Below are positions 1 through 64,000 of a stretch of 64,000 nucleotides of DNA, in pieces. The translations under genes and the position numbers were made by a program. Where the stretch lies: positions 6,384-70,383 of the forward strand of contig JAKLIG010000003.1 in assembly GCA_022709735.1 (NCBI GenBank). Direction: 5' to 3'. Source of the DNA: Patescibacteria group bacterium (GTDB lineage: Bacteria > Patescibacteriota > Minisyncoccia > Moranbacterales > UBA2206). Numbering within the stretch: position 1 is the stretch's first letter; every line of letters begins with the position of its first letter. The notes under the pieces were generated by a model, which was not told where the DNA came from, searched no databases, and saw only the letters and a program-made list of their open reading frames with translations.

Positions 1-1652
1 ATCGGATTGATTCCCAATTTTTTGCACTCACCTATCGCTTCTGCAACATCAGGACGAGGCGGATCAATCATTGCCATCATTCCAACCCAAATTAGATCTT
101 TCTCTGCCTCATCTTTGATATTATCCAGATTTTTATAAGCAAAGGCCAGCACTCGAAGTGCTTCTTCTGACATTGAATTATAAACTTTTTTGATTTTTTC
201 TTTTTCTGCTTCGGAAAATGGCAAAATATTTTCTCCAATCTTAATTTCAGAGCAAAGATCAAGAAGAACATCCGGCGAGCCTTTGACATAAGAAATTGTT
301 TTATCCTTTTTAAAAATTACGCTCATTCGCATTCGCTCTGAAGAAAAAGGATTTTCGGTAATTTTCTGCTCGTTTTTTTGAAAAAAACCTTTTTCGGAAT
401 TAAATTTTTGTCCAGCCACAATTATTGCGCCTTCGGTCGGATCGCCAATTATGGAATATGTTTTTTTATTTTTCTTGAGCGTTGCATCATTGCAAAGCGT
501 TCCAATTTTGAAAAGCATTTCCGCATTAGACACTTTAGAAATTTCAATCGTATTTTTATTTTGTAAAAAATCTCCCTTTGGTTCATATCCCGTTCCGGAA
601 ACATCAATTGTTTCATCATTTATAAATATTTTTGTTACAGTTAGTTCATTTTTTGTTATTGTCCCGGTTTTGTCAGTGCAAATTATCGAAACTGAACCTA
701 GCGTTTCAACTGCATTTAATTTTTTCGCCAAAACATTATCCTTGAGAAGCCTTTTCATTCCAAGAGAAAGCGCGACAGAAATTGCCGCCGGGAGTCCTTC
801 TGGCACGACTGAAACCGCCAGTGCCAACGCAAAAAGAAAATTTTGATAAAGAGACATTTTGAAATACTGCCCGCCAATCATAACTAAAATTCCAATAAGC
901 ACCGCAAGAATTGTCACATCTTTTCCAAGCGTCCGCATTTGCGCTTGAAGCGGAGTTGGATCATCTTTTACTGTTTGAACAGTATCAGCAATTTTCCCAA
1001 GTTCCGTATCCATCCCAGTTTTTACCACTAAAATCTTCGCTTCTCCCGTTGAAACTGTTTCTCCCATAAAAACCATATTGATTATATCCGCCAAGGCAAT
1101 TTTATTTTCTTCTAAAACACCCTTTTCTTTTCTTTTTGGTTTTGTTTCTCCGGTAAAAATAAAATTATTCACTTTGAGATCATAGCTTTCCAAAATGTAT
1201 CCGTCCGCGGGAATATTATCACCCGACGAAACAAAAATAACATCGCCTGACACGACAAATTTGGCATTGATTTCTTTTTTTTCACCGTCTCGAAAAACTA
1301 TTGCTTTTTCTTTGGTAAGTTTCTTAATCGAATCCAAAACTCGTTCTGCCTTAAATTCCTGGAAAAATCCGATCGAAGCATTGATGAAAACGATAATCAA
1401 AATTATCGTCACATCGCGATATTCCGAAAAAAGAAATGCCAAAAAAGCTGCGACCAAAAGAATCCAGACTAGCGCGTCATTAAACTGAGAAAAAATAATT
1501 CTCGCCCACTTCCAAGTGTGCTTTTTTTTGATTTCATTAAGACCATGCTTTTTGATTCTCTCTTTCGCTTCAAGCTCCGAAATTCCCTGTTCATTGGAAT
1601 TATATTTTTTCAAAACTTCCAGAAGCGTTAAATTGTGTATTTGTTTTTTCAT
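1..1652 (-). CDS. P-type cation-transporting ATPase (N-terminal about 550 aa; C-terminus lies beyond the left window edge)
   Basis: Minus-strand translation gives the DKTGT phosphorylation motif (ICTDKTGTITKNE), IGDPTEGAI and MIDPPRPDV blocks. ATG at 1652 overlaps the murC stop as ATGA. Not in the ORF track because it runs off the window. Confidence 0.8.
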   Translation of the reverse strand, partial: MKKQIHNLTLLEVLKKYNSNEQGISELEAKERIKKHGLNEIKKKHTWKWARIIFSQFNDALVWILLVAAFLAFLFSEYRDVTIILIIVFINASIGFFQEFKAERVLDSIKKLTKEKAIVFRDGEKKEINAKFVVSGDVIFVSSGDNIPADGYILESYDLKVNNFIFTGETKPKRKEKGVLEENKIALADIINMVFMGETVSTGEAKILVVKTGMDTELGKIADTVQTVKDDPTPLQAQMRTLGKDVTILAVLIGILVMIGGQYFKMSLYQNFLFALALAVSVVPEGLPAAISVALSLGMKRLLKDNVLAKKLNAVETLGSVSIICTDKTGTITKNELTVTKIFINDETIDVSGTGYEPKGDFLQNKNTIEISKVSNAEMLFKIGTLCNDATLKKNKKTYSIIGDPTEGAIIVAGQKFNSEKGFFQKNEQKITENPFSSERMRMSVIFKKDKTISYVKGSPDVLLDLCSEIKIGENILPFSEAEKEKIKKVYNSMSEEALRVLAFAYKNLDNIKDEAEKDLIWVGMMAMIDPPRPDVAEAIGECKKLGINP

Positions 1653-3028
1653 TTTTTCAATTTCTCCACCACTTCCCAGCCACTGCCGGCGCCGATGGCG
1701 ATAACGACATCTTCACTGCCAATTTTATCTTTCAAAAATTCCACAACCCCATCGATTGTTGGAATATATTCAGCCTTATCTCGATCGAATTTATTAATTA
1801 AATCAACTAAGTTCTTGGAACTTATTTTCCCAGAATTTTCTCTTGCTGATCCATAAATATCCAGCACAATCGCATGGTCAGCATTAGAAAAAGACTGCGA
1901 AAATTCAGAGAGCAAAGCTTCAGTTCTGGAATAAGAATGCGGATGAAAAACCGCCCAAATATTTTTTTCCGGATAAATTTCTCGCGCGCCTTTGAGCGTT
2001 GCTTGAATTTCCTGCGGATGATGACCGTAATCATCAATGAGAATTGCGCCATTTCGCTCTCCTATATATTCGAACCTTCTTTTTGTACCTTTAAAATTTT
2101 TGAGCGCTTCTTTGACTTTTTCCAAATCCAAATTCAACTTATGACAAACCGCAATCACCGCAGTTGCATTCAAAACATTATGCTTCCCAACTAATTGTAT
2201 TTCAAATTCTCCTAAGGATTTATTTTTATATGCAACTTCAAATTTTTGATTCTTGATTCCTAATTCATGATTCATAATTCTTATTTTATAACTGCATTCT
2301 TCCAAAAACCCGTATGTCATCATATCGCATCTGGCTGATTTAGAAACCTCGATCACATCCGCACTATCTCCCCAAGAAACCAAAAATCCAGTTTTCGGAA
2401 TGCGCGTCACAAAATCAACAAACGCTTTTTTATATTCCGCGAAAGTTGGAAAAGTGTCCGGATGATCAAAATCGCAACTTGTTAAAATTACTGCCTTTGG
2501 ATTATATAATTTTAATTTATTTTGAAATTCATCCGCTTCAATCACAAAAAATTCTCCTTTTCCAGAGAGCGCATTTCCTTTCCAATCCATTACCTTGCTA
2601 CCAATTACCGCACTTGGGTCAACGCCAATTTCTTTCAAGACAAACGCCAGCATTGCCGAAGTGGTAGTTTTGCCATGCGTTCCGCAAATCGCAATTCCAT
2701 ATTTATCATTAAAAATTTCCGCTAAAATTTCCGGATAACTCATCATTTTCAAATTTCTTTTTTTGGCTTCTTGGAATTCTTGATTATTATTTTCATTATA
2801 TGCCGTTGAATAAATCACCAAATCAACATCGCTTGGAATATTTTCTGCTTCAAATTTTTCAAAATACTTAATTTTAAGTTTTTGCAAAATTTCATCTGTG
2901 AAAAACTTTTCTTGAATATCCGATCCGGTAATTTCAATTCCCATCGAATGCAAAATTTCTACCACCGCAATCACGCCAGAACCTTTAATGCCAATCGCAT
3001 AAACTTTTTTGATTTTTTCTAGATTCAT
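1649..3028 (-). CDS. murC: UDP-N-acetylmuramate--L-alanine ligase
   Basis: 459 aa. Mur ligase P-loop GTHGKTTTSAML, DYGHHP motif, N-terminal Rossmann GIKGSG. Sits directly upstream of murG. Confidence 0.85.
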   Translation of the reverse strand: MNLEKIKKVYAIGIKGSGVIAVVEILHSMGIEITGSDIQEKFFTDEILQKLKIKYFEKFEAENIPSDVDLVIYSTAYNENNNQEFQEAKKRNLKMMSYPEILAEIFNDKYGIAICGTHGKTTTSAMLAFVLKEIGVDPSAVIGSKVMDWKGNALSGKGEFFVIEADEFQNKLKLYNPKAVILTSCDFDHPDTFPTFAEYKKAFVDFVTRIPKTGFLVSWGDSADVIEVSKSARCDMMTYGFLEECSYKIRIMNHELGIKNQKFEVAYKNKSLGEFEIQLVGKHNVLNATAVIAVCHKLNLDLEKVKEALKNFKGTKRRFEYIGERNGAILIDDYGHHPQEIQATLKGAREIYPEKNIWAVFHPHSYSRTEALLSEFSQSFSNADHAIVLDIYGSARENSGKISSKNLVDLINKFDRDKAEYIPTIDGVVEFLKDKIGSEDVVIAIGAGSGWEVVEKLKK

Positions 3029-3029
3029 A

Positions 3030-4148
3030 TTATTTCACCATACCAATTATTCCATCCGCGATTCTACTTGCTGCATCCGGATGATAAAAAACTTTTATAT
3101 TTTCCGTTAATTTATTGCGTAATTTTTCATTATTCATAATTTCATTAATTTTAGCCAAAAGCATATGCTCACCTAGATTAGCTTCTTCCAAAACTACACA
3201 ACCGCCGATTTTAGCGATAGAATAAGCATTCATTCTTTGATGATCATTGGCTGAATTTTCAAGCGGGATTATAATTGCCGGCTTTCCGTTGGCAGCAATT
3301 TCCGAAATAGAAGAACTGCCTGCTCTAGAAATTACTAAATCTGAAACCGCTAAAATATCCTTGATTTCTTCGCCGATAAAAGGCAATGCGTGATATCCTT
3401 CTCGCCCTACTTTTATTCCAAGCTCCCCCGCTCTTTTTTTTACTTCTTCAAAATTATTTTCTCCAGTTTGATGAATAACCTGATAATTTTTCAAAAGTTC
3501 CGGCAATACTTCCAGCATTTTATCATTAATTGCTTTCGCGCCTTGGGATCCGCCCCAGACAAAAATAGTTTTTTTAGATTCCAAAAGAGAAAACAATTTT
3601 CTGGCATTTTCCTTGTCGCCCTTATTGATATCATCTCGAAGTGGACTGCCGGTGATGACCACTTGCTCGGCTGGAAAATAAATTTGGGCGCTTGGATAAG
3701 AAACTGCCACTCGATCAGCAAATTTAGCCAAAATTGAATTGGCCATCCCCGGATTAGCATCGGATTCATGAATCATAATTGGAATGCGGTATATCCAACC
3801 AGCGATAACTACTGGCAGTGTTGCGCATCCGCCTTTAGAAAAAATAACATCCGGCATAAACCAAAGCAGATTCCAAAGCGCTTGGATAATTCCAATAGGA
3901 ATTTTGAAAGCGTCGATAAAATTCAAGAAAGAAAAATATCGTCGCATTTTCCCGCTCATAGCATGCTTGATTGTTATCCCTTCGACCTCCATAAATTTTT
4001 TGGAAAAATTATCTTTCGGTCCAAGAAACATAAATTCAGCATCAACCGCTTTTTCTTTTATTTTTCTCGCTACAGCAATCAGAGGGATAATATGTCCGCC
4101 TGAAGCGCCACCGGTTAAAATTATCTTCATACAATTTTCAGTTATCAA
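3030..4148 (-). CDS. murG: Undecaprenyl-PP-MurNAc-pentapeptide UDP-GlcNAc transferase
   Basis: 372 aa. N-terminal GGASGGHIIPL (MurG G-loop). GT28 architecture. murC-murG-ftsW context. Confidence 0.85.
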   Translation of the reverse strand: MITENCMKIILTGGASGGHIIPLIAVARKIKEKAVDAEFMFLGPKDNFSKKFMEVEGITIKHAMSGKMRRYFSFLNFIDAFKIPIGIIQALWNLLWFMPDVIFSKGGCATLPVVIAGWIYRIPIMIHESDANPGMANSILAKFADRVAVSYPSAQIYFPAEQVVITGSPLRDDINKGDKENARKLFSLLESKKTIFVWGGSQGAKAINDKMLEVLPELLKNYQVIHQTGENNFEEVKKRAGELGIKVGREGYHALPFIGEEIKDILAVSDLVISRAGSSSISEIAANGKPAIIIPLENSANDHQRMNAYSIAKIGGCVVLEEANLGEHMLLAKINEIMNNEKLRNKLTENIKVFYHPDAASRIADGIIGMVK

Positions 4149-4265
4149 TTATCAATTTACAATGAATTTTCAATTTAAAATTCACAATTATTTTTTGAAA
4201 ATTTATTAATTGTAAATTTATTGAAAATTGTAAATTGAAAATTGTAAATTATTTTTTAATCTTAT

Positions 4266-5381
4266 TTAATTCGAGTATTTAGATATATTTAAAAGAATTC
4301 CCGCCCCGGCCATTAAAAATATAATTGATGTTCCGCCATAACTTATGAAAGGCAAAGGAATTCCAGTTAGAGGAATAAGCCCAGAAATTGCCGCGATGTT
4401 TATAAAAGCTTGAAAAACTATCCACGAAATTATTCCGACTGCCATAAGTTTTGAAAATTTATCCGGAGCATTCTTGGCAATTTTTAACGCTCGAATCGCC
4501 AGATAAACAAAAAGTAAAACCAAAAATGTCGCGCCCAGAAGTCCCACCTCTTCAGCAACTATGGCAAAAATAGAATCGCCTACCGGTTCCGGCAAATAAT
4601 TGAATTTTTGGAGGCTTTTCCCCAGCCCTACTCCAAAAAATCCCCCTGTTCCAATTGCCAAAAGCGCTTGATTTATCTGATAGCCAACCCCTCGCGGATC
4701 CAGCTCTGGATGTAAAAAAACTAAAAATCTATCCATTCGATAAGATTCCATTTTGATAATTGCGCCTAGCGCCAAAATTCCGGATATTCCCATAAAAAAC
4801 ATGTGCGAAATTTTGGCGCCAGAAACAAAAAAAATTGAAATTGAAATCAAAATTATCACACCGAGCGTTCCAACATCCGGCTGTTTGATTAGAAAAAAAC
4901 TTACGAGTCCAATTACTATTAAAAATGGAACAAGACCTTCATAAAAATCTTTCACTTTTTCTGACCGACTTTCAAGCCAGGCCGCTAAATATATAATAAT
5001 TGATAATTTGAGCATCTCTGATGGTTGAAAAGAGAAAGAACCGAGTTTGAGCCAGCGGGAAGCTCCGTATATTTTTGATCCAAAACCCGGAACGAAAACT
5101 AAAACCAAAAAGATTAAACTTAGAATAAAAAACGGGAGTGAAATTTTTTTCCAGAAATTATAATTTATTTTTTGCGTTATAAATAAAATCAAAATTCCCG
5201 GCAACACTCCATAGAAAAGCTGGTGTTTGAAAAAATAGTAAGAATCGCCGAATCGGGAATGCGAATAAGAAATTCCTGCCGAAGCAATCATAATCAAACC
5301 AAAAATCAGAAGAGTTAGCACAGTATAAAATAATTTTGTATCAATTTGATTAGCTTTTGACATAAAAAAATCAATTTGCAT
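4266..5381 (-). CDS. ftsW: Cell division/peptidoglycan polymerase of the FtsW/RodA/SpoVE (SEDS) family
   Basis: Polytopic membrane protein with SEDS-like conserved C-terminal block ([17 protein letters not shown]). Start probably at an internal Met (5381 or 5363), since the ORF-track start at 5486 would overlap trmD by 116 nt. Confidence 0.75.
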
Positions 5382-6066
5382 TATTTTCTCGCCATTTCTC
5401 AATCTCGCTGTGATTTCCTGATAACAATATTTTCGGCACTTTCCAATCCAAAAAAATTTCTGGTTTAGTATATTGCGGATACTCAAGCTTAGCTTTTAGC
5501 TTACCTGCCTTGCCGACAGGCGGGTGGCTTTTAGCTTTTAGAGAATTAAAGCTTTCTTCTTTTAGGGAATCTGCGTTACCTAAAACGCCAGGAATCAATC
5601 TTGAAATGCTATCAATCAGTATCATCGCGGGAATTTCTCCGCCAGTCAGGACATAGTCGCCAATGGAAATTTCTTCATCCGCTAAATGCTCCGCCACTCG
5701 CTCATCCACGCCTTCATACCGGCCACAAATTAAAATTAAATTATCGTATTTGGAAAGTCTTTTTGCATCACTTTGTGTGTATTTTTTTCCTTTAGCGGAA
5801 AACAAAATTATCCTAGACTTTATGGACTTTTTGACTTTTGGCTTTATAGACTCAACAGCTTTATAAATCGGTTCAATCTTCATGACCATTCCTGCCCCTC
5901 CGCCATACGGCGTATCATCGACAGTTTTATGCTTATCGGTCGTATAATCCCGTAAATTATGGACATTAATTTCAATCAACTTATTTTTCTGCGCGCGCTT
6001 CAAAATCGACTCATTAAAATATGAGCTAAAAATCTGCGGAAAAATTGTAATTACATTAAATTTCAT
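5371..6066 (-). CDS. trmD: tRNA (guanine37-N1)-methyltransferase
   Basis: [14 protein letters not shown]-terminus, SPOUT/TrmD fold motifs ([22 protein letters not shown]). Start moved to the internal Met at 6066. C-terminal tail carries a GC-rich insert (see findings). Confidence 0.85.
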
Positions 6067-6100
6067 AATCTTATAATACCATATTAAAACCAAACAAAAA

Positions 6101-6127
6101 AGACCCCGACAAGCGGGATCTTTTTTT
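6101..6127. terminator. GC-rich hairpin flanked by A-run and T-run (bidirectional intrinsic terminator candidate) between the KH gene and trmD
   Basis: agaccccgacaagcgggatct followed by ttttttt, preceded by aaaaaa. 8-bp stem with one mismatch. Confidence 0.4.
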
Positions 6128-6137
6128 ATATATAGTC

Positions 6138-6461
6138 TTAAACTTGAATGTCTCCAACTACTTCATCAATGCTTTTTCGGCCGGTGTTGTTCACTCTTCG
6201 TTCGCTACCTTCCGGTTCATTGATCTTTAGGTTAACTCGGGCGTTATTCTTAGCTCCGATAACTCTAAGAAGAGTTCGAAGAGCTTTCGCTGTAGCGCCT
6301 TCACGTCCAATGATCATTCCCATATCTTCAGCATTTACATCTAAAGTTATGAGCACTCCCATTTCATCAATTTTTCGATCAACTTTTACGTCTTCTGGGT
6401 GATTTACTACTTGTTTAACGACATATTCTACGAAATCCTTGTCGGTTACTTGTTCTGCCAT
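6138..6461 (-). CDS. KH-domain RNA-binding protein (KhpA/UPF0109-like)
   Basis: 107 aa. [24 protein letters not shown] loop. Conserved neighbourhood with trmD (rpsP-KH-rimM-trmD operon type). Confidence 0.7.
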
Positions 6462-6621
6462 ATGTGTGTAGGGAAATTAAGTATTATTGTTCCGATTTTT
6501 GATCAGAACTGACTCAAGAAATTGTGGGATGCGGAAGATCGACCAGCCTATCCTGCCCCTATTTCTTTTGCTTATATTATAATCTATAAATTCATCTTTG
6601 TCAAACTAGAAAACATCTTTT

Positions 6622-7068
6622 TTAGAGCAATTTAATCGCGTCGGCGACAGTCACAATTCCCATAAGCACTCCTTCCGAATCTGTTACTACATAAGAGTTG
6701 AAACTTCTTTCTTTGATAAGTTTCACAAAATCCTCCACATTCATTTCCGGAGAAACATTTTCGCATTTAGTTGTCATAATGTCCTTGGCAGTTGCATTTA
6801 TAATGGCATGCATCGCCTCTTTTTCCCCTTCCGAATATTCCATTTTTCCGCTTTTAATAAAATCAATAATTGACGGCATATAATGCATATTCGCGCTGTC
6901 TTTTGTGAAAAAATCCGTTTCGGTGATAATTCCCAAAACCTTATTTTCACTGTCTACGACCGGCATAGCATGGATTTTATTTTTCGACATTATTCCGGCA
7001 ATTTCCGAAATCGGCGTGTCTTCTCTCACCGAAAGCACATCCTTAGTCATGATCTCTTTTATTTGCAT
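6622..7068 (-). CDS. CBS-domain pair protein
   Basis: 148 aa. Two CBS repeats (TKDVLSV...HAMPVVD and AKDIMTT...NSYVVTD). Confidence 0.7.
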   Translation of the reverse strand: MQIKEIMTKDVLSVREDTPISEIAGIMSKNKIHAMPVVDSENKVLGIITETDFFTKDSANMHYMPSIIDFIKSGKMEYSEGEKEAMHAIINATAKDIMTTKCENVSPEMNVEDFVKLIKERSFNSYVVTDSEGVLMGIVTVADAIKLL

Positions 7069-7144
7069 ATATTTTTAAAATTAAAAAATTATAGGTTTCT
7101 TCCCTTGATTTAATTTTAGCATACAATCATAATTGCTCCAAATA

Positions 7145-7693
7145 TTATTTTGCACTCAACTTTTTAATCTTTTTAAAAATTTCCGTGAACACTCCGTCTG
7201 CAACTGTTGAAACAAATTCTTTTTTCTCTTCTTCATTTAAATTTAAAACTTTATCAATCGGCCAGAATTCAAGGCTTGTGGCCTCACCTTCTTCAATCTT
7301 CAAATCAGCCGACTTTCCGGTAAAATGATAGGCATAAACTTTTTTAAAATGATTATTGGCGCTATTGGATCGGCTATTAGAATCGCCTATTTTGAATTTT
7401 TCAAGAAAAATTAAATCTTCTTTTTTAGCTCTTATTCCTGTTTCTTCCTCAAGTTCTCTTATGGCAGCTTGGTCATAATTTTCATTTTCATCTACATGTC
7501 CGGCACATGATCCAGACAGCAATCCCGGGTCTTTTTCTTTTGTGAGAGATCTTTTTTGAAAAATTATTTCTTCTTTATTATTAAAAATCCAAATAGCAAT
7601 TTCGCGATGAAGCAAACCATCTTTGTGAATGTTTTCTCTTGTGTCCTTGCCAATTACATTGTCATTTTCATCTACAACATTTAATTCTTGCAT
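7145..7693 (-). CDS. NUDIX hydrolase (paralog of 32595..33143)
   Basis: 182 aa. Nudix box AIRELEEETGI. About 60% identical over its full length to the ORF at 32595..33143. Confidence 0.7.
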   Translation of the reverse strand: MQELNVVDENDNVIGKDTRENIHKDGLLHREIAIWIFNNKEEIIFQKRSLTKEKDPGLLSGSCAGHVDENENYDQAAIRELEEETGIRAKKEDLIFLEKFKIGDSNSRSNSANNHFKKVYAYHFTGKSADLKIEEGEATSLEFWPIDKVLNLNEEEKKEFVSTVADGVFTEIFKKIKKLSAK

Positions 7694-7702
7694 AAATTTT
7701 AA

Positions 7703-8329
7703 TTAAAAAATTCTGTATAAAATATTCTTATAAAAATTAATTCTAAAATCATACTCTTCTCGATTAGTTCTCTTTAAATAACTTGTGGCTGTATCTGCCA
7801 TAACCATAATTATTAATTCAATTAAAAAAAGTTTGCTCAATTCTATTAATTTATCAAACTGTTTTTTTAAATTCTTGTTATTTTCATTAACAATAACATG
7901 TAGATCAGAATGTTTGTTTATTATTCCACAAATAATGTCTTTTTCTTTTTGCGACAAAATAAACTTTTTTAAAATGATTTTTGTTTTTTTAACACTTATT
8001 TTTTCGTGCTTTGGAAAAGATGATATATCTCCATTTATAATTATCGTCTCCTTTTTGCCAAGATCGTGCAAAACAGTAGCTAAAAATAACAAATCTTTCC
8101 TGCAATAATTATTAATTTTTTTATTAAGATACTCTCCAATTTTGTTATTTTTATTGTTTTTAAAAAACTTTTCTAGCTCCATTAATACAGCGATGACATG
8201 CTTGAATGTAGATTCATTATTGTGCCACGAATTATTTTCTATTATTTTTTTTAATTCATAAAAATCTGACAATTCTTTTTTTAATTTGCCTGATTTTAAC
8301 TTGTTAATTGTAATGTCTTTTATTTTCAT
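7703..8329 (-). CDS. HD-domain phosphohydrolase-like protein
   Basis: 208 aa. HDLGK motif and a downstream D residue pattern. Very AT-rich and Lys-rich. Confidence 0.55.
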   Translation of the reverse strand: MKIKDITINKLKSGKLKKELSDFYELKKIIENNSWHNNESTFKHVIAVLMELEKFFKNNKNNKIGEYLNKKINNYCRKDLLFLATVLHDLGKKETIIINGDISSFPKHEKISVKKTKIILKKFILSQKEKDIICGIINKHSDLHVIVNENNKNLKKQFDKLIELSKLFLIELIIMVMADTATSYLKRTNREEYDFRINFYKNILYRIF

Positions 8330-8401
8330 CCTTTTTTTCTATAATTTTAATTCACTAAATTTATTGGATCATTTATAAATTAATTATAGCACAAATAAAA
8401 A

Positions 8402-8422
8402 ACAGTCCCTTTCGGGAGCTGT
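8402..8422 (-). terminator. Intrinsic terminator of the cyclophilin gene
   Basis: Minus strand reads acagctcccgaaagggactgt followed by ttttttatttg. 8-bp stem with a 1-nt bulge. Confidence 0.55.
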
Positions 8423-8457
8423 TTTCTGAAAATTTTAAGTTTTTAATCTGCCTAATT

Positions 8458-9072
8458 TTACAAGCTACTAATCACTATGCTTTCAATCATATCGCCCTCC
8501 TGAATTCGATCAACCACATCCTGTCCGCTGATAATTTTCCCAAATATTGTATATTTATTTTCCAATTGATGGCTATCTCCAAGGACGATAAAAAATCGAC
8601 TGCCATTAGTATTTGGTCCGCTATTTTCCATAGCGACACTGCCTTTTTCCAATTTTTTCGCTCCAATCTCGTCCTCAAACTGATAATTTACTCCCTCTGC
8701 CCCATCAACAAACTTACTACCGCCAGAAGCCTTCGCTCCTGGAATAACTTTATAAAAAACTTTTTTCTCATAAAATTTGTCCCTGGAAAGAGTGATGAAA
8801 TTTGAAGCAGTCTTTGGAACATCTGGATAAATTTCTATTTCAAAAAAACCTTTGGTTACCAATTGCACTTTGGCTTTTTTATTTTGGAGCTGTTCAAGCG
8901 GAAGCACTCCGGGAAAAATATTATAATTCTTTTCTTTCGTTTCCGTTTTGGCGATTGGAACCGGCGCCGGCACTTCAACTTTTTTATCTTTAATTTTCAA
9001 AAACCAATATAGTCCTCCGGCGATAAGCACGATAATTATAATTGCCAGAATCACAATGACGACATTTTTCAT
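8458..9072 (-). CDS. Membrane-anchored cyclophilin-type peptidyl-prolyl cis-trans isomerase
   Basis: 204 aa. N-terminal TM helix, then cyclophilin blocks (FYKVIPG, GSVAMENSGPNTNGSRFFIVL). Confidence 0.75.
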   Translation of the reverse strand: MKNVVIVILAIIIIVLIAGGLYWFLKIKDKKVEVPAPVPIAKTETKEKNYNIFPGVLPLEQLQNKKAKVQLVTKGFFEIEIYPDVPKTASNFITLSRDKFYEKKVFYKVIPGAKASGGSKFVDGAEGVNYQFEDEIGAKKLEKGSVAMENSGPNTNGSRFFIVLGDSHQLENKYTIFGKIISGQDVVDRIQEGDMIESIVISSL

Positions 9073-9114
9073 ATTTTTAATTTAATTTTTAGCTATTTCT
9101 ATTATAACACGCTT

Positions 9115-11349
9115 TCAAATTTTAGGCAGACTGACAAAAAATGTCGTGCCTTTTTTATCCGCTGATTCAAACGAAATTTTTCCTCCATGCGCTTCTACTA
9201 TCGATTTAGCGATATACAACCCAAGCCCCGTCCCTTCTGCTCCAGTCATAAGCACATTACTTGCTCTGAAAAATTTTTCGAAAATCCTGCTTTGCTGATC
9301 CTTCGGAATGCCAAGTCCCGAATCTTTTATGGAAAAAGTTGCCCTTTCTTTTTCTTCCTCACACTCGAAAATAACCCTTTCTCCTTTGGAAGAATATTTT
9401 ACTGCATTGCTCAATAAATTCTGAAAAATTTGCCTGATTTTATTTTCATCAACATTTAGAAAAAGTTCGCTTGGATGGCCAGCATCACAAACTATTTCAA
9501 TTCCTTTATTTTTTGCTTCATTAGTTTGTTCTTTTATAACTTCCTTGATAAGTTTTATCATATCTGTTTTTTTCTTTTCAATTTCGAATTTTTTTCCGGT
9601 TTCAATTCGGGAAACATTCAAAAGATCATTGACTAAACTTATCATTCTTTCGTTGCCAGTATGAATTTCTTTGATAAAATCTTGCTGTTCTTTGGAAAGC
9701 TTACTTTTTTTGTTTTCAAGAAGCAGTTCCGAAAACCATTTTATTTCCGTGAGCGGAGTTCGAAGCTGGTGAGAGGCCACTGAAACAAACTCTGATTTTA
9801 TTCGATCAATTTCTCTTTCCTTGGAAACATCTCGGAAAACTATTACACAACCTATCACTTTTCCCTCCTTATTTTTAAGCGGAGCCGCGCTGTCAGCTAC
9901 GGGCAATCTATTCCCGTCTTTTCTGATAAGCATAGTATGATTCGCCATTTCTTTCGTTTCCCCCGTTTTGATCGCTTCTTTTATAAATTCCTCGTTTTCT
10001 TTTTCATTCTTTTCAAAAATAAATTTCAGTACTTTATCATATTTCTCCCCAATCAGTTCACTACTTGAGTAGCCTGATATTTTAGAAGTGACTTCGTTTA
10101 CCATAATTATTTTGAGATCAGCTCCCACCACAAATACTCCGTCGCCGATACTATGGAGTATTGCATTAATTTTGTCCCGTTCTTTCGCTACATTTTCTTT
10201 TTCTTCCTCGATATCTTCCAAAATATTCAGAATTGCCGTCTGGGATTTCTTGAGTTCCTCGTTTTGTTTGCCGATTTTTTCCGCATTCTCTTTTTTTTGA
10301 GTCACATCACGAATCAATCCCTGAATTTCCAATATTTTTCCGTCCTCTTGAATAGGAACAATATCGAGCTCGGCCTGAATCTTTTTGCCATTTTTGCAAT
10401 TTGCTAAAATATTAAGCGGACCCACTTTTTCTCCTTGAAATATTCTTTCAAACAACTCCTCTGTTTTTGGATATTCCAAAGAAGGAAAAAAATCTATGAA
10501 ATTATTTTTCAACACCTCTTCTTGGAGAAAGCCCGTAATATTTTCCACTGAAGGAGAAATATATATAATCTGACCTTTTAAATCCATACGGAAAATAATA
10601 TCATCAATTGTTTCAGTTATAGATCTGAATTGTTCTTCTTTTGAGCGAATTTCTTTTTCGTGCTTATTTTTTTTGTTGCGATAAATAAAGAATAGAACCC
10701 AGAGGATTAAAGCAAAAAAGCTTATTGCTATGGGCAAGGCTATTGATTTCCAAACATTTAATTCCAAGATTTTCGCATCAATATCAACCCCTAAAACTCC
10801 GAGTATTTCTCCGTTTTCTAAGTTTTTAATTGGGCTAAAAGCTGAAATGAAGCTTCCCCATTTGTCAGAATAAGGACCCACTAAAATTGTTTCATTTTTT
10901 TGAAAGATCAAGTCTAAATCTTTAGGATAGTCTTCATAGACAGTGCCCGGAGCAGTATAATCCGGTGAATTTTCGTCCAGTGGATCGACAGAAAAAATCC
11001 ATTTTTTATTCTCGTTTTTCATCAAATAAATCCATTGGGCATTAAAAGATTTCAAAGATTCATTTATAAGAATCAGTTGTTCTTTTAATCTTTGATAATC
11101 AGGATTTTTCAGATCTTCATCATTTCCCTCAAGAGAAGTAAGTCGGCGGAAATTCACAGCGGCACTCGCCACATCAGAAATCTTAATCAGTTCTTCTCTT
11201 TCTTTGGCTTCAGCCCTTTGTTTGAAATAAAAAGTAGAAGCAACTCCAGTCACAAAAATAATTAAAACTCCGGACAAAAAAATAATCTTTGCAGAAACAT
11301 TCCCCTGAACTTTTTTCTTGTTTAATTCATTTTTTTTAAATTTAAACAC
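9115..11349 (-). CDS. Sensor histidine kinase (extracytoplasmic Cache-like domain, TM, PAS, PAS, HisKA, HATPase)
   Basis: 744 aa. H-box SHQLRTPLTEI. N/G-boxes in the C-terminus (LLSNAVKYS, DSGLGIPKD, GTGLGLYIAKSIVEAHGG). Confidence 0.8.
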   Translation of the reverse strand: MFKFKKNELNKKKVQGNVSAKIIFLSGVLIIFVTGVASTFYFKQRAEAKEREELIKISDVASAAVNFRRLTSLEGNDEDLKNPDYQRLKEQLILINESLKSFNAQWIYLMKNENKKWIFSVDPLDENSPDYTAPGTVYEDYPKDLDLIFQKNETILVGPYSDKWGSFISAFSPIKNLENGEILGVLGVDIDAKILELNVWKSIALPIAISFFALILWVLFFIYRNKKNKHEKEIRSKEEQFRSITETIDDIIFRMDLKGQIIYISPSVENITGFLQEEVLKNNFIDFFPSLEYPKTEELFERIFQGEKVGPLNILANCKNGKKIQAELDIVPIQEDGKILEIQGLIRDVTQKKENAEKIGKQNEELKKSQTAILNILEDIEEEKENVAKERDKINAILHSIGDGVFVVGADLKIIMVNEVTSKISGYSSSELIGEKYDKVLKFIFEKNEKENEEFIKEAIKTGETKEMANHTMLIRKDGNRLPVADSAAPLKNKEGKVIGCVIVFRDVSKEREIDRIKSEFVSVASHQLRTPLTEIKWFSELLLENKKSKLSKEQQDFIKEIHTGNERMISLVNDLLNVSRIETGKKFEIEKKKTDMIKLIKEVIKEQTNEAKNKGIEIVCDAGHPSELFLNVDENKIRQIFQNLLSNAVKYSSKGERVIFECEEEKERATFSIKDSGLGIPKDQQSRIFEKFFRASNVLMTGAEGTGLGLYIAKSIVEAHGGKISFESADKKGTTFFVSLPKI

Positions 11350-11354
11350 TTTTT

Positions 11355-12926
11355 TTATTTTTTAAGCCTATTAATTTCATTTTTTAGATCTATCATTTTC
11401 AATTCTCTCCCGACCATGGCCTTATTCAATCTTTCCAGTTCTTCGTTCTTCTTTTTTATTTCTTCTTCCGCCTTTTTCTGAATTGTAATATCTCGCACAG
11501 TAGCTTGCAAAAAGGTCTTTTCGCCTTTTTCCACTTTTGAAAGCAAAACAGTTGCCGGAAATTCAGTGCCGTCTTTTCGTTTATGCGTCCATTCGAACAA
11601 ATGCGAGCCATTTTCCAGCGCTAACTGCATCATCTCCCGTGACTTATCAATTGATTTAGCGCCATCTGGCTGATATTCTGGGGATAAATCTGCTGGCGTT
11701 TTAGACATGAAATCTTTTTCATCACGACAACCAAAAAGCTTGACAGTTGCCCAGTTGCCAGAAAGAAAGCCTTTCCCCGGAATAATCGTCATCATTGCGT
11801 CTTTTGATTCTGTAAAAAGTGCTCGATACCTTTCTTCACTGTTTTTTAGATCTTTCGTCATACTTTCCGCCAAAGCTAAGGCTCGTTTTCTGGAAGTTCC
11901 TAGAAAATAAATAAATCCTGAAAGAAAAAAGCTAAAGATTACACCAAATAATACCACCGTCACTAGCATATAAAATTCAAACTTATTCATTCCGTAATCC
12001 GGATCAGCTACGAAGTGCAAAGTCCAAACTTTGCCAGCAATATCCAAGGATAGATCATAGAAATAAGACCATTCCGCCTTGTCATCTTTTTCTTCCTCCT
12101 TATCCTTATCTGCATCATAAATATAGTCGTCCAGATTAAATTGGGAGTCATAAATCTTATCATAAGCATACATATCAAAATTGTTCCATTCTATTTTTTC
12201 CGCATTAATTATGCTATCAAAAAATTGTTCTGCTTCAACAACTACTCCGACATAACCGTTTAAATTTTCCCTTCTTTCCGCTTCAGTTTCGGCAGGAAAG
12301 TCATTTTTATAAATCGGCAGAAAAATTACAAAAGCGTTTTTGTCGCTTCCAATTATTTTAACCCTTTCTGTAATTGCTGGCTTATCATTTTTCAATGCTT
12401 CTTCCATTGCTGCACTTCGATTTTTATCCGAGGAAAAATCGAACCCTAAAAATGTTGTCCCTTCATCTTCGGGATAAAAGTATTTCAAAACTAGATGGCT
12501 ATTCTCATTTTCTTCCGGATAAATCTTAAAATCTGGATATCCTTCTGGCTTCAAGCTTGTATCATTTTTTACACTTTTAACAAAAGAATCTTTATCATTA
12601 GAAGAAACTTTTTCTACAAATTCAATGGCATAAATTCCGGGAAAATTTTCTGATAATTTTGATCCATCGCCAAAGGCCTTGAATTCACTTCTCTCCACTG
12701 ATTTACTGGCAGTATACAAACCTCTTAAGCTATACAAAAGATAAATATCTCGGCCAAAACGAGTGTCAATATCATTTGCAACTTCTTGAGATTGGCTTTC
12801 AAATTTTGCCCTGGCCTGCTGTCGGATACTTTTCTGAATAAAGTTATAGGCAAAACCAGTTACTACTAGCATAAAAATTAATAGTGCAATGGAGAATATT
12901 TTTGTTTTTGTGTTTCTTGTTTCCAT
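11355..12926 (-). CDS. Membrane sensor protein with large extracytoplasmic (CHASE-like) domain plus cytoplasmic PAS and coiled coil, no output domain
   Basis: 523 aa. TM at the N-terminus and about residue 320. PAS (EERYRALFTESKDAMMTI...ATVRDITIQKKAEEE). Ends in a coiled coil 5 nt before the HK gene. Confidence 0.55.
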   Translation of the reverse strand: METRNTKTKIFSIALLIFMLVVTGFAYNFIQKSIRQQARAKFESQSQEVANDIDTRFGRDIYLLYSLRGLYTASKSVERSEFKAFGDGSKLSENFPGIYAIEFVEKVSSNDKDSFVKSVKNDTSLKPEGYPDFKIYPEENENSHLVLKYFYPEDEGTTFLGFDFSSDKNRSAAMEEALKNDKPAITERVKIIGSDKNAFVIFLPIYKNDFPAETEAERRENLNGYVGVVVEAEQFFDSIINAEKIEWNNFDMYAYDKIYDSQFNLDDYIYDADKDKEEEKDDKAEWSYFYDLSLDIAGKVWTLHFVADPDYGMNKFEFYMLVTVVLFGVIFSFFLSGFIYFLGTSRKRALALAESMTKDLKNSEERYRALFTESKDAMMTIIPGKGFLSGNWATVKLFGCRDEKDFMSKTPADLSPEYQPDGAKSIDKSREMMQLALENGSHLFEWTHKRKDGTEFPATVLLSKVEKGEKTFLQATVRDITIQKKAEEEIKKKNEELERLNKAMVGRELKMIDLKNEINRLKK

Positions 12927-12949
12927 AAGTATATTTTTTATTTTATTAA

Positions 12950-13363
12950 TTAAAAATCAGCCACTTCTCTCCAAGAAGTGTAATGCACTGCGCTAATGAC
13001 AGTGTCCACTAAAATTTTAGTTTTACGAGTGATATTGTCTATTGTCCCAGTAGCGTTGATGGTGCGCGCTTCTCCAGTGCCGATAATAATTGCATAGGAA
13101 CAGCTACCACTTCCCCCAAAAAGATTGTTCCGCGTAGTTGTCCCAGAAGCATTTGAATTATTCCAAATAGCCATCAGGGCGTTTTCCGCGCAAGTGTCCG
13201 CTAAACTTTGGGCAGTCTTGGAATCAGCACTCTCTTTTTTTTCTTGCAAAGAAAAAACCGCCAGCCAAGAAAGATAAATTGCCATTGTCAAAACAACCAT
13301 TCCTAAAATAATTACACTATAAATCAAAACATAGCCATTTTTATTTTTCTTCATTCTCTTCAT
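12950..13363 (-). CDS. Type IV pilus minor pilin/pseudopilin (PilX-like)
   Basis: 137 aa. N-terminal hydrophobic pilin-like helix (GYVLIYSVIILGMV). In the pilin gene row. Confidence 0.45.
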   Translation of the reverse strand: MKRMKKNKNGYVLIYSVIILGMVVLTMAIYLSWLAVFSLQEKKESADSKTAQSLADTCAENALMAIWNNSNASGTTTRNNLFGGSGSCSYAIIIGTGEARTINATGTIDNITRKTKILVDTVISAVHYTSWREVADF

Positions 13364-13367
13364 AAAT

Positions 13368-13862
13368 TTATCTCAAACTGGCCGAACCAGAAAATGTTTT
13401 AGCATAATTTAATTCTGCTCGATTTCCCGAATTTAGATAGTCAGCGTCAAATTGAAAATTAATACTACCTTTTGTCGCATTGCCAAAATTCTTAAAACTT
13501 AAATTGGAAATTACTACCTGATTAGTGTTTAAATCAACGGCGCTAGCGCCTCCTCTTTTAATTGTCACTTTCCCGCTACTTAAGCTAAAAACAATCGTTA
13601 CGGCGTTATCCACAACGGTTAGCTGATTGGCTGATGCCCCTAGCGCTAATCCGGTAATTGTCGAACTGTTTCTAATTGTTTGAGAAATAATTTCCACAAT
13701 TTCATTGCCTTGCGTTTCCACTTCGCTAATGGCTTCATTTCTGTCACCTACTTTTTTGTTAGAAGCGATAAAAGAAACGATGGCCGCCGTCATAATACCC
13801 ATAATAGAAATATAAATCAATAACTCAACTAAACTTGTTCCTTTTTTATTTTTTCTTTTCAT
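13368..13862 (-). CDS. Type IV pilin-like protein (class III prepilin signal)
   Basis: 164 aa. KKGTSLVELLIYISIMGIM, a prepilin peptidase cleavage-type N-terminus (G followed by x-SLVE). Confidence 0.65.
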   Translation of the reverse strand: MKRKNKKGTSLVELLIYISIMGIMTAAIVSFIASNKKVGDRNEAISEVETQGNEIVEIISQTIRNSSTITGLALGASANQLTVVDNAVTIVFSLSSGKVTIKRGGASAVDLNTNQVVISNLSFKNFGNATKGSINFQFDADYLNSGNRAELNYAKTFSGSASLR

Positions 13863-13865
13863 AAA

Positions 13866-14960
13866 TTATTGCGAAGCAAAAATAGTGGAAATTTCTGAAG
13901 CTGGAAGGGCAACATTATACAAAGAAACTTCATCAATCGTGCCATTGAAGCGACTGGTGGTTGGATAAATTGCTCCGATTTGCAGTGTCCCAGTAGTTGT
14001 CCGAGCAACCAAAGCAGTTGTCACCGTAGTATTGCTCAAAACTCCATTGATATAAATTTTCAAACTAGTTGCGTCCCAAGTCATAGCCACATGCGTCCAA
14101 CCACTAGTGGGCAAAGTATTGCTAGCTGATTGAACCGTTACGGCCGTTCCATTTGTCCCTCCAGCCTTTATTACTCCTCCGGTTAACCGTCTGCCATTAG
14201 ATACATTTATATAATAAGCCAGACTGCTAGCAGCTGATCCTTTGTTAATAATTCCCATGGTAGAATTAGTGGAAGTATTGATCCAAGCCATCAGAGTCCC
14301 AGCTGTAGTGAGATCCAAAGAATTGGAATCAGGCGCTTGAACATAATCATTGCTTCCATCAAATTTTAAGGCTGAAGTTCCCGCTCGTTTTGTTCCCGTA
14401 TTCCATGTTGGAGAATCTGTTGGGCAAGTTGGTTTCAAGGTTGCATTATTTGACCCGACTTCGTCCGAAGCTGTGCAACCGGAATTATCATCAAAAGGCC
14501 AACTCGACACTGAAGCAGTTGCTTTAGTTTTTCGCCAATTAGTAAATTCTCGATTGATTGTCAAACTTTTATTTTCCCCTTTATATGTCCATTCAATTTT
14601 TGAAGCAACTTGCCAAGTATCAGCATCGGGAGCAGTGATATTAATTTTTCGCGTATAAATTCCTGATACATCTGAACTGCCTGATATGCCCCAAATATTT
14701 CCGCTTTTCGATATCCCATACGGTCCGCCAGCAGTTAGCGCAAAAAAATTATTGTCTTGAATGTTGCGCACCGCCTCTAGCCCTTCCTCCGCCAAAAAAA
14801 TAGCTTGTCTTTCTGCGCCAGAAGATAAAATATATTTGCTGACTGTGAAATAACTGGATGCAACAGAAGTAACAATAATAGCAAAAACAGAAGTGGCAAT
14901 AATCGCTTCTATCAAAGAAAAACCATTTTCATTTTTAATAACTAACAATTCCTTCTGCAT
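13866..14960 (-). CDS. Pilin-like protein with C-terminal LamG/concanavalin-like domain
   Basis: 364 aa. NGFSLIEAIIATSVFAIIV prepilin N-terminus. Ser/Thr/Asn-rich C-terminal half consistent with a LamG-type fold. Confidence 0.55.
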   Translation of the reverse strand: MQKELLVIKNENGFSLIEAIIATSVFAIIVTSVASSYFTVSKYILSSGAERQAIFLAEEGLEAVRNIQDNNFFALTAGGPYGISKSGNIWGISGSSDVSGIYTRKINITAPDADTWQVASKIEWTYKGENKSLTINREFTNWRKTKATASVSSWPFDDNSGCTASDEVGSNNATLKPTCPTDSPTWNTGTKRAGTSALKFDGSNDYVQAPDSNSLDLTTAGTLMAWINTSTNSTMGIINKGSAASSLAYYINVSNGRRLTGGVIKAGGTNGTAVTVQSASNTLPTSGWTHVAMTWDATSLKIYINGVLSNTTVTTALVARTTTGTLQIGAIYPTTSRFNGTIDEVSLYNVALPASEISTIFASQ

Positions 14961-15393
14961 TGATTTGAATATTTTTAGTATTAGTCCCGTTGTCTAAAAC
15001 CAAGGTTCCAATAGAAGTAGCGTATGGTAATCCGGTCAATTTATAAAAAATGATTTGAGTTTTACCAGAAACGCCCGAAAGACCCCGCAGAGGAATATTT
15101 ATATCATAAGATTGCGTCCGACCAGAAAAATTCGTGCCCTTGAAAATAAGGGCGCGACTTTCCGAAATATCAATCCCCCAAGCGTCATCATTAGCCATCG
15201 CCTTGGCCCTGCTTTGCGTTTTTCTGATAGCGTTTGCTACTTGCGCTTCCGAAATTGATAAATCACTTCCCTTTTTGAAATAAAAATAACCGCTGGCGCT
15301 CGTTCCGGCTAAAATTGATATTATTGCAATAACCATCAGCACTTCAATTATAGAAATCCCCTTCTTTTTTGTGGTAAAAAAAATATTTTTCAT
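14935..15393 (-). CDS. Pseudopilin (GspH/FimT-like)
   Basis: 152 aa. KKGISIIEVLMVIAIISILAG prepilin N-terminus. Confidence 0.6.
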   Translation of the reverse strand: MKNIFFTTKKKGISIIEVLMVIAIISILAGTSASGYFYFKKGSDLSISEAQVANAIRKTQSRAKAMANDDAWGIDISESRALIFKGTNFSGRTQSYDINIPLRGLSGVSGKTQIIFYKLTGLPYATSIGTLVLDNGTNTKNIQINAEGIVSY

Positions 15394-16490
15394 TTAATGA
15401 TATTGACCAGGTTGTAAATCGGATACATAGTTGCCAAAACGAAAACGCCCACTCCCAAGCCAACTATAATCAGAATTATTGGTTCAATTATTATCGGCAG
15501 ATTTACTGAAGTATTTTCCAATTTTATCTCATATAGATCACTGATTCTAAAAAATGTTTCCGGAAGCTTTCCTGATTTTTCTGCTGAATAAATCATTTGC
15601 AAAACACTAGTAGGAATTAATTTTTTTGAAGCCTTATATGACTTCAGACTTTCCGACATAGAAATTCCTTCCGATATTTTTTCTGATAAATAGCGGTATA
15701 ATTTTTTATAATTATTAAAGGTGGTGGTCCCCGGCATAATGCCGAGCGCTTGATTGATTGGAATTCCCGCTTTATAAATGCTTCCCAAAATATATCCCAT
15801 ACGGGTTATTTCGCTTTCTTTGATGAGCTTGCCAACAAAAGGCAAGTGAAAAATAAAGAGATGCCCGATAAATTTTGTTTTCGGAAAACTGAAAAGGAAA
15901 TAAAAAACCAAAGCAATAATAATGAAAAAGAAGGGAAAAATAATATACCCGTAATTAGCGATAAAAAAACCGAGCTTGATTAAAACTCTAGTAAGCAAAG
16001 GCAGTTCCGTATCTAATTCTGAATAAACTTTTGCAATTTGCGGGAGAGTAAACCAGGCCGTTCCCGTTCCGACAACTATAGTCAAGATTATTATAATCGT
16101 TCCGTAAAGAAGCGAGGAATTGAGTTTTGATTTAAGTTTTTTATCCTTGTCATTCAAAAGAACGGCTAATTTCAAATTGTTGACCAAATTTCCCGAAAGC
16201 TCACCGGCTTTGACTATTTCTATGATGCTTTCTTCGAAAAAAGTCTGCCTGTCAAACGAGTCGGAAAGATTCATTCCGCTTTGAATATCATCTCTGACCC
16301 GCCTTATTATTCTTCTCATTCTCCAGGAATGTGTTTCTTCTTCCAGTGATTCAAGCGCACCGGAAATAGGCAGTCCGGCATAAAGAAAGTAGGATAAATT
16401 TTCTATAAAATCATACGCTTTGTTTTTTAGCCCAAAATATAAAATTGGAGCCAGCCAGCCTTTAACTTTTTTATTTTTTTTCTCGTTCAT
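15390..16490 (-). CDS. pilC: Type IV pilus inner-membrane platform protein (GspF/PilC family)
   Basis: 366 aa. Two repeated T2SSF-like halves with 3 TM segments. Lies adjacent to pilB. Confidence 0.8.
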   Translation of the reverse strand: MNEKKNKKVKGWLAPILYFGLKNKAYDFIENLSYFLYAGLPISGALESLEEETHSWRMRRIIRRVRDDIQSGMNLSDSFDRQTFFEESIIEIVKAGELSGNLVNNLKLAVLLNDKDKKLKSKLNSSLLYGTIIIILTIVVGTGTAWFTLPQIAKVYSELDTELPLLTRVLIKLGFFIANYGYIIFPFFFIIIALVFYFLFSFPKTKFIGHLFIFHLPFVGKLIKESEITRMGYILGSIYKAGIPINQALGIMPGTTTFNNYKKLYRYLSEKISEGISMSESLKSYKASKKLIPTSVLQMIYSAEKSGKLPETFFRISDLYEIKLENTSVNLPIIIEPIILIIVGLGVGVFVLATMYPIYNLVNIIK

Positions 16491-16506
16491 TTTTTATTTT
16501 TTGAAA

Positions 16507-18147
16507 TTATTGCGGGGGAGCTACGCGGAAAACTTCTTCAAAAGTGGTGAGTCCCAAATTAGCTTTTTCATAAGCATCCTCAAAAAGAGAATTGGAACCT
16601 TGCTTTTTTGCCATTTCCCAAATTTCTTTCGAAGTAGCTTCTTTCATAATGAGCTCTTGGATTTCGGAAGTAACTTTAATTATTTGAAAAGCCGCGATTC
16701 TACCTTTGTATCCTGTACCATGGCAAACAGGGCATCCTTTTCCTTCATAAACATTTTTAAGATCTTTTAGATACGGAGAAAAATTCGCCGGAAATTTAGA
16801 AATATATTCCAGAGTTGCTTCTCGACTGAATCGGCATTTTTCACAAATTCTGCGAAGAAGCCTTTGCGAAACAACTAGATCCAAAGTAGAAGCCAGCAAA
16901 AATCTTTCAACTCCCATATCCGCCAGTCTCAAAAATGTCGTTTCGGCATTATTAGCATGGAAAGTGGTGAACAGAAGATGACCGGTTAACGCGGCGTTGA
17001 TTGAAATTTCGGCCGTTTCCTTGTCTCGAACTTCACCGACAAAAATAACATCCGGGTCCTGTCTGACTATTGAGCGAAGTCCCCTGGCAAAAGTTACCTT
17101 AGTTTCATTGTTAACTTGGATCTGATTGGCTCTATCCATCACATATTCAACTGGATCTTCAATCGATGTTATATTAATTTCCGGATTATTAATTTTTTTC
17201 AACATGGAATAAAGCGTTGTGGTTTTTCCGCTTCCGGTTGGCCCGCTGATGATAATCATTCCGAAAGGTTTTCTAATTTCCTGTTCAAATGTTTCCTGAT
17301 CTTTTTTTGAAAGTCCTAAATTTTCTATGCTTAGATCACTAATATGTCTTGAAAGAATTCTAAGAACTGCTTTTTCTCCTTTGATTACCGGTATGATCGA
17401 AAGCCTGATGTCAATCTCTTCCGTTTTTCCCTTGAAGCGAATAGCTCCATCTTGAGTTGATTTATGTTCATCCGTTCGAAGAGAAGCCAAAACTTTCAGA
17501 TAGTTGACTATGTTTTGATAATAATCAGCTGATATCTCTCCCGCTTCCTGCAAAACTCCGTTTACTCTGTATCTTATTATTGTTTTTTCACTTCCCGGTT
17601 CAAGATGAATGTCGGAAGCGTCAAGATTGATAGCGTCTTCCAAAATCTGCATAACCATTTCTGGAGCAATTTTATTTTCGGATTTTATAATTTCGGAAAA
17701 TCGAGCTGACAAATCTGTCTTGTAATGAGCAAAAGTTTTTTCTATATCTGAAAAGATTGCATACGCTATTTTTATTTTTTTCCCCTTAAAAATCCACATC
17801 AAACTTTCAATCATTTCCTTGTTACTTGGGTCACTAGAAGCTACCGTAACTTCATTTTTATTTTCTTGGATAAAAACAACATTGAATTTTGTAGCAATTT
17901 TTTCCGGAATTTTTAGAACTTGTTCAGCACTAGGCACATTAGTGTTCAAATCGGCATAAGGAACGCCAAAATATTCGGCCATAGCTTGGCCGACCAAATC
18001 CAAACTCAACAAATCATTTTCAATAATATATTTAAATGTGGAAATGTTGGCTTTTTTCGCCCTTTTTTCAGCATTGTCAAAATCCTCTTGAGATATATAT
18101 TTCCCCTTCAAAATAATGCCTAGTATTGCATTCTCATCGATATTCAT
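16507..18147 (-). CDS. pilB: Type IV pilus assembly ATPase (GspE/PilB family)
   Basis: 546 aa. Walker A GPTGSGKTTTLYSML. Asp box, His box and a tetracysteine motif (CEKC...CPVCHGTG). Confidence 0.85.
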   Translation of the reverse strand: MNIDENAILGIILKGKYISQEDFDNAEKRAKKANISTFKYIIENDLLSLDLVGQAMAEYFGVPYADLNTNVPSAEQVLKIPEKIATKFNVVFIQENKNEVTVASSDPSNKEMIESLMWIFKGKKIKIAYAIFSDIEKTFAHYKTDLSARFSEIIKSENKIAPEMVMQILEDAINLDASDIHLEPGSEKTIIRYRVNGVLQEAGEISADYYQNIVNYLKVLASLRTDEHKSTQDGAIRFKGKTEEIDIRLSIIPVIKGEKAVLRILSRHISDLSIENLGLSKKDQETFEQEIRKPFGMIIISGPTGSGKTTTLYSMLKKINNPEINITSIEDPVEYVMDRANQIQVNNETKVTFARGLRSIVRQDPDVIFVGEVRDKETAEISINAALTGHLLFTTFHANNAETTFLRLADMGVERFLLASTLDLVVSQRLLRRICEKCRFSREATLEYISKFPANFSPYLKDLKNVYEGKGCPVCHGTGYKGRIAAFQIIKVTSEIQELIMKEATSKEIWEMAKKQGSNSLFEDAYEKANLGLTTFEEVFRVAPPQ

Positions 18148-18164
18148 TTTTTTTATTTTTATTA

Positions 18165-18527
18165 TTATTTTAACAAAGTTTTTATTTTTTCCACAATTTC
18201 CAAAAGCGAGGTGTCTGATTTTACGATATAATCAAGCGCGCCGAGATCTTTGGATCTTTTTTTATCTTCCTCTTGGCTCAAATTGGAAGCAACCACCACC
18301 GGAATCTGATTATTTTGACCTTTTAATTTTTCCAAAATTTCAAAACCGGAAATTTTTGGAAGCATCAAATCAAGCAAAATAAGATCAAAATTTCCTTTTT
18401 CTATTTTTTGAAAAAATTCTCCCGCTTCGCTGGCATTTTCCACTTCAAATCCTTCGTTTTGAAGTTTTATGGTCAAAGCTTTCTGCATTGGTTTTTCATC
18501 CTCGACAATTATTATTCTCTTGCTCAT
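18165..18527 (-). CDS. Single-domain response regulator (CheY-like receiver)
   Basis: Receiver-domain residues IIVEDE, DLILLDLMLP, conserved K near the C-terminus. Start moved to the internal Met. Confidence 0.8.
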   Translation of the reverse strand: MSKRIIIVEDEKPMQKALTIKLQNEGFEVENASEAGEFFQKIEKGNFDLILLDLMLPKISGFEILEKLKGQNNQIPVVVASNLSQEEDKKRSKDLGALDYIVKSDTSLLEIVEKIKTLLK

Positions 18528-18610
18528 AAGCAAAAACATTAATTCTTAAGTGTCTAAATTATACCATAAAAAAACAAAAAATGGAAACTTAATGTTTGAT
18601 GGAAATAAAA

Positions 18611-18671
18611 AAACAGCCTCATGGCTATTTTGTGGTGGCGGAGGGACCAGATTTCTGGATTATCCTCCGCC
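18611..18671 (-). terminator. Tandem hairpin terminator after ORF 18672..18899
   Basis: Minus strand: ggcggagg...cctccgcc (8-bp stem enclosing the ccaga/tctgg sub-stem), then aatagccatgaggctgtt followed by tttttttatttcc. Confidence 0.5.
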
Positions 18672-18899
18672 TTATTTTGGTGGTTCGCTTACTGCTTCGC
18701 CACGATATTTTTCCAAACTATCTTCATTTGCTTTTCCATCCTCCAAATCCATGCTAATCTTAAATATCTTGAGTCCTCTGATAGCATAGATTCTCCACGC
18801 TGTATTGTTTTCTCCTTTTAGCTTTTTTGATAATTCCCCGTAATAAATCGCCCAGCGACCAAGCCTCTTCGCCAACCTTAACTCTTCATTTCTAGTCAT
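18672..18899 (-). CDS. Hypothetical protein
   Basis: 75 aa ORF followed immediately by the tandem hairpin terminator. No recognisable domain. Confidence 0.35.
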   Translation of the reverse strand: MTRNEELRLAKRLGRWAIYYGELSKKLKGENNTAWRIYAIRGLKIFKISMDLEDGKANEDSLEKYRGEAVSEPPK

Positions 18900-18911
18900 A
18901 TCCGTATCCTT

Positions 18912-19244
18912 TTATTTTTGAGAAAAATGCAATAGAAAAAGATTACAGAGCAGGATCTCTGGATCTGTAGGCATTTCCCCTTCTCTTATACAAGTAAGTT
19001 CTACATTTTCCCCAAATTCCTTAACTTTTGACTTTGCTTCTTCAAGAGAAGAAAACTTTGGCCAAATTTTGTAACTTTTTCCATCGTCGTTAACTTCCCT
19101 GGCAGCCACCAAAAGCATCGCCATTTTTTCATTGTACATAATTATTGCATGTGCAGTATTGGCGTTATTCTCAGATATTTCTCTAATTTTCCTATTGAAA
19201 CTTTCCATAATTAGCCCCCTTTCTAATTGAAAGTTATATATCAA
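18912..19244 (-). CDS. Hypothetical protein
   Basis: 110 aa ORF. No recognisable domain. Start may be an internal Met. Confidence 0.4.
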   Translation of the reverse strand: MIYNFQLERGLIMESFNRKIREISENNANTAHAIIMYNEKMAMLLVAAREVNDDGKSYKIWPKFSSLEEAKSKVKEFGENVELTCIREGEMPTDPEILLCNLFLLHFSQK

Positions 19245-19357
19245 AAATCTAAAAAAATATTCTTTTTTAAAAAAAACTACGACTATACTTTATAGCACAT
19301 ACCTAATCACAAAGCAAGCAAAAACATACGGCATAGCTTACAACATTCCAACATTCC

Positions 19358-19380
19358 CTGCCTGCCGGCAGGCAGGTGCA
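19358..19380. repeat. GC-rich palindromic element cctgcctgccggcaggcagg (paralog at 5506-5529)
   Basis: Perfect 20-bp palindrome in AT-rich intergenic DNA. About 85% identical to a segment inside the trmD 3' end. Confidence 0.5.
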
Positions 19381-19424
19381 GAATATGAGAATGTTATTTG
19401 TATGTAATTATTAAAAAAATAATA

Positions 19425-19877
19425 TCAAAATCCAATCTCGCTATAAATTTTATTATTTTTAATATTTTTCAAAGCTTCTTTCATAAAAGGAATTGTGTTT
19501 TTTGGCAAAGAATTTAGCGGAAACCACCTCACATCATCGCATTTATGCGGTTCCATATTTTTCGGTTCCCCTTTCCATTTTTTGGCTTTTATGAAAACAT
19601 CCACCCTTCCCCTCAATTCTCTTGGATTTGGAACAACATATTTTTGCATAAAATGAACGACCCCTAGATCATCCGCCTTCAAATCGATTCCGATTTCTTC
19701 TTTCGCTTCCCTGATAATAGTTTCCACAAAAGTTTCTTTTTCTTCAACATGCCCGGCGCAAAATCCATAAAGCCCGTCCTGATATCCGGTGTTATATCTT
19801 CTTTGCAAAAGCACCTTGTTATTTTTTATTAAAACAAGATACGAAGCTGGTATTAGACTATATCTTTTCTTCTTCAT
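19425..19877 (-). CDS. NUDIX hydrolase
   Basis: 150 aa. Nudix box REAKEEIGI. FCAGHVEE. Confidence 0.7.
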   Translation of the reverse strand: MKKKRYSLIPASYLVLIKNNKVLLQRRYNTGYQDGLYGFCAGHVEEKETFVETIIREAKEEIGIDLKADDLGVVHFMQKYVVPNPRELRGRVDVFIKAKKWKGEPKNMEPHKCDDVRWFPLNSLPKNTIPFMKEALKNIKNNKIYSEIGF

Positions 19878-19889
19878 ATTTTAAGTTAA

Positions 19890-20327
19890 TTACTTATTTT
19901 TGACCATAATTATTCTGGACTCTCCGTCACCAAAAAAATTCTCTTTGCGACCAAATTCAATAAATCCCAATGATTCATAAAGTTTGACTGCATCGACATT
20001 GTCCGGATGAGTTACTAAATCTATTTTTTTATAATTTTTCAATTCTTCTAATAATTTTACAGTGGCTTTTTTAGCTAATCCCTGCTTTCTAAATTCTGGC
20101 TTTATAACTAATCCGCTTATGTATGCATGGTCATTGTTTTTGATTTCATAAGCAATACTTCCTATTATTTTGCCATCATTTTTTATGATATAAACAATAT
20201 CATTGGAAATCCACTTTTTAATTTCTTCCTCTTGAAAATATCCAGAATATGTCTTTAATCCTATGGTTGTTTTTTCAATTTCCAAAAGCACTTGAACATC
20301 TTTATTTGTTGCTTTAATTAATTGCAT
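19890..20327 (-). CDS. GNAT family N-acetyltransferase
   Basis: 145 aa. Acetyl-CoA binding motif RKQGLAKKA. Confidence 0.7.
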   Translation of the reverse strand: MQLIKATNKDVQVLLEIEKTTIGLKTYSGYFQEEEIKKWISNDIVYIIKNDGKIIGSIAYEIKNNDHAYISGLVIKPEFRKQGLAKKATVKLLEELKNYKKIDLVTHPDNVDAVKLYESLGFIEFGRKENFFGDGESRIIMVKNK

Positions 20328-20347
20328 ATTTTTTCTTCTGAATTTAA

Positions 20348-20905
20348 TTAATTTTCAGAAACTTTTGCTAAAAAATTTTGGTTATTAATTTTATCTATAA
20401 TTTTATTTATTATAATATTTGCCTTGGTATTATTTTCAATTTCCCTCAAGTGCAAAGCTTGAAAATAATAACTCCCGATTGATTTTAACTTGTGGGCGTT
20501 GGAGAAATATTTTAGGGCTTGTTCTCCAACTCGTTTAGAATTTTTTATTTCGCCGCCACCAACTACAATTGTAATAAGTTTTTTATTTTTTAATTTATCA
20601 GTTTCATAAAATATATTGGTTCGATCAATAAAATCCTTCATCAGCCCTGGGACATTATCAAAATAATTTGGGGCTCCGATAACAATAACGTCGGATTCTA
20701 ACATTTTACCGCATAATCCTTGCATGTCATCTTGAATTGCGCATTTTTTATGCTCGTCACAATATAAGCACCCGGCACAGTGCTTAATGTTTTTATTTCT
20801 AAGCAAAATCAGCTCCTTTTCGCCTTTGATGGATTTATATATCTTATTCAATATAAATTCCGTGTTGCCTTTTCTGGGGCTACCGGAAATAAGTAGTGTT
20901 TTCAT
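20348..20905 (-). CDS. Iron-sulfur flavoprotein / NADPH-dependent FMN reductase-like
   Basis: 185 aa. LISGSPRKGNT flavodoxin-like start. Compact Cys cluster CAGCLYCDEHKKC. Confidence 0.6.
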   Translation of the reverse strand: MKTLLISGSPRKGNTEFILNKIYKSIKGEKELILLRNKNIKHCAGCLYCDEHKKCAIQDDMQGLCGKMLESDVIVIGAPNYFDNVPGLMKDFIDRTNIFYETDKLKNKKLITIVVGGGEIKNSKRVGEQALKYFSNAHKLKSIGSYYFQALHLREIENNTKANIIINKIIDKINNQNFLAKVSEN

Positions 20906-20914
20906 ATTCCTCTT

Positions 20915-20932
20915 TTATTCTACCCCCGCCAA
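20915..20932 (-). promoter_or_regulatory. Conserved 18-nt motif ttggcgggggtagaataa 10 nt upstream of the flavoprotein start
   Basis: Identical copy 4 nt upstream of the rsgA start (22039-22057). Contains TAGAAT, a -10-like hexamer. Confidence 0.45.
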
Positions 20933-20949
20933 GATAAAAGACAACCAAT

Positions 20950-22035
20950 CTAATAATCCTTATGCCCCGCTTCTTTCAGTTCTTTTTTTGCTGTTTTGAG
21001 AAACTTTCCAAACTGGCGATCCTTTTCTTTCTTTTCCACTGCATTCATTTCATAATGCTGGGCTTCTTTTTTGAGATTAATGTAATTGGCATATTGACTT
21101 TCATCCAATTGGTTTGCTTTCAGGGCAACTAGCACGGCGCAGTCCGGTTCATGAACATGCGTGCAATCGACATACTTGCAATTCTTGGCCAGCGCAGTTA
21201 TTTCATCAAATAAATTATCAATGCCGGCGCCCGTATCCGTCATTCCGACTTCCCGCACGCCCGGATTGTCAATCACAATTCCGCCTCCTGCCAAAAAATA
21301 CATTTCCCGGCTAGTGGTAGCGTGCTGGCCTCGACCGGAACGCTCACTGATATTTTTCGTCTTGATAATTTCTTCGCCCAATAATTTATTAATAAGCGAT
21401 GATTTTCCCACGCCTGACGAGCCAAGAAAGCAATAAGTTTTTCCGGGAGCGATATATTTTTTTAGGTTATCCAGCCCTGTTTCGGTCAAGGTGCTGGTTG
21501 CAATAATTGGAGAATCGCTTAGACGATTTTGCATTTCCTCAAGTTTCGCGTCCAATTCCAACTTCGAAATCAAATCAATTTTATTCAAGATGATAGCCGG
21601 CTGAATGCCTCCATCATTGGCAATGGCAAAATATCTTTCAATGCGGTTCAAATTATAATCCCGATCAACCGATTCAATAACAAATGCCACATCAATATTG
21701 GCCGCAATGATTTGAGTTTCGTTTTTGCCGCTATATTTTCTTTTCATCACCGTTTTTCTCGGCAAAACTTTTTGAATGACCGCGTGATCCTCATCAGCTT
21801 TTGAAATCACCACCCAATCGCCGACCGATGGAAAATCTTCGCGCGAAACAGCCTCAAATATCTGCTTGCCGGTTATCCTGGCCGAAAATTCACCCTCGAT
21901 ATTTTTAACTTTGTAAGCGCCTTTGTATTCAGCAATTACCCGCGCCACTGATAAATCAGCCAACTCCAGCTTGATCCGACTAGCTTCAAAAAATGCATCA
22001 TATCCTAGATCTTCAATTTTTAATTCTTTATTCAT
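20950..22035 (-). CDS. rsgA: Ribosome small subunit-dependent GTPase A
   Basis: 361 aa. N-terminal OB domain, circularly permuted GTPase (NKIDL then GSSGVGKSSLIN), C-terminal zinc finger (CKYVDCTHVHEPDC). Confidence 0.85.
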   Translation of the reverse strand: MNKELKIEDLGYDAFFEASRIKLELADLSVARVIAEYKGAYKVKNIEGEFSARITGKQIFEAVSREDFPSVGDWVVISKADEDHAVIQKVLPRKTVMKRKYSGKNETQIIAANIDVAFVIESVDRDYNLNRIERYFAIANDGGIQPAIILNKIDLISKLELDAKLEEMQNRLSDSPIIATSTLTETGLDNLKKYIAPGKTYCFLGSSGVGKSSLINKLLGEEIIKTKNISERSGRGQHATTSREMYFLAGGGIVIDNPGVREVGMTDTGAGIDNLFDEITALAKNCKYVDCTHVHEPDCAVLVALKANQLDESQYANYINLKKEAQHYEMNAVEKKEKDRQFGKFLKTAKKELKEAGHKDY

Positions 22036-22038
22036 GCC

Positions 22039-22057
22039 TTTATTCTACCCCCGCCAA
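22039..22057 (-). promoter_or_regulatory. Second copy of the ttggcgggggtagaataa motif, 4 nt upstream of the rsgA ATG
   Basis: Exact repeat of 20915-20932. Confidence 0.45.
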
Positions 22058-22087
22058 AACAAAAAACAAGTCCTTATTTAAAAACAA

Positions 22088-22106
22088 AAAACACCCTCAC
22101 GAGGTG
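22088..22106 (-). terminator. Intrinsic terminator of the patatin-like gene
   Basis: Minus strand: aacacctcgtgagggtgtt followed by ttttttgttttt. Confidence 0.6.
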
Positions 22107-22125
22107 TTCTTTCCAAACAATCTTA

Positions 22126-22956
22126 TTATTTCTTAAACTTCCAAAAATCAAATATTTTTTGAATGAAGCTTTTTGATTCTGAACTTGGAGCGAAAATGCG
22201 TTCCTTGATTTTAGGCATCATTAAAATTGTTGCCTTGTAACCTTCTTCGATCAATATGTCATGCTTTTCAAAATCAAAAGAATCAAATTTTTTCACATTC
22301 GGCCGGATGATTAAATCTGCCTGATCATCCAGCAAAATAGTTTGAGCTTTGGATAGCGTGTTGTATGCGTTGCTTATCACATCCAAAATGTTTCGTGTTT
22401 TTTTATTATCATGCCGAAGATTGACTCCTATATTGATTTCCGCTCCCATGCTTTTTAGCGGAGACAAAGGCAAATTTTCCACTAGTCCACCGTCTACCAA
22501 TTTTTTTCCTTTATTTTGAATGGGAATAAAAATTCCCGGAAGACAAGTGCTGGCCATTATTGCTTTGGCAACATTGCCCTTTCTAAGAATAACTTCTTTC
22601 CCCGTGTCGATGTCCGTCGCGACAATCGCCAAGGGAATTTTCGCATCTTCAATATTCACATCGCCAATCGTTGCAATGGTTATTTCACTAATCGGCTCAT
22701 TTGATTCCAGTCCCATTTTTGAATATCTGAATTCCGAAATAGTTGACCAATCGATTGTTTTTGATATTTCAATCATTCTTTCCAAGGAAACGCCAAACGC
22801 CAAAAAAGAAGCCACAATTGATCCGGCGCTTGTTCCAGAAACACAACTAATTGGAATATTATTTTCCGACAAAGCCTTAATTACGCCGATATGAGCAGCG
22901 CCCAGCGCTGAACCGCCACTAAGCGCCAATCCGATTGAAATCTTTTTATTATTCAT
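22126..22956 (-). CDS. Patatin-like phospholipase
   Basis: Oxyanion GGSALG and nucleophile elbow GTSAGS. Catalytic DGG near residue 160. Confidence 0.75.
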   Translation of the reverse strand: MNNKKISIGLALSGGSALGAAHIGVIKALSENNIPISCVSGTSAGSIVASFLAFGVSLERMIEISKTIDWSTISEFRYSKMGLESNEPISEITIATIGDVNIEDAKIPLAIVATDIDTGKEVILRKGNVAKAIMASTCLPGIFIPIQNKGKKLVDGGLVENLPLSPLKSMGAEINIGVNLRHDNKKTRNILDVISNAYNTLSKAQTILLDDQADLIIRPNVKKFDSFDFEKHDILIEEGYKATILMMPKIKERIFAPSSESKSFIQKIFDFWKFKK

Positions 22957-22983
22957 AAAGTAATTATAGCACATTTTGCCAAC

Positions 22984-23005
22984 AAAAAAACAGGGTTTCG
23001 CCCTG
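22984..23005 (-). terminator. Intrinsic terminator of the helicase gene
   Basis: Minus strand: gcagggcgaaaccctg followed by ttttttt. The same hairpin sequence recurs at 25012-25028. Confidence 0.7.
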
Positions 23006-23008
23006 CTT

Positions 23009-24832
23009 TTAAATCTTATCGATTTTGCTTAGTTTCTTTTGCCCCATTACATATAATTCCGACATAGCTCGTGTAAGAGCAACATACAAGAGATCCTGAT
23101 TTATTTTTCTTTTTTCGTTTGCCAAAGAAATATTTTCATCTGCATAACTTGTAAACATATCGCCTCCAATACCAACCAAAAAGACAATGTCAAACTCTAC
23201 GCCCTGAGATTCATTCATTGTCATCACATGAATTTTCTCGTTTTCTGAAAACTCTCTTTTAAAATATGCCAAATATTTTTCATCCCTAGATAATATTCCC
23301 ACGCTATTATATTTTTTATTTTTTAATAACTTCTTAATTCGCCCAATTTCTTGCTCTTTTGTTTGGCAAGCATATTCCCTTACTTCCAGCCCGTCCTTCA
23401 ATTGCGCCGGAATTTCAACATCATATCCAATACTTCTAATATAACCTAGAATGTTTTTGGTATTGCGATAAATTTTTTCTAAAACCACCTTTCTTTTCTT
23501 GTCCATTTTCTCGTTAACATCTTCCCAATTGCTAATTGTTCCCATTTTTACCTGTTGTTTCATATCGCCAACATATATAATTGACTGGGTTTTTTCATTT
23601 ATACATAATTTTATAAGTTTCAACTGGTCGGACATATAGTTTTGAAATTCATCTATTACAGCTAAAGAATACCGCAATGAGACGGGGCCTCTTTTCTTTT
23701 TCAGCTTCCCGTTTTTTTGAAGAACATAATAATCTTTCACCACGCTAAGTTCTTTATTATTTTTATAAAAAATTTTTAGAAGCAATGTCAGATCTATTCT
23801 GTCATACGCATTTTTTAATTTCTGGGACTGGAAAAGAACCTTTTGTTTTTCATTGAAGTATTTTGCATATAAATTTTCAAGTACAGAAAAATTATTATAA
23901 GAAAGGTTAACATTGCCAATAAAATTTCTCAAGGCTTCTAGTTTTTGAAATTCATAAGAATCTTTTTCATATTCCAAATCCCCATATCGCTCGACAAAAT
24001 TTCCCCTGATCCCTAATATGCTAAATGCCCATTTCTGGAAAGTGGTTATTTCCACATCATCTATGCCTAATTCTGGAAGAAGATGAGAAAAGTATTCTTT
24101 CGTTCCCTCGTCTTGCACAAATATTATGACTGACTTGCTCACATATGTTTCGGCCAGATCCGGAGATTGCACCAAATAGGCCACACGATGAAGAGCGAGT
24201 GTTGTTTTGCCACTTCCAGCCGGACCGGAAATAAGAAATGGGCCAAGATGATGAGCTCTGATCACCTGATCTTGCGCTTGTTCCATTTGCGAAACTATTT
24301 CTGGCAAAATAAAACTAGTCTTTTTCGTAGAAAAATATTCCTCATAGATAAGCTTTCTAGATAGACCAATTGATTCACTTGACAAGAATTTTATTTTTCC
24401 ATCCGTTATCATGTATTGATCTTTGCGAATAAGTTTGGCTTTTTGAATGACTCCATCTGGACGTTTGAAACTCACATCCCCCGGCTTTTCAAAGCGCACA
24501 ACCGAAGCAGGTGTTACCCAGGAATAGATAGATTCATCACTAAAACCAAACTTACCAAAATATATTTCAGATACTCCGGTATCGTTTGGAAATAAGATAT
24601 CACATCGCACAAAATAGGGAGACCCTTCCAGATGATCCAATTCTACAATTCTTTTTTTCCCATTAGCCAAAATCACGCGCTCGACCATCTGGTCTGCATA
24701 AGAAAGACCGGCAAATCTTTTTTCGCTAAGCTTCAGTGTCTTTTTCAATTTTTCGAATTCTGATTGTATGCTAACCCGAACATTGGTCAGATGATTTCTG
24801 GCTTCTTTTAAAATTTTTTCTTTATCAATCAT
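23009..24832 (-). CDS. UvrD/Rep-family (HelD-like) DNA helicase
   Basis: Walker A GPAGSGKTTLALHR. UvrD-like layout with a long N-terminal extension. Start moved to the internal Met (MIDKEKIL). Confidence 0.7.
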   Translation of the reverse strand: MIDKEKILKEARNHLTNVRVSIQSEFEKLKKTLKLSEKRFAGLSYADQMVERVILANGKKRIVELDHLEGSPYFVRCDILFPNDTGVSEIYFGKFGFSDESIYSWVTPASVVRFEKPGDVSFKRPDGVIQKAKLIRKDQYMITDGKIKFLSSESIGLSRKLIYEEYFSTKKTSFILPEIVSQMEQAQDQVIRAHHLGPFLISGPAGSGKTTLALHRVAYLVQSPDLAETYVSKSVIIFVQDEGTKEYFSHLLPELGIDDVEITTFQKWAFSILGIRGNFVERYGDLEYEKDSYEFQKLEALRNFIGNVNLSYNNFSVLENLYAKYFNEKQKVLFQSQKLKNAYDRIDLTLLLKIFYKNNKELSVVKDYYVLQKNGKLKKKRGPVSLRYSLAVIDEFQNYMSDQLKLIKLCINEKTQSIIYVGDMKQQVKMGTISNWEDVNEKMDKKRKVVLEKIYRNTKNILGYIRSIGYDVEIPAQLKDGLEVREYACQTKEQEIGRIKKLLKNKKYNSVGILSRDEKYLAYFKREFSENEKIHVMTMNESQGVEFDIVFLVGIGGDMFTSYADENISLANEKRKINQDLLYVALTRAMSELYVMGQKKLSKIDKI

Positions 24833-25011
24833 AATTATTAAAGATAAAAAACGACTTATCTCTAAATAAAATCGTCCGATTAAGCACAACCTGATCCTAA
24901 TTAGGTATAAGTCAATCAACAGAAGAACTTGTTATTTGGAAGTAATTTTATAACAAAAAATTTTTGTTAGATTTAGAATAACATATTAAATTATCTCACG
25001 CAAACACAAAA

Positions 25012-25447
25012 ACAGGGTTTCGCCCTGTCCTTAAAAAAATTTATTCGCTAAGTTTTGGATGTGATTTCGGCGCCGATGTGTCGCCGGCATTGCTTGTTTT
25101 CAGTTCCCTGCTCCCAAAAATTAAAGAACGAATCCAAAACCTAACAAATAAATTTATATCACAATCTTATGCGATTACCCGTCTCGTCGACGGGCCAACC
25201 GCTTGTCTGCCGAAGAGGCAGAAAGAGGCTGGGTCCTATATTAAAGTCTACTTGAGAGATTCATTACTGAATCAATCGCGTGCTGTACAAAACACACTCG
25301 AGATTATATAGCTCTCGTGGGCATTGCTGTTTCCGCCGATGAGGCGGGTCGACCAGCAGATGAAATCCATACTGCACGACTTTTAATTTTGACATTGAAA
25401 GTCTTAATGTGTAGTACTCTGGAATTTCATCGGTTCTCCCTAGAAAG
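25012..25447 (-). repeat. Orphan copy of the 16S rRNA 3' trailer, including the last ~27 nt of 16S (anti-SD end), ending in a cagggcgaaaccctg terminator
   Basis: Block-wise homology (about 70% overall) to 56966-57311. Shared blocks include atcgRttctccctagaaaggaggtgat, gtcgaccagc, cattgctgtt, tcattRctgaatcaat, tatcacaa..gcgatt. No 16S body upstream (a HAD gene instead). Confidence 0.7.
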
Positions 25448-25473
25448 GAGGTGATTCGTGGGAGGAATCAGGG

Positions 25474-26115
25474 TTATCCTGCCAATGTTCTTAATTTACC
25501 GATAAAATCCTCTGAATCTGCGATTTGTAAAATATCCAAACCCAATTTAGCATAAACACCGCTCTTGTCAACACAGTCGTCTATCAATAGAACGTCTCCG
25601 TATGATAATTCGTGACTTTTAAGATAATCGTCAAAGAATGGAATTGAATTCTCCCCTACATCGAACTTTAGCATCCTCTTCTCAAAAGAAACTAAAAAGT
25701 CGTCAAAATGACTGTCCAGCTTCAAGGCAGGTATCGTATATTTCAGAAAAGTATCCATATTATCTGTGGCAATCACGCAATTAGTCCCCTTTTTCTTGAG
25801 ATTGTTAATCAAGCCTAAAATTTCACTGCTAACTAATTGCATATCTTCGCAACTTTCAGCAAGGTCAGCAAGAACGACTTCCTTTGAATACCCAAATCTT
25901 TTATAAATTAGTTCAGCGATATATTTCTCATCAAATTTTGCCCTCATCCAGTCATCTATCAACTTCTTATTTTCAATAAAAACGAGACTAACGATATTTT
26001 TGTGCCAATCGTGTCTTTCGTGACTAGGACTTTCTAGTTGACTCCAAAACAAAGAATTGGAAAGTGTCTTGTTCCAATCGAAAAATATCGTTTTATACTG
26101 TTTTTGTTGCATCAT
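25474..26115 (-). CDS. HAD-superfamily hydrolase-like protein
   Basis: FFDWNKTL (degenerate motif I) and LLIDDCVDKSG (motif IV-like). Start moved to an internal Met to give a 4-nt ATGA overlap with MazG. Confidence 0.5.
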   Translation of the reverse strand: MMQQKQYKTIFFDWNKTLSNSLFWSQLESPSHERHDWHKNIVSLVFIENKKLIDDWMRAKFDEKYIAELIYKRFGYSKEVVLADLAESCEDMQLVSSEILGLINNLKKKGTNCVIATDNMDTFLKYTIPALKLDSHFDDFLVSFEKRMLKFDVGENSIPFFDDYLKSHELSYGDVLLIDDCVDKSGVYAKLGLDILQIADSEDFIGKLRTLAG

Positions 26116-26390
26116 TTCTTGAACTTCTTTTGTGCTTTCAACGCTTCTTCTATACACTTCTCTGGGTCAAATCCGAGGTCATCGCACCAACGAACAGATG
26201 ACAGAATCATATTGCCCATTTCCTTTTGTAATTCTTGTTTTGTGTGAGTTTTATTGTCCTTTGATGCATTCCTCTCCCAACGGCAAATATCGCCAAAAAC
26301 TTTTCCCATCCGAACGATGATTTGCGAAAGGGTTAATTTTTGTTTGCCCCAAATTTGTCTGCCCTGGTTTAATAAGTCTGATATTTCCAT
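26112..26390 (-). CDS. MazG-like nucleotide pyrophosphohydrolase
   Basis: 92 aa. EMGNMILSSVRWCDDLGFDPEKCIEEAL matches the MazG/HisE helical core. Confidence 0.6.
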   Translation of the reverse strand: MEISDLLNQGRQIWGKQKLTLSQIIVRMGKVFGDICRWERNASKDNKTHTKQELQKEMGNMILSSVRWCDDLGFDPEKCIEEALKAQKKFKK

Positions 26391-26411
26391 AACTTATTTA
26401 TTTAATTTTTA

Positions 26412-27068
26412 TTATTCAAACAAAACTTTTGATAATTCAGAGAAGTTAGAAACCACCATATCCGCACCAACAGACTCCAAGCGTTCCTTGGTAAAAGTTG
26501 TCGTGATGCCACACGCCTGACAACCAGCCGATTTGGCGGAGAGTATGCCATTATCCGAATCTTCTATTACCAGACACTCACTTGGTTGCTCGTTTAGTTT
26601 TTTAACCGTAACCAAATACGGCTCTGGATGCGGTTTTCCATTGCTCACATTATCCGCTGTAACCATTATTTCAAAGAAACTTTCTAAATTGAATTTTGTT
26701 AAAATTTTATCTTGCTGAACTTTTCGTCCTGAAGTTGTTAGAGCATAACGATATTTTAGGCTATTCCTCAATTTTTCCAAAAATTCATATACGCCCTCCA
26801 CTAATTGCATATCTCTTAAAGCATAGGAAAGATATAGCTCAATTTTACGCTCAATCATCTTTTCAATAGGCTCATTTCCATTCCCATATTTTTGACTGGC
26901 ATAAGAGAAAATGTCTTCTAGTTTTTTACCTCTGAAATTATCCCATTCACTTTTTAACACTTCCATACCAAATTCACGGCAAACTTCCATTTCTGCTTTT
27001 TCGTGGATAGGCTCGGAATTTACAATCACCCCATCCATATCAAATATCAACGCTTTTATATTTTTCAT
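26412..27068 (-). CDS. HAD-IA hydrolase (beta-phosphoglucomutase-like)
   Basis: IFDMDGVIV motif I. TTSGRK, GK. DSDNG motif IV. Confidence 0.75.
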   Translation of the reverse strand: MKNIKALIFDMDGVIVNSEPIHEKAEMEVCREFGMEVLKSEWDNFRGKKLEDIFSYASQKYGNGNEPIEKMIERKIELYLSYALRDMQLVEGVYEFLEKLRNSLKYRYALTTSGRKVQQDKILTKFNLESFFEIMVTADNVSNGKPHPEPYLVTVKKLNEQPSECLVIEDSDNGILSAKSAGCQACGITTTFTKERLESVGADMVVSNFSELSKVLFE

Positions 27069-27595
27069 AGATTCAGTGCTTTTTCTATATTTTCAGACCA
27101 ATTATGTCCACAATTTTCAATCTCAATGACTTGGAATCCTTTTGAACGCATAAACTGCACGGCTTCATCGTCACAGAAGAAATCATCATTCCTTCCTCTA
27201 AACATAGTCAGGTTTTCTTTGGGAATTTCATCAAGTCTTTTTGAAAAGTCAACTAATAAAAGTTTTACACACCTTACAATTTCGATTATATATTTGAAAG
27301 GGTTTTTTGTGAATTTTTGCCGTTCCAAAAACAACCCTTCGGATAAGATGAATTTAGACCATCGAATAAGCCAAATTAAAACATTTCTTTTTGGCAAGGG
27401 CGGATTGACTAAGATTAGCTTTCCTTTTCCATTCCAGTCACGCAACGCTACCAACGCACCCAGACTCAAGCCAATTATGCATACATCCTCAGCGTCTGTA
27501 TCAATCTTTCCAAACTGCATACTTAAATTGTCATACTTCCCATACAACTTTAATCCAGTCATCCATCCAGGAAGTAATAAAATTTTGTTAGTCAT
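27065..27595 (-). CDS. Alpha/beta-hydrolase (esterase-like)
   Basis: GLSLGA nucleophile elbow. His near the C-terminus. Confidence 0.5.
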   Translation of the reverse strand: MTNKILLLPGWMTGLKLYGKYDNLSMQFGKIDTDAEDVCIIGLSLGALVALRDWNGKGKLILVNPPLPKRNVLIWLIRWSKFILSEGLFLERQKFTKNPFKYIIEIVRCVKLLLVDFSKRLDEIPKENLTMFRGRNDDFFCDDEAVQFMRSKGFQVIEIENCGHNWSENIEKALNL

Positions 27596-27596
27596 A

Positions 27597-28511
27597 TCAG
27601 ATTATAAACTTTGTTACCTGCATTAAATTATCCGTATTTATTTGATGCTCATCAATAACCTCCAGATGCGGTTTGGTTCTGTCCACCAGAACAACCAGCC
27701 CAAAACCCATCTGCTCTTTAGGAGTCTGTAAATCACCGCTGAATGAATCGCCAACCATTATGGAGTTGCTAAGGTCAATTGATGAGCCATACTCTTCTGA
27801 TGCCTTCTTGATAGCCTTTTCAAAGAAGTCTCTGTGCGGTTTATCTTCTGGGTCTCCAATACTCAATATATTAAAATCAATTCCTTTTTCACGAAGCAAC
27901 TCTATCCGTTCCCTTTTTAATGCTTCGGAATAAACTGGGTCATATATAAATTTTCCGTCTGGTTGCATTTTCAATCTGGCATCACTGCTGGTCAATAAAT
28001 AAATTGGGCGATTATGAATCTTAATCTCTTTTATCAACTCAACAGCATCAGGATAGGCTGATGTTATTCTTGATAGCTCCACCCAATAAGCATCTACCGC
28101 TTCGTGGACTAATTCTGGAGTAACTGATATGCCCAATCTGTCTGATGCCATTTTTACAAATATCTCCCTGCTCCATTTCTTCATTGCCCCAAATTCTTTA
28201 ACTATGCTCGGTTGAAATTTTTCCACAGTTTGAAGCAGATTCTGAAAAGCCTCTTTTCCACCTTCAACACTTTCCCATCCCTTCTCGTTTTTTACTCTAT
28301 ATCCTGAAAGCATCAAATTGTAGTATGCGTTTACCTGATTTTTAACCGCTAAAGCAGTATCATCACCATATTTATTTTTGAATACTCGCCTAATTCCCTC
28401 TGTAGCATCGGACGAAACATCTGAAGTATCGCTAAGCGTGTCATCAATATCGAAAAACCAAACTGAATTTTCCCACTTTATTTTATCCATTTCTGAAATA
28501 CGAGCATTCAT
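27597..28511 (-). CDS. HAD-superfamily hydrolase
   Basis: FDIDDTL motif I, LLTSSD, MVGDSFSGD motif IV. Confidence 0.6.
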   Translation of the reverse strand: MNARISEMDKIKWENSVWFFDIDDTLSDTSDVSSDATEGIRRVFKNKYGDDTALAVKNQVNAYYNLMLSGYRVKNEKGWESVEGGKEAFQNLLQTVEKFQPSIVKEFGAMKKWSREIFVKMASDRLGISVTPELVHEAVDAYWVELSRITSAYPDAVELIKEIKIHNRPIYLLTSSDARLKMQPDGKFIYDPVYSEALKRERIELLREKGIDFNILSIGDPEDKPHRDFFEKAIKKASEEYGSSIDLSNSIMVGDSFSGDLQTPKEQMGFGLVVLVDRTKPHLEVIDEHQINTDNLMQVTKFII

Positions 28512-28526
28512 AGTTTTTTTACTCTA

Positions 28527-29135
28527 TTATTCCGCTTGGTGTTGCTTAATTAACTCATTCCAATTTTGTCTTGGTGAAACAGCTTTTGACCCCAACTTGC
28601 ACATAAGACAATCGTTTTCATCATATAAATTTCCTTTTTCTGATATTGCCGATATAACCTCTAAACCTGATAACACTTCGGCTCCTGAGAAATTGCCAAT
28701 TGTAAGTATTGGCGATTGAACTTTTGCACCCAGACTATTTATTATTTCAATTGTTTTCTTTATGCTACCGCCAGAATAAATATCATCACCGACTATAATG
28801 ACTTTTTCACCAGCCTTAATATCAAAATTACATAACCCAGTTTGAATATCTACATATCCAAATTTAGCCCCAGCTTGTCTTGCAAGAGCATATGCAACAG
28901 CCAAGCCAAAAGGAGGATATGATATAACCCAATCAGGTTTTATATTTCTTAAATTAAGTTCCTTTAGAAAAATGTCTTCTACGATTTCTTCAACTAACGA
29001 AACATCAGAAACTATATAGTCAGTATTCAAATACAAATCCGAATGCATTCCGCTTTCCGAGGTCTTAACGTGGAGACTAGAATCATCATACCTCCATACT
29101 GCCTTGTCGATTATTAGTTCAGGGATAGTTTTCAT
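28527..29135 (-). CDS. Phosphoribosyltransferase (type I PRTase fold)
   Basis: PRPP-binding loop VIIVGDDIYSGGS. Confidence 0.7.
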   Translation of the reverse strand: MKTIPELIIDKAVWRYDDSSLHVKTSESGMHSDLYLNTDYIVSDVSLVEEIVEDIFLKELNLRNIKPDWVISYPPFGLAVAYALARQAGAKFGYVDIQTGLCNFDIKAGEKVIIVGDDIYSGGSIKKTIEIINSLGAKVQSPILTIGNFSGAEVLSGLEVISAISEKGNLYDENDCLMCKLGSKAVSPRQNWNELIKQHQAE

Positions 29136-29137
29136 AA

Positions 29138-29473
29138 TTAAAATAATTTACCTCCAACCTCCGCAAAGTCCTTGTCAGGCGTAATTAAAATACACTTACC
29201 GTCTTTATCTGGAACACCTAGCGTCAGGGATTCAGAAACAAAAGGACCGATTTGTCTTGGTGGAAAATTTACTACGCCCAAAACCAGCTTGCCAATCAGT
29301 TCTTCCTTCTTGTAATAATCCACAATCTGAACCGATGACCGCTTTGTGCCAATTTCCGAGCCAAAATCAATAGTCAGTTTATACGCTGGTTTCTTAGCTT
29401 CAGGAAAATCATCGACTGCGATTACTTTTCCCACTCTGATGTCTAACTTTTGGAAGTCTTCTATTGTTGCCAT
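29138..29473 (-). CDS. tRNA-binding protein (CsaA/Trbp111/EMAP-like OB fold)
   Basis: 111 aa. LDIRVGKVIAV...AKKPAYKLTIDFG signature of the tRNA-binding domain. Confidence 0.75.
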   Translation of the reverse strand: MATIEDFQKLDIRVGKVIAVDDFPEAKKPAYKLTIDFGSEIGTKRSSVQIVDYYKKEELIGKLVLGVVNFPPRQIGPFVSESLTLGVPDKDGKCILITPDKDFAEVGGKLF

Positions 29474-29489
29474 ATAGTTTATTATTCAG

Positions 29490-30188
29490 TTATTTTAGAC
29501 CGATAACAGCCACCATAGCCTCGGTTACTTTTGGCTTATCTCTTCGGAAAGAAAAATATCTATCATCCTCCATTGTGCATTCTTCATTGTTTTCGATATT
29601 TTTATAATCAATACCGAGGTCAACCATTTGTTCCTTGATTATGCCCTTGAGGTCGACAAATATCTTGCCTTCTCGTCTGATTACGAACTCAGGATAACTG
29701 CCAAATCTGTCCAAAACATCATCCTTTATTTCAAAATGACAGCTATTAATTCCAGGACCCAGTGCGATTTTTAAATTCTCAGTTTTTCCACCAATACTCA
29801 GTGTTTCCTTTATCGCATTTCCAATAATTCCGCTGACTATTCCACGCCAACCGCAATGTATCACACCAATGATTTTCTTCTCAGATTCGTATAGATAAAC
29901 AGGAATACAATCTGCCATTGTAGCTGAAAGAAAGATGTTCTTATCTCTAGTTATGAGTCCATCTGCTTCCAATATGAAATTAGGGCTGGAATTATTAACG
30001 ATTTCAACCTTTATTCCGTGGACTATTTCGGCAGCAATGATTTTATTTTCACCAATCCCAATCTTTTCAAAAAACCTTTTTCTGTTTTCCAAATTCAAAT
30101 CGCTGTCCTTAAACAGTTTCATTGAGCCATCTTCTCGTTCAGACATCACCGCTAAAATTTCTGGTATATTTTGGAAAAATTTAATCAT
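29490..30188 (-). CDS. YfiH/PgeF-family (DUF152) purine nucleoside phosphorylase / laccase-domain protein
   Basis: ADCIPV...VIHCGWRG conserved His/Cys/His triad region. Confidence 0.7.
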   Translation of the reverse strand: MIKFFQNIPEILAVMSEREDGSMKLFKDSDLNLENRKRFFEKIGIGENKIIAAEIVHGIKVEIVNNSSPNFILEADGLITRDKNIFLSATMADCIPVYLYESEKKIIGVIHCGWRGIVSGIIGNAIKETLSIGGKTENLKIALGPGINSCHFEIKDDVLDRFGSYPEFVIRREGKIFVDLKGIIKEQMVDLGIDYKNIENNEECTMEDDRYFSFRRDKPKVTEAMVAVIGLK

Positions 30189-30456
30189 TTTTAACATCAA
30201 ACTGAATTATTTGAAATCCATATTTATCAATATCTTCCTGCGACCAAAAAGACACGTCCTTGGTTTTTATGATATAGGTCGCAGTTGTTTCAATTTTCCT
30301 GCCAGTATATTCCTGCTTGTCTTTGTCCCATTCTTCCAAAACCAACGTGTCACCATCATTAACTTCAAAATCAGCCAGACGAAGTTCAAACTTTTTCTTT
30401 CCAGCCATTATTTTATCAAAGTATTCTTTCCAAACTTTCTTGTGAATAGTTGCCAT
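30181..30456 (-). CDS. ASCH/PUA-like small protein
   Basis: 91 aa. KKFELRLADFEV...GDTLVLEEWD resembles the ASCH beta-barrel. Confidence 0.45.
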   Translation of the reverse strand: MATIHKKVWKEYFDKIMAGKKKFELRLADFEVNDGDTLVLEEWDKDKQEYTGRKIETTATYIIKTKDVSFWSQEDIDKYGFQIIQFDVKND

Positions 30457-30459
30457 ATT

Positions 30460-30768
30460 TTATGTTTTAATAATTTTCTTTATCACTGCGTCAACGAACA
30501 ACCGAAATGCTGGACGATTCTCCTTATCATAAATAATCTTAACTCCCAGTATATGCCCATTAGAGCAAGCTAGCATATTTTTGGTCAGCGAAAATTTCGC
30601 ATTGATTATTCGGTCGACATACATCCTTCGTAAGTTACCAGAACCATCTTTTTGATAGCGACAAATACTAACGCCACATTTTTCACAAGAGATGTTTAAT
30701 AATCTTGAATGACCACCTCTTATTATTCTGTATTTGTCGTTCTTTAATTTTATCTTCGTGTCATTCAT
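30460..30768 (-). CDS. Hypothetical Cys-containing protein
   Basis: 102 aa. CEKCG...C pattern. No clear family. Confidence 0.4.
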   Translation of the reverse strand: MNDTKIKLKNDKYRIIRGGHSRLLNISCEKCGVSICRYQKDGSGNLRRMYVDRIINAKFSLTKNMLACSNGHILGVKIIYDKENRPAFRLFVDAVIKKIIKT

Positions 30769-31397
30769 ATTTTTATTTCTTCACCATCCCCTACCAATTT
30801 ATAATTATCACCTTCTACCAAAATCGCCTGACCATCCTTTAATACCTTGGTCTCATATCGGCTTTGGGAAATCCTTTCTTTTAACAACTCCCTGTAGTCT
30901 GGGTCATAATGTGCCTTAACTAAAAATGGCACCAGATTCATTGCGGTCAAATCCGTTACTCCAAATCTATCTTTTTCTTCGCCTGGTTTTTTCCAAGTGG
31001 ACATTTCAATCGTGGGGCAGGCTATATAACTTCCAGCACTTGAGCCAATATAGACCGCACCCTCATCAATCATTTCTGCTAGAACCTTATCAAAACCACT
31101 TTCACGCACAGCCTTTAACAAATAAAAAGTATTTCCGCCTTCAACATAAATAGCATTTTTATCTTTTAACAATTCTCGCAAGTCATTTTCAGTTTTACCT
31201 TCAATGTCCAACACATCAAAATTATACCCCTCTTTGTCTAACATTTCTTTGTATCTTTCAATATAGCCCCTGTTTTGGCTTCCATTTCCTGCCGTTATGA
31301 TGTAAGCCATTTTTATTTTAGAAATATCATCAAACAAAAGCCTTAAGCCTTTTTCTATAACAAAATCACTGTTTGACGATAGTAATAATTTTCTCAT
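30765..31397 (-). CDS. pepE: Peptidase E (S51 dipeptidase)
   Basis: GGNTFYLL and GSSAGS catalytic Ser motif. Confidence 0.7.
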   Translation of the reverse strand: MRKLLLSSNSDFVIEKGLRLLFDDISKIKMAYIITAGNGSQNRGYIERYKEMLDKEGYNFDVLDIEGKTENDLRELLKDKNAIYVEGGNTFYLLKAVRESGFDKVLAEMIDEGAVYIGSSAGSYIACPTIEMSTWKKPGEEKDRFGVTDLTAMNLVPFLVKAHYDPDYRELLKERISQSRYETKVLKDGQAILVEGDNYKLVGDGEEIKI

Positions 31398-31400
31398 AAA

Positions 31401-31988
31401 TTAAACCTGATGCCTCTTGCTTTTGCTAAATTCAAAATCAACTTGCTTCAAATAGTCTTCCACTTCGTCTGTAAGCAATGTGATAGAATTATCCAGCGTT
31501 ATAAACTCAGTTGAATTACTTTCCGTATCATAAATTGCAAATGTCGCTTTGCCAGTTTTATGTGCCGAAATTTCACCTGGGTTTACCACCAAGCAGTCCC
31601 CAATCTTTTCCTCATTTTTCAAATGGTTATGTCCATAAAACACTGCGTCATATTCACCTGATTTTGCCATTGGCTTCGCAATGTCAGGATAATGAGTCGC
31701 AAAAATCCTTTTGCCACCAAATTCCAAGAAATCATAAATGCTATCACTCACTGTCAAATTACTAGCTGGATTTAGCGAAGTTTTAGTTATAACTGATTTA
31801 TCTCCATCGTTATTTCCCCAGACAGCAAAAACAGGAATTTTTGAAGTAGCCAAAACCTTTGCCACACCATTATTCATAAAGTCACCCAGAAAAATAATCT
31901 GCTCGCATTTTTCTTGTTCAATTCTTTTTAATGCTAAAATAATGTTGTGAAAATTTTCGTGTATGTCAGATATGACTGCAATTTTCAT
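31401..31988 (-). CDS. Metallophosphoesterase (YfcE/MJ0936-like)
   Basis: ISDIHEN, GDFMNNG, GHNH motifs. Confidence 0.7.
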   Translation of the reverse strand: MKIAVISDIHENFHNIILALKRIEQEKCEQIIFLGDFMNNGVAKVLATSKIPVFAVWGNNDGDKSVITKTSLNPASNLTVSDSIYDFLEFGGKRIFATHYPDIAKPMAKSGEYDAVFYGHNHLKNEEKIGDCLVVNPGEISAHKTGKATFAIYDTESNSTEFITLDNSITLLTDEVEDYLKQVDFEFSKSKRHQV

Positions 31989-32010
31989 ATGATTTATTTT
32001 ATTAAATTAT

Positions 32011-32598
32011 TTACAATTTTAATTCCGCTATATTTATAAAGTCTATTCCAGCATTTTTGCCTGCACCCTCATCCGCCTTACTGTTGCCAATAATCAGATA
32101 TTCCGATTTCGGATTATTTTTATCATACACCAGATTAAACCCTTCTGGGTTAGGCTTGATAAAATTCACATCATTGCGAGCAACAACCTTGTCGAAAAGA
32201 GTATCTATTTTCAGCTCCTTTAATATCGGCATCACTGTCCGCTGGTCATTAGACGTCCATATATACAGATTCGCATATTCTTTTGCCAACTTTATAAGAG
32301 GCAACACTACTGGTGACAATTCATATCCAGAATAATAATCTTTTTCATTTTTGTAGCTTATTTCCAGTATTTCATCCCTTGCTTCTTTACCGCCTTTTTC
32401 AATACAGACGTTTTGAGCATTTTGAAAACCAAATTCTGACGGATTGAATCCTATCTCATAGCGAGAAGCAACTTCCTCTATTTCTTTGCACCAATTATCC
32501 CAATTAATCAGCAATTCGCAAATCGTCTCATCAAAATCAAAAATGATGTGCTTTTTATTTTTCTCTTTTATGAAATTTTCAAATTCTTGTATGTTCAT
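32011..32598 (-). CDS. HAD-superfamily hydrolase
   Basis: IIFDFDETI motif I. GNSKADEGAG motif IV-like. Confidence 0.55.
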   Translation of the reverse strand: MNIQEFENFIKEKNKKHIIFDFDETICELLINWDNWCKEIEEVASRYEIGFNPSEFGFQNAQNVCIEKGGKEARDEILEISYKNEKDYYSGYELSPVVLPLIKLAKEYANLYIWTSNDQRTVMPILKELKIDTLFDKVVARNDVNFIKPNPEGFNLVYDKNNPKSEYLIIGNSKADEGAGKNAGIDFINIAELKL

Positions 32599-33143
32599 TT
32601 TGCACTCAAATCTTTAATCCGATTAAAAACACTTTGATATTCCTCATCCACAACCGAAGCTATAAACTCTTTTCTTTCATCTTCGGTCAGATGAAAAATT
32701 TTATCGATTTTCCAAAACTCCAAACTAGTCGCCATTCCGTCTTCCAATTTCAAATCTTTTGCATCCCCATTAAATTCATAGGCATAAACTCGCTTAATCG
32801 TGTTGTTTTTCATCCCTGTTTTTTCATCCACACTGCTCCGTCTCATCTTGGTGATATAAATTAAGTCTTTTTCCTCGGCTTTTATACCAGTTTCTTCCTC
32901 CAATTCTTTAACGGCTGTCTTCAAATAATCATCGCCAATTTCCACGTGTCCGCCCACAGAAGCATCTAGCAGGTCAGGATAAGTGTCTTTATTTTTAGCT
33001 CGCCTTTGAAATAATATCTCACCATTCTTATTGTAAATCCAAACGTGAATCTCACGATGAAGCAATCCATTTTTATGGATGTTTTCTCTCGTGTCTTTTC
33101 CGACAATGTTGTCGTTTTCGTCTATGATATTTAGCTCTTGCAT
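32595..33143 (-). CDS. NUDIX hydrolase (paralog of 7145..7693)
   Basis: 182 aa. Nudix box AVKELEEETGI. Same length and same N- and C-termini (MQELN...LSAK) as the core-genome copy. Confidence 0.7.
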   Translation of the reverse strand: MQELNIIDENDNIVGKDTRENIHKNGLLHREIHVWIYNKNGEILFQRRAKNKDTYPDLLDASVGGHVEIGDDYLKTAVKELEEETGIKAEEKDLIYITKMRRSSVDEKTGMKNNTIKRVYAYEFNGDAKDLKLEDGMATSLEFWKIDKIFHLTEDERKEFIASVVDEEYQSVFNRIKDLSAK

Positions 33144-33145
33144 AT

Positions 33146-34213
33146 TTATCCGAAATAATTTTCCACCGCAAATTCAAACTGTTTCAAAAACAGTTCCTTG
33201 AAATACGAGATATTGTTCTGCTCGTAAAACAACAGCATCGCTTTTTTGTATTCACCTTCGTCCATACTGCGATAAGAAAGGGGGCAGGAATCAAAAGATT
33301 GCAAGATAGCATTGCCAGAAAGTCGACTGGTTCTTTTATTGCCATCCACAAACGGCTGGATGTAGGCGATGAGTAACATTAAAACAACAGCTTTTTCAAA
33401 GACATCCTTGGTTTCGTTGACTGACTTGCAAGTTTTTTCCAAGGCTTCTCTTATTTGAAACTCGTTGTCCAGTGGTCGGTAATTTGTCCCAGTGATTCCA
33501 ACCAGAGTTTTTCGCAAGTTTTTGGTCACATTCAAACCATCCACCAGTAAAGAATGGATATTTTCAATTTTGGCTACGGACACAGTTTGGAAATCTCTTT
33601 TGTTGCTTCCAATGTAATCCAAAGTCTTCTTATGATTGAGAATCATAGTCGCTTCTTCCTTTGAATGACCAGACGCTTCCTGTTGGTTTTTAATCAGTTG
33701 CTCTGTCTCCAAAAGACTGTAAGTGTTTCCTTCAATTTTGGAAGACTTCCAACTGAAGTCGATATTAAGTCTTTCTATTTCTTTCTTAAGGGCATCAGGA
33801 GCAATGTCCGCAATTTTCTTTCGGTAAATATCATTCAATTCTGAAAGTCTGCTCTTTTCAGCTTCGGTAAATATATTTCGCAATTGTCCGAAAATATCAA
33901 AGTTAAACTTTTCCTTACTTTCTCTCTTGTCAGCATCTACGGAAAAATACTTTTCCACATCTATCTTTTTCAAAATAGAATACTGGGAGGATATTTTATA
34001 GACAGCAGTCCGTTTTGATTCTCCCTGCTTTTCAATCAAACTGACTTTCAGCAGTTTTTCCAAATCTCTAGAAACAGTAATTCTGGTAATCTTTTCAAAG
34101 TCTTTCTGGATATGCTCAAAAATCTGTCCAATTGAAACAGACTCATTAGATTCAATAAACGCTAGAATTGCGTTTTGTCGTTCGTTTAGTTTATTGCTTG
34201 TAATTTTTGGCAT
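33146..34213 (-). CDS. Fic/Doc-family protein with N-terminal winged HTH. Fic motif is degenerate (QPFVDGNKRTSR)
   Basis: 355 aa. HPFx[DE]GNGRxxR core present but His replaced by Gln and Gly by Lys. Confidence 0.6.
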   Translation of the reverse strand: MPKITSNKLNERQNAILAFIESNESVSIGQIFEHIQKDFEKITRITVSRDLEKLLKVSLIEKQGESKRTAVYKISSQYSILKKIDVEKYFSVDADKRESKEKFNFDIFGQLRNIFTEAEKSRLSELNDIYRKKIADIAPDALKKEIERLNIDFSWKSSKIEGNTYSLLETEQLIKNQQEASGHSKEEATMILNHKKTLDYIGSNKRDFQTVSVAKIENIHSLLVDGLNVTKNLRKTLVGITGTNYRPLDNEFQIREALEKTCKSVNETKDVFEKAVVLMLLIAYIQPFVDGNKRTSRLSGNAILQSFDSCPLSYRSMDEGEYKKAMLLFYEQNNISYFKELFLKQFEFAVENYFG

Positions 34214-34322
34214 AGTATTTTATATCATTTTTATGCTCTGATTATATCATTTATGATATAAAAGGTCAATAAGCAAGCTACTTATTGTCAATGCGTGGCT
34301 AATATAAGCCATTTTTATTATA

Positions 34323-34538
34323 TCATTGCTGCGATGGCTTTTTCACCTTTCCCCTACCGTCAATATAGATACTTTTACAATCATTCTCGTTTCCAATAAT
34401 TCTGGTATAAAATTCGCAACCATCGACAGCTATGGCTTTGCATTCACAACAAGTCATCTTTTTATTGGTGTCATAAGAAATTCTATCTCCACACCTTAAA
34501 CATTCGACATACGCCCCTTTCTTTAGTTTTTTGTTCAT
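34323..34538 (-). CDS. Small Cys-rich (zinc-ribbon-like) protein
   Basis: CLRCGD...CCEC...C pattern. Start moved to the internal Met to avoid overlap with the integrase. Confidence 0.35.
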   Translation of the reverse strand: MNKKLKKGAYVECLRCGDRISYDTNKKMTCCECKAIAVDGCEFYTRIIGNENDCKSIYIDGRGKVKKPSQQ

Positions 34539-34603
34539 TTTGTTTATGTATATGTTATAAAATGTTGATATTCTATAACATATGTATGTTTTTATGTTAT
34601 AAA

Positions 34604-35518
34604 TTAAAGCCACGAATCCATATTCATCCCCTTCTCATAAGCCTGCTTCGCTTCATCATCACTCAAGATTCCCAGATAATGGCGACTGGTCGTTTGAATA
34701 TCCGAATGTCCCAGCAGGACTTGGATGTGTCCGAGACTCACGTTTTTCTTCATTAAGGTCGTGGCAAAACTGTGGCGAATTGTATGAGCTGTGACTGTTT
34801 CTGCCATTCCAGCCTGCCTGCGATATCTCCTGAAACTCCGCTGAGCATCATTCCTATCCCAAGGCAAATTTCTTCCCTGCTCACCGATGAGGACAAACTT
34901 GTATTTATATCCTCGTCTCTTTAGATATTCCCTAATGCATTTCAGCGACCAACTATTGAAATATATTTTCCGTTGTTTATTTCCCTTGCCGATAATCATT
35001 GCTTCCTTTTTATCCCAATCAATATCCGCAATATGAAGATGCAAAGCCTCTCCGATTCTACAGCCTGTTGATATTAAGATTGAAAGAAACGCTCGGAATC
35101 TCAAATCTCTTGTGCTTTTCTTGCCGATTGAATTAAAAAACTGCTTTAATTCTTCTTCAGTTAGATACTCAACTCTGCGTTTGGGAATTTTCGGTCTTTT
35201 TATTTTCTCAAAGTCCATTACTTGCAGATGCAGTTCGTCCTGACAGAATCTCAACAGCTCTTTGATAATGGATAGATTATGAGCCTTGGTATTTGGCTTT
35301 AATTCTCGCCTGTTGTATTCCTTCTTAAGTTCCGCAATGTGCTCCTCGTTTATTTCCTGAACTACTAAATCGCCTAGTATATTTTCAGTCCATTTGAGAG
35401 TCTTGCTATATTCATAGATTGACGCTGGTCGCATCTCTTTTTCCAGCTCGCAATAGTCTAGATACAGTTTACCAGCTTCGCTGAATTTTATTGAATTTTG
35501 GTCTTTAATAAATAACAT
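34604..35518 (-). CDS. Tyrosine recombinase/phage integrase
   Basis: 304 aa. Catalytic R (GCRIGEAL), HTIRHSFAT, LLGHSDIQTTSRHY (His-x-x-Arg...Tyr). Confidence 0.85.
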   Translation of the reverse strand: MLFIKDQNSIKFSEAGKLYLDYCELEKEMRPASIYEYSKTLKWTENILGDLVVQEINEEHIAELKKEYNRRELKPNTKAHNLSIIKELLRFCQDELHLQVMDFEKIKRPKIPKRRVEYLTEEELKQFFNSIGKKSTRDLRFRAFLSILISTGCRIGEALHLHIADIDWDKKEAMIIGKGNKQRKIYFNSWSLKCIREYLKRRGYKYKFVLIGEQGRNLPWDRNDAQRSFRRYRRQAGMAETVTAHTIRHSFATTLMKKNVSLGHIQVLLGHSDIQTTSRHYLGILSDDEAKQAYEKGMNMDSWL

Positions 35519-35572
35519 CGGATTTCATTGTTTGTCCGATGTTACCTTCGTGTCAAATTAAGTCAAATCGAG

Positions 35573-38158
35573 TTATCCACTTACAGTATTCGCTGGAAAC
35601 CAAGTATCTTCTACAGCCTTGGCGGATTGGACTATCTGCTCATTTTGAGATTTCGAGAACGCTGAAAACTTTCTTTTGTCTATTTTATCCACATTCGCCC
35701 AAAGCCACTTTCCCTTTTCCGCATATCTAATTCTTTCAACTTTTTGAGAGTCATCCAATTCTTTTACTTTTTCAATAAACCTGTTGAATACTAATTTTGC
35801 ACTTTCTTTATTCGGAGCAATCGGTTGAAAGAAGGTATCATTTATAATCTGCTGGATATTATCAATAAGAAAATCGGTGTGTTTTTCAATAATTATTTTC
35901 CACAAATCATCCAGAAGAGTTTGAATCCTTCCAACACTAAATCTCAGTATCGAAAAAAACTGGCTTATATCTTGAAGTGAACTTAATTTATTCAGCACAA
36001 TCTCTTCCATCTCCTTCTTTGTCAATAACGCACCTTCCTCATTGACCTTTGAAATAGCAAATGTCCAGATTGCGTCATCCATATTACTTATTCGTTCAGA
36101 AATTGCCTCTTTTAATTTCGGTTTTTTGTCTTCTGCATATTTAGCAAGGATATTATATCTTATGCTCCTCAGATTATTATCGGCATCGTGAGCTGTATCG
36201 TTTATCATATCTTCAGCAATCTTAGCTATATCACCGCTAACAATTCCCTTATTCATTCTCGGTGCCATATCTTGAATTTTAGTCAAAACTAATTGCTTGT
36301 CTTGAGAATAATACTTTACGAGCCAATCAATAACAACTGCCGAACTAAATTTTCCAAAAGTATATTCTGAGAAATAATTAAAATCCTCATTATTAATGAA
36401 AACGAATTTCTCCTTATACTTTTCGGTTAAATCACTCTCGGAATGTTTATCAAGCCATTGCCAAAATATCTTGTAGTTTTCAATTCTGTTTTGTGATGGA
36501 AATTGCTTGTAAAATTCAAAATCCAACGCTAATGTTTTTTCTAAGAAAATTGAATGCAACTTATAATCGGCAGATATATCAGAAAGTGCTTTTACTACAG
36601 TATTAACACAGGCATTTCTTTGGTTATAATCAGGGATACTATTTGCCTTCTCAACAAATTTATCCGCCCCTGCTGTTATTTTTCCTTCTCCACTTGCTAT
36701 AAGGACTTGTTTTATTTCATCAGGATTGCCCCTATCTACTATCAATGCGAAATCATCAGCAGAAACACCTCTGGAATCACCGAAGCCTGCATCGGCTGCA
36801 AGATAAAGAAACGGTCTTATATCTGAAACCTTTAAAATAGCACCATCAAAAAACCTTGGTTTTTCAAAAAGAAACTTGAGTATGAAATTTTTCTGAGACG
36901 GAGAAAGCATATTTTTCAAAGATTCTATTCTGAAATTGATACTGTCGTTGTTTTGTTTATCTGCTGCATATTCCAATGCCGACAATAAATCTACATCCTC
37001 AATAATCTTTTCGAATAGTGGGGCACACAATTCCTGTATCATCAAAATTCTAATAACGAGAAGAGGATTATTTTCCATCTCAACAAAGTAATTTTTATTT
37101 CCTTCATCAGATGCTTCTTTAAGATTTTTAATAATTCCGAAAGTAAACAAAGTCGTATCAAGGAATCTTAAGATATGTCTAAAGTTTTTTTCAAAATATC
37201 CAGACAAATACTCTTTGAATTTTGTCTGGTCTTCAACTTTTGGAAGTATGCCACTTATTTCATCTGACTTTTTTGCAAATGTTTCATCGACAAAGCTACG
37301 CAATTCGCTATCTATAGGCAACGGCAATCTCCAATAAACATTAAATATCTTCTTCAAAAATCTTCTACCTTCTTCAATTTTCTCAGGTTCTCCTCCCTTC
37401 GGAAGTAAATCTTGTCCTAAATATCGCTCAAGAACAGTATGGTCTCCTGCTACAATAAATGTTAATTCCTTTTTGTCGAAAAATGTTCTCAAATTATCAA
37501 GAACATTTCTAGCGACCTCTGGCGTTACCCTATCTAAATCATCAACGAACACGACCAACTTTATTCCATCGAACTGCTTTATATACTGGTTCAATAAATT
37601 CTCAAAACTATCCAACGTAGAAACTGCCTTGCTACTCTTCTGAACGGATACCATTTTGCCAAAAAGAAGAGCTACGGCTGGAATAGCCAATAATGTTATC
37701 GCCCACTTAAATTCCTTGACAGCATTTCTATATTCCAATGGTAATCTTGAATAAATCGCTGGGATTGCCAACATCACCACGATTGAAAATATAAACCACC
37801 CTATATGAATCTTATTGCTTGATACATCATAATATAAATTGAGCGTATCATTCCTATTGAATATCCAGTCTTTACATTTATCCAATAATTTTTTATTAAT
37901 CTTTGATTTTATCAAGGCTAAAAAACTCCTCAAGAATGAAACTTTGTCGCTTGCAAATTTCCACGGATTAAAATCAACAACGGTAAATCCTTCCTTATTT
38001 AGGCTATACTCTAAACTTCTTAAAAATGTTGTTTTCCCTTCGCCCCATTTTCCTGAAATTCCAAATATGAAAGAATCACTATGCTTAGAGTGATTGCTCT
38101 TTATTGTATCCGATACCTGCTGGATGAATTGTTCTCTGCTTTTTAGTTTTGTATCCAT
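35573..38158 (-). CDS. KAP-family P-loop NTPase
   Basis: 861 aa. Walker A GISGKWGEGKTTFL, two TM helices inserted before Walker B (LVVFVDDLDR), which is diagnostic of the KAP family. Confidence 0.8.
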   Translation of the reverse strand: MDTKLKSREQFIQQVSDTIKSNHSKHSDSFIFGISGKWGEGKTTFLRSLEYSLNKEGFTVVDFNPWKFASDKVSFLRSFLALIKSKINKKLLDKCKDWIFNRNDTLNLYYDVSSNKIHIGWFIFSIVVMLAIPAIYSRLPLEYRNAVKEFKWAITLLAIPAVALLFGKMVSVQKSSKAVSTLDSFENLLNQYIKQFDGIKLVVFVDDLDRVTPEVARNVLDNLRTFFDKKELTFIVAGDHTVLERYLGQDLLPKGGEPEKIEEGRRFLKKIFNVYWRLPLPIDSELRSFVDETFAKKSDEISGILPKVEDQTKFKEYLSGYFEKNFRHILRFLDTTLFTFGIIKNLKEASDEGNKNYFVEMENNPLLVIRILMIQELCAPLFEKIIEDVDLLSALEYAADKQNNDSINFRIESLKNMLSPSQKNFILKFLFEKPRFFDGAILKVSDIRPFLYLAADAGFGDSRGVSADDFALIVDRGNPDEIKQVLIASGEGKITAGADKFVEKANSIPDYNQRNACVNTVVKALSDISADYKLHSIFLEKTLALDFEFYKQFPSQNRIENYKIFWQWLDKHSESDLTEKYKEKFVFINNEDFNYFSEYTFGKFSSAVVIDWLVKYYSQDKQLVLTKIQDMAPRMNKGIVSGDIAKIAEDMINDTAHDADNNLRSIRYNILAKYAEDKKPKLKEAISERISNMDDAIWTFAISKVNEEGALLTKKEMEEIVLNKLSSLQDISQFFSILRFSVGRIQTLLDDLWKIIIEKHTDFLIDNIQQIINDTFFQPIAPNKESAKLVFNRFIEKVKELDDSQKVERIRYAEKGKWLWANVDKIDKRKFSAFSKSQNEQIVQSAKAVEDTWFPANTVSG

Positions 38159-38284
38159 ATTTTATGCTTTCATCCTACTCTTTTTCGATTCCAAAGTAAA
38201 GAATTTACGCCCAATTTAGCGAAATTTTAGCCTGTGTGCGATTTTTCCTTGGAATTGGATAATTGATATCACATCATAACAAAA

Positions 38285-38304
38285 CCAGAGCCTTTCCGCC
38301 CTGG
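38285..38304 (-). terminator. Candidate intrinsic terminator after ORF 38330..38683
   Basis: Minus strand: gccagggcggaaaggctctgg followed by ttttgtt. Stem has one mismatch. Confidence 0.4.
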
Positions 38305-38329
38305 CTTTAACTTGCCATATTTATCATTG

Positions 38330-38683
38330 CTAACTCACAATAATGGCAAGTCCCAACATCAGGGCAATCAGACAAACAACGAGTATGACCAATGTTCCTT
38401 TTGAGGATTTCTGAGGCTCTGGCAAATCGATATTTATATGCGGATTGTTTCTTTGTTCATACATCATCTTTTGCCCTATCGGAGTATTTACTGGAATCAT
38501 TGTGGTGCTTCCGCATTTTGGACAAACATTTTTCCCACTGCCCCCTCGGCTCCAGATTGAATAAATAATGCCTGGGACTAGAAAAAACCACCATAAAATA
38601 AATTCGATAAAGCCATTTCCTCTCGCTTTCTTATTCGCTTCGCCTGTGTATCCGCAGATAGTGCAAATTAGTTGTGTTTCCAT
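38330..38683 (-). CDS. Membrane protein with zinc-ribbon motif
   Basis: CTICG...CPKCG pairs, two TM helices, C-terminal TM. Confidence 0.4.
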   Translation of the reverse strand: METQLICTICGYTGEANKKARGNGFIEFILWWFFLVPGIIYSIWSRGGSGKNVCPKCGSTTMIPVNTPIGQKMMYEQRNNPHINIDLPEPQKSSKGTLVILVVCLIALMLGLAIIVS

Positions 38684-38876
38684 ATTATTTATATTTATTG
38701 TTTATAAATACAAAGAGGGACAACTCCTACTTGGATTGTCCCTAGCTACTAACCAGTTACGCACCTTTCGAGAGTTGCCCCTCTCTGTGCATAACTGGCT
38801 GACGAACTTTTTATGTTCGCCTTGGTTAGTAGCTAGGTATTTTGTATTTCTATATTACGTTATAAAAGAGCCTTGG

Positions 38877-39725
38877 TCAATGTATTTCCGCCATTTTCAT
38901 TCCCTGCCTCAATTCTGGATTGGCTATATGCAAATATCGTTCTGTCGTTGAAATTGACCTGTGTCCGCACAATAGCTGGATGGTTTTCAGGTTCACTTTG
39001 TTTTCCAGCATCCGCACACAGAAGCTATGCCTGAATGAATGCACTGAAATTCCAGCCCTGTCCACTTTCGCCTTTTTGAGATAATCCTGAACCATAATCG
39101 CCACTCGTCTTTGTGTCATTCTTCCACCAGTCCTATTGGCAATCAATGGTGCCGAGACTTCTTTATTTTTCACGAAAACTTTTATTAGTTTGGCAAGTCC
39201 AGAATTTATCGGAATGATTTGTTCCATATTTCCCTTTCGCCTGATTTTTATCGTCTTGGCTTCCATATCAATATCTCCCACGCTGACGCCTGTCAGTTCT
39301 GAGAGGCGGAATCCTGTCTCCACTAAAATCCTAATCGCCACTTCTGCTCGTTTATCTTTTCTCACCGCTTGTAAAAGTTTTCTAATTTCCGACTCTTGCA
39401 AAAACATTGGCTCTTTTATCACCACCCTCGGCAATGGCAAATTTTTAGTGGGATTGTTTTTAATAACATCTTCATCTTCCAAGTATCTAAAAAAACTTCT
39501 GATGGTTGTTAGCTTGGCTCGCCTTGTTATCGGCTGATTGTTTTTTTCTGATAACGAAAAGAGGAAGGTTTTTATTCCCTCCCTCTTAACGTTCCTAATT
39601 GAACACTTACTCTTGCCTATAAACTTCCAAAACTCTATCAAATTGTCGTTGTAAACTTTAATGGTATTCGGACTCAAATTCCGTTCCTGCAGATAACTTA
39701 TAAATTGACTTATATATTCACCCAT
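38877..39725 (-). CDS. Tyrosine recombinase (XerC/D-like phage integrase)
   Basis: 282 aa. N-terminal SAM-like domain. FRLSEL, HSFRHSF, LCGHRSISTTERYLH. Confidence 0.85.
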   Translation of the reverse strand: MGEYISQFISYLQERNLSPNTIKVYNDNLIEFWKFIGKSKCSIRNVKREGIKTFLFSLSEKNNQPITRRAKLTTIRSFFRYLEDEDVIKNNPTKNLPLPRVVIKEPMFLQESEIRKLLQAVRKDKRAEVAIRILVETGFRLSELTGVSVGDIDMEAKTIKIRRKGNMEQIIPINSGLAKLIKVFVKNKEVSAPLIANRTGGRMTQRRVAIMVQDYLKKAKVDRAGISVHSFRHSFCVRMLENKVNLKTIQLLCGHRSISTTERYLHIANPELRQGMKMAEIH

Positions 39726-39797
39726 TGTGGCTATTTACTCTTTACAGCAACACGATAGCTTACACGTTTTATAAGTCAACTAAAAGTTACCCACTCC

Positions 39798-40232
39798 TCA
39801 AATGTGCCGAATTTCCAGCGGAATATGGTAATTGTCCACTGTAATTATGGATTCATAATCCGTGCCAATTTTGAAACTCTTGTCCTTTTCTCGCAGAAAG
39901 AAATTATCCAAATCGAAAAACAAAACCATTTTCTCGGTGGTGATATGTGCTTTCTCACCTATTTCTTCCACTAGAAGAAAAGTAAACATTTTCTGCAAAT
40001 CCCTTTTTAGCTCTCCGCCAAACAGCGTGAACGCAATCTGGTCATCGCTAACTTCAAAATGACATTCCGCCATAACTTTCCCTTCGTTATTTCTCAAATA
40101 ATACATTCCGCTATTTTCATCAATTTGCCTAATGCAATGTTTCAAAACAGGAAATGTCTTGTGAACATTAAACAAATTATGCGAAATCCTGCCCTCCAAA
40201 CCTCCTCTTGTAAACGCAATGGTTACAAACAT
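39798..40232 (-). CDS. Hypothetical protein
   Basis: 144 aa ORF, no recognisable domain. Confidence 0.4.
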   Translation of the reverse strand: MFVTIAFTRGGLEGRISHNLFNVHKTFPVLKHCIRQIDENSGMYYLRNNEGKVMAECHFEVSDDQIAFTLFGGELKRDLQKMFTFLLVEEIGEKAHITTEKMVLFFDLDNFFLREKDKSFKIGTDYESIITVDNYHIPLEIRHI

Positions 40233-40380
40233 AAATTTAATCTTAATAATTAAGGATACTAATAAGTGACTATTAGACCTTGCCTAATATCTCTTTGATA
40301 ATCGGCATACAGCGTAGATACCACTATTCCGAACATCACGGACATAAATATCCACGCCAACGCTACCTGCATCTTAGTGT

Positions 40381-41910
40381 TCATAGTTTCATTGTTCTCC
40401 GCCACGCTTCCAATTGGCTGAGTTGCGGAAATTTATTTTGATTATGCTCTGCCCTATTTACTCCTGCCGTGACTTTTACTTCTAACTTTTCTTCTCTTTT
40501 TAGTTGCTCTTCAAATTCCTCCATCGTTGGACTCTCTGAAATTAAAACTCCAGCCGTTGGTTTTCGCACGCTCGCCACTTGCATCAAAGCTATCGACAAT
40601 GCCATTGCGTGGTCAGAGAATTGCGAACTGGGATGGTCGAAGCGATAGCCGTAGCTCTTCTGCTCTAAATTCAGCGAGAGCAGTTCCCTTTCCAGTTCTT
40701 TGTGAGGTGGAAATTTTACTAGTCCGTTGTGGATGAAATAATATAAATTGCGACTTAGCTTTTCCACGTTGGAACCGCTGAATGTAAACTCCTCTATACG
40801 ACAATGCCGTTTAAGCCGTTCTATCGTTCCTTTGAGATTCCAAGGGTCAACTATGATTTTTAATCTGGTAAAATTCTGCGATGCCAGAAGCATATCCTCT
40901 TCAATGTCCGCTATTTTTACTGGGTCTGTTTTCGTTCCCTGCCAAGCTGTGATTTTATCCACGATGACCATTCCATCTTTTTCTTGGTGGAGAATAACTG
41001 CCACGCTCTTATCTTTTACCAGACCAAGGTCGCATCCATAAAAATACTGGTTGCCCTCTTCGCCTTTGAATTTTGGCTTCATAAATTCGTCTCGGCACTG
41101 CATTACATCTTCTCTGGTGAAAAACGAGTTTTCTCCCCCTGTCCAACGATTTTCCCAAAACCTCTGAAACACTGCTGGTGGAAGTTCTCGTCTTCTCTCT
41201 TCGATAAATTCTTTACTTATCCAACTTACTTCTGGAACGTGCGACCAATGAAAATACATCTTTGGATTTTCCTTGTTGAGTCCTTTTTCGTAAAGCGAAT
41301 AGAGCGGAGTTACGGTGGATGTTCCAGCGTAGGTAACAATAAAGCGGAGAGGCTGTTTTCTGGTCGGTGAAAATTGTAAGGCATCCAATAAGTCTCTATT
41401 TTTCTGATTCCAGATTTCATCTCCTATAACACAGCTAGGGTCTAATCCGTGAGCCGAAAAACTTTCCGCACTCAAAACTTTGTAAACACTGCCTGTGCTG
41501 GGAACGACAATCTTGTCTCGGTATATTTTGACACTGCCCAGTAGGATTGGGTTTCGTTCAATGGCTTTCTTGGTTTTTTCCCAAATGATGGACGCTTGGT
41601 CTTGGGAATACGCAATCGAGTAGACATTGTTCGGTTCATCGAATATCTCGTCACAGAAGAGCATAAACAACGCCACACCGCTTGCCAGACTAGACTTCCC
41701 TGATTTCTTTATCATTCCCACCAGAGCGTCAGTATATATCCTTAGCCCATTCTTACCTTTGGTTTTGAATATATCGTTCAGAATTTTTCTCTGAACTGGC
41801 TCTAGAACTATTGTCTTTCCGCTTTCCAGAAAATACTGTTCTTCCAGAAACACGCAGATGTCATTTTGATACTCAATCAATTTTTCAGTTGTTATCGGTT
41901 GTATTTTCAT
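40381..41910 (-). CDS. Phage terminase large subunit
   Basis: 509 aa. Walker A KKSGKSSLASGVAL. Walker B CVIGDEIW. C-terminal nuclease-type Asp motifs (IIVDPWN). Confidence 0.75.
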   Translation of the reverse strand: MKIQPITTEKLIEYQNDICVFLEEQYFLESGKTIVLEPVQRKILNDIFKTKGKNGLRIYTDALVGMIKKSGKSSLASGVALFMLFCDEIFDEPNNVYSIAYSQDQASIIWEKTKKAIERNPILLGSVKIYRDKIVVPSTGSVYKVLSAESFSAHGLDPSCVIGDEIWNQKNRDLLDALQFSPTRKQPLRFIVTYAGTSTVTPLYSLYEKGLNKENPKMYFHWSHVPEVSWISKEFIEERRRELPPAVFQRFWENRWTGGENSFFTREDVMQCRDEFMKPKFKGEEGNQYFYGCDLGLVKDKSVAVILHQEKDGMVIVDKITAWQGTKTDPVKIADIEEDMLLASQNFTRLKIIVDPWNLKGTIERLKRHCRIEEFTFSGSNVEKLSRNLYYFIHNGLVKFPPHKELERELLSLNLEQKSYGYRFDHPSSQFSDHAMALSIALMQVASVRKPTAGVLISESPTMEEFEEQLKREEKLEVKVTAGVNRAEHNQNKFPQLSQLEAWRRTMKL

Positions 41911-42484
41911 CGTCTTCAGGAATTATTACTCGTGCTGTTTGATTGTTTATGGGTCTCGCTTTTTGCAAGGCTTCCGCAAAACAAAAACTTTGCACATTTG
42001 TTAAGTTTAATCTTGCTCTTGCCTGCGGTGTGATGCCCAATGTCTCAGCCAACTTCATTACGACACGCTCCACATTATTTTTGTATGCCAGAATAGGTTG
42101 AATATCCAAGCCATCGTCTTTAGCCTGAAACGGACCCACATTTGATACCCAGCGTTCGATAATCAATAGAAAGCAAAAGTTTTTAACAAATCTGTCCACA
42201 ATGAATTTATCGATGGGTCGGATATAATCCAGTCCTATAATTTCCGAATATACCTCATCTTGGAGTTCCAAAATTGCTCGGCATTGCTTCTGGTCTTTTT
42301 GATATTGCTTGCACTCCGAAGAAAAGATGCATTGATTACAGCTCGGAACTGGAGCAACATTAGTTTTGAAGAATTCAAAGGCTCCGTGTTTTCTTTGCAC
42401 TTGCAAATTTTTCTTAACAGCCTCCAGTCCTGCCTCACTGAAGTTATAACCTGCGGTTTTCAATTTTCTATTACGCCTGGTCAT
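41885..42484 (-). CDS. Phage terminase small subunit (P27-like)
   Basis: LGITPQARARL signature. Overlaps and precedes terL. Confidence 0.55.
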   Translation of the reverse strand: MTRRNRKLKTAGYNFSEAGLEAVKKNLQVQRKHGAFEFFKTNVAPVPSCNQCIFSSECKQYQKDQKQCRAILELQDEVYSEIIGLDYIRPIDKFIVDRFVKNFCFLLIIERWVSNVGPFQAKDDGLDIQPILAYKNNVERVVMKLAETLGITPQARARLNLTNVQSFCFAEALQKARPINNQTARVIIPEDDENTTDNN

Positions 42485-43115
42485 TTTCTGGTTTTTGCTT
42501 TAAGTAAAGGTCGCAGATATAAAACAACTTCTCGCCTTTATTTTTGCCGATAGCTATTTCCAACGCTTCGTTTATCCTTTTCACTTGTTCTGGGTAAACC
42601 GCAAATGTCATAGCTTGGGGCAACTCTTTTTCTCTTTCATCCGCATCTTGCTTTAGCTTATCCATAAATTCTTTCGTAACCTGCGTGATAGCTAAAGTGT
42701 CCTTGAGTCTTTCGGCTGAACAGCCAAGTTTAACGCTCAGCTCATCCAACGTGAATTTTTGATTAAGTTCCGAAACAATGCTTGCTAGTTTGGTCGGACT
42801 CATTTCCCCTCGTTTACTGTTCCAAGCGATGGTCAGTATCTTTTTGTGGTCTTCGTCTTTGGGATTAAATCTTACAGTCGGAACTTTTTCAAATCCTAAA
42901 ATTTTTGCCGCTCGCCAACGGTGCTCTCCGTCAATAATTTCGTTATTATCGTCAATAATTATCGGTTGACCAACGAAGCCATTTTCCTTAAAATCTTCGA
43001 CCAAGGAATTAAAGGCATCGTCCGTCATAATGTTCGGATTATACGTGTTTGGCTTTAACATTTCTATCTCTACTAACTGAACGTCTGAATAAATTTTGTA
43101 TTGGTTTTCGCTCAT
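42471..43115 (-). CDS. ParB-like nuclease domain protein
   Basis: ParB/Srx fold motif IIDGEHRWRAA. Confidence 0.7.
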   Translation of the reverse strand: MSENQYKIYSDVQLVEIEMLKPNTYNPNIMTDDAFNSLVEDFKENGFVGQPIIIDDNNEIIDGEHRWRAAKILGFEKVPTVRFNPKDEDHKKILTIAWNSKRGEMSPTKLASIVSELNQKFTLDELSVKLGCSAERLKDTLAITQVTKEFMDKLKQDADEREKELPQAMTFAVYPEQVKRINEALEIAIGKNKGEKLFYICDLYLKQKPENDQA

Positions 43116-43119
43116 AAAA

Positions 43120-44172
43120 TTAATCTGTTACTAGAATATATTCGCAATTATTCTCTTGCCTGCCTGACTTGGCGATATTTGCAATCGCCCATTGGTGCTT
43201 GAGCGTAATCAGTCTCGCATTGGGTTTGTATCTCTGAAGCACCCCTAATAACTCTTCACCCTTTATCCCTGAATCGGAGTTGGGATTGTATCCCATACTC
43301 ACCACGAAGTTCTCAATGAAACTGGCTTTTTCAAATAATCTGTCGAAATTTTCCAGAGCGTTGTTTTTGTTGAACGCTGTGTCATCAATTTCTACATTCA
43401 GTTTTTGTTCCAAAATCTGGTCTAAAATTTTGTAGTGAGAACTATAAATCTGCGAGCCTCGGTAGGGGCTATCCATATAGACCGTGTCAATTTTCCGATT
43501 TTCTTTTCTCAATTTATCCAGAAGGTCAAAACAATCCGTCTGGTAAATTTCGTGCTCTTCGCCATTATTGAAAATAGCTCGGTTAATTTTATTTTTGATT
43601 GCCACCAATCTTTTGTATTCTGGCTGAATACTAGCTGCAATTTTCTCTGCCCTCGCCTCACTACTTACGCTTTCAATCAGTTCCACAATTCTACCCTGCA
43701 TAACCATTTCGTTGTCCTTCTTTCCCACCTGAAAACCGCCAAATTGTCGCCCTGAAAGGATAAACTTGCTTAGCAGGTATTCAAGCTGTTCCCTTTTTGG
43801 AGATTCATATTGCTTAGCCCTAGCAAACCCATTGTCCAAGACTTTCGCAGTTTCAGGTAGAAAAATCTCTGGCACAAAATTCTTCTGAATGAATCCGTTA
43901 TTTTCTAATGGAACGAATAAACTTGCCACATCTTCTTCTGAGATTCTGACATTATTATTGGCGATGACAGCTATTCCAAAAATTTTACTGCGTCTCGCAA
44001 CGTCTCCACCAATTATCTTCATCCCCATAACCTTTCCCCTGAGAGAGACAGCTCCAGAACCCATAAAGAGGTCAAGCAAAACATTACCTCTAAAATATGG
44101 GCTAATGGAATCTAATAATTTCGATTTTGAACCCAGGAATGGCATCAAAACCTGATAAATCTTACTTGCCAT
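43120..44172 (-). CDS. DNA N6-adenine methyltransferase (orphan, phage-type)
   Basis: Motif I LDLFMGSGAVS. Motif IV DSPY (DPPY-type). No adjacent restriction endonuclease. Confidence 0.55.
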   Translation of the reverse strand: MASKIYQVLMPFLGSKSKLLDSISPYFRGNVLLDLFMGSGAVSLRGKVMGMKIIGGDVARRSKIFGIAVIANNNVRISEEDVASLFVPLENNGFIQKNFVPEIFLPETAKVLDNGFARAKQYESPKREQLEYLLSKFILSGRQFGGFQVGKKDNEMVMQGRIVELIESVSSEARAEKIAASIQPEYKRLVAIKNKINRAIFNNGEEHEIYQTDCFDLLDKLRKENRKIDTVYMDSPYRGSQIYSSHYKILDQILEQKLNVEIDDTAFNKNNALENFDRLFEKASFIENFVVSMGYNPNSDSGIKGEELLGVLQRYKPNARLITLKHQWAIANIAKSGRQENNCEYILVTD

Positions 44173-44377
44173 CGGTTTTTTTCTCGGTTTTGTCAGCTTC
44201 TGCTAGACTTTCGACCAAAAATCTGCACGCCACAGCGATTGTCATTGATTTTGATTGTCTCAATGCTTTTTCAGCTTCTAAGATTGGCAATCGTTCTTTT
44301 TCGCTGAACACGATATAGTCTTGGCGTTTTTTTGAATCGCCAGACAACTCATTGATTATCTCTTCAATTTTTCTCAT
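44162..44377 (-). CDS. Hypothetical small protein
   Basis: 71 aa ORF in the phage-like gene string. Confidence 0.3.
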   Translation of the reverse strand: MRKIEEIINELSGDSKKRQDYIVFSEKERLPILEAEKALRQSKSMTIAVACRFLVESLAEADKTEKKTDGK

Positions 44378-44397
44378 ATTAGTTTTTCTTTTAGTAA

Positions 44398-44856
44398 TTA
44401 TTTTCTGCTCGTAACTCGTAGACTCTTATACTTTTTGCTTCCTCGCAATGCTCGACTCAATACGCCACGAGGCAGTTTCATCTCCAGCTCTGCTTTTCTG
44501 GCTGAAGCAAACTCTATTACTCTATCTCCATTTATTATCACGATTGATTTTCCATTGGTGCGGTTTTTGGCTTTCTGAGTTGTCCAGCAGATATTGTCTG
44601 CCATATAACCCTTAGTTAAATTCATACGCTGAGGAACTGGAGCTAACTTTTTATCAAAATGGCTGTCATAATAATCGTTGTAGATTTTCCGAAAAACATC
44701 GTCCGACTGACTGAATGATTTGAAAATTCTCTGAGGTAAAATTTCCAAGCCTTGCTTGATTGCCTCAAATTTCATCTTGGCATACCTGAGAGTCAAAATC
44801 CGTTTTTCGTTTTTGATATAATCATCCATAAATTTGTCGCCTTTTGAATCGTCCAT
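44398..44856 (-). CDS. HNH-like endonuclease/DNA-binding protein
   Basis: NLTKGYMADNICWTTQKAKNRTN resembles an HNH_3 motif. Weak call. Confidence 0.35.
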   Translation of the reverse strand: MDDSKGDKFMDDYIKNEKRILTLRYAKMKFEAIKQGLEILPQRIFKSFSQSDDVFRKIYNDYYDSHFDKKLAPVPQRMNLTKGYMADNICWTTQKAKNRTNGKSIVIINGDRVIEFASARKAELEMKLPRGVLSRALRGSKKYKSLRVTSRK

Positions 44857-44865
44857 CAGCTAGAC

Positions 44866-45102
44866 CTACCAATCAAGGTCATTTATCTGCTTTTCAATTT
44901 CAGTCTGCTCGCTTGTTTTCTTTCTGAAATAGAAGTTCGGACTTTTCTCGCTTTTTCGATTTTTGCTTTTGAACGCCACAGCATTAAAAATTTCTCCGCT
45001 GGGAACCACCACCCTGAGGGACAAAAATTGTTCTCCTTGTTTGGTTTTTCTTATCCAGACCGAACACTCGGCACACTCTGGAATTTCGTCATAGTTACTC
45101 AT
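44866..45102 (-). CDS. Hypothetical protein
   Basis: 78 aa, CxxC pair. Confidence 0.3.
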   Translation of the reverse strand: MSNYDEIPECAECSVWIRKTKQGEQFLSLRVVVPSGEIFNAVAFKSKNRKSEKSPNFYFRKKTSEQTEIEKQINDLDW

Positions 45103-45234
45103 ACCTTTTATTTGATTAAAAATTATTGCTAAATTCCTGCGATTTGCACACTGATTTTTGGCTAGGGTATATCAACCTATACTGAACGGCTTTACGCCTC
45201 TAAAACCGTGGAAGACCCCTGGCAAAATCTAACG

Positions 45235-45522
45235 CTAATCTCCCAGTAGTTCTGTCATCCGCTTCTCTGCCTTCTTTATGCAGTCGACTAAATCTTTCAG
45301 CGATTTCAATTCTTCTTCTGAATACACAGGAGCATTAGCCACAAAATCTCTGAGAGCACTGCCAACTGTCGGAAAATATCCTCCGAGTATCCACTTCCAT
45401 TCGCTTTTCGCTTGTGAACCATCTGGTTTTGCCCCAGCTCTGACTCTATATTCCAGCGTGTAGTTGTTATCCTCAACTGACATTCTGGCATAATCGGTTA
45501 TTTTGATTGGGTTTTTTATCAT
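45235..45522 (-). CDS. Hypothetical protein
   Basis: 95 aa ORF. Confidence 0.3.
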   Translation of the reverse strand: MIKNPIKITDYARMSVEDNNYTLEYRVRAGAKPDGSQAKSEWKWILGGYFPTVGSALRDFVANAPVYSEEELKSLKDLVDCIKKAEKRMTELLGD

Positions 45523-45702
45523 ACTTTTTACTCTGAATGATTGATATAATCTCGTAGCTCATAGACTCTTACCTCAGAAATTAGAGAATTAACTAAATGC
45601 GAGGCACTCGCACTTTTATTATTTATATGGTCATATACAGAACAGATACAGAATATAAATAATAAAAGATTCTAAACTATCTTCTATACTATCTTCTAAT
45701 GA

Positions 45703-46116
45703 TTACCAATCTATCGCTTCAGGTTTGTGACTGGGTTGGTGTTCAGGTTTACCGTTCGGTTTACTTTGGCTATCGGTTGGTTTTGGCTCTAACAAGGATA
45801 TTTCCAGCTTTCCGTATGTTCCCTTTTTGGTTCTCTCTTGTTTCCGTTTGATAATTTTCAAATCTACAAACTCATTGAATATATTTCTCAGTGTCGTATA
45901 TCCGACTCCAGCCATCTCCATAACTTTCACTCCCCAAGTTTCATATTCATCCGCTGAAGAATCACTGGCAACTTGAGTCAGAACCGTATAGACCGCTGTT
46001 CTGGACGTGAGTTTTTGACCTTTATACTTTTTCTGTATCAGCCTTAATATATCCTTACTCTGCCAACAAAAAGGATTGTCCCTAAATACTCTAACTTTTA
46101 TATTTTCTTTGCTCAT
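45703..46116 (-). CDS. Hypothetical DNA-binding-like protein
   Basis: 137 aa. Basic, possible winged HTH (LTSRTAVYTVLTQV). Confidence 0.35.
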   Translation of the reverse strand: MSKENIKVRVFRDNPFCWQSKDILRLIQKKYKGQKLTSRTAVYTVLTQVASDSSADEYETWGVKVMEMAGVGYTTLRNIFNEFVDLKIIKRKQERTKKGTYGKLEISLLEPKPTDSQSKPNGKPEHQPSHKPEAIDW

Positions 46117-46395
46117 AAATTTCGGACAGAAAAAGGGCTACACGTTGAGAGAATAGCCCTATGTCTGACCTCAACGTTAATTATTTTCACTATTTGCTCA
46201 TACAAACAAAAAGAGCCAGAGAAACCAAGCGAAATAAATTCACTAAATTTCTCCGACTCTTAACTGCAAGCCAAACTCATTGCTCAGTCATATGTATCGT
46301 GTTTGGTTTGCTTGGAAACTTGGAAGTTTCCTATGCTATTGTGCCTTAATTATATCAAAGTCACAACCAGTGTCAAGAGTCATTTTTCTAACTTG

Positions 46396-47196
46396 TCAAT
46401 TTTTGAAGATATTTGTGTCCTTTAGCTTCTCAAATTCTTTGCCTTTTATTTTGACGTGGAATCTTATTCCGTTCTTTTTGCAAAACTTGGCAAGAGTTTC
46501 CGAACATTCCAAATAAAATTTATCCTTGTTTGGATATGCTGATACTTGCGAGTTATAATTCCAAGAACCGAAGACTATTTTGTCCACAAATTTAATTTTC
46601 TCCAATAACTTCAGAAAATCTTGCTCAATAATGTTGGGGGTCGGATATGGCTCAATACTCACCCAAGTCTTCAGACCTTTATCGTGCAGATATTTAAGAG
46701 TCTCTAATCTCTTGCCGACTGGTGACGCCCCTGGCTCATACATTTTCTGGAATTCTGGGTCTAGAGAAACTAGCGTGATGCCATATTCGTTCTTTTTGCT
46801 GTATTTATCATCCGCTAATTCTTTCGGACAAATTCCCTTTGTAAGCGTTGTTACTCTGATGCCGTTTTTGTTCAGTCTAAAAATTATTTCTAATGACAAC
46901 TCTTTTATTTCTTCCTGCTTAAACATAAAAGGGTCAGTTGAAAAACAAAGATGCACCGCTTTGATTTTATCCTTGAGTTTGGAAATTTCTTTATCCAATA
47001 ACTCCAGTGCGTTTTTTACTAACTTCGGTTTAATCCATTCGGCATAATCTTTGATTTTCCCATACCGTATTTTCTGCATCATCTCGTAGCAGGGAAATTT
47101 GCATCCGTGAGAACAGCCCTCAATGTGATTAAGGCTGTAGTCTCCATAATTCACCTTGCTTTTATAGAGCAAAGATTTTCTTGTGATTGATTTCAT
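46396..47196 (-). CDS. Radical-SAM-like protein with non-canonical Cys motif (CxxxCxxxC)
   Basis: IEGCSHGCKFPCY cluster near the N-terminus. Loosely resembles SplB/DNA photolyase-type radical SAM proteins. Confidence 0.4.
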   Translation of the reverse strand: MKSITRKSLLYKSKVNYGDYSLNHIEGCSHGCKFPCYEMMQKIRYGKIKDYAEWIKPKLVKNALELLDKEISKLKDKIKAVHLCFSTDPFMFKQEEIKELSLEIIFRLNKNGIRVTTLTKGICPKELADDKYSKKNEYGITLVSLDPEFQKMYEPGASPVGKRLETLKYLHDKGLKTWVSIEPYPTPNIIEQDFLKLLEKIKFVDKIVFGSWNYNSQVSAYPNKDKFYLECSETLAKFCKKNGIRFHVKIKGKEFEKLKDTNIFKN

Positions 47197-47269
47197 AAAC
47201 TCTTCGTTAATTTGTTAATGTTTAGTTTGTATCTGGAAAATAGCTGCAGTCTATCTTCCAGAATACTGA

Positions 47270-47506
47270 CTAATCCTCGTTGGCGTAGTAATACTCTCCG
47301 TCCTTATGACATAGGTCTTCGCCTGACTCAATCCACGCCAGTGCCCTGCGAAATCTAGCCTCATCCCTCATTCCAGACAGGGCAAATAATTCTATTCGAC
47401 TACTGCCTGGAAATTCAACCATCAGGCTGTAAATGTTTTCCGCCTCGGCACTTCGCATATCAATTATCTTATCCTCGGTATTAGTCTTTTCCTTTTCGTT
47501 CTTCAT
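47270..47506 (-). CDS. Hypothetical protein
   Basis: 78 aa ORF. Confidence 0.3.
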   Translation of the reverse strand: MKNEKEKTNTEDKIIDMRSAEAENIYSLMVEFPGSSRIELFALSGMRDEARFRRALAWIESGEDLCHKDGEYYYANED

Positions 47507-47541
47507 AATTTTTCACCTCCTTCTAGTTAAATTATTAACAC

Positions 47542-47775
47542 TTAGCGTCCGCTTGTCTGAGTTAAAAATTCCACTTTTTCATTTTTATTGTTCCATCTTG
47601 AGTCGATACTGCCTTCTTCGTATAGCGAAGCCATAGCCAGAAGAAAGTAGTATTCGTGGTCACCGAACATTTCGAAGATTTCATCAAAACTGCAGATGGG
47701 ATAATTTCCTATAATTTTTCGCAGTTCTTCCTTATTTTCTTCGTGGTTTTTCTTACTTGGTTTTTTGATTTTCAT
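47542..47775 (-). CDS. Hypothetical protein
   Basis: 77 aa ORF preceded by repeat element R1. Confidence 0.3.
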   Translation of the reverse strand: MKIKKPSKKNHEENKEELRKIIGNYPICSFDEIFEMFGDHEYYFLLAMASLYEEGSIDSRWNNKNEKVEFLTQTSGR

Positions 47776-47790
47776 AATTTTATTAGTTTA

Positions 47791-47850
47791 GTTATTTATC
47801 GCTTCTTTTAGAGTCGCTTCCAGTTGCCCAGAAGTTACGAAGCATTGCGA
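47791..47850 (-). promoter_or_regulatory. Repeat element R1 (about 50 nt, hairpin-containing) upstream of ORF 47542..47775
   Basis: About 85% identical to 48081-48143. Contains a nested inverted repeat agtcgc...gcttc...gaagcgact. Confidence 0.45.
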
Positions 47851-48048
47851 CTATTTAGCTACTTCACTTACCCAGTTTTTTGGGGCTTCGTCCCAATAGC
47901 CATTGAGAAATGCTGTTGCACCGCACCTAAGGCACCTGAGTTCCAACTCTAACTCATCAAAGTTGCCATTTATTTCGTCATCACACTGATAGCTAGTATC
48001 CCAAATGTGTTGTCCCTCCTTTTTACACACTTTTTCATTTTTAGTCAT
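47851..48048 (-). CDS. Hypothetical Cys-rich small protein
   Basis: 65 aa. CKKEG...CDD...CLRCG. Confidence 0.3.
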   Translation of the reverse strand: MTKNEKVCKKEGQHIWDTSYQCDDEINGNFDELELELRCLRCGATAFLNGYWDEAPKNWVSEVAK

Positions 48049-48080
48049 ACTTTTTAATGTTAAATTTAATTATTTTACTT

Positions 48081-48143
48081 GCTTCCTTTAGAGTCGAGCC
48101 AGTTGCCTAGCATTACGAAGCGTTTCGACTTTAGTTAATTAGC
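48081..48143 (-). promoter_or_regulatory. Repeat element R2 upstream of ORF 47851..48048
   Basis: Paralog of R1. Confidence 0.45.
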
Positions 48144-49136
48144 TCATACGCCTCCACCATCCTTTCTAGTGTCAGCACTTATATCAAAATCGTTCATAAT
48201 TTCTTTATGCACTCTTTCCACTTCACTAAACGAGGTGTTGCCTAGATAATATCTTTCGGTCACAGATGGCGTGGCGTGTCCGAGAAACCGCTGAACGACT
48301 GAGAGACTGGCGTTTTGATGAAACAAGAGGCTTGCACTGGAGCGTCTCAGTAAATGAGGGTGGATACTGATAGCAAACCCAGCTCGTTTTCCGTGATTAC
48401 GCAATGCCCTCTCGCAGTCGTTAGCACTCCAACGTTTGGGTTTGTCGGTGCCGATGGTCGCAAACAACGGCTCATTTATATTTATTTCAATTTTGTCCAT
48501 ATGATTAAAATTATTTCTTATTAGCGTATTCAATCCGCATTGCCAGATACTTTTTGATATAAGCTATTGCCAGTTCGTTGAATATCAATGTGTGCATCTT
48601 TCCACCTTTCGCAACTACACGAGCTGTGCCTGATTCTAAATTCACATCTGAAATGTTGAGTTTGAGTAGTTCCGATACTCGGCAACCACTGGAAATTAGA
48701 CAGATGACCGCAGTTTTCAGTCTAAGTCTGGAAAGCGTGTTTTCTCTCATAGAATTGATTAGCTTTTGCAATCCATCCTTATCCAGCGTGGTGACTTGCT
48801 TGGCTGGGATTTTGAATTTCTTTATTAAGTTGTGGTCGAAAACTTTCATTCCTCCTCCGCCAGATACTTCAGAAGATTCTTCAGAACAACGAGATGATGA
48901 TTCTTCCGTGAAGCACTAAGCTGTTTATTGTTTAATTGCTGTTTCAAATTGGTTATTGTGTGTCCATCTATTTTTCTAACATCTATGTCTTCTAGAAGGA
49001 TGACCAGTCTCTGGGAAACCTCCTTGTATTTATTGACGGAGTTTTTGGATAATAATCCGTCAGCTTCCACCCAAACGAAATACCGCTTGAAACACTCGGA
49101 TAATTTTAATTTGTTAGAAAATAGAAAATTCATTTT
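48144..49136 (-). pseudogene. Disrupted tyrosine recombinase (integrase split over three overlapping ORFs)
   Basis: ORFs 48846..49274 (N-terminal core-binding domain), 48511..48849 (start of catalytic domain) and 48144..48533 (HxxR...LGH...Y C-terminus) are in different frames with 4-nt and 23-nt overlaps. Confidence 0.6.
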
Positions 49137-49311
49137 ATTACTTTTGCATCTTACTTTCTTCACCGTAGCAAATTTTAATCCTGTAAATGGGTGCTGATGT
49201 TTTTGAAATTTCCATCGTTTGCAAATATCCGTTTCTTCATCGTCTCTATTTTTAGGGTAACAAAAAACACCCACATAAATGGGTGCCGATGTTTTGTAAA
49301 TTTTGAGGTAT

Positions 49312-50490
49312 TTAGAAGACTATTCTGCGATTCAGAGAATCTCGGATATTAGCTTTGAATTCACCTAACTCGCCTTTTATCTTATCGACATAGAAATCGC
49401 CAAGGTCGTTATCTTCGTCATACATAGAAGTCGATATTTCGCCATAAGTCATTCCCTTTTTCTGGAGTTCCCAAATGCGATAATTTCTCTCGAATTTTTC
49501 CGTCAGATGAAGTTTTTGAATTTTACGAATCCTGTCTTCTCTGGAAGTAAGTGATTTTTGAATCCTCGGTTTTTCTCTTTTATAAAGACTAATAATATCG
49601 CTTGGTTTGGTAAAATAGTTCGTGGTAAATGTAACTTTAACAAAATCGTCCTGTGCAATAACTTCCAATCCTTGCCTCTTCATTATTTTATCCTTATTTC
49701 CTCTTACATTAAGTTTCTTCATTTCTAGCTTAAGATATTCCAAATTATAGTCTTTCGGATTCTTTTCTGAATAAAATTCTCTTTCGTAAAAATCCCTGAG
49801 CATCTCACCCAACCCTGTTAACTTAGTGAATGGAAAAATAGTTAGTGTCCATTGGCTGGTAAAAAAACTCGTCTGCGAATCCTCTATTCCATTGACTTCA
49901 ATATCGAATCCTCTGACGAACCTACTACTGGCATTTCCTTTTACCCTGCAGTGTAGTGCATCTTCATAAACAGAAGGATAGACAACGCTGGAGAATTTAT
50001 CCCAATTCAGTTTATAAGAAATTAACTTTTCAATTATTGGAGCAAGATTGATTACGTCTTTTTCGTAACATAACTTGTGCCTATAAATTAACTTCTCCGC
50101 TTCTCGGTAGATTGCTTTCGTATCTTTTCCTGATAACCAACTGCTATATTCCTTGTCTGAATTAAAACCGCTAAACGGAATCGCCATCCGTCCTCTAACT
50201 TTTCTCACTTCATCATAAAATTCATCATTAAGAACCAAATAAACCAATGACTGGAGTATATTTTTAGCCCTAGTGACTATTTCTGTATCACTGAACTTTT
50301 TCCTCCTATACTCGAAAATACCATTCATTTCAATTGCATTTTCAACAAATACTTTTCTGTCTGACTCTAAAAATTCCCTGCTGGATTTTCCTGCTCTCTT
50401 TTTATCCTTGTCAATTTCGGACAGCACTTCGACATCAGCATCAATAACTGCCTTAGTGCCTCTTCCTTGATAAAATTTATGTCGTGACAT
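49312..50490 (-). CDS. Hypothetical phage-region protein (possible replication/DNA-binding function)
   Basis: 392 aa. C-terminal HTH-like segment (RIWELQKKGMTYGEISTSM). Confidence 0.4.
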   Translation of the reverse strand: MSRHKFYQGRGTKAVIDADVEVLSEIDKDKKRAGKSSREFLESDRKVFVENAIEMNGIFEYRRKKFSDTEIVTRAKNILQSLVYLVLNDEFYDEVRKVRGRMAIPFSGFNSDKEYSSWLSGKDTKAIYREAEKLIYRHKLCYEKDVINLAPIIEKLISYKLNWDKFSSVVYPSVYEDALHCRVKGNASSRFVRGFDIEVNGIEDSQTSFFTSQWTLTIFPFTKLTGLGEMLRDFYEREFYSEKNPKDYNLEYLKLEMKKLNVRGNKDKIMKRQGLEVIAQDDFVKVTFTTNYFTKPSDIISLYKREKPRIQKSLTSREDRIRKIQKLHLTEKFERNYRIWELQKKGMTYGEISTSMYDEDNDLGDFYVDKIKGELGEFKANIRDSLNRRIVF

Positions 50491-50532
50491 TTTATATGAT
50501 ATTTTATGCTATGCCAAAATTTTACCACAAAA

Positions 50533-51432
50533 TCAGTAGTGAAGGTATTGCTCGTGAGCCTGTTTTGCCTTCTCCGTATCCTGAAGACCGACATAATATC
50601 GAATTGTTGTATCAAGGCGTTCGTGACCGAGCAGGGTCTTAATCTCGGTGAAGGGGCAGTTATTGAACGCTAGGTGCGAAGCAAAGCAGTGGCGGAGACT
50701 GTGTGGCGTAATGTGCTTATTCAGCTTCGCTTTATTTCTAGCGTTCTTAAAATATCTCGTTAAATCCTGATTCTTAAGCCGTCTCACAGTTTTGTATTTT
50801 ACAAAATAGGAAGTAACAAAAATTGCTTCGTGTGTATCCTTTCTGCGATTCATATATTGCTCAATCCAAGATATGGCATCATCAGTAAAAAACACGACTC
50901 GTTCTTTATTCCCCTTTCCGATAATTCTTGCTTCTCTATTTGTGTAATCGATAGAATTTCGATTCAAGCTAAGTGCTTCGCTAATACGCATTCCACTTCC
51001 GAGTAAAACTTCGACTAATGTCCTAAACCTTAATCCTGAAAGTGTTTTTGTATTTATGGATTCTCTGAAGCGTTTAATCTCATCGGAATTTAAGTAGACC
51101 ACTTCACGCCTTGGACGCTTGGGAATCGTGATTATGTCTGGATTGATTTGAAGCTGGGCGGAGTAGTGTTCACGATAGTATTTCAGAAGTCCTTTGATAC
51201 AAGCGAGACAGACTCCAATGAAAACTTCTGAATTTTCTCGTTGGTGTAGAATCTGTTTCAGTTTGAAAATATGTTCCATCGTGAATTTCTCCAATTCTAT
51301 GTCGCCAACATCCCTGACAAAGCATTTTAGTCTAGACCGATAACTAACGATTGAACTCTGAGCAAAGCGTTTTTCAACTTGTAGCCAAGTTAGAAATTCC
51401 TCACCTGTGTTTTTTATTGTTCGTGCTTCCAT
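50533..51432 (-). CDS. Tyrosine recombinase/phage integrase
   Basis: 299 aa. GMRISEAL (catalytic R), HSLRHCFAS, LLGHERLDTTIRYY. Confidence 0.85.
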   Translation of the reverse strand: MEARTIKNTGEEFLTWLQVEKRFAQSSIVSYRSRLKCFVRDVGDIELEKFTMEHIFKLKQILHQRENSEVFIGVCLACIKGLLKYYREHYSAQLQINPDIITIPKRPRREVVYLNSDEIKRFRESINTKTLSGLRFRTLVEVLLGSGMRISEALSLNRNSIDYTNREARIIGKGNKERVVFFTDDAISWIEQYMNRRKDTHEAIFVTSYFVKYKTVRRLKNQDLTRYFKNARNKAKLNKHITPHSLRHCFASHLAFNNCPFTEIKTLLGHERLDTTIRYYVGLQDTEKAKQAHEQYLHY

Positions 51433-51598
51433 ATTTTATTTTATATTTATCGTAGTTGAGCATAATGTCGAAGCAGTCTTTATTGCTGAGCATCTCGCCA
51501 TATTTGATTGCAATCAGGCGAACTGCGTTGATGTCATACATATTGGTGAGTCCGCTTTTCCTTACTTTTTCAAAGGTTATAAATTTAGCTTTTGTCAT
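51401..51598 (-). CDS. Small hypothetical protein upstream of the integrase
   Basis: 65 aa, overlaps the integrase start. Confidence 0.3.
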   Translation of the reverse strand: MTKAKFITFEKVRKSGLTNMYDINAVRLIAIKYGEMLSNKDCFDIMLNYDKYKIKYGSTNNKKHR

Positions 51599-51691
51599 AT
51601 ATTTTTATTAAGGCAATGACACATTAGCTTCGTGGCACACGAAGTCAAGGCGAGTTATCCACTCCAGCGGAGAACGGAGGCAATAGCAAAA

Positions 51692-51711
51692 AACCGCCAG
51701 ATTGTGGCGGT
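51692..51711 (-). terminator. Intrinsic terminator of the MFS gene
   Basis: Minus strand: accgccacaatctggcggt followed by tttttt. Confidence 0.6.
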
Positions 51712-51727
51712 AAAGCGGAGCAAACCG

Positions 51728-52861
51728 CTAGTTTTCTTGGAATTTAAGTTTCCGTATTTTGATTAACGGATACAGCCCAATTAAAAGAAAAATTGCCACC
51801 GAAGTAGCCATTAAAAGCATCATTGAAAATTTATCCAGTATTATTCCGCCAGTAAACATAAAGGCTGTTGCTCCTGCACGAATAAGCAGACTATTTAGAG
51901 AAAGAACACTAGAACGCACTGATTTTGTAATAACTGCATTCATATCAACCATAAGTTTTGTTTCAAAATATCCACGCATCAAATGAGCAACAAACATTCC
52001 AGCAAGGGCAATTATTGGCAAGCTGGTTATTCCAACGGACAAAACAGCAACTAACAAAATAAGCGTTGCGATAACAACATTCAATTTTGAAAATTTCTCG
52101 TAAAACTTTATTCCAACCGCTATGAGCAGTGTAGCGATGCCTGCCAATACGCCCCAAGAAGCAACGTTAAGTCCCAGACTTAAAAACAACGGATTATACA
52201 ACCACTTAAAACTGAAGAAAAAGGCACCTATCAGAGCAGAAACAATCATTATGTTCAAAAGCTGTTTATTGGTTACCGCATATTTCAAACCTTCAATGCC
52301 GACACCAATCAGATTATTATTTTCAGTTTTTCCTCGCACTCTGATTTTGGTCGTGATAACCATAACTGACGCACCAATAAGGAAAACAGCTGTAAGATAT
52401 AACGGAATTCTCAAATCAATTGCAGAGACAAAACCACCAATTGAAACAGCTAAAAATGTCACGATTATCCCATACGCCTTAACTTGCGAATAATCCTTTT
52501 TGAAATTATTGGACACTGTATGCAGAAGAGCATTGTCGCTTCCTGATACAAGAGACCCACCTAATGCCAACAAAAACAGCGTTAGTCCATAAAACCAAAT
52601 AGTGCCTGAAAGTGAAAGCAATATATATGACAAGGCAAGAATTATGTATCCCCAGAACACGGATATTCTGTGAGAATAATAATCCCCAATAACACCAGTC
52701 GGATATTCCAAAAGAACGCTCATCACATAATAAAAACCTATAAGCTGAAAAACGAGAGCCGTAGAAATATCCCTGCTGGTTAAATATAAAACCATCGTTG
52801 CCACCCAAAAGCGTGCAGAGAAAAGTATTTTTGCTATTTTTACTTTTGTCAGGTCAGTCAT
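51728..52861 (-). CDS. MFS-type transporter
   Basis: About 12 predicted TM helices. Start moved to the internal Met so the upstream terminator/motif region is intergenic. Confidence 0.6.
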   Translation of the reverse strand: MTDLTKVKIAKILFSARFWVATMVLYLTSRDISTALVFQLIGFYYVMSVLLEYPTGVIGDYYSHRISVFWGYIILALSYILLSLSGTIWFYGLTLFLLALGGSLVSGSDNALLHTVSNNFKKDYSQVKAYGIIVTFLAVSIGGFVSAIDLRIPLYLTAVFLIGASVMVITTKIRVRGKTENNNLIGVGIEGLKYAVTNKQLLNIMIVSALIGAFFFSFKWLYNPLFLSLGLNVASWGVLAGIATLLIAVGIKFYEKFSKLNVVIATLILLVAVLSVGITSLPIIALAGMFVAHLMRGYFETKLMVDMNAVITKSVRSSVLSLNSLLIRAGATAFMFTGGIILDKFSMMLLMATSVAIFLLIGLYPLIKIRKLKFQEN

Positions 52862-52885
52862 AAATATATGATACCACAAAAGCAC

Positions 52886-52908
52886 AGCGGAGCGGAGCTG
52901 TGGACTCA
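52886..52908 (-). promoter_or_regulatory. Intergenic GCGGAGCGG-family motif instance (one of seven between 51660 and 55345)
   Basis: agcggagcggagctgtggactca. On the coding strand it lies just upstream of tggtatcat (extended -10-like) and the MFS start. Confidence 0.45.
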
Positions 52909-52911
52909 TAC

Positions 52912-52931
52912 AAAAAACAGGGTTTTCCCTG
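52912..52931 (-). terminator. Intrinsic terminator of the SHOCT gene
   Basis: Minus strand: acagggaaaaccctgt followed by tttttg. Confidence 0.55.
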
Positions 52932-52949
52932 TTTCCGTAAAATTCTTCA

Positions 52950-53210
52950 TTATTGCAAGTCTTTCTTCTTCGTCTCAAATTCTTCCTTGTTTATTTCCCC
53001 TTTGGCATAACGTTCTTTGAGAATATCCAAAGGCGTTTTTTCTCCGTGCTCTTTATGATTACCGTGTCCGCAACAACCGTGTCCCATTCCGCCACGAATT
53101 AAAACGATGATTCCCCAAATAACCAACCCCCAAAATACCAGCATAAAAATGAAGCCAAAGCCTCCACCCCAGCCATACCCCATCATATTACCCCACGAAT
53201 TCCACATCAT
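52950..53210 (-). CDS. SHOCT-domain small membrane protein with His/Cys-rich segment
   Basis: 86 aa. Gly/Trp-rich TM, GHGCCGHGNHKEHGE, C-terminal SHOCT-like LKERYAKGEINKEEFETKK. Confidence 0.5.
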   Translation of the reverse strand: MMWNSWGNMMGYGWGGGFGFIFMLVFWGLVIWGIIVLIRGGMGHGCCGHGNHKEHGEKTPLDILKERYAKGEINKEEFETKKKDLQ

Positions 53211-53261
53211 ATATTTGTTTGTTTACGATACTAGATATTACGTTTAACTGAGCCTTTTATT

Positions 53262-53684
53262 TCAAGCGGAGCGGTGGACTAAAAATTTGGAAAAATAATA
53301 TCCACCCACAAAGGCAAGAGTGTGAACAGTCCCAAAAGCCAGACCAGTTCCAAAAAGTTCCATTCCCAGAAAAGTTAGACCGCTCAAGGAAATTCCAGCA
53401 GGATAAAAATCAAACATCAAAGGGAGAATGTTGTAATATATGCCGAATATCGATGCAACAACAATTCCTCCAATAATTACTTTTGTAAATTCTTTCTTGC
53501 TTACATCGATAAAAGAGATAAAAAGTATTGAAAAGACAAGATATAGAACGAATTTCACTATGAAATATGGCAAGGTTTCCATAGGATTGGAAAACAATAA
53601 GTGCGAAAAATAGTCGATGCCATAAACACCAACAATGGATATTATTATTGCCCTAAATACTATTTGAAAATAATTTCTTTTCAT
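53262..53684 (-). CDS. Integral membrane protein (hypothetical)
   Basis: 140 aa, 4 TM helices. Stop codon overlaps a GCGGAGCGG motif. Confidence 0.45.
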   Translation of the reverse strand: MKRNYFQIVFRAIIISIVGVYGIDYFSHLLFSNPMETLPYFIVKFVLYLVFSILFISFIDVSKKEFTKVIIGGIVVASIFGIYYNILPLMFDFYPAGISLSGLTFLGMELFGTGLAFGTVHTLAFVGGYYFSKFLVHRSA

Positions 53685-53845
53685 TGTTTTTTTTGTTAAT
53701 GATTTACTGCCTTCATTATACCACTTTTACACCAACATAAAAGCGGAGCGGAGTAGTAGTAAGCACGAAAATTGCCCCCCTTCGCTTGTTCCATATGACT
53801 TTTAATGTTAGCTTATAGTTAGCTTAAAAATTAATTCTTTATTCT

Positions 53846-54568
53846 ATGCTAGAATTTATTATCTCTGGTTTTTTATTCACTTATGTTGGCGGATTATTTA
53901 TCCCAATTCTTTTGCGTTTTTTAATCGTAAGAAGACCAATAGGGAAATTTTTAGCAATTCTCACTGTCGGAATTGTTTTCATTGTGCAGTATTTAACGGT
54001 TGTAGCATTAAACCCTGTAAGAAAAACACACATTCCCCTTTTTATAGTGGCATATATCGGATATCTGATATTGCGTAAAAGTTCAAGTAAAGAAACAAAT
54101 AAAAACTTAGACAAAAATGATAACGCACACGCAGTAAGAGCACCGAAGCATAATCATTCTATAAAAGATATTCTGCTCAATAAGAAAGCCTCTGATTTTT
54201 GGCTATATCTCATCGGAGCAATACTGCTTGCTCTTTCAACAACTGCAAGAGGGACATCATCCAGAACACTTGAGGATATACTGAGCGAACAAACCTCTTT
54301 GATACCAACACTTATGAATAATGATTTTCTTAGGCTTTCTTTAATCTATGTTTTTTGTGTTTCGCTATATTTTGCCTTTATGAAATACAAGGAATCGAAA
54401 ATGAACATTGTTTTTGTTTTTATTATCATTGGAATAACATTCAATCCATTCTTTGATTTTCACTTCGGCAACGGCTTTGGAGACATACTCAAATTGGCTA
54501 CCGCAGTATTGTTCGGATACTTTTGCTATCAGGAATACAAAAAGCTGAATACCAGTATTGTAAACTGA
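53846..54568 (+). CDS. Integral membrane protein (hypothetical). Only convincing plus-strand gene in the window
   Basis: 240 aa, multiple TM helices. Divergent from 53262..53684. Confidence 0.5.
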   Translation: MLEFIISGFLFTYVGGLFIPILLRFLIVRRPIGKFLAILTVGIVFIVQYLTVVALNPVRKTHIPLFIVAYIGYLILRKSSSKETNKNLDKNDNAHAVRAPKHNHSIKDILLNKKASDFWLYLIGAILLALSTTARGTSSRTLEDILSEQTSLIPTLMNNDFLRLSLIYVFCVSLYFAFMKYKESKMNIVFVFIIIGITFNPFFDFHFGNGFGDILKLATAVLFGYFCYQEYKKLNTSIVN

Positions 54569-54604
54569 CATTCTTCTTTGAACTAAACAGCCTATTGCCA
54601 AAAC

Positions 54605-54629
54605 GAAAACCGCCAGTCTATGACGGTTT
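54605..54629. terminator. Bidirectional terminator between convergent genes
   Basis: aaaaccg-ccagtctatga-cggtttt. 7-bp stem with A/T runs on both sides. Confidence 0.5.
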
Positions 54630-54660
54630 TTATAGTCTCAACGCAGAGCGGAGCGGTGGA

Positions 54661-55260
54661 CTAACTTCTACTTGCCAAGATTAACTCCTTGAGCCTGCTA
54701 TCCATATCCTCGCTGATTTGCAGATGTTTGGGAAAAACGCTGTCACTTTCAACATCATTACTTCCAAAGGGTAAAATAAAGACGTTGCCACTTTCAGGGT
54801 CATTTCCAAAAACTACTTTTATACCTTCTTTTTCAAACCTTTTAATCAAATCATCTATGGGAGTGCAAAGACCTTCCAATTCTACATCATTGGCTTTCAA
54901 TTTTGGATAACTTTCAGGGTTAATTCCAGAAAAAGGAATACTCTCCTGCACCTCACTAAGTTCTTTCGTTAAAGCGATAATCCTTTTCTTTCTATCTTCT
55001 CTAGTCTCCGCTTCTGATTTTTCTGCTTCAATTTTTCTCAACTTGTCAGGACTGATTCTGTAGGAAGGACTGCGTGTTCCAGCTTCATCCAAGTTCATTA
55101 CCACATAAAGACCATCCACTTTTTGATAGTTCAAAACCACCACCTTTTGCCCCTCGGTTGTCATCATCACGCTCTTATTTTCATATTCGGCTTCCTTGCC
55201 TGCGTGTTCAGTCGGATTGCTCGTGTCACCAGTTGGCATTTCAAATTCAAATTTTGGCAT
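54661..55260 (-). CDS. Hypothetical acidic protein
   Basis: 199 aa ORF. Stop overlaps a motif instance. Motif plus tgtgataaaat upstream. Confidence 0.4.
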   Translation of the reverse strand: MPKFEFEMPTGDTSNPTEHAGKEAEYENKSVMMTTEGQKVVVLNYQKVDGLYVVMNLDEAGTRSPSYRISPDKLRKIEAEKSEAETREDRKKRIIALTKELSEVQESIPFSGINPESYPKLKANDVELEGLCTPIDDLIKRFEKEGIKVVFGNDPESGNVFILPFGSNDVESDSVFPKHLQISEDMDSRLKELILASRS

Positions 55261-55425
55261 AATTTTGTATTCTATGAATAATTAGCTCTGGTTTTATTTT
55301 ATCACAAACACTTAAGATACAAAAGCAGAGCGGAGTAGTGGCAAATTTAGACAAAATAAAAGAGGGGTTCAGCTACAGATTGCTCCGTAACCAAATCCCT
55401 CTCGTTTGTTCATCGTTGTGAATCC

Positions 55426-55764
55426 CTACCCTCCGAGGTCGATGTGCTCGAAAATCCTGAAGGGCAATGACAGCTTCATCTTCTTGAAGATGCTGTTCAC
55501 TTTCCGCAGAGTCTTTTCAGCCTCCTTCGCAACGGATGGATGATAAAGGTTAGAATCGTTCAGTTCAGGAGTCCACGACATTTCCTGAACGACAACCCCT
55601 ATCCCCACTGTTCTTCCGTGCATTGCGATGGTTTTGAAAATTAGACCGTCCTTTTCCACGCCCTCGAAATTTTCCTCGATAGCTTTGATAAATGGATGTT
55701 GGATGTAGCCAATGTTTTCGCTTGGCACTCCCACCCATAGCACGTATTCAGCGTGCGTTCCCAT
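55426..55764 (-). CDS. Hypothetical protein
   Basis: 112 aa ORF. Confidence 0.35.
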   Translation of the reverse strand: MGTHAEYVLWVGVPSENIGYIQHPFIKAIEENFEGVEKDGLIFKTIAMHGRTVGIGVVVQEMSWTPELNDSNLYHPSVAKEAEKTLRKVNSIFKKMKLSLPFRIFEHIDLGG

Positions 55765-55774
55765 TTGCTTCCTC

Positions 55775-56773
55775 CTATTCGTATTCTCGTTTGATGAATC
55801 TCAAAGCCAGTTGCTTCTTCGCCTCGATGTCCCCTTTCGTATATTCCACTTTGTGATGCAGGATGTCCCAGCCTAGTATGCCGATATTTCTAAAAGCAAA
55901 GACCAATTTCACTTCGGCTTCGTCAAACTCAGAAAGATATTGCTTCATCCATTTCTGAATAGAAGCGAACATCTGCTCCTCGTTCTCCGCCTTGAGAAAC
56001 ATAAAATCCAGTGCCCTCAGAAAATCGTGATAGCCTCTTCCAGCTCTCGGCACAGCATTGAGGTCGATAAGATAAATATCTTCACCAGAAACGAGTATGT
56101 GGTCACCGATGATATTGCCGTGAACCCAGCCGAAGAAGTTTTTGCCCTTCCTATTGATGACCTCCTCAAATTCTTGCTTAAGTTGTTGCACCAACGAAAA
56201 GTCAATCAACCCAGCGTCCACAATCGGCTTGCTCCACATATTGAGTCTGGAGAAAAGCCATTCTTGACCATCAGCTAGAAGATTTCCAAGAGATTGCGTT
56301 TTCTGAACTTCTTGGATAACCAACTGATAACTATCCGCAACTTTCTTACTAACCTCCACGCACCAGTCTGGCTTTTTGTCGTAGAGGTCGTTGAGGAATT
56401 GCCCCTCAACTTCTTCCAATAGAATCCAGCTCTCGCCTTGCTTGATGATAGCTGGAACTTTGAAGTAAAGCTGTGCTTCCATCTGTTTGGCGGTCTTGAG
56501 CAGTTGAGTCTGGAAAGGGTCAATCCTACCAGTCTTGAGAATCAGGCGATTGCCTTGTGCGTCTTTCACTCTGGCAACAGTCTTCTTCTGACGGAAAAAC
56601 TCGGTCTCCATCAATTGAAGATTGTTCTCCCTGATGATAGTTTCCATATCCACCATTGGCTCTTTTTCATCCTCCTGTTTTTGTGTGGCTTGGTTGGTCA
56701 TAATCCTGTTGAGCAAATTATAAAGCAATCTGCTATAAAACGATGCCTTAATTATAGCACAGCGAATACCCAT
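55775..56773 (-). CDS. Protein-kinase-like (aminoglycoside/choline kinase family) phosphotransferase
   Basis: 332 aa. VHGNIIGDHILV (catalytic-loop-like) and IDLN (DFG-equivalent). Confidence 0.5.
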   Translation of the reverse strand: MGIRCAIIKASFYSRLLYNLLNRIMTNQATQKQEDEKEPMVDMETIIRENNLQLMETEFFRQKKTVARVKDAQGNRLILKTGRIDPFQTQLLKTAKQMEAQLYFKVPAIIKQGESWILLEEVEGQFLNDLYDKKPDWCVEVSKKVADSYQLVIQEVQKTQSLGNLLADGQEWLFSRLNMWSKPIVDAGLIDFSLVQQLKQEFEEVINRKGKNFFGWVHGNIIGDHILVSGEDIYLIDLNAVPRAGRGYHDFLRALDFMFLKAENEEQMFASIQKWMKQYLSEFDEAEVKLVFAFRNIGILGWDILHHKVEYTKGDIEAKKQLALRFIKREYE

Positions 56774-56965
56774 CTCAGAACCTCCTGCGGTTAAGGTTTA
56801 TATCTGAATAGTGATTATCTATTCTGTTTTCAAACAACTATGACTTTAATTTGTAGCACGAATATAATCTATAATCAAGCGTTTTCTGGGTAGGGAACGG
56901 AGGATATAAAATTGCTGAAAAACCCTCCCTAGAATTGAATCATTTCCTAGCAAGCCAACGCAAAA

Positions 56966-57297
56966 AACACCATTTAAGGTGTTTTCGCAGAAATGCGTTC
57001 AGCAAAAAGTAAATAAGTATCACAACCTATTGCGATTCCCCAATCCCTTGCGAGATTAGGGCTGTTAGCCCTCGCTAACAGAGTCCTTTTAGAGTCTATT
57101 CTGAGTGATTCATTGCTGAATCAATGCATATGCTTGTCTCAAACATACGACTACAGATTATTTGGCTCTGATACGCCATTGCTGTTCTCTAATAAATTAG
57201 AGTCGACCAGCGGATAACTACCAATGCTCTCCATCATAGTTGATGACAACTATAACTTCTACTAGAGTGCATTTCTCGATAGCTATCGATTCTCCCT
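56966..57297 (-). other. 16S rRNA 3' trailer (processing-stem partner of the 5' leader) ending in a terminator
   Basis: Trailer segments (gaatagactc; aatcgcaataggttgtgata) are complementary to leader segments at about 58960-59050 (gagtctattc; tatcacaattttttgcgatt). Terminator aacaccttaaatggtgtt followed by tttttg at 56966-56983. Confidence 0.6.
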
Positions 57298-58838
<1,541 letters not shown>

Positions 58839-59295
58839 AAAATGTCAAAAATTTCCTAAGAAATTTTTGCCACATTTTTTAGACCTTGCCGAAGCTCAAA
58901 GAGCGAAGGCAGGTCAAAAAAGTTATTTAAAGAATTTTAATTCCTTAATTTGAATAGACTCTTTTTTGTCTAGTTATTTCTAACCAGACGAGGCCATCCT
59001 ACGCCTTTCGGCTTCGGAATGGCAGGACTAATCGCAAAAAATTGTGATAGTACCGCGTGATGAATTTGCTAAAGCAAATTTATTTTACGCGGTTTGTCTT
59101 TCTAAATCAAAAGGTAGAGATTTAGAAAAACTATTAAATTATTAAAGTCCTTGTTTTTTCTTCTAATGAACAAAAAACACATCCTTGCACGCAATTTCAT
59201 TACATACAAAGATGTATTTTTTCACCCGTATTTTCAAAGTTTTTAGAGTTAAATTATTGTGCCTTTTTAGACTTAAATAATTATATGCAACTCGT

Positions 59296-59331
59296 ACTGT
59301 CTATATTAAACAAATTTATAAATCCTGTCAA
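59296..59331 (-). promoter_or_regulatory. Sigma70-type promoter for the 16S rRNA transcript
   Basis: Minus strand: TTGACA (59331-59326), 17-nt spacer, TAATAT (59308-59303). About 460 nt upstream of the mature 16S 5' end. Confidence 0.55.
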
Positions 59332-59344
59332 TAGCCTAAAAAAA

Positions 59345-60574
59345 TCAGATTTCTACCTCATTATTTTTGCAGATTTTTGCATATTCATAAAAGCTTTTTC
59401 GAGACTTTCTTTCTAGCGTTTTATAATCAATTTCAATAAGTCCAAATCTCGGTTCATATCCATAAAGCCATTCAAAATTATCCAAAAGCGACCAATAATT
59501 ATACCCTCTTACATCTACGCCTTCTGAAATTGCTTTGTGCACAAACTGCAAATGCTCTCTGATAAATTTAATACGCTCCTCATCATCTAGACCAATATCT
59601 GTCGGCACACCATTTTCAGTGATATAAATTGGCAAATTATGTTTTCTTTTCACTTCCATCAAAACTTTATACAAACCTTGCGGATAAGTTATCCATTTCA
59701 TCAAATTATTTTTATTTTCTTCGATTGTAAAACCAAAATAAACCTGATTTTTTGAATCCATTTTGATATTTCTCCAATCAAACTTAATCCGGCCTAAACG
59801 ATAATATTGGATAGCTACAAAATCCAGACTTTTTTTTATTTTATTATCGATAAGATTCACTCGATACCATTTTGAAAGTCTGTTTATAATTGCTACCAAA
59901 AAACCAAGATTTTCTGATTCATACCAATTATATAAATAACTAACGCCGACCGGCACACTCGGATATTTTTCTTTAATAATTTGATAAGCTTTTTTATGGG
60001 AACTGGCAACATTATTTAACGCTTTCCAAAATTTTATCGGATTTTTGTATCCCGGCGGGAAAACTCCAGCTAGATATCCTTGTCCAAGCGGAACCATTGG
60101 CTCATTGAAAACTTGATATAAGTCAATTAGATCTCCCAGCTCATCCACAACTTTTTGCACATAACGCGAAAATATTTCAACCGATTTTTTTTTGTGAAAT
60201 CCATATTTCTTCGAAAACCAAAGCGGGTTCACCCACCACCACAGCGTCACTTGAGTTTTTATATTTCTATTCTTTAGGTCTTTAAGGACTTCACGATAAT
60301 GCACAAATTCTTTTTCAGAAAAAATTCCTTCTTCTGGTTCAACTCGACTCCATTCAATCGAAAGGCGATATGCCTTGCAATCTAATTGGGTCAAAAAATC
60401 ATGATCGGTTTTGAAACGATTATAATAATCACAGGCTACTCCGGACTCATCTTTTGTTTTTCCGCGCTTCTCCCATTCCCACCAATCAGAATTAGAATTT
60501 CCACCTTCAACTTGATACGACGAAGTTGCCGTGCCCCACAAAAACCCCGCAGGAAATTTTAATTTATTTGACAT
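59345..60574 (-). CDS. Glycoside hydrolase family 1 (beta-glucosidase-like)
   Basis: 409 aa. N-terminal FLWGTATSSYQVEGG. NEP acid/base region. ITENG nucleophile motif. Confidence 0.8.
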   Translation of the reverse strand: MSNKLKFPAGFLWGTATSSYQVEGGNSNSDWWEWEKRGKTKDESGVACDYYNRFKTDHDFLTQLDCKAYRLSIEWSRVEPEEGIFSEKEFVHYREVLKDLKNRNIKTQVTLWWWVNPLWFSKKYGFHKKKSVEIFSRYVQKVVDELGDLIDLYQVFNEPMVPLGQGYLAGVFPPGYKNPIKFWKALNNVASSHKKAYQIIKEKYPSVPVGVSYLYNWYESENLGFLVAIINRLSKWYRVNLIDNKIKKSLDFVAIQYYRLGRIKFDWRNIKMDSKNQVYFGFTIEENKNNLMKWITYPQGLYKVLMEVKRKHNLPIYITENGVPTDIGLDDEERIKFIREHLQFVHKAISEGVDVRGYNYWSLLDNFEWLYGYEPRFGLIEIDYKTLERKSRKSFYEYAKICKNNEVEI

Positions 60575-60579
60575 AATAT

Positions 60580-61296
60580 TTATTTTCTATATTCTAATTT
60601 CTTATAGGGATATGGTTTAAAAATTTTTTTCCAATGCCTCCATTGTTTTATCAATTCCATTAATCCAAGATTGTGTGAATGATATACAGAAAAATTAAAA
60701 TCTCTAATTACTTTATAACCCTTTTCAAACCAAAAACCTGACCATTCCATATCTTCTCCACCAAGACCATATGATTCATTTAAATTATACAACTTCCAAA
60801 GATCTTTCCTGATAATCGCATTAGTAAAGCCCAAAACTCCCATACCCTCTTTTTTTACAATTTTTTTTGGTCTAAAAATTTTTATAATATTTTGCAACAT
60901 TCCATTGAAAAAAACTTTTTCCCAAAAAGTTGCATCGGGCAATGCTCTCACAGGTCCATATACTCCCATTATTTCGTCTTCAATAAAATCATTGATCCCA
61001 TCCTCTAGCCACGTTTTTGAAATTGGCAATGAATGAGCACTTAAAAAAACAAAATATTTTTCTGCTTGAGCATTCCTACATCCAAAATTAAGAGCGAAAG
61101 GGAAAGAAAATTCCTCTTGTTTAATTTTAAATAATTTAACTGGATAATTTTTTATTATTTCTAATGTTTTATCAGTTGATCCTGAATCAATAATAACAAT
61201 TTCAAAATCTTTATATGTTTGTTCTAATAATCTTTTTAGAACTTCACCTACCCATTTTTCTTCGTTTTTTGTTCTAATTATTATTGATGTTTCCAT
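60580..61296 (-). CDS. Glycosyltransferase family 2
   Basis: IIRTKNEE...VIIDSGSTDKT GT-A fold start. DxD-like GGED. Confidence 0.7.
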   Translation of the reverse strand: METSIIIRTKNEEKWVGEVLKRLLEQTYKDFEIVIIDSGSTDKTLEIIKNYPVKLFKIKQEEFSFPFALNFGCRNAQAEKYFVFLSAHSLPISKTWLEDGINDFIEDEIMGVYGPVRALPDATFWEKVFFNGMLQNIIKIFRPKKIVKKEGMGVLGFTNAIIRKDLWKLYNLNESYGLGGEDMEWSGFWFEKGYKVIRDFNFSVYHSHNLGLMELIKQWRHWKKIFKPYPYKKLEYRK

Positions 61297-61323
61297 TTTT
61301 GAAAATCAGATTTGTAAATAAAC

Positions 61324-61932
61324 TTAAGGCAATTGCGGAATATTCACTCCTTTTGGCATATTAATTCCAGCTGGAATATTTTTCATCATGTCCTTCAGCA
61401 TCTGGCATTGATCAGTAAAAACAATATCTTTTGGAATTGAAAAATCAGTCCCAGAATATGGTAAGCAAGAAACATCGGTAGAATTTTCAAAAAATTCTTC
61501 ATCACTTATAGAATCTGCTATTGGTTCTTGTCCGCCTTGTGCCTTTGGGATATTTTTTTCCATTTCTTCCATGCAAGTTTTTGCCATTTTCATTCCGGTT
61601 TTTTCACCCTCGGCCCAAGAATACATGGCTGTTTCATCAAAAATCACAATTTGTTTTTTGCCCATAACAGTTGACTCCGCTTTATATTTTTTTCCGTTAA
61701 CATAAGCGGTTGAAGTTATGTCTCCACCTTCACCTTTGAATCTATATTCGCATTTCATAGCTTTTCCCAACCCCATCGCGTCCTTTATCGAACTGATTAC
61801 TCCACTTGTCTCTACGCCAGCACCATTTTTATTTTCCACCGCAGATCCAGTGAAATTATTCGCTACTTTATTCCCACATCCTGCCAAAAGCAGAATGCCC
61901 GCCGCCAAAACGGCAATTTTCATTTTTTTCAT
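61324..61932 (-). CDS. Lipoprotein (hypothetical)
   Basis: Signal peptide with lipobox LLAGC. Start moved to the internal Met. Confidence 0.5.
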   Translation of the reverse strand: MKKMKIAVLAAGILLLAGCGNKVANNFTGSAVENKNGAGVETSGVISSIKDAMGLGKAMKCEYRFKGEGGDITSTAYVNGKKYKAESTVMGKKQIVIFDETAMYSWAEGEKTGMKMAKTCMEEMEKNIPKAQGGQEPIADSISDEEFFENSTDVSCLPYSGTDFSIPKDIVFTDQCQMLKDMMKNIPAGINMPKGVNIPQLP

Positions 61933-61964
61933 ATAATTTTTTATTTGAATTAACTTGTTATTCA

Positions 61965-62345
61965 TTAAAACTCACCGAATACAGGGAATAATTTATCCCC
62001 TATATCAATAACTGATCGAAAAATAATAACATAAGCAATCAATGAAATAAATGTAAGAAAAATAATAAGTTTCTTTGGCTGTTCTCCTTTTTTTTCATAA
62101 TATTTTGCAATTCCATAAAAGATACCCATAAAAAGTAATGCTAATATAATTGCCACAATAATTCCATAGCGTGATTGAAAACAATCACACATCGGCATAT
62201 CTAAAAATGCTAATAGGATTAAAAATATATACGACGGCAATAGAGAAATAAGACAGTTTTTTGCAGAAAAATTTCTAATCAATACAATCGCTGCGGAAAC
62301 AGAAAAAACTAAAAGAATTAAGATTATAAATATTATAAGTATCAT
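61965..62345 (-). CDS. Small integral membrane protein
   Basis: 126 aa, 3-4 TM helices. Confidence 0.4.
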   Translation of the reverse strand: MILIIFIILILLVFSVSAAIVLIRNFSAKNCLISLLPSYIFLILLAFLDMPMCDCFQSRYGIIVAIILALLFMGIFYGIAKYYEKKGEQPKKLIIFLTFISLIAYVIIFRSVIDIGDKLFPVFGEF

Positions 62346-62381
62346 ATATTTTTAATATTTAAATTAATTATTATTTTAATA

Positions 62382-63131
62382 TTATTTCCCTCCTCCACCT
62401 TTTTTCCATTTCACGCTTTCGAGAAGCAACTTGTGATAATCGTCTTCCATTTTAACTTTGAGTTCAGACAATTCTTTTTTGGACGGATTACTTTTATTGA
62501 ATTTGATTAGTGGCACATTTGAAATTAGCGCCATTGGAGTCTGTTCCGCTCCTTCCCCCATAACTGACACGGAAGCAATCGCCAAGGAATCAACCACATC
62601 CACTCTAGTTCCTCCCAAACCCCTTCCAAAAACATCTTTCTTGCCGATATAATCATTAAGCGCCAAAAATCCACTGTGAGAAATTGCTACTCCGGAGGTT
62701 CCGCGCCGAAGAATAGTTGATTTACTGTCCGTTATAATTACGCCAAAATTTTTAAGAGAAAACTTTTTCGCTAAATATTTTCTAATTTTATTAGCACAAT
62801 TTTGAGGATTTTTCGGCCAAAGGATAAAATAACCATTGCCATTAGACCTATCAATTCCGCTGGAAAAAATTATAATATTATTTTTGATCGTCAAATAAAT
62901 TTTCCGGCTTTTGAAATTTAACGGTAGAAAAAAATCCGCTTCTTTTCTGATCAAGTCTTCCTTTTTCATCTTCCCGATCTTAACCACACTTCCTTCGCAA
63001 ATAGAAACAATTTTCGAAGTAATGGCTAGTATCGAATTTTCTTTTAGTTTTGGAATATATTGATCAACTATTTTGAGAATATTTTTATCAGCGGTAGTAA
63101 TTTTGTGCGTCCGGATCGGAGTAATTTTCAT
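62382..63131 (-). CDS. CofE-like gamma-glutamyl ligase family protein
   Basis: GEGAEQTP and ALISNVP blocks typical of F420-0:gamma-glutamyl ligase homologs. Start moved to the internal Met to abut the serS stop. Confidence 0.55.
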   Translation of the reverse strand: MKITPIRTHKITTADKNILKIVDQYIPKLKENSILAITSKIVSICEGSVVKIGKMKKEDLIRKEADFFLPLNFKSRKIYLTIKNNIIIFSSGIDRSNGNGYFILWPKNPQNCANKIRKYLAKKFSLKNFGVIITDSKSTILRRGTSGVAISHSGFLALNDYIGKKDVFGRGLGGTRVDVVDSLAIASVSVMGEGAEQTPMALISNVPLIKFNKSNPSKKELSELKVKMEDDYHKLLLESVKWKKGGGGK

Positions 63132-64000
63132 ATTTTTTTCGCCTGAATTTTCTCCATTCCTCTCGGCATCCATTTTCGAAGAACTTCTGGGATTATTACA
63201 GATCCGTCTTCTTGTTGATAATTTTCAATAATGGCAATTAGCGCTCTTGAAATCGCCACGGCGGTACCATTTAGCATATGCAAAAATTCTTTTTTGCCAT
63301 CTTTTCTTTCAACTTTGATATTGAGCCGGCGAGCTTGATAGGTTGTCGTATCAGATGTGGAAGTTATTTCTCCCCAACCGTCTCGACTGGTCATCCAAGC
63401 TTCCAAATCATATTTTCGATATGCCGGACCGCCGAGATCGCCCGTGCAAATATCCACTACTCGAAATGGAATTCCTAAATCTTTAAAAATTTCCACCTCA
63501 ATATTTTTTAGCTCCGTATGCATTGCCTGCGAATTTTCCGGAGTAGTATAGGCAAACATTTCCAATTTCGTAAATTGATGCACGCGATAAAGTCCGGCGC
63601 TATGTCGGCCATAACTTCCCGCTTCTGTCCTGAAACAATGAGAAAGCGCGGCATATTTCAAAGGCAGTTTATCTTCCGAAATTATTTCGTTCATATGAAA
63701 TCCGCCCATAGTAATTTCTGCTGTCCCGATTAGGCTTAGATCCGTATTTTCCAGAGGATAAATTTGAGTTTCTTCTCCGCGCGGGCTAAATCCAATTCCC
63801 GTAAGCACTTGGTCTTTGGCAATATCCGGCGTAGTAATTGGAGCAAAACCTTTTTCAAAAAGTTTTTCAAAAACAAAATTAATGAGCGCTTGTTCCAAAA
63901 AAACTGCTTCATTTTTGAGAAAATAAAATTTTGATCCGGTTACTTTCGCGCCTCGTTCAAAATCAATAATATCCAAATTTTTCATCAGTTCTTCATGGCC
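63128..64000 (-). CDS. serS: Seryl-tRNA synthetase (C-terminal catalytic part; N-terminus lies beyond the right window edge)
   Basis: Class II aaRS motifs (FRTEAGSYGR, GLYRVHQF, GTAVAISRALIAIIE). Confidence 0.85.
   Translation of the reverse strand, partial: GHEELMKNLDIIDFERGAKVTGSKFYFLKNEAVFLEQALINFVFEKLFEKGFAPITTPDIAKDQVLTGIGFSPRGEETQIYPLENTDLSLIGTAEITMGGFHMNEIISEDKLPLKYAALSHCFRTEAGSYGRHSAGLYRVHQFTKLEMFAYTTPENSQAMHTELKNIEVEIFKDLGIPFRVVDICTGDLGGPAYRKYDLEAWMTSRDGWGEITSTSDTTTYQARRLNIKVERKDGKKEFLHMLNGTAVAISRALIAIIENYQQEDGSVIIPEVLRKWMPRGMEKIQAKKI

Follow-up and report, generated by a model that had tools for sequence, protein, structure and literature searches.

The region from 25.4 to 57.3 kb of the 64,000-nt Patescibacteria stretch analysed here (the window), from a Moranbacteria genome of the candidate phyla radiation, is likely a composite integrative island that entered by site-specific recombination at a core sequence at the 3' end of the 16S rRNA gene. 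The initial annotation had proposed an integrase-borne island of about 32 kb at this site, supplying a replacement trailer, and that proposal is borne out by recurrence in related genomes, by linkage to one integrase family (Int4) and by the variable content, 1.7-33 kb, between paired copies. The span holds as well, although the 32 kb consists of modules put together, not of one simple element (Table 1; related sequences carry L numbers).

The 16S gene, the repeated core and the two trailers

An Rfam search found a single complete bacterial SSU rRNA in the window, and no tRNA, 23S or 5S genes were present in its 64,000 nt. There are exactly two copies of the core ATCGRTTCTCCCTAGAAAGGAGGTGAT, in direct orientation and 31,856 nt apart (25429-25455 and 57285-57311), while no match is expected by chance even when up to three mismatches are allowed (100 shuffles). 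The direct repeats of the 16S terminus and trailer reported earlier are thus real, but only the last 12 nt of mature 16S (57300-57311) lie within the core, not some 20, and the orphan copy, previously placed at 25012-25447, has its core end at 25455. The duplicated portion of 16S amounts to only 12-14 nt. A 22-mer, TTCTCCCTAGAAAGGAGGTGAT, represents a 16S 3' end and spacer start common to many phyla and alone is not lineage-specific; the specificity of the finding comes from the homology of the trailers and the orphan state, not from this 22-mer.

Past the core, trailer A (adjacent to 16S) and trailer B (the orphan) can be aligned as about 70% similar over ~330-400 nt with conserved blocks, so that the block-wise homology described at first stands and is not confined to the anti-Shine-Dalgarno 12-mer. 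A profile built from 62 related trailers matches the transcribed strand of the window at these two places only (E = 1e-63 and E = 2e-47), and the trailer HMM also matches the opposite strand at 59023-59088, within the 16S leader, which pairs with both trailers in collinear helices (leader -21..-11, -120..-110 and -207..-187). Compensatory changes affect 26 of the 40 predicted pairs of the trailer family, which has no Rfam entry. Both trailers are structured 16S 3' external spacers.

Homology of trailer A with its relatives reaches down to about 56890. It ends in its own terminator-like hairpin and U-run at 56948-56983 (-13.2 kcal/mol), which probably shields the island from transcription that starts at the rRNA promoter, contrary to the initial view, which placed island transcription directly downstream of that promoter. 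Trailer B ends in a hairpin at 25012-25027 (-12.8 kcal/mol), followed by a U-run, and, as had been noticed, shares this hairpin with the end of the helicase gene (CAGGGCGAAACCCTG at 25012 and 22990, repeat family D14). A simple terminator scan flagged neither trailer hairpin. Trailer B is probably the displaced native trailer, because trailer A has relatives of 82-96% identity in other genomes, partly in orphan contexts, whereas none above 74% was found for trailer B among the public data compared. These relatives in other contexts suggest that trailer A would be an element-borne replacement spacer, in agreement with the roles first assigned to the two copies.

Table 1. Features of the island and its surroundings, in the direction of 16S transcription (positions in the window)
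Feature	Position	Strand	Basis
16S leader, 5' half of processing stems	58843..59344	-	complementary to both trailers
Complete 16S rRNA gene, proposed integration target	57300..58842	-	Rfam RF00177, 1427 bits, model positions 1-1533 of 1533
Candidate attL core, ATCACCTCCTTTCTAGGGAGAATCGAT on transcribed strand	57285..57311	-	exact match, 0 expected by chance
Trailer A, 16S-adjacent 3' external spacer, structured hairpins	56890..57299	-	88% identical over 426 nt to orphan copy in L010
Left-end cargo: 332-aa protein, small unknown ORFs, DUF6804 (plus strand), SHOCT, MFS transporter	51728..56773	-	Pfam
Conserved motif upstream of Int4, AGTGGATAACTC..TTGACT..CTTCGTGtgcCACGAAGCTAA, including 7-nt palindrome	51624..51663	-	repeat family D10
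Small ORF (65 aa, 51401-51598) and Int4, Xer-like tyrosine recombinase (50533-51432)	50533..51598	-	Pfam, NCBIfam
Int3, second Xer-like recombinase, split into three ORFs	48144..49274	-	Pfam, PHROGs
Conserved phage-/satellite-like module	38877..48143	-	Pfam, PHROGs; order kept in L207 to L211
KAP-family P-loop NTPase	35573..38158	-	Pfam 9e-34; NCBIfam QatA 2e-19, below curated cut-off
Int1 (Xer-like), DUF7695 protein, Fic/Doc protein	33146..35518	-	Pfam
Right-end cargo, housecleaning-type cluster	25474..33143	-	Pfam
Candidate attR: junction J1 (..CCTGATTCCTCCCACGA, 25456-25477) and core (25429-25455)	25429..25477	-	exact core
Trailer B, orphan copy	25012..25428	-	alignment to trailer A; pairing with window's 16S leader
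Host flank: UvrD-like helicase, patatin, RsgA	20950..24919	-	Pfam

Integrases and cargo

Pfam, NCBIfam and PHROGs agree with the accessory genes originally listed between the repeats, namely TerS/TerL, ParB with a D12 methyltransferase, a KAP NTPase, a Fic protein and a HAD/NUDIX/MazG-like cluster. Four tyrosine integrases had been counted; three are intact and Xer-like, but the fourth, Int3, is broken up and probably a pseudogene, its intact counterparts following Int4 in six relatives (L207, L209, L211, L139, L162 and L176). Int4 belongs to an integrase family that goes with 16S trailers. Many trailer copies have a homologue of it (59-87% identical) 0.3-3 kb downstream on the same strand, and of the homologues picked independently (68-76% identical) all three stand behind a full 16S, at a distance of 0.5-3.5 kb and also on the same strand, and precede the same integrase-MTase-ParB-TerS-TerL module. 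The family comprises more than 100 clusters at 59-97% identity, named only from Moranbacteria. As a separate observation, the conservation of Int4 and its frequent adjacency to 16S would also fit an old, fixed neighbour. The motif upstream of Int4 has a second copy at 35542-35581, upstream of Int1, and is also found between trailer and Int4 in L123, L132, L164 and L165.

The conserved module consists of small ORFs (some replication-initiator-like), a radical SAM protein, the D12 methyltransferase, ParB, TerS, TerL, a 144-aa protein and Int2; capsid, portal and tail genes were not detected in it. Its TerL is 83-86% identical to those of L207-L210 and 51% identical to that of L211. On its 16S side, the left-end cargo includes the 332-aa protein, which L130 and L175 have at 91% identity, behind an orphan trailer. 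On the other side, the KAP NTPase, which is weakly similar to QatA, may possibly be defence cargo. The Int1-Fic module recurs upstream of J1-type orphan copies, with Int1 84% identical in L142 and Fic 80-98% identical in L157, L174 and L093, adjoining orphans there too. In the housecleaning cluster are four HAD proteins, MazG-like, NUDIX, PRTase, tRNA-binding domain, Cu-oxidase_4 and ASCH proteins, an S51 peptidase and a metallophosphoesterase; HAD and MazG homologues also precede J1 orphan copies in L178 and L153. The J1 junction itself is common to ten relatives (L093, L119, L128, L142, L145, L151, L153, L157, L162 and L178). Searches of IMG/VR viral contigs gave no relatives for the trailer, Int4 or TerL.

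Recurrence in related genomes and alternative explanations

The arrangement is seen again in independent assemblies. Related Parcubacteria contributed 74 trailer copies, 39 of them behind a 16S gene and 35 orphaned, and in 35/35 orphans homology starts at the same 16S nucleotide (between ..A(T/A) and CACCTCC), behind at least five unrelated classes of upstream junction. In a control across phyla, 107 of 111 matches to the 22-mer were 16S-linked, and the remaining four, all orphans, came from this Parcubacteria lineage. All four junction types expected of att recombination can be seen in the sequences compared: 16S-core-trailer-Int4 (the window, L123, L132, L139, L164, L165, L171, L176, L181 and L187), J-core-trailer-host genes (the window and L093), J-core-trailer-Int4, attP-like or tandem (L162, L145, L177 and L155), and 16S-core-trailer followed by non-mobile-element genes (L188, L147 and L138). 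Paired copies are spaced 1.7, 6.8, 12.8, 18.8, 31.9 and 33.1 kb apart, the 12.8 kb case (L187) being a type III restriction-modification and GmrSD defence island that has integrases at either end.

As to an empty site, the closest helicase relative (L188, 69% identical) has one trailer after its 16S, then 2 kb of small ORFs, the helicase and RsgA, with the helicase 2.5 kb after 16S; this is a near-empty site, in a different species and with 2 kb of unknown ORFs remaining. More distant helicase homologues have unrelated neighbours. An excised circle, attP or circular-junction reads and a same-strain island-free allele were not found in the public data searched. Because TerL proteins are 83-86% identical in genomes whose 16S genes are only 82-89% identical, the comparison points to horizontal spread of the conserved module among Moranbacteria.

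One may also consider Campbell-type homologous recombination or repeated gene conversion, in which a circular element that had captured the 16S end and trailer would have recombined at any point of the ~400 nt of homology, the integrases being incidental or serving other sites. The entire trailer, not merely a short core, is duplicated, and in L187, L178 and L134/L143 the two copies of a pair are identical over blocks of 75-150 nt whose place in the trailer differs; such mosaic identity within genomes suggests that homologous recombination or gene conversion also acts on the repeats and could underlie some insertions. As a general explanation this is nevertheless unlikely, since random capture would not give the same 16S nucleotide as the 5' edge in 35 orphans with at least five junction classes, identity in the window is limited to 27 nt amid 70% similar flanks (a poor RecA substrate), and the site is closely associated with one particular integrase family. 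Alternatively, the Int4-to-TerL module and duplicated trailer might have been fixed long ago at the rrn locus of this clade and passed down vertically, no longer mobile, e.g. as a domesticated element; the window would then show normal gene order and no island in an active sense. While the high conservation of the Int4 family within Moranbacteria names, its adjacency to 16S in most cases, the broken Int3 and the failure to find a same-strain island-free allele or IMG/VR relatives all agree with such a history, it is made decidedly improbable by the integrase-free region downstream of 16S in the same trailer family (L188, L147, L138, L127, L174 and L178), by the presence of the module behind orphans not linked to 16S (L162, L145 and L177), by a TerL protein identity that equals or exceeds the nucleotide identity of 16S, and by the varying content between copies.

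There is very little chance that the orphan is instead the remnant of a decayed second rrn operon, an explanation already raised in the initial annotation, or a small RNA gene or 3' UTR element of its own that starts by coincidence with an anti-Shine-Dalgarno sequence, in either case with no relation to integration. No trace of 16S was found upstream of any orphan junction, the boundary nucleotide is identical in all junction classes, and integrase, Fic or cargo genes flank the orphans upstream. Trailer B does retain a conserved secondary structure and a terminator, and the 19-nt core is intact in orphan copies, a feature that the search pattern demanded; yet trailer B still matches the 16S leader of its own genome, as a displaced partner would, and Rfam has no family for it.

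Proposed integration and comparison with known systems

Under site-specific integration, the reading we prefer, the island or its ancestor elements would have entered via the core straddling the mature 3' end of the single 16S gene. These elements would encode small Xer-like tyrosine recombinases, with the Int4 family on the 16S side and usually a second paralogue, which presumably catalysed the event; the crossover may have taken place at TTTCTAG, 7 nt flanked by CCTCC and GGAGA as imperfect inverted repeats. The attP would carry the last 12-14 nt of 16S, including the anti-Shine-Dalgarno, and then a full functional spacer of ~300-400 nt, in which internal hairpins and a terminator accompany the 3' processing-stem halves, the pairing partners of the leader. 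Once the island was in place, element DNA would complete the 16S gene and a working, terminated trailer A would be kept, while native trailer B would be pushed to the far end, behind the element-specific J1 and ahead of the host helicase gene. Four parts make up the cargo: a variable left part, the conserved integrase-methylase-ParB-terminase module, the KAP NTPase and the Int1-Fic/housecleaning module. Some part of the island may still be mobile; Int3 is broken.

Islands and prophages at tRNA and tmRNA 3' ends (P4-type; Islander/TIGER class, PMC7192596) likewise have an integrase gene adjoining one att site and repeats that start within the 3' portion of a structural RNA gene; there too the replacement keeps the target intact, the original 3' part is moved to the far end, and tandem arrays and variable cargo, including defence genes, occur. 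In contrast, the target here is 16S, only 12-14 nt of mature RNA are replaced, together with a 300-400 nt structured spacer containing processing-stem halves and a terminator, and the integrases are small and Xer-like, without an arm-binding domain and usually paired. In a 2026 survey of 430,134 proviruses, rRNA genes represented 0.01% of RNA-gene targets (PMC13626063). XerC/XerD at dif, as in IMEX (CTX phage), resemble the present case in having Xer-like recombinases of ~300 aa and a duplicated, imperfectly symmetric site, the candidate site being ~27-28 nt; however, the recombinases here are element-encoded and score far below the XerC and XerD equivalog cut-offs (NCBIfam), and the site lies in the 16S gene. 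The core is not a terminus dif, because GC skew stays negative throughout the window and does not switch at either copy.

By gene content alone, the ~10-13 kb module is similar to phage satellites and phage-inducible chromosomal islands (integrases, replication-initiator-like ORFs, ParB, methyltransferase and TerS/TerL, with no capsid, portal or tail genes), but it has no known helper phage or regulatory link and no IMG/VR relatives. Eukaryotic rDNA elements (the R1/R2 retrotransposons and Pokey) are also specialised on a highly conserved rRNA-gene site, whereas they retrotranspose or transpose, disrupt the 28S copy that they enter and depend on there being many rDNA copies; the single 16S of the window is kept intact. 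No prior description of the 16S 3' end as an integration target was found in the literature searched, and the island would extend the tRNA-gene style of island integration to a ribosomal RNA gene.

Core repeats and gene content of the island

The window holds a single complete bacterial 16S rRNA gene, on the strand that carries nearly all window genes. The Rfam search of the window returned no other RNA family, and neither Rfam nor ARAGORN found a tRNA, tmRNA or 23S gene in the 64 kb. GC skew stays below zero in all 2 kb windows across positions 1-64000. The stretch corresponds to a metagenome contig (ENA ERZ795054 NODE_348), and the closest protein relatives are named Moranbacteria or Moraniibacteriota (Parcubacteria, within Patescibacteria). 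The 27-nt core ATCGRTTCTCCCTAGAAAGGAGGTGAT occurs exactly twice, in direct orientation and 31,856 nt apart (see table), when none would be expected by chance even with three mismatches. The two copies diverge immediately on the 16S side, and on the other side about 330-400 nt can be aligned at about 70% identity, with conserved blocks. The initial annotation had described just such homology beyond a near-identical 27-nt core; the core is in fact exact at both places, but the statement that about 20 nt of it lie within mature 16S did not hold, as just 12 nt do.

Gene order of the island, read downstream of 16S on the minus strand, with the positions of features in the window
Order	Feature	Position	Remark
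	16S rRNA gene	57300-58842, minus strand
	Core, 16S copy	57285-57311	57300-57311 within mature 16S
1	Trailer A (16S-adjacent spacer)	56890-57299
	Terminator	56948-56983
	Short copy of core start	56925-56940	CTCCCTAGAA on plus strand, TTCTAGGGAG on transcribed strand
2	332-aa protein, small ORFs, DUF6804, SHOCT, MFS transporter
	40-nt repeat	51624-51663	just upstream of small ORF and Int4
3	65-aa ORF, integrase Int4
4	392-aa protein
5	Int3		in three ORFs
6	Small ORFs, radical SAM protein		weak replication-initiator matches in the small ORFs
7	D12 methyltransferase, ParB, TerS, TerL, 144-aa protein
8	Int2
9	KAP NTPase
	40-nt repeat	35542-35581	just upstream of Int1
10	Int1, DUF7695, Fic/Doc protein
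11	Run of HAD, NUDIX, MazG-like, PRTase and other small hydrolase genes	NUDIX gene 32595-33143
	J1 (junction sequence abutting the orphan core)	25456-25477
12	Orphan core and trailer B	25429-25455; 25012-25428
	Hairpin CAGGGCGAAACCCTG and U-run, orphan trailer	25000-25035
	Hairpin CAGGGCGAAACCCTG and U-run, helicase gene	22978-23013
Beyond island	Host helicase, patatin, RsgA
	NUDIX paralogue	7145-7693	outside island
	Intergenic repeats	4130-4257	between two minus-strand genes

Domain and family matches across the island confirmed the gene list of the initial annotation. All island integrases are small Xer-like tyrosine recombinases, with best XerC/XerD scores of 158-193 bits against NCBIfam cut-offs of 330-335; Int4, the one nearest to 16S, matches Pfam Phage_integrase at 5e-38 and lies 5.9 kb from the core, and Int3 is broken.

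The window island is a composite. The two copies of a 40-nt direct repeat, 83% identical, hold TTGACT and the 7-nt palindrome CTTCGTG..CACGAAG. The same motif stands between trailer and Int4 at four loci of other genomes (L123, L132, L164 and L165), and its half-site CACGAA also occurs in J1, beside the orphan core. Possible roles of this motif are a promoter-operator and a second recombination site at the border of an inner element of 16 kb. Two Logan contigs of the same strain from another sample (L202 and L002, SRR5007146) end at ~57206, ~51621 and ~33203. The first break falls within trailer A, the second precisely at the border of the 40-nt motif that precedes Int4, and the third in the 3' end of Fic; the segment from 33.2 to 51.6 kb may be strain-variable or multi-copy. 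Taken together, the motif at Int4 and Int1 and the contig breaks at ~51621 and ~33203 suggest an inner unit within the island.

Several other repeats were seen in the window. The short copy of the core start lies ~370 nt past the 16S end, just beyond the terminator of trailer A and near the limit of the homology between trailer A and L010, an orphan locus of another genome. A CCTCCGTTC motif is repeated after this terminator and after the MFS terminator at ~51670. Parts of the island NUDIX gene and its paralogue are 75-85% identical in nucleotides (repeat families D4 and D20, at a spacing of 25,450), and the intergenic space at 4130-4257 is packed with AT-rich direct and inverted repeats, e.g. 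ATTGAAAATTGTAAATT.

Trailer structure and the native copy

Searching Rfam with the trailers gave no credible family, in either gathering or permissive E-value mode. For an alignment of 57 non-redundant members of the trailer family, RNAalifold predicts 40 pairs, with compensatory double changes in 26 of them. Both trailers also pair collinearly with the leader of the window's 16S, as found by an explicit helix search that replaced RNAduplex, which was uninformative on sequences of this length. Leader positions -21..-11 pair with the invariant TTTCTAGGGAG of the trailers, -120..-110 with GAATAGACTCT of trailer A and the corresponding stretch of B, and -207..-187 with AATCGCAA..TTGTGATA in both; the same complementarity is visible as matches of the trailer profile to the opposite strand of the leader. 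Each trailer reaches a hairpin and U-run within ~350-440 nt, and direct folding of these hairpins gives -13.2 (A) and -12.8 kcal/mol (B); a simple terminator scan had left these hairpins unflagged. Given this structure, the leader pairing and the terminal hairpin with U-run, the trailers are 16S 3' external spacers, comprising the 3' halves of processing stems and a terminator. The window 16S is a stand-alone transcription unit. The target gene is intact, in that 16S fits the full Rfam model and trailer A retains its structure, leader pairing and terminator hairpin. The initial annotation placed island transcription directly downstream of the rRNA promoter, a concern that the terminator in trailer A weakens.

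Which of the two trailers is native can be approached through their relatives. Trailer A recurs in orphan (core and trailer lacking a 16S gene) and mobile contexts elsewhere: its relatives are L161 (96% identity), L167 (90%), L010 and L136 (87-88%, orphans behind a tRNA synthetase gene), and L130 and L175 (82%, orphans with a copy of the 332-aa protein of the window behind them, at 91% identity). Trailer B, for which no relative exceeds 74% identity, still fits the leader of the window genome's 16S. Moreover, the hairpin that the initial annotation saw after both the helicase gene and the orphan trailer was found there, together with a U-run, 86% identical over 36 nt. The relatives of A, the lack of any above 74% for B, the helicase-type hairpin and the leader fit together support what that annotation had proposed, namely that B would be the displaced native trailer and A the element-borne one.

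Recurrence in other genomes

The first scan of a genome collection used a 22-mer from the core, which proved too unspecific, being the ordinary 16S end and spacer start in many phyla, and it therefore serves as a control: 107 of 111 usable matches were 16S-linked, and the four orphans all belonged to this Parcubacteria lineage. With a trailer-specific pattern, a metagenome scan gave 65 loci, which together with the genome loci make 74 copies, 39 following a 16S gene and 35 orphan. Homology of the orphans begins at the identical place in all, ..A(T/A)|CACCTCC, behind at least five unrelated classes of upstream junction; that of the window, J1 (..CTGATTCCTCCCACGAAT), is common to about a dozen loci. 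Where a 16S-linked and an orphan copy share a contig, they are spaced 1.7, 6.8, 12.8, 18.8, 31.9 or 33.1 kb apart. Bounded by these core/trailer repeats, L187 (12.8 kb) has the make-up of a textbook defence island: the 16S end, core and trailer are followed by an Int4-like integrase, a type III restriction-modification system, a GmrSD/Schlafen protein, an Int1-like integrase, a protease, and then junction, core and trailer. Within arrays, J1, core, trailer and Int4 adjoin in L162 and L145; a junction of this attP-like type is what elements in tandem are expected to form. No trailer pattern, Int4 relative or TerL relative indicating free phage or attP forms was found in IMG/VR.

Homologues of Int4 lie 0.3-3 kb downstream of a trailer, on the same strand and often preceded by the same small ORF, in more than 15 loci, after 16S genes and orphan junctions alike, and homologues of Int1 and Fic stand upstream of J1 orphans. 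To guard against circularity we also performed the reverse look-up, starting from the integrase family (758 members at E <= 1e-40, in more than 100 clusters of 59-97% identity) and picking three Int4 homologues solely for their large contigs. All three lie just after a complete 16S gene, one of them in a 1.27 Mb genome, and in all three the order is small ORF, Int4, unknown protein, Int3-type integrase, small ORFs, and then methyltransferase, ParB, TerS, TerL and the 144-aa protein, with Int2 next in L207. TerL is 83-86% identical at the protein level in genomes whose 16S genes are just 82-89% identical in nucleotides, which is hard to explain without horizontal spread.

The same trailer family also follows 16S genes that have no downstream integrase (L188, L147, L138, L127, L174 and L178), and in L147 and L138 16S and trailer are succeeded by genes not from mobile elements. 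L188, a contig of another species that begins in the 16S 3' end, carries the closest helicase homologue (69% identity), behind a single trailer with a similar end hairpin and three small ORFs over 2 kb; RsgA follows further on, and there is no second core within 14 kb. The synteny of 16S, helicase and RsgA thus exists with 2.5 kb in place of the window's 32 kb, and L188 would be the best approximation to an empty site among the loci found. The empty site suggested by the initial annotation was accordingly matched in part, by a near-empty locus in another species. For the same strain no allele without the island was found: searches for the exact helicase, 332-aa and GH1 proteins gave broken contigs or island-bearing assemblies (two further ones with the same arrangement). 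Among more distant helicase homologues synteny is not conserved, and the neighbours are others.

Other observations concern 16S loci in the compared sequences. L207, the Moraniibacteriota genome of 1.27 Mb, has a KAP NTPase of 993 aa (2616-5597) upstream of 16S; in the window the KAP gene is inside the island, and KAP NTPase-family genes seem to cluster around the rrs locus. Parcubacteria SO_2017_SWC_36 (L080, 2281-5690) has a 16S gene broken by two insertions of ~1.0 and 0.9 kb, at rrs ~791 and ~1410, with one ORF each (255 and 156 aa); similar intron-like insertions have been reported in 16S genes of the candidate phyla radiation. A 108 kb contig from the same sample as the window (L205, ERZ795054 NODE_162) corresponds to window positions ~58029-64000, with an identical GH1 protein and upstream genes, and ends inside 16S at ~58029, near the position of one of the L080 insertions; it may represent a second strain or an alternative assembly path. 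In a draft contig of the actinobacterium Collinsella tanakaei YIT 12063 (L008) two copies of the 22-mer (2168-2189 and 2840-2861) lie on the same strand 672 nt apart, apparently both with 16S-like sequence upstream.

Kind of element, mechanism and significance

Integration at the 3' ends of tRNA and tmRNA genes is the textbook rule for islands and prophages, whereas rRNA genes have been considered to serve next to never as integration targets. The closest kind is an island whose tyrosine integrase targets the 3' end of a tRNA or tmRNA gene, and the island in the window works like one: the integrase is inside the element, direct repeats flank it, one repeat reaches into the 3' end of the RNA gene, and the target is kept intact by a 3' portion that the element supplies. 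It differs in that the target is the 16S rRNA gene and, since the window has no tRNA or tmRNA, it is a variant of this kind rather than a standard member. We found no description of a natural element with an att site at the 16S 3' end; full-text searches gave just engineered 16S insertions. The TIGER survey mentions no rRNA target (PMC7192596), and in a 2026 survey rRNA genes make up 0.01% of the RNA-gene targets of proviruses (PMC13626063).

Other explanations were considered and rejected. A XerC/XerD-dif system or an IMEX is contradicted by the absence of a skew switch and by recombinases that are element-encoded and fall below the Xer cut-offs. The island carries phage-type genes, yet those assigned are TerS, TerL, integrases, ParB, a methyltransferase and weak replication-initiator matches only; because no capsid, portal or tail gene was found among the ORFs assigned by Pfam and PHROGs, it is not a complete prophage, and the conserved integrase-terminase module may be satellite-like. 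Could the trailer simply be an ordinary 16S-23S intergenic spacer? There is no tRNA or 23S gene in the 64 kb, and both trailers end in hairpin and U-run. Tandem elements split by extra degenerate att copies were rejected as well, since a core search allowing three mismatches and an nhmmer search with the trailer profile detected only two copies. Finally, read on the plus strand, the core offers a perfect Shine-Dalgarno sequence with a GTG after it at 25459, but it opens only a 15-codon ORF on the strand opposite all genes, and this reading was dropped.

As for the mechanism by which such an island would arise, three things favour site-specific recombination: the 5' limit of the homology is constant, one particular integrase family accompanies the site, and the four types of junction occur. 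Identity starts in the last 12-14 nt of 16S and extends 3'-ward, as in tRNA-targeting elements. We propose that crossover would take place within TTTCTAG, which is flanked by the imperfect inverted repeats CCTCC and GGAGA, in a geometry like that of an anticodon stem-loop. The trailer repeats are subject to homologous exchange too; the paired copies in L187, L178 and L134/L143 have identical blocks of 75-150 nt at differing places. The island is well supported as an architecture and as a family, while its present-day mobility as an active element is unproven. We think it improbable, taken as a whole, that the elements go beyond landing at the 16S end and, by replacing the trailer of the cell's only 16S gene, take over part of its maturation (the pairing of processing stems, the sequestering of the anti-Shine-Dalgarno through the invariant AGGGAG, and termination), with expressed orphans, bearing intact anti-Shine-Dalgarno and structure, acting as RNAs on ribosome biogenesis or Shine-Dalgarno sites, and with translation capacity altered.

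An element family in a lineage of the candidate phyla radiation appears to have specialised on the most conserved 20-odd nucleotides of bacteria, keeping the gene working by carrying the last rRNA nucleotides and a whole structured spacer, which has to fit the leader of the host 16S. This is a testable case of a mobile element co-evolving with rRNA processing. It also explains the broken 16S contigs and odd neighbours of these organisms in metagenome assemblies and bins, and it suggests that small-genome symbionts have a hotspot for cargo of the defence and toxin type. The integrases, which are compact and Xer-like and whose target sequence is nearly universal in bacteria, are, moreover, possible tools.
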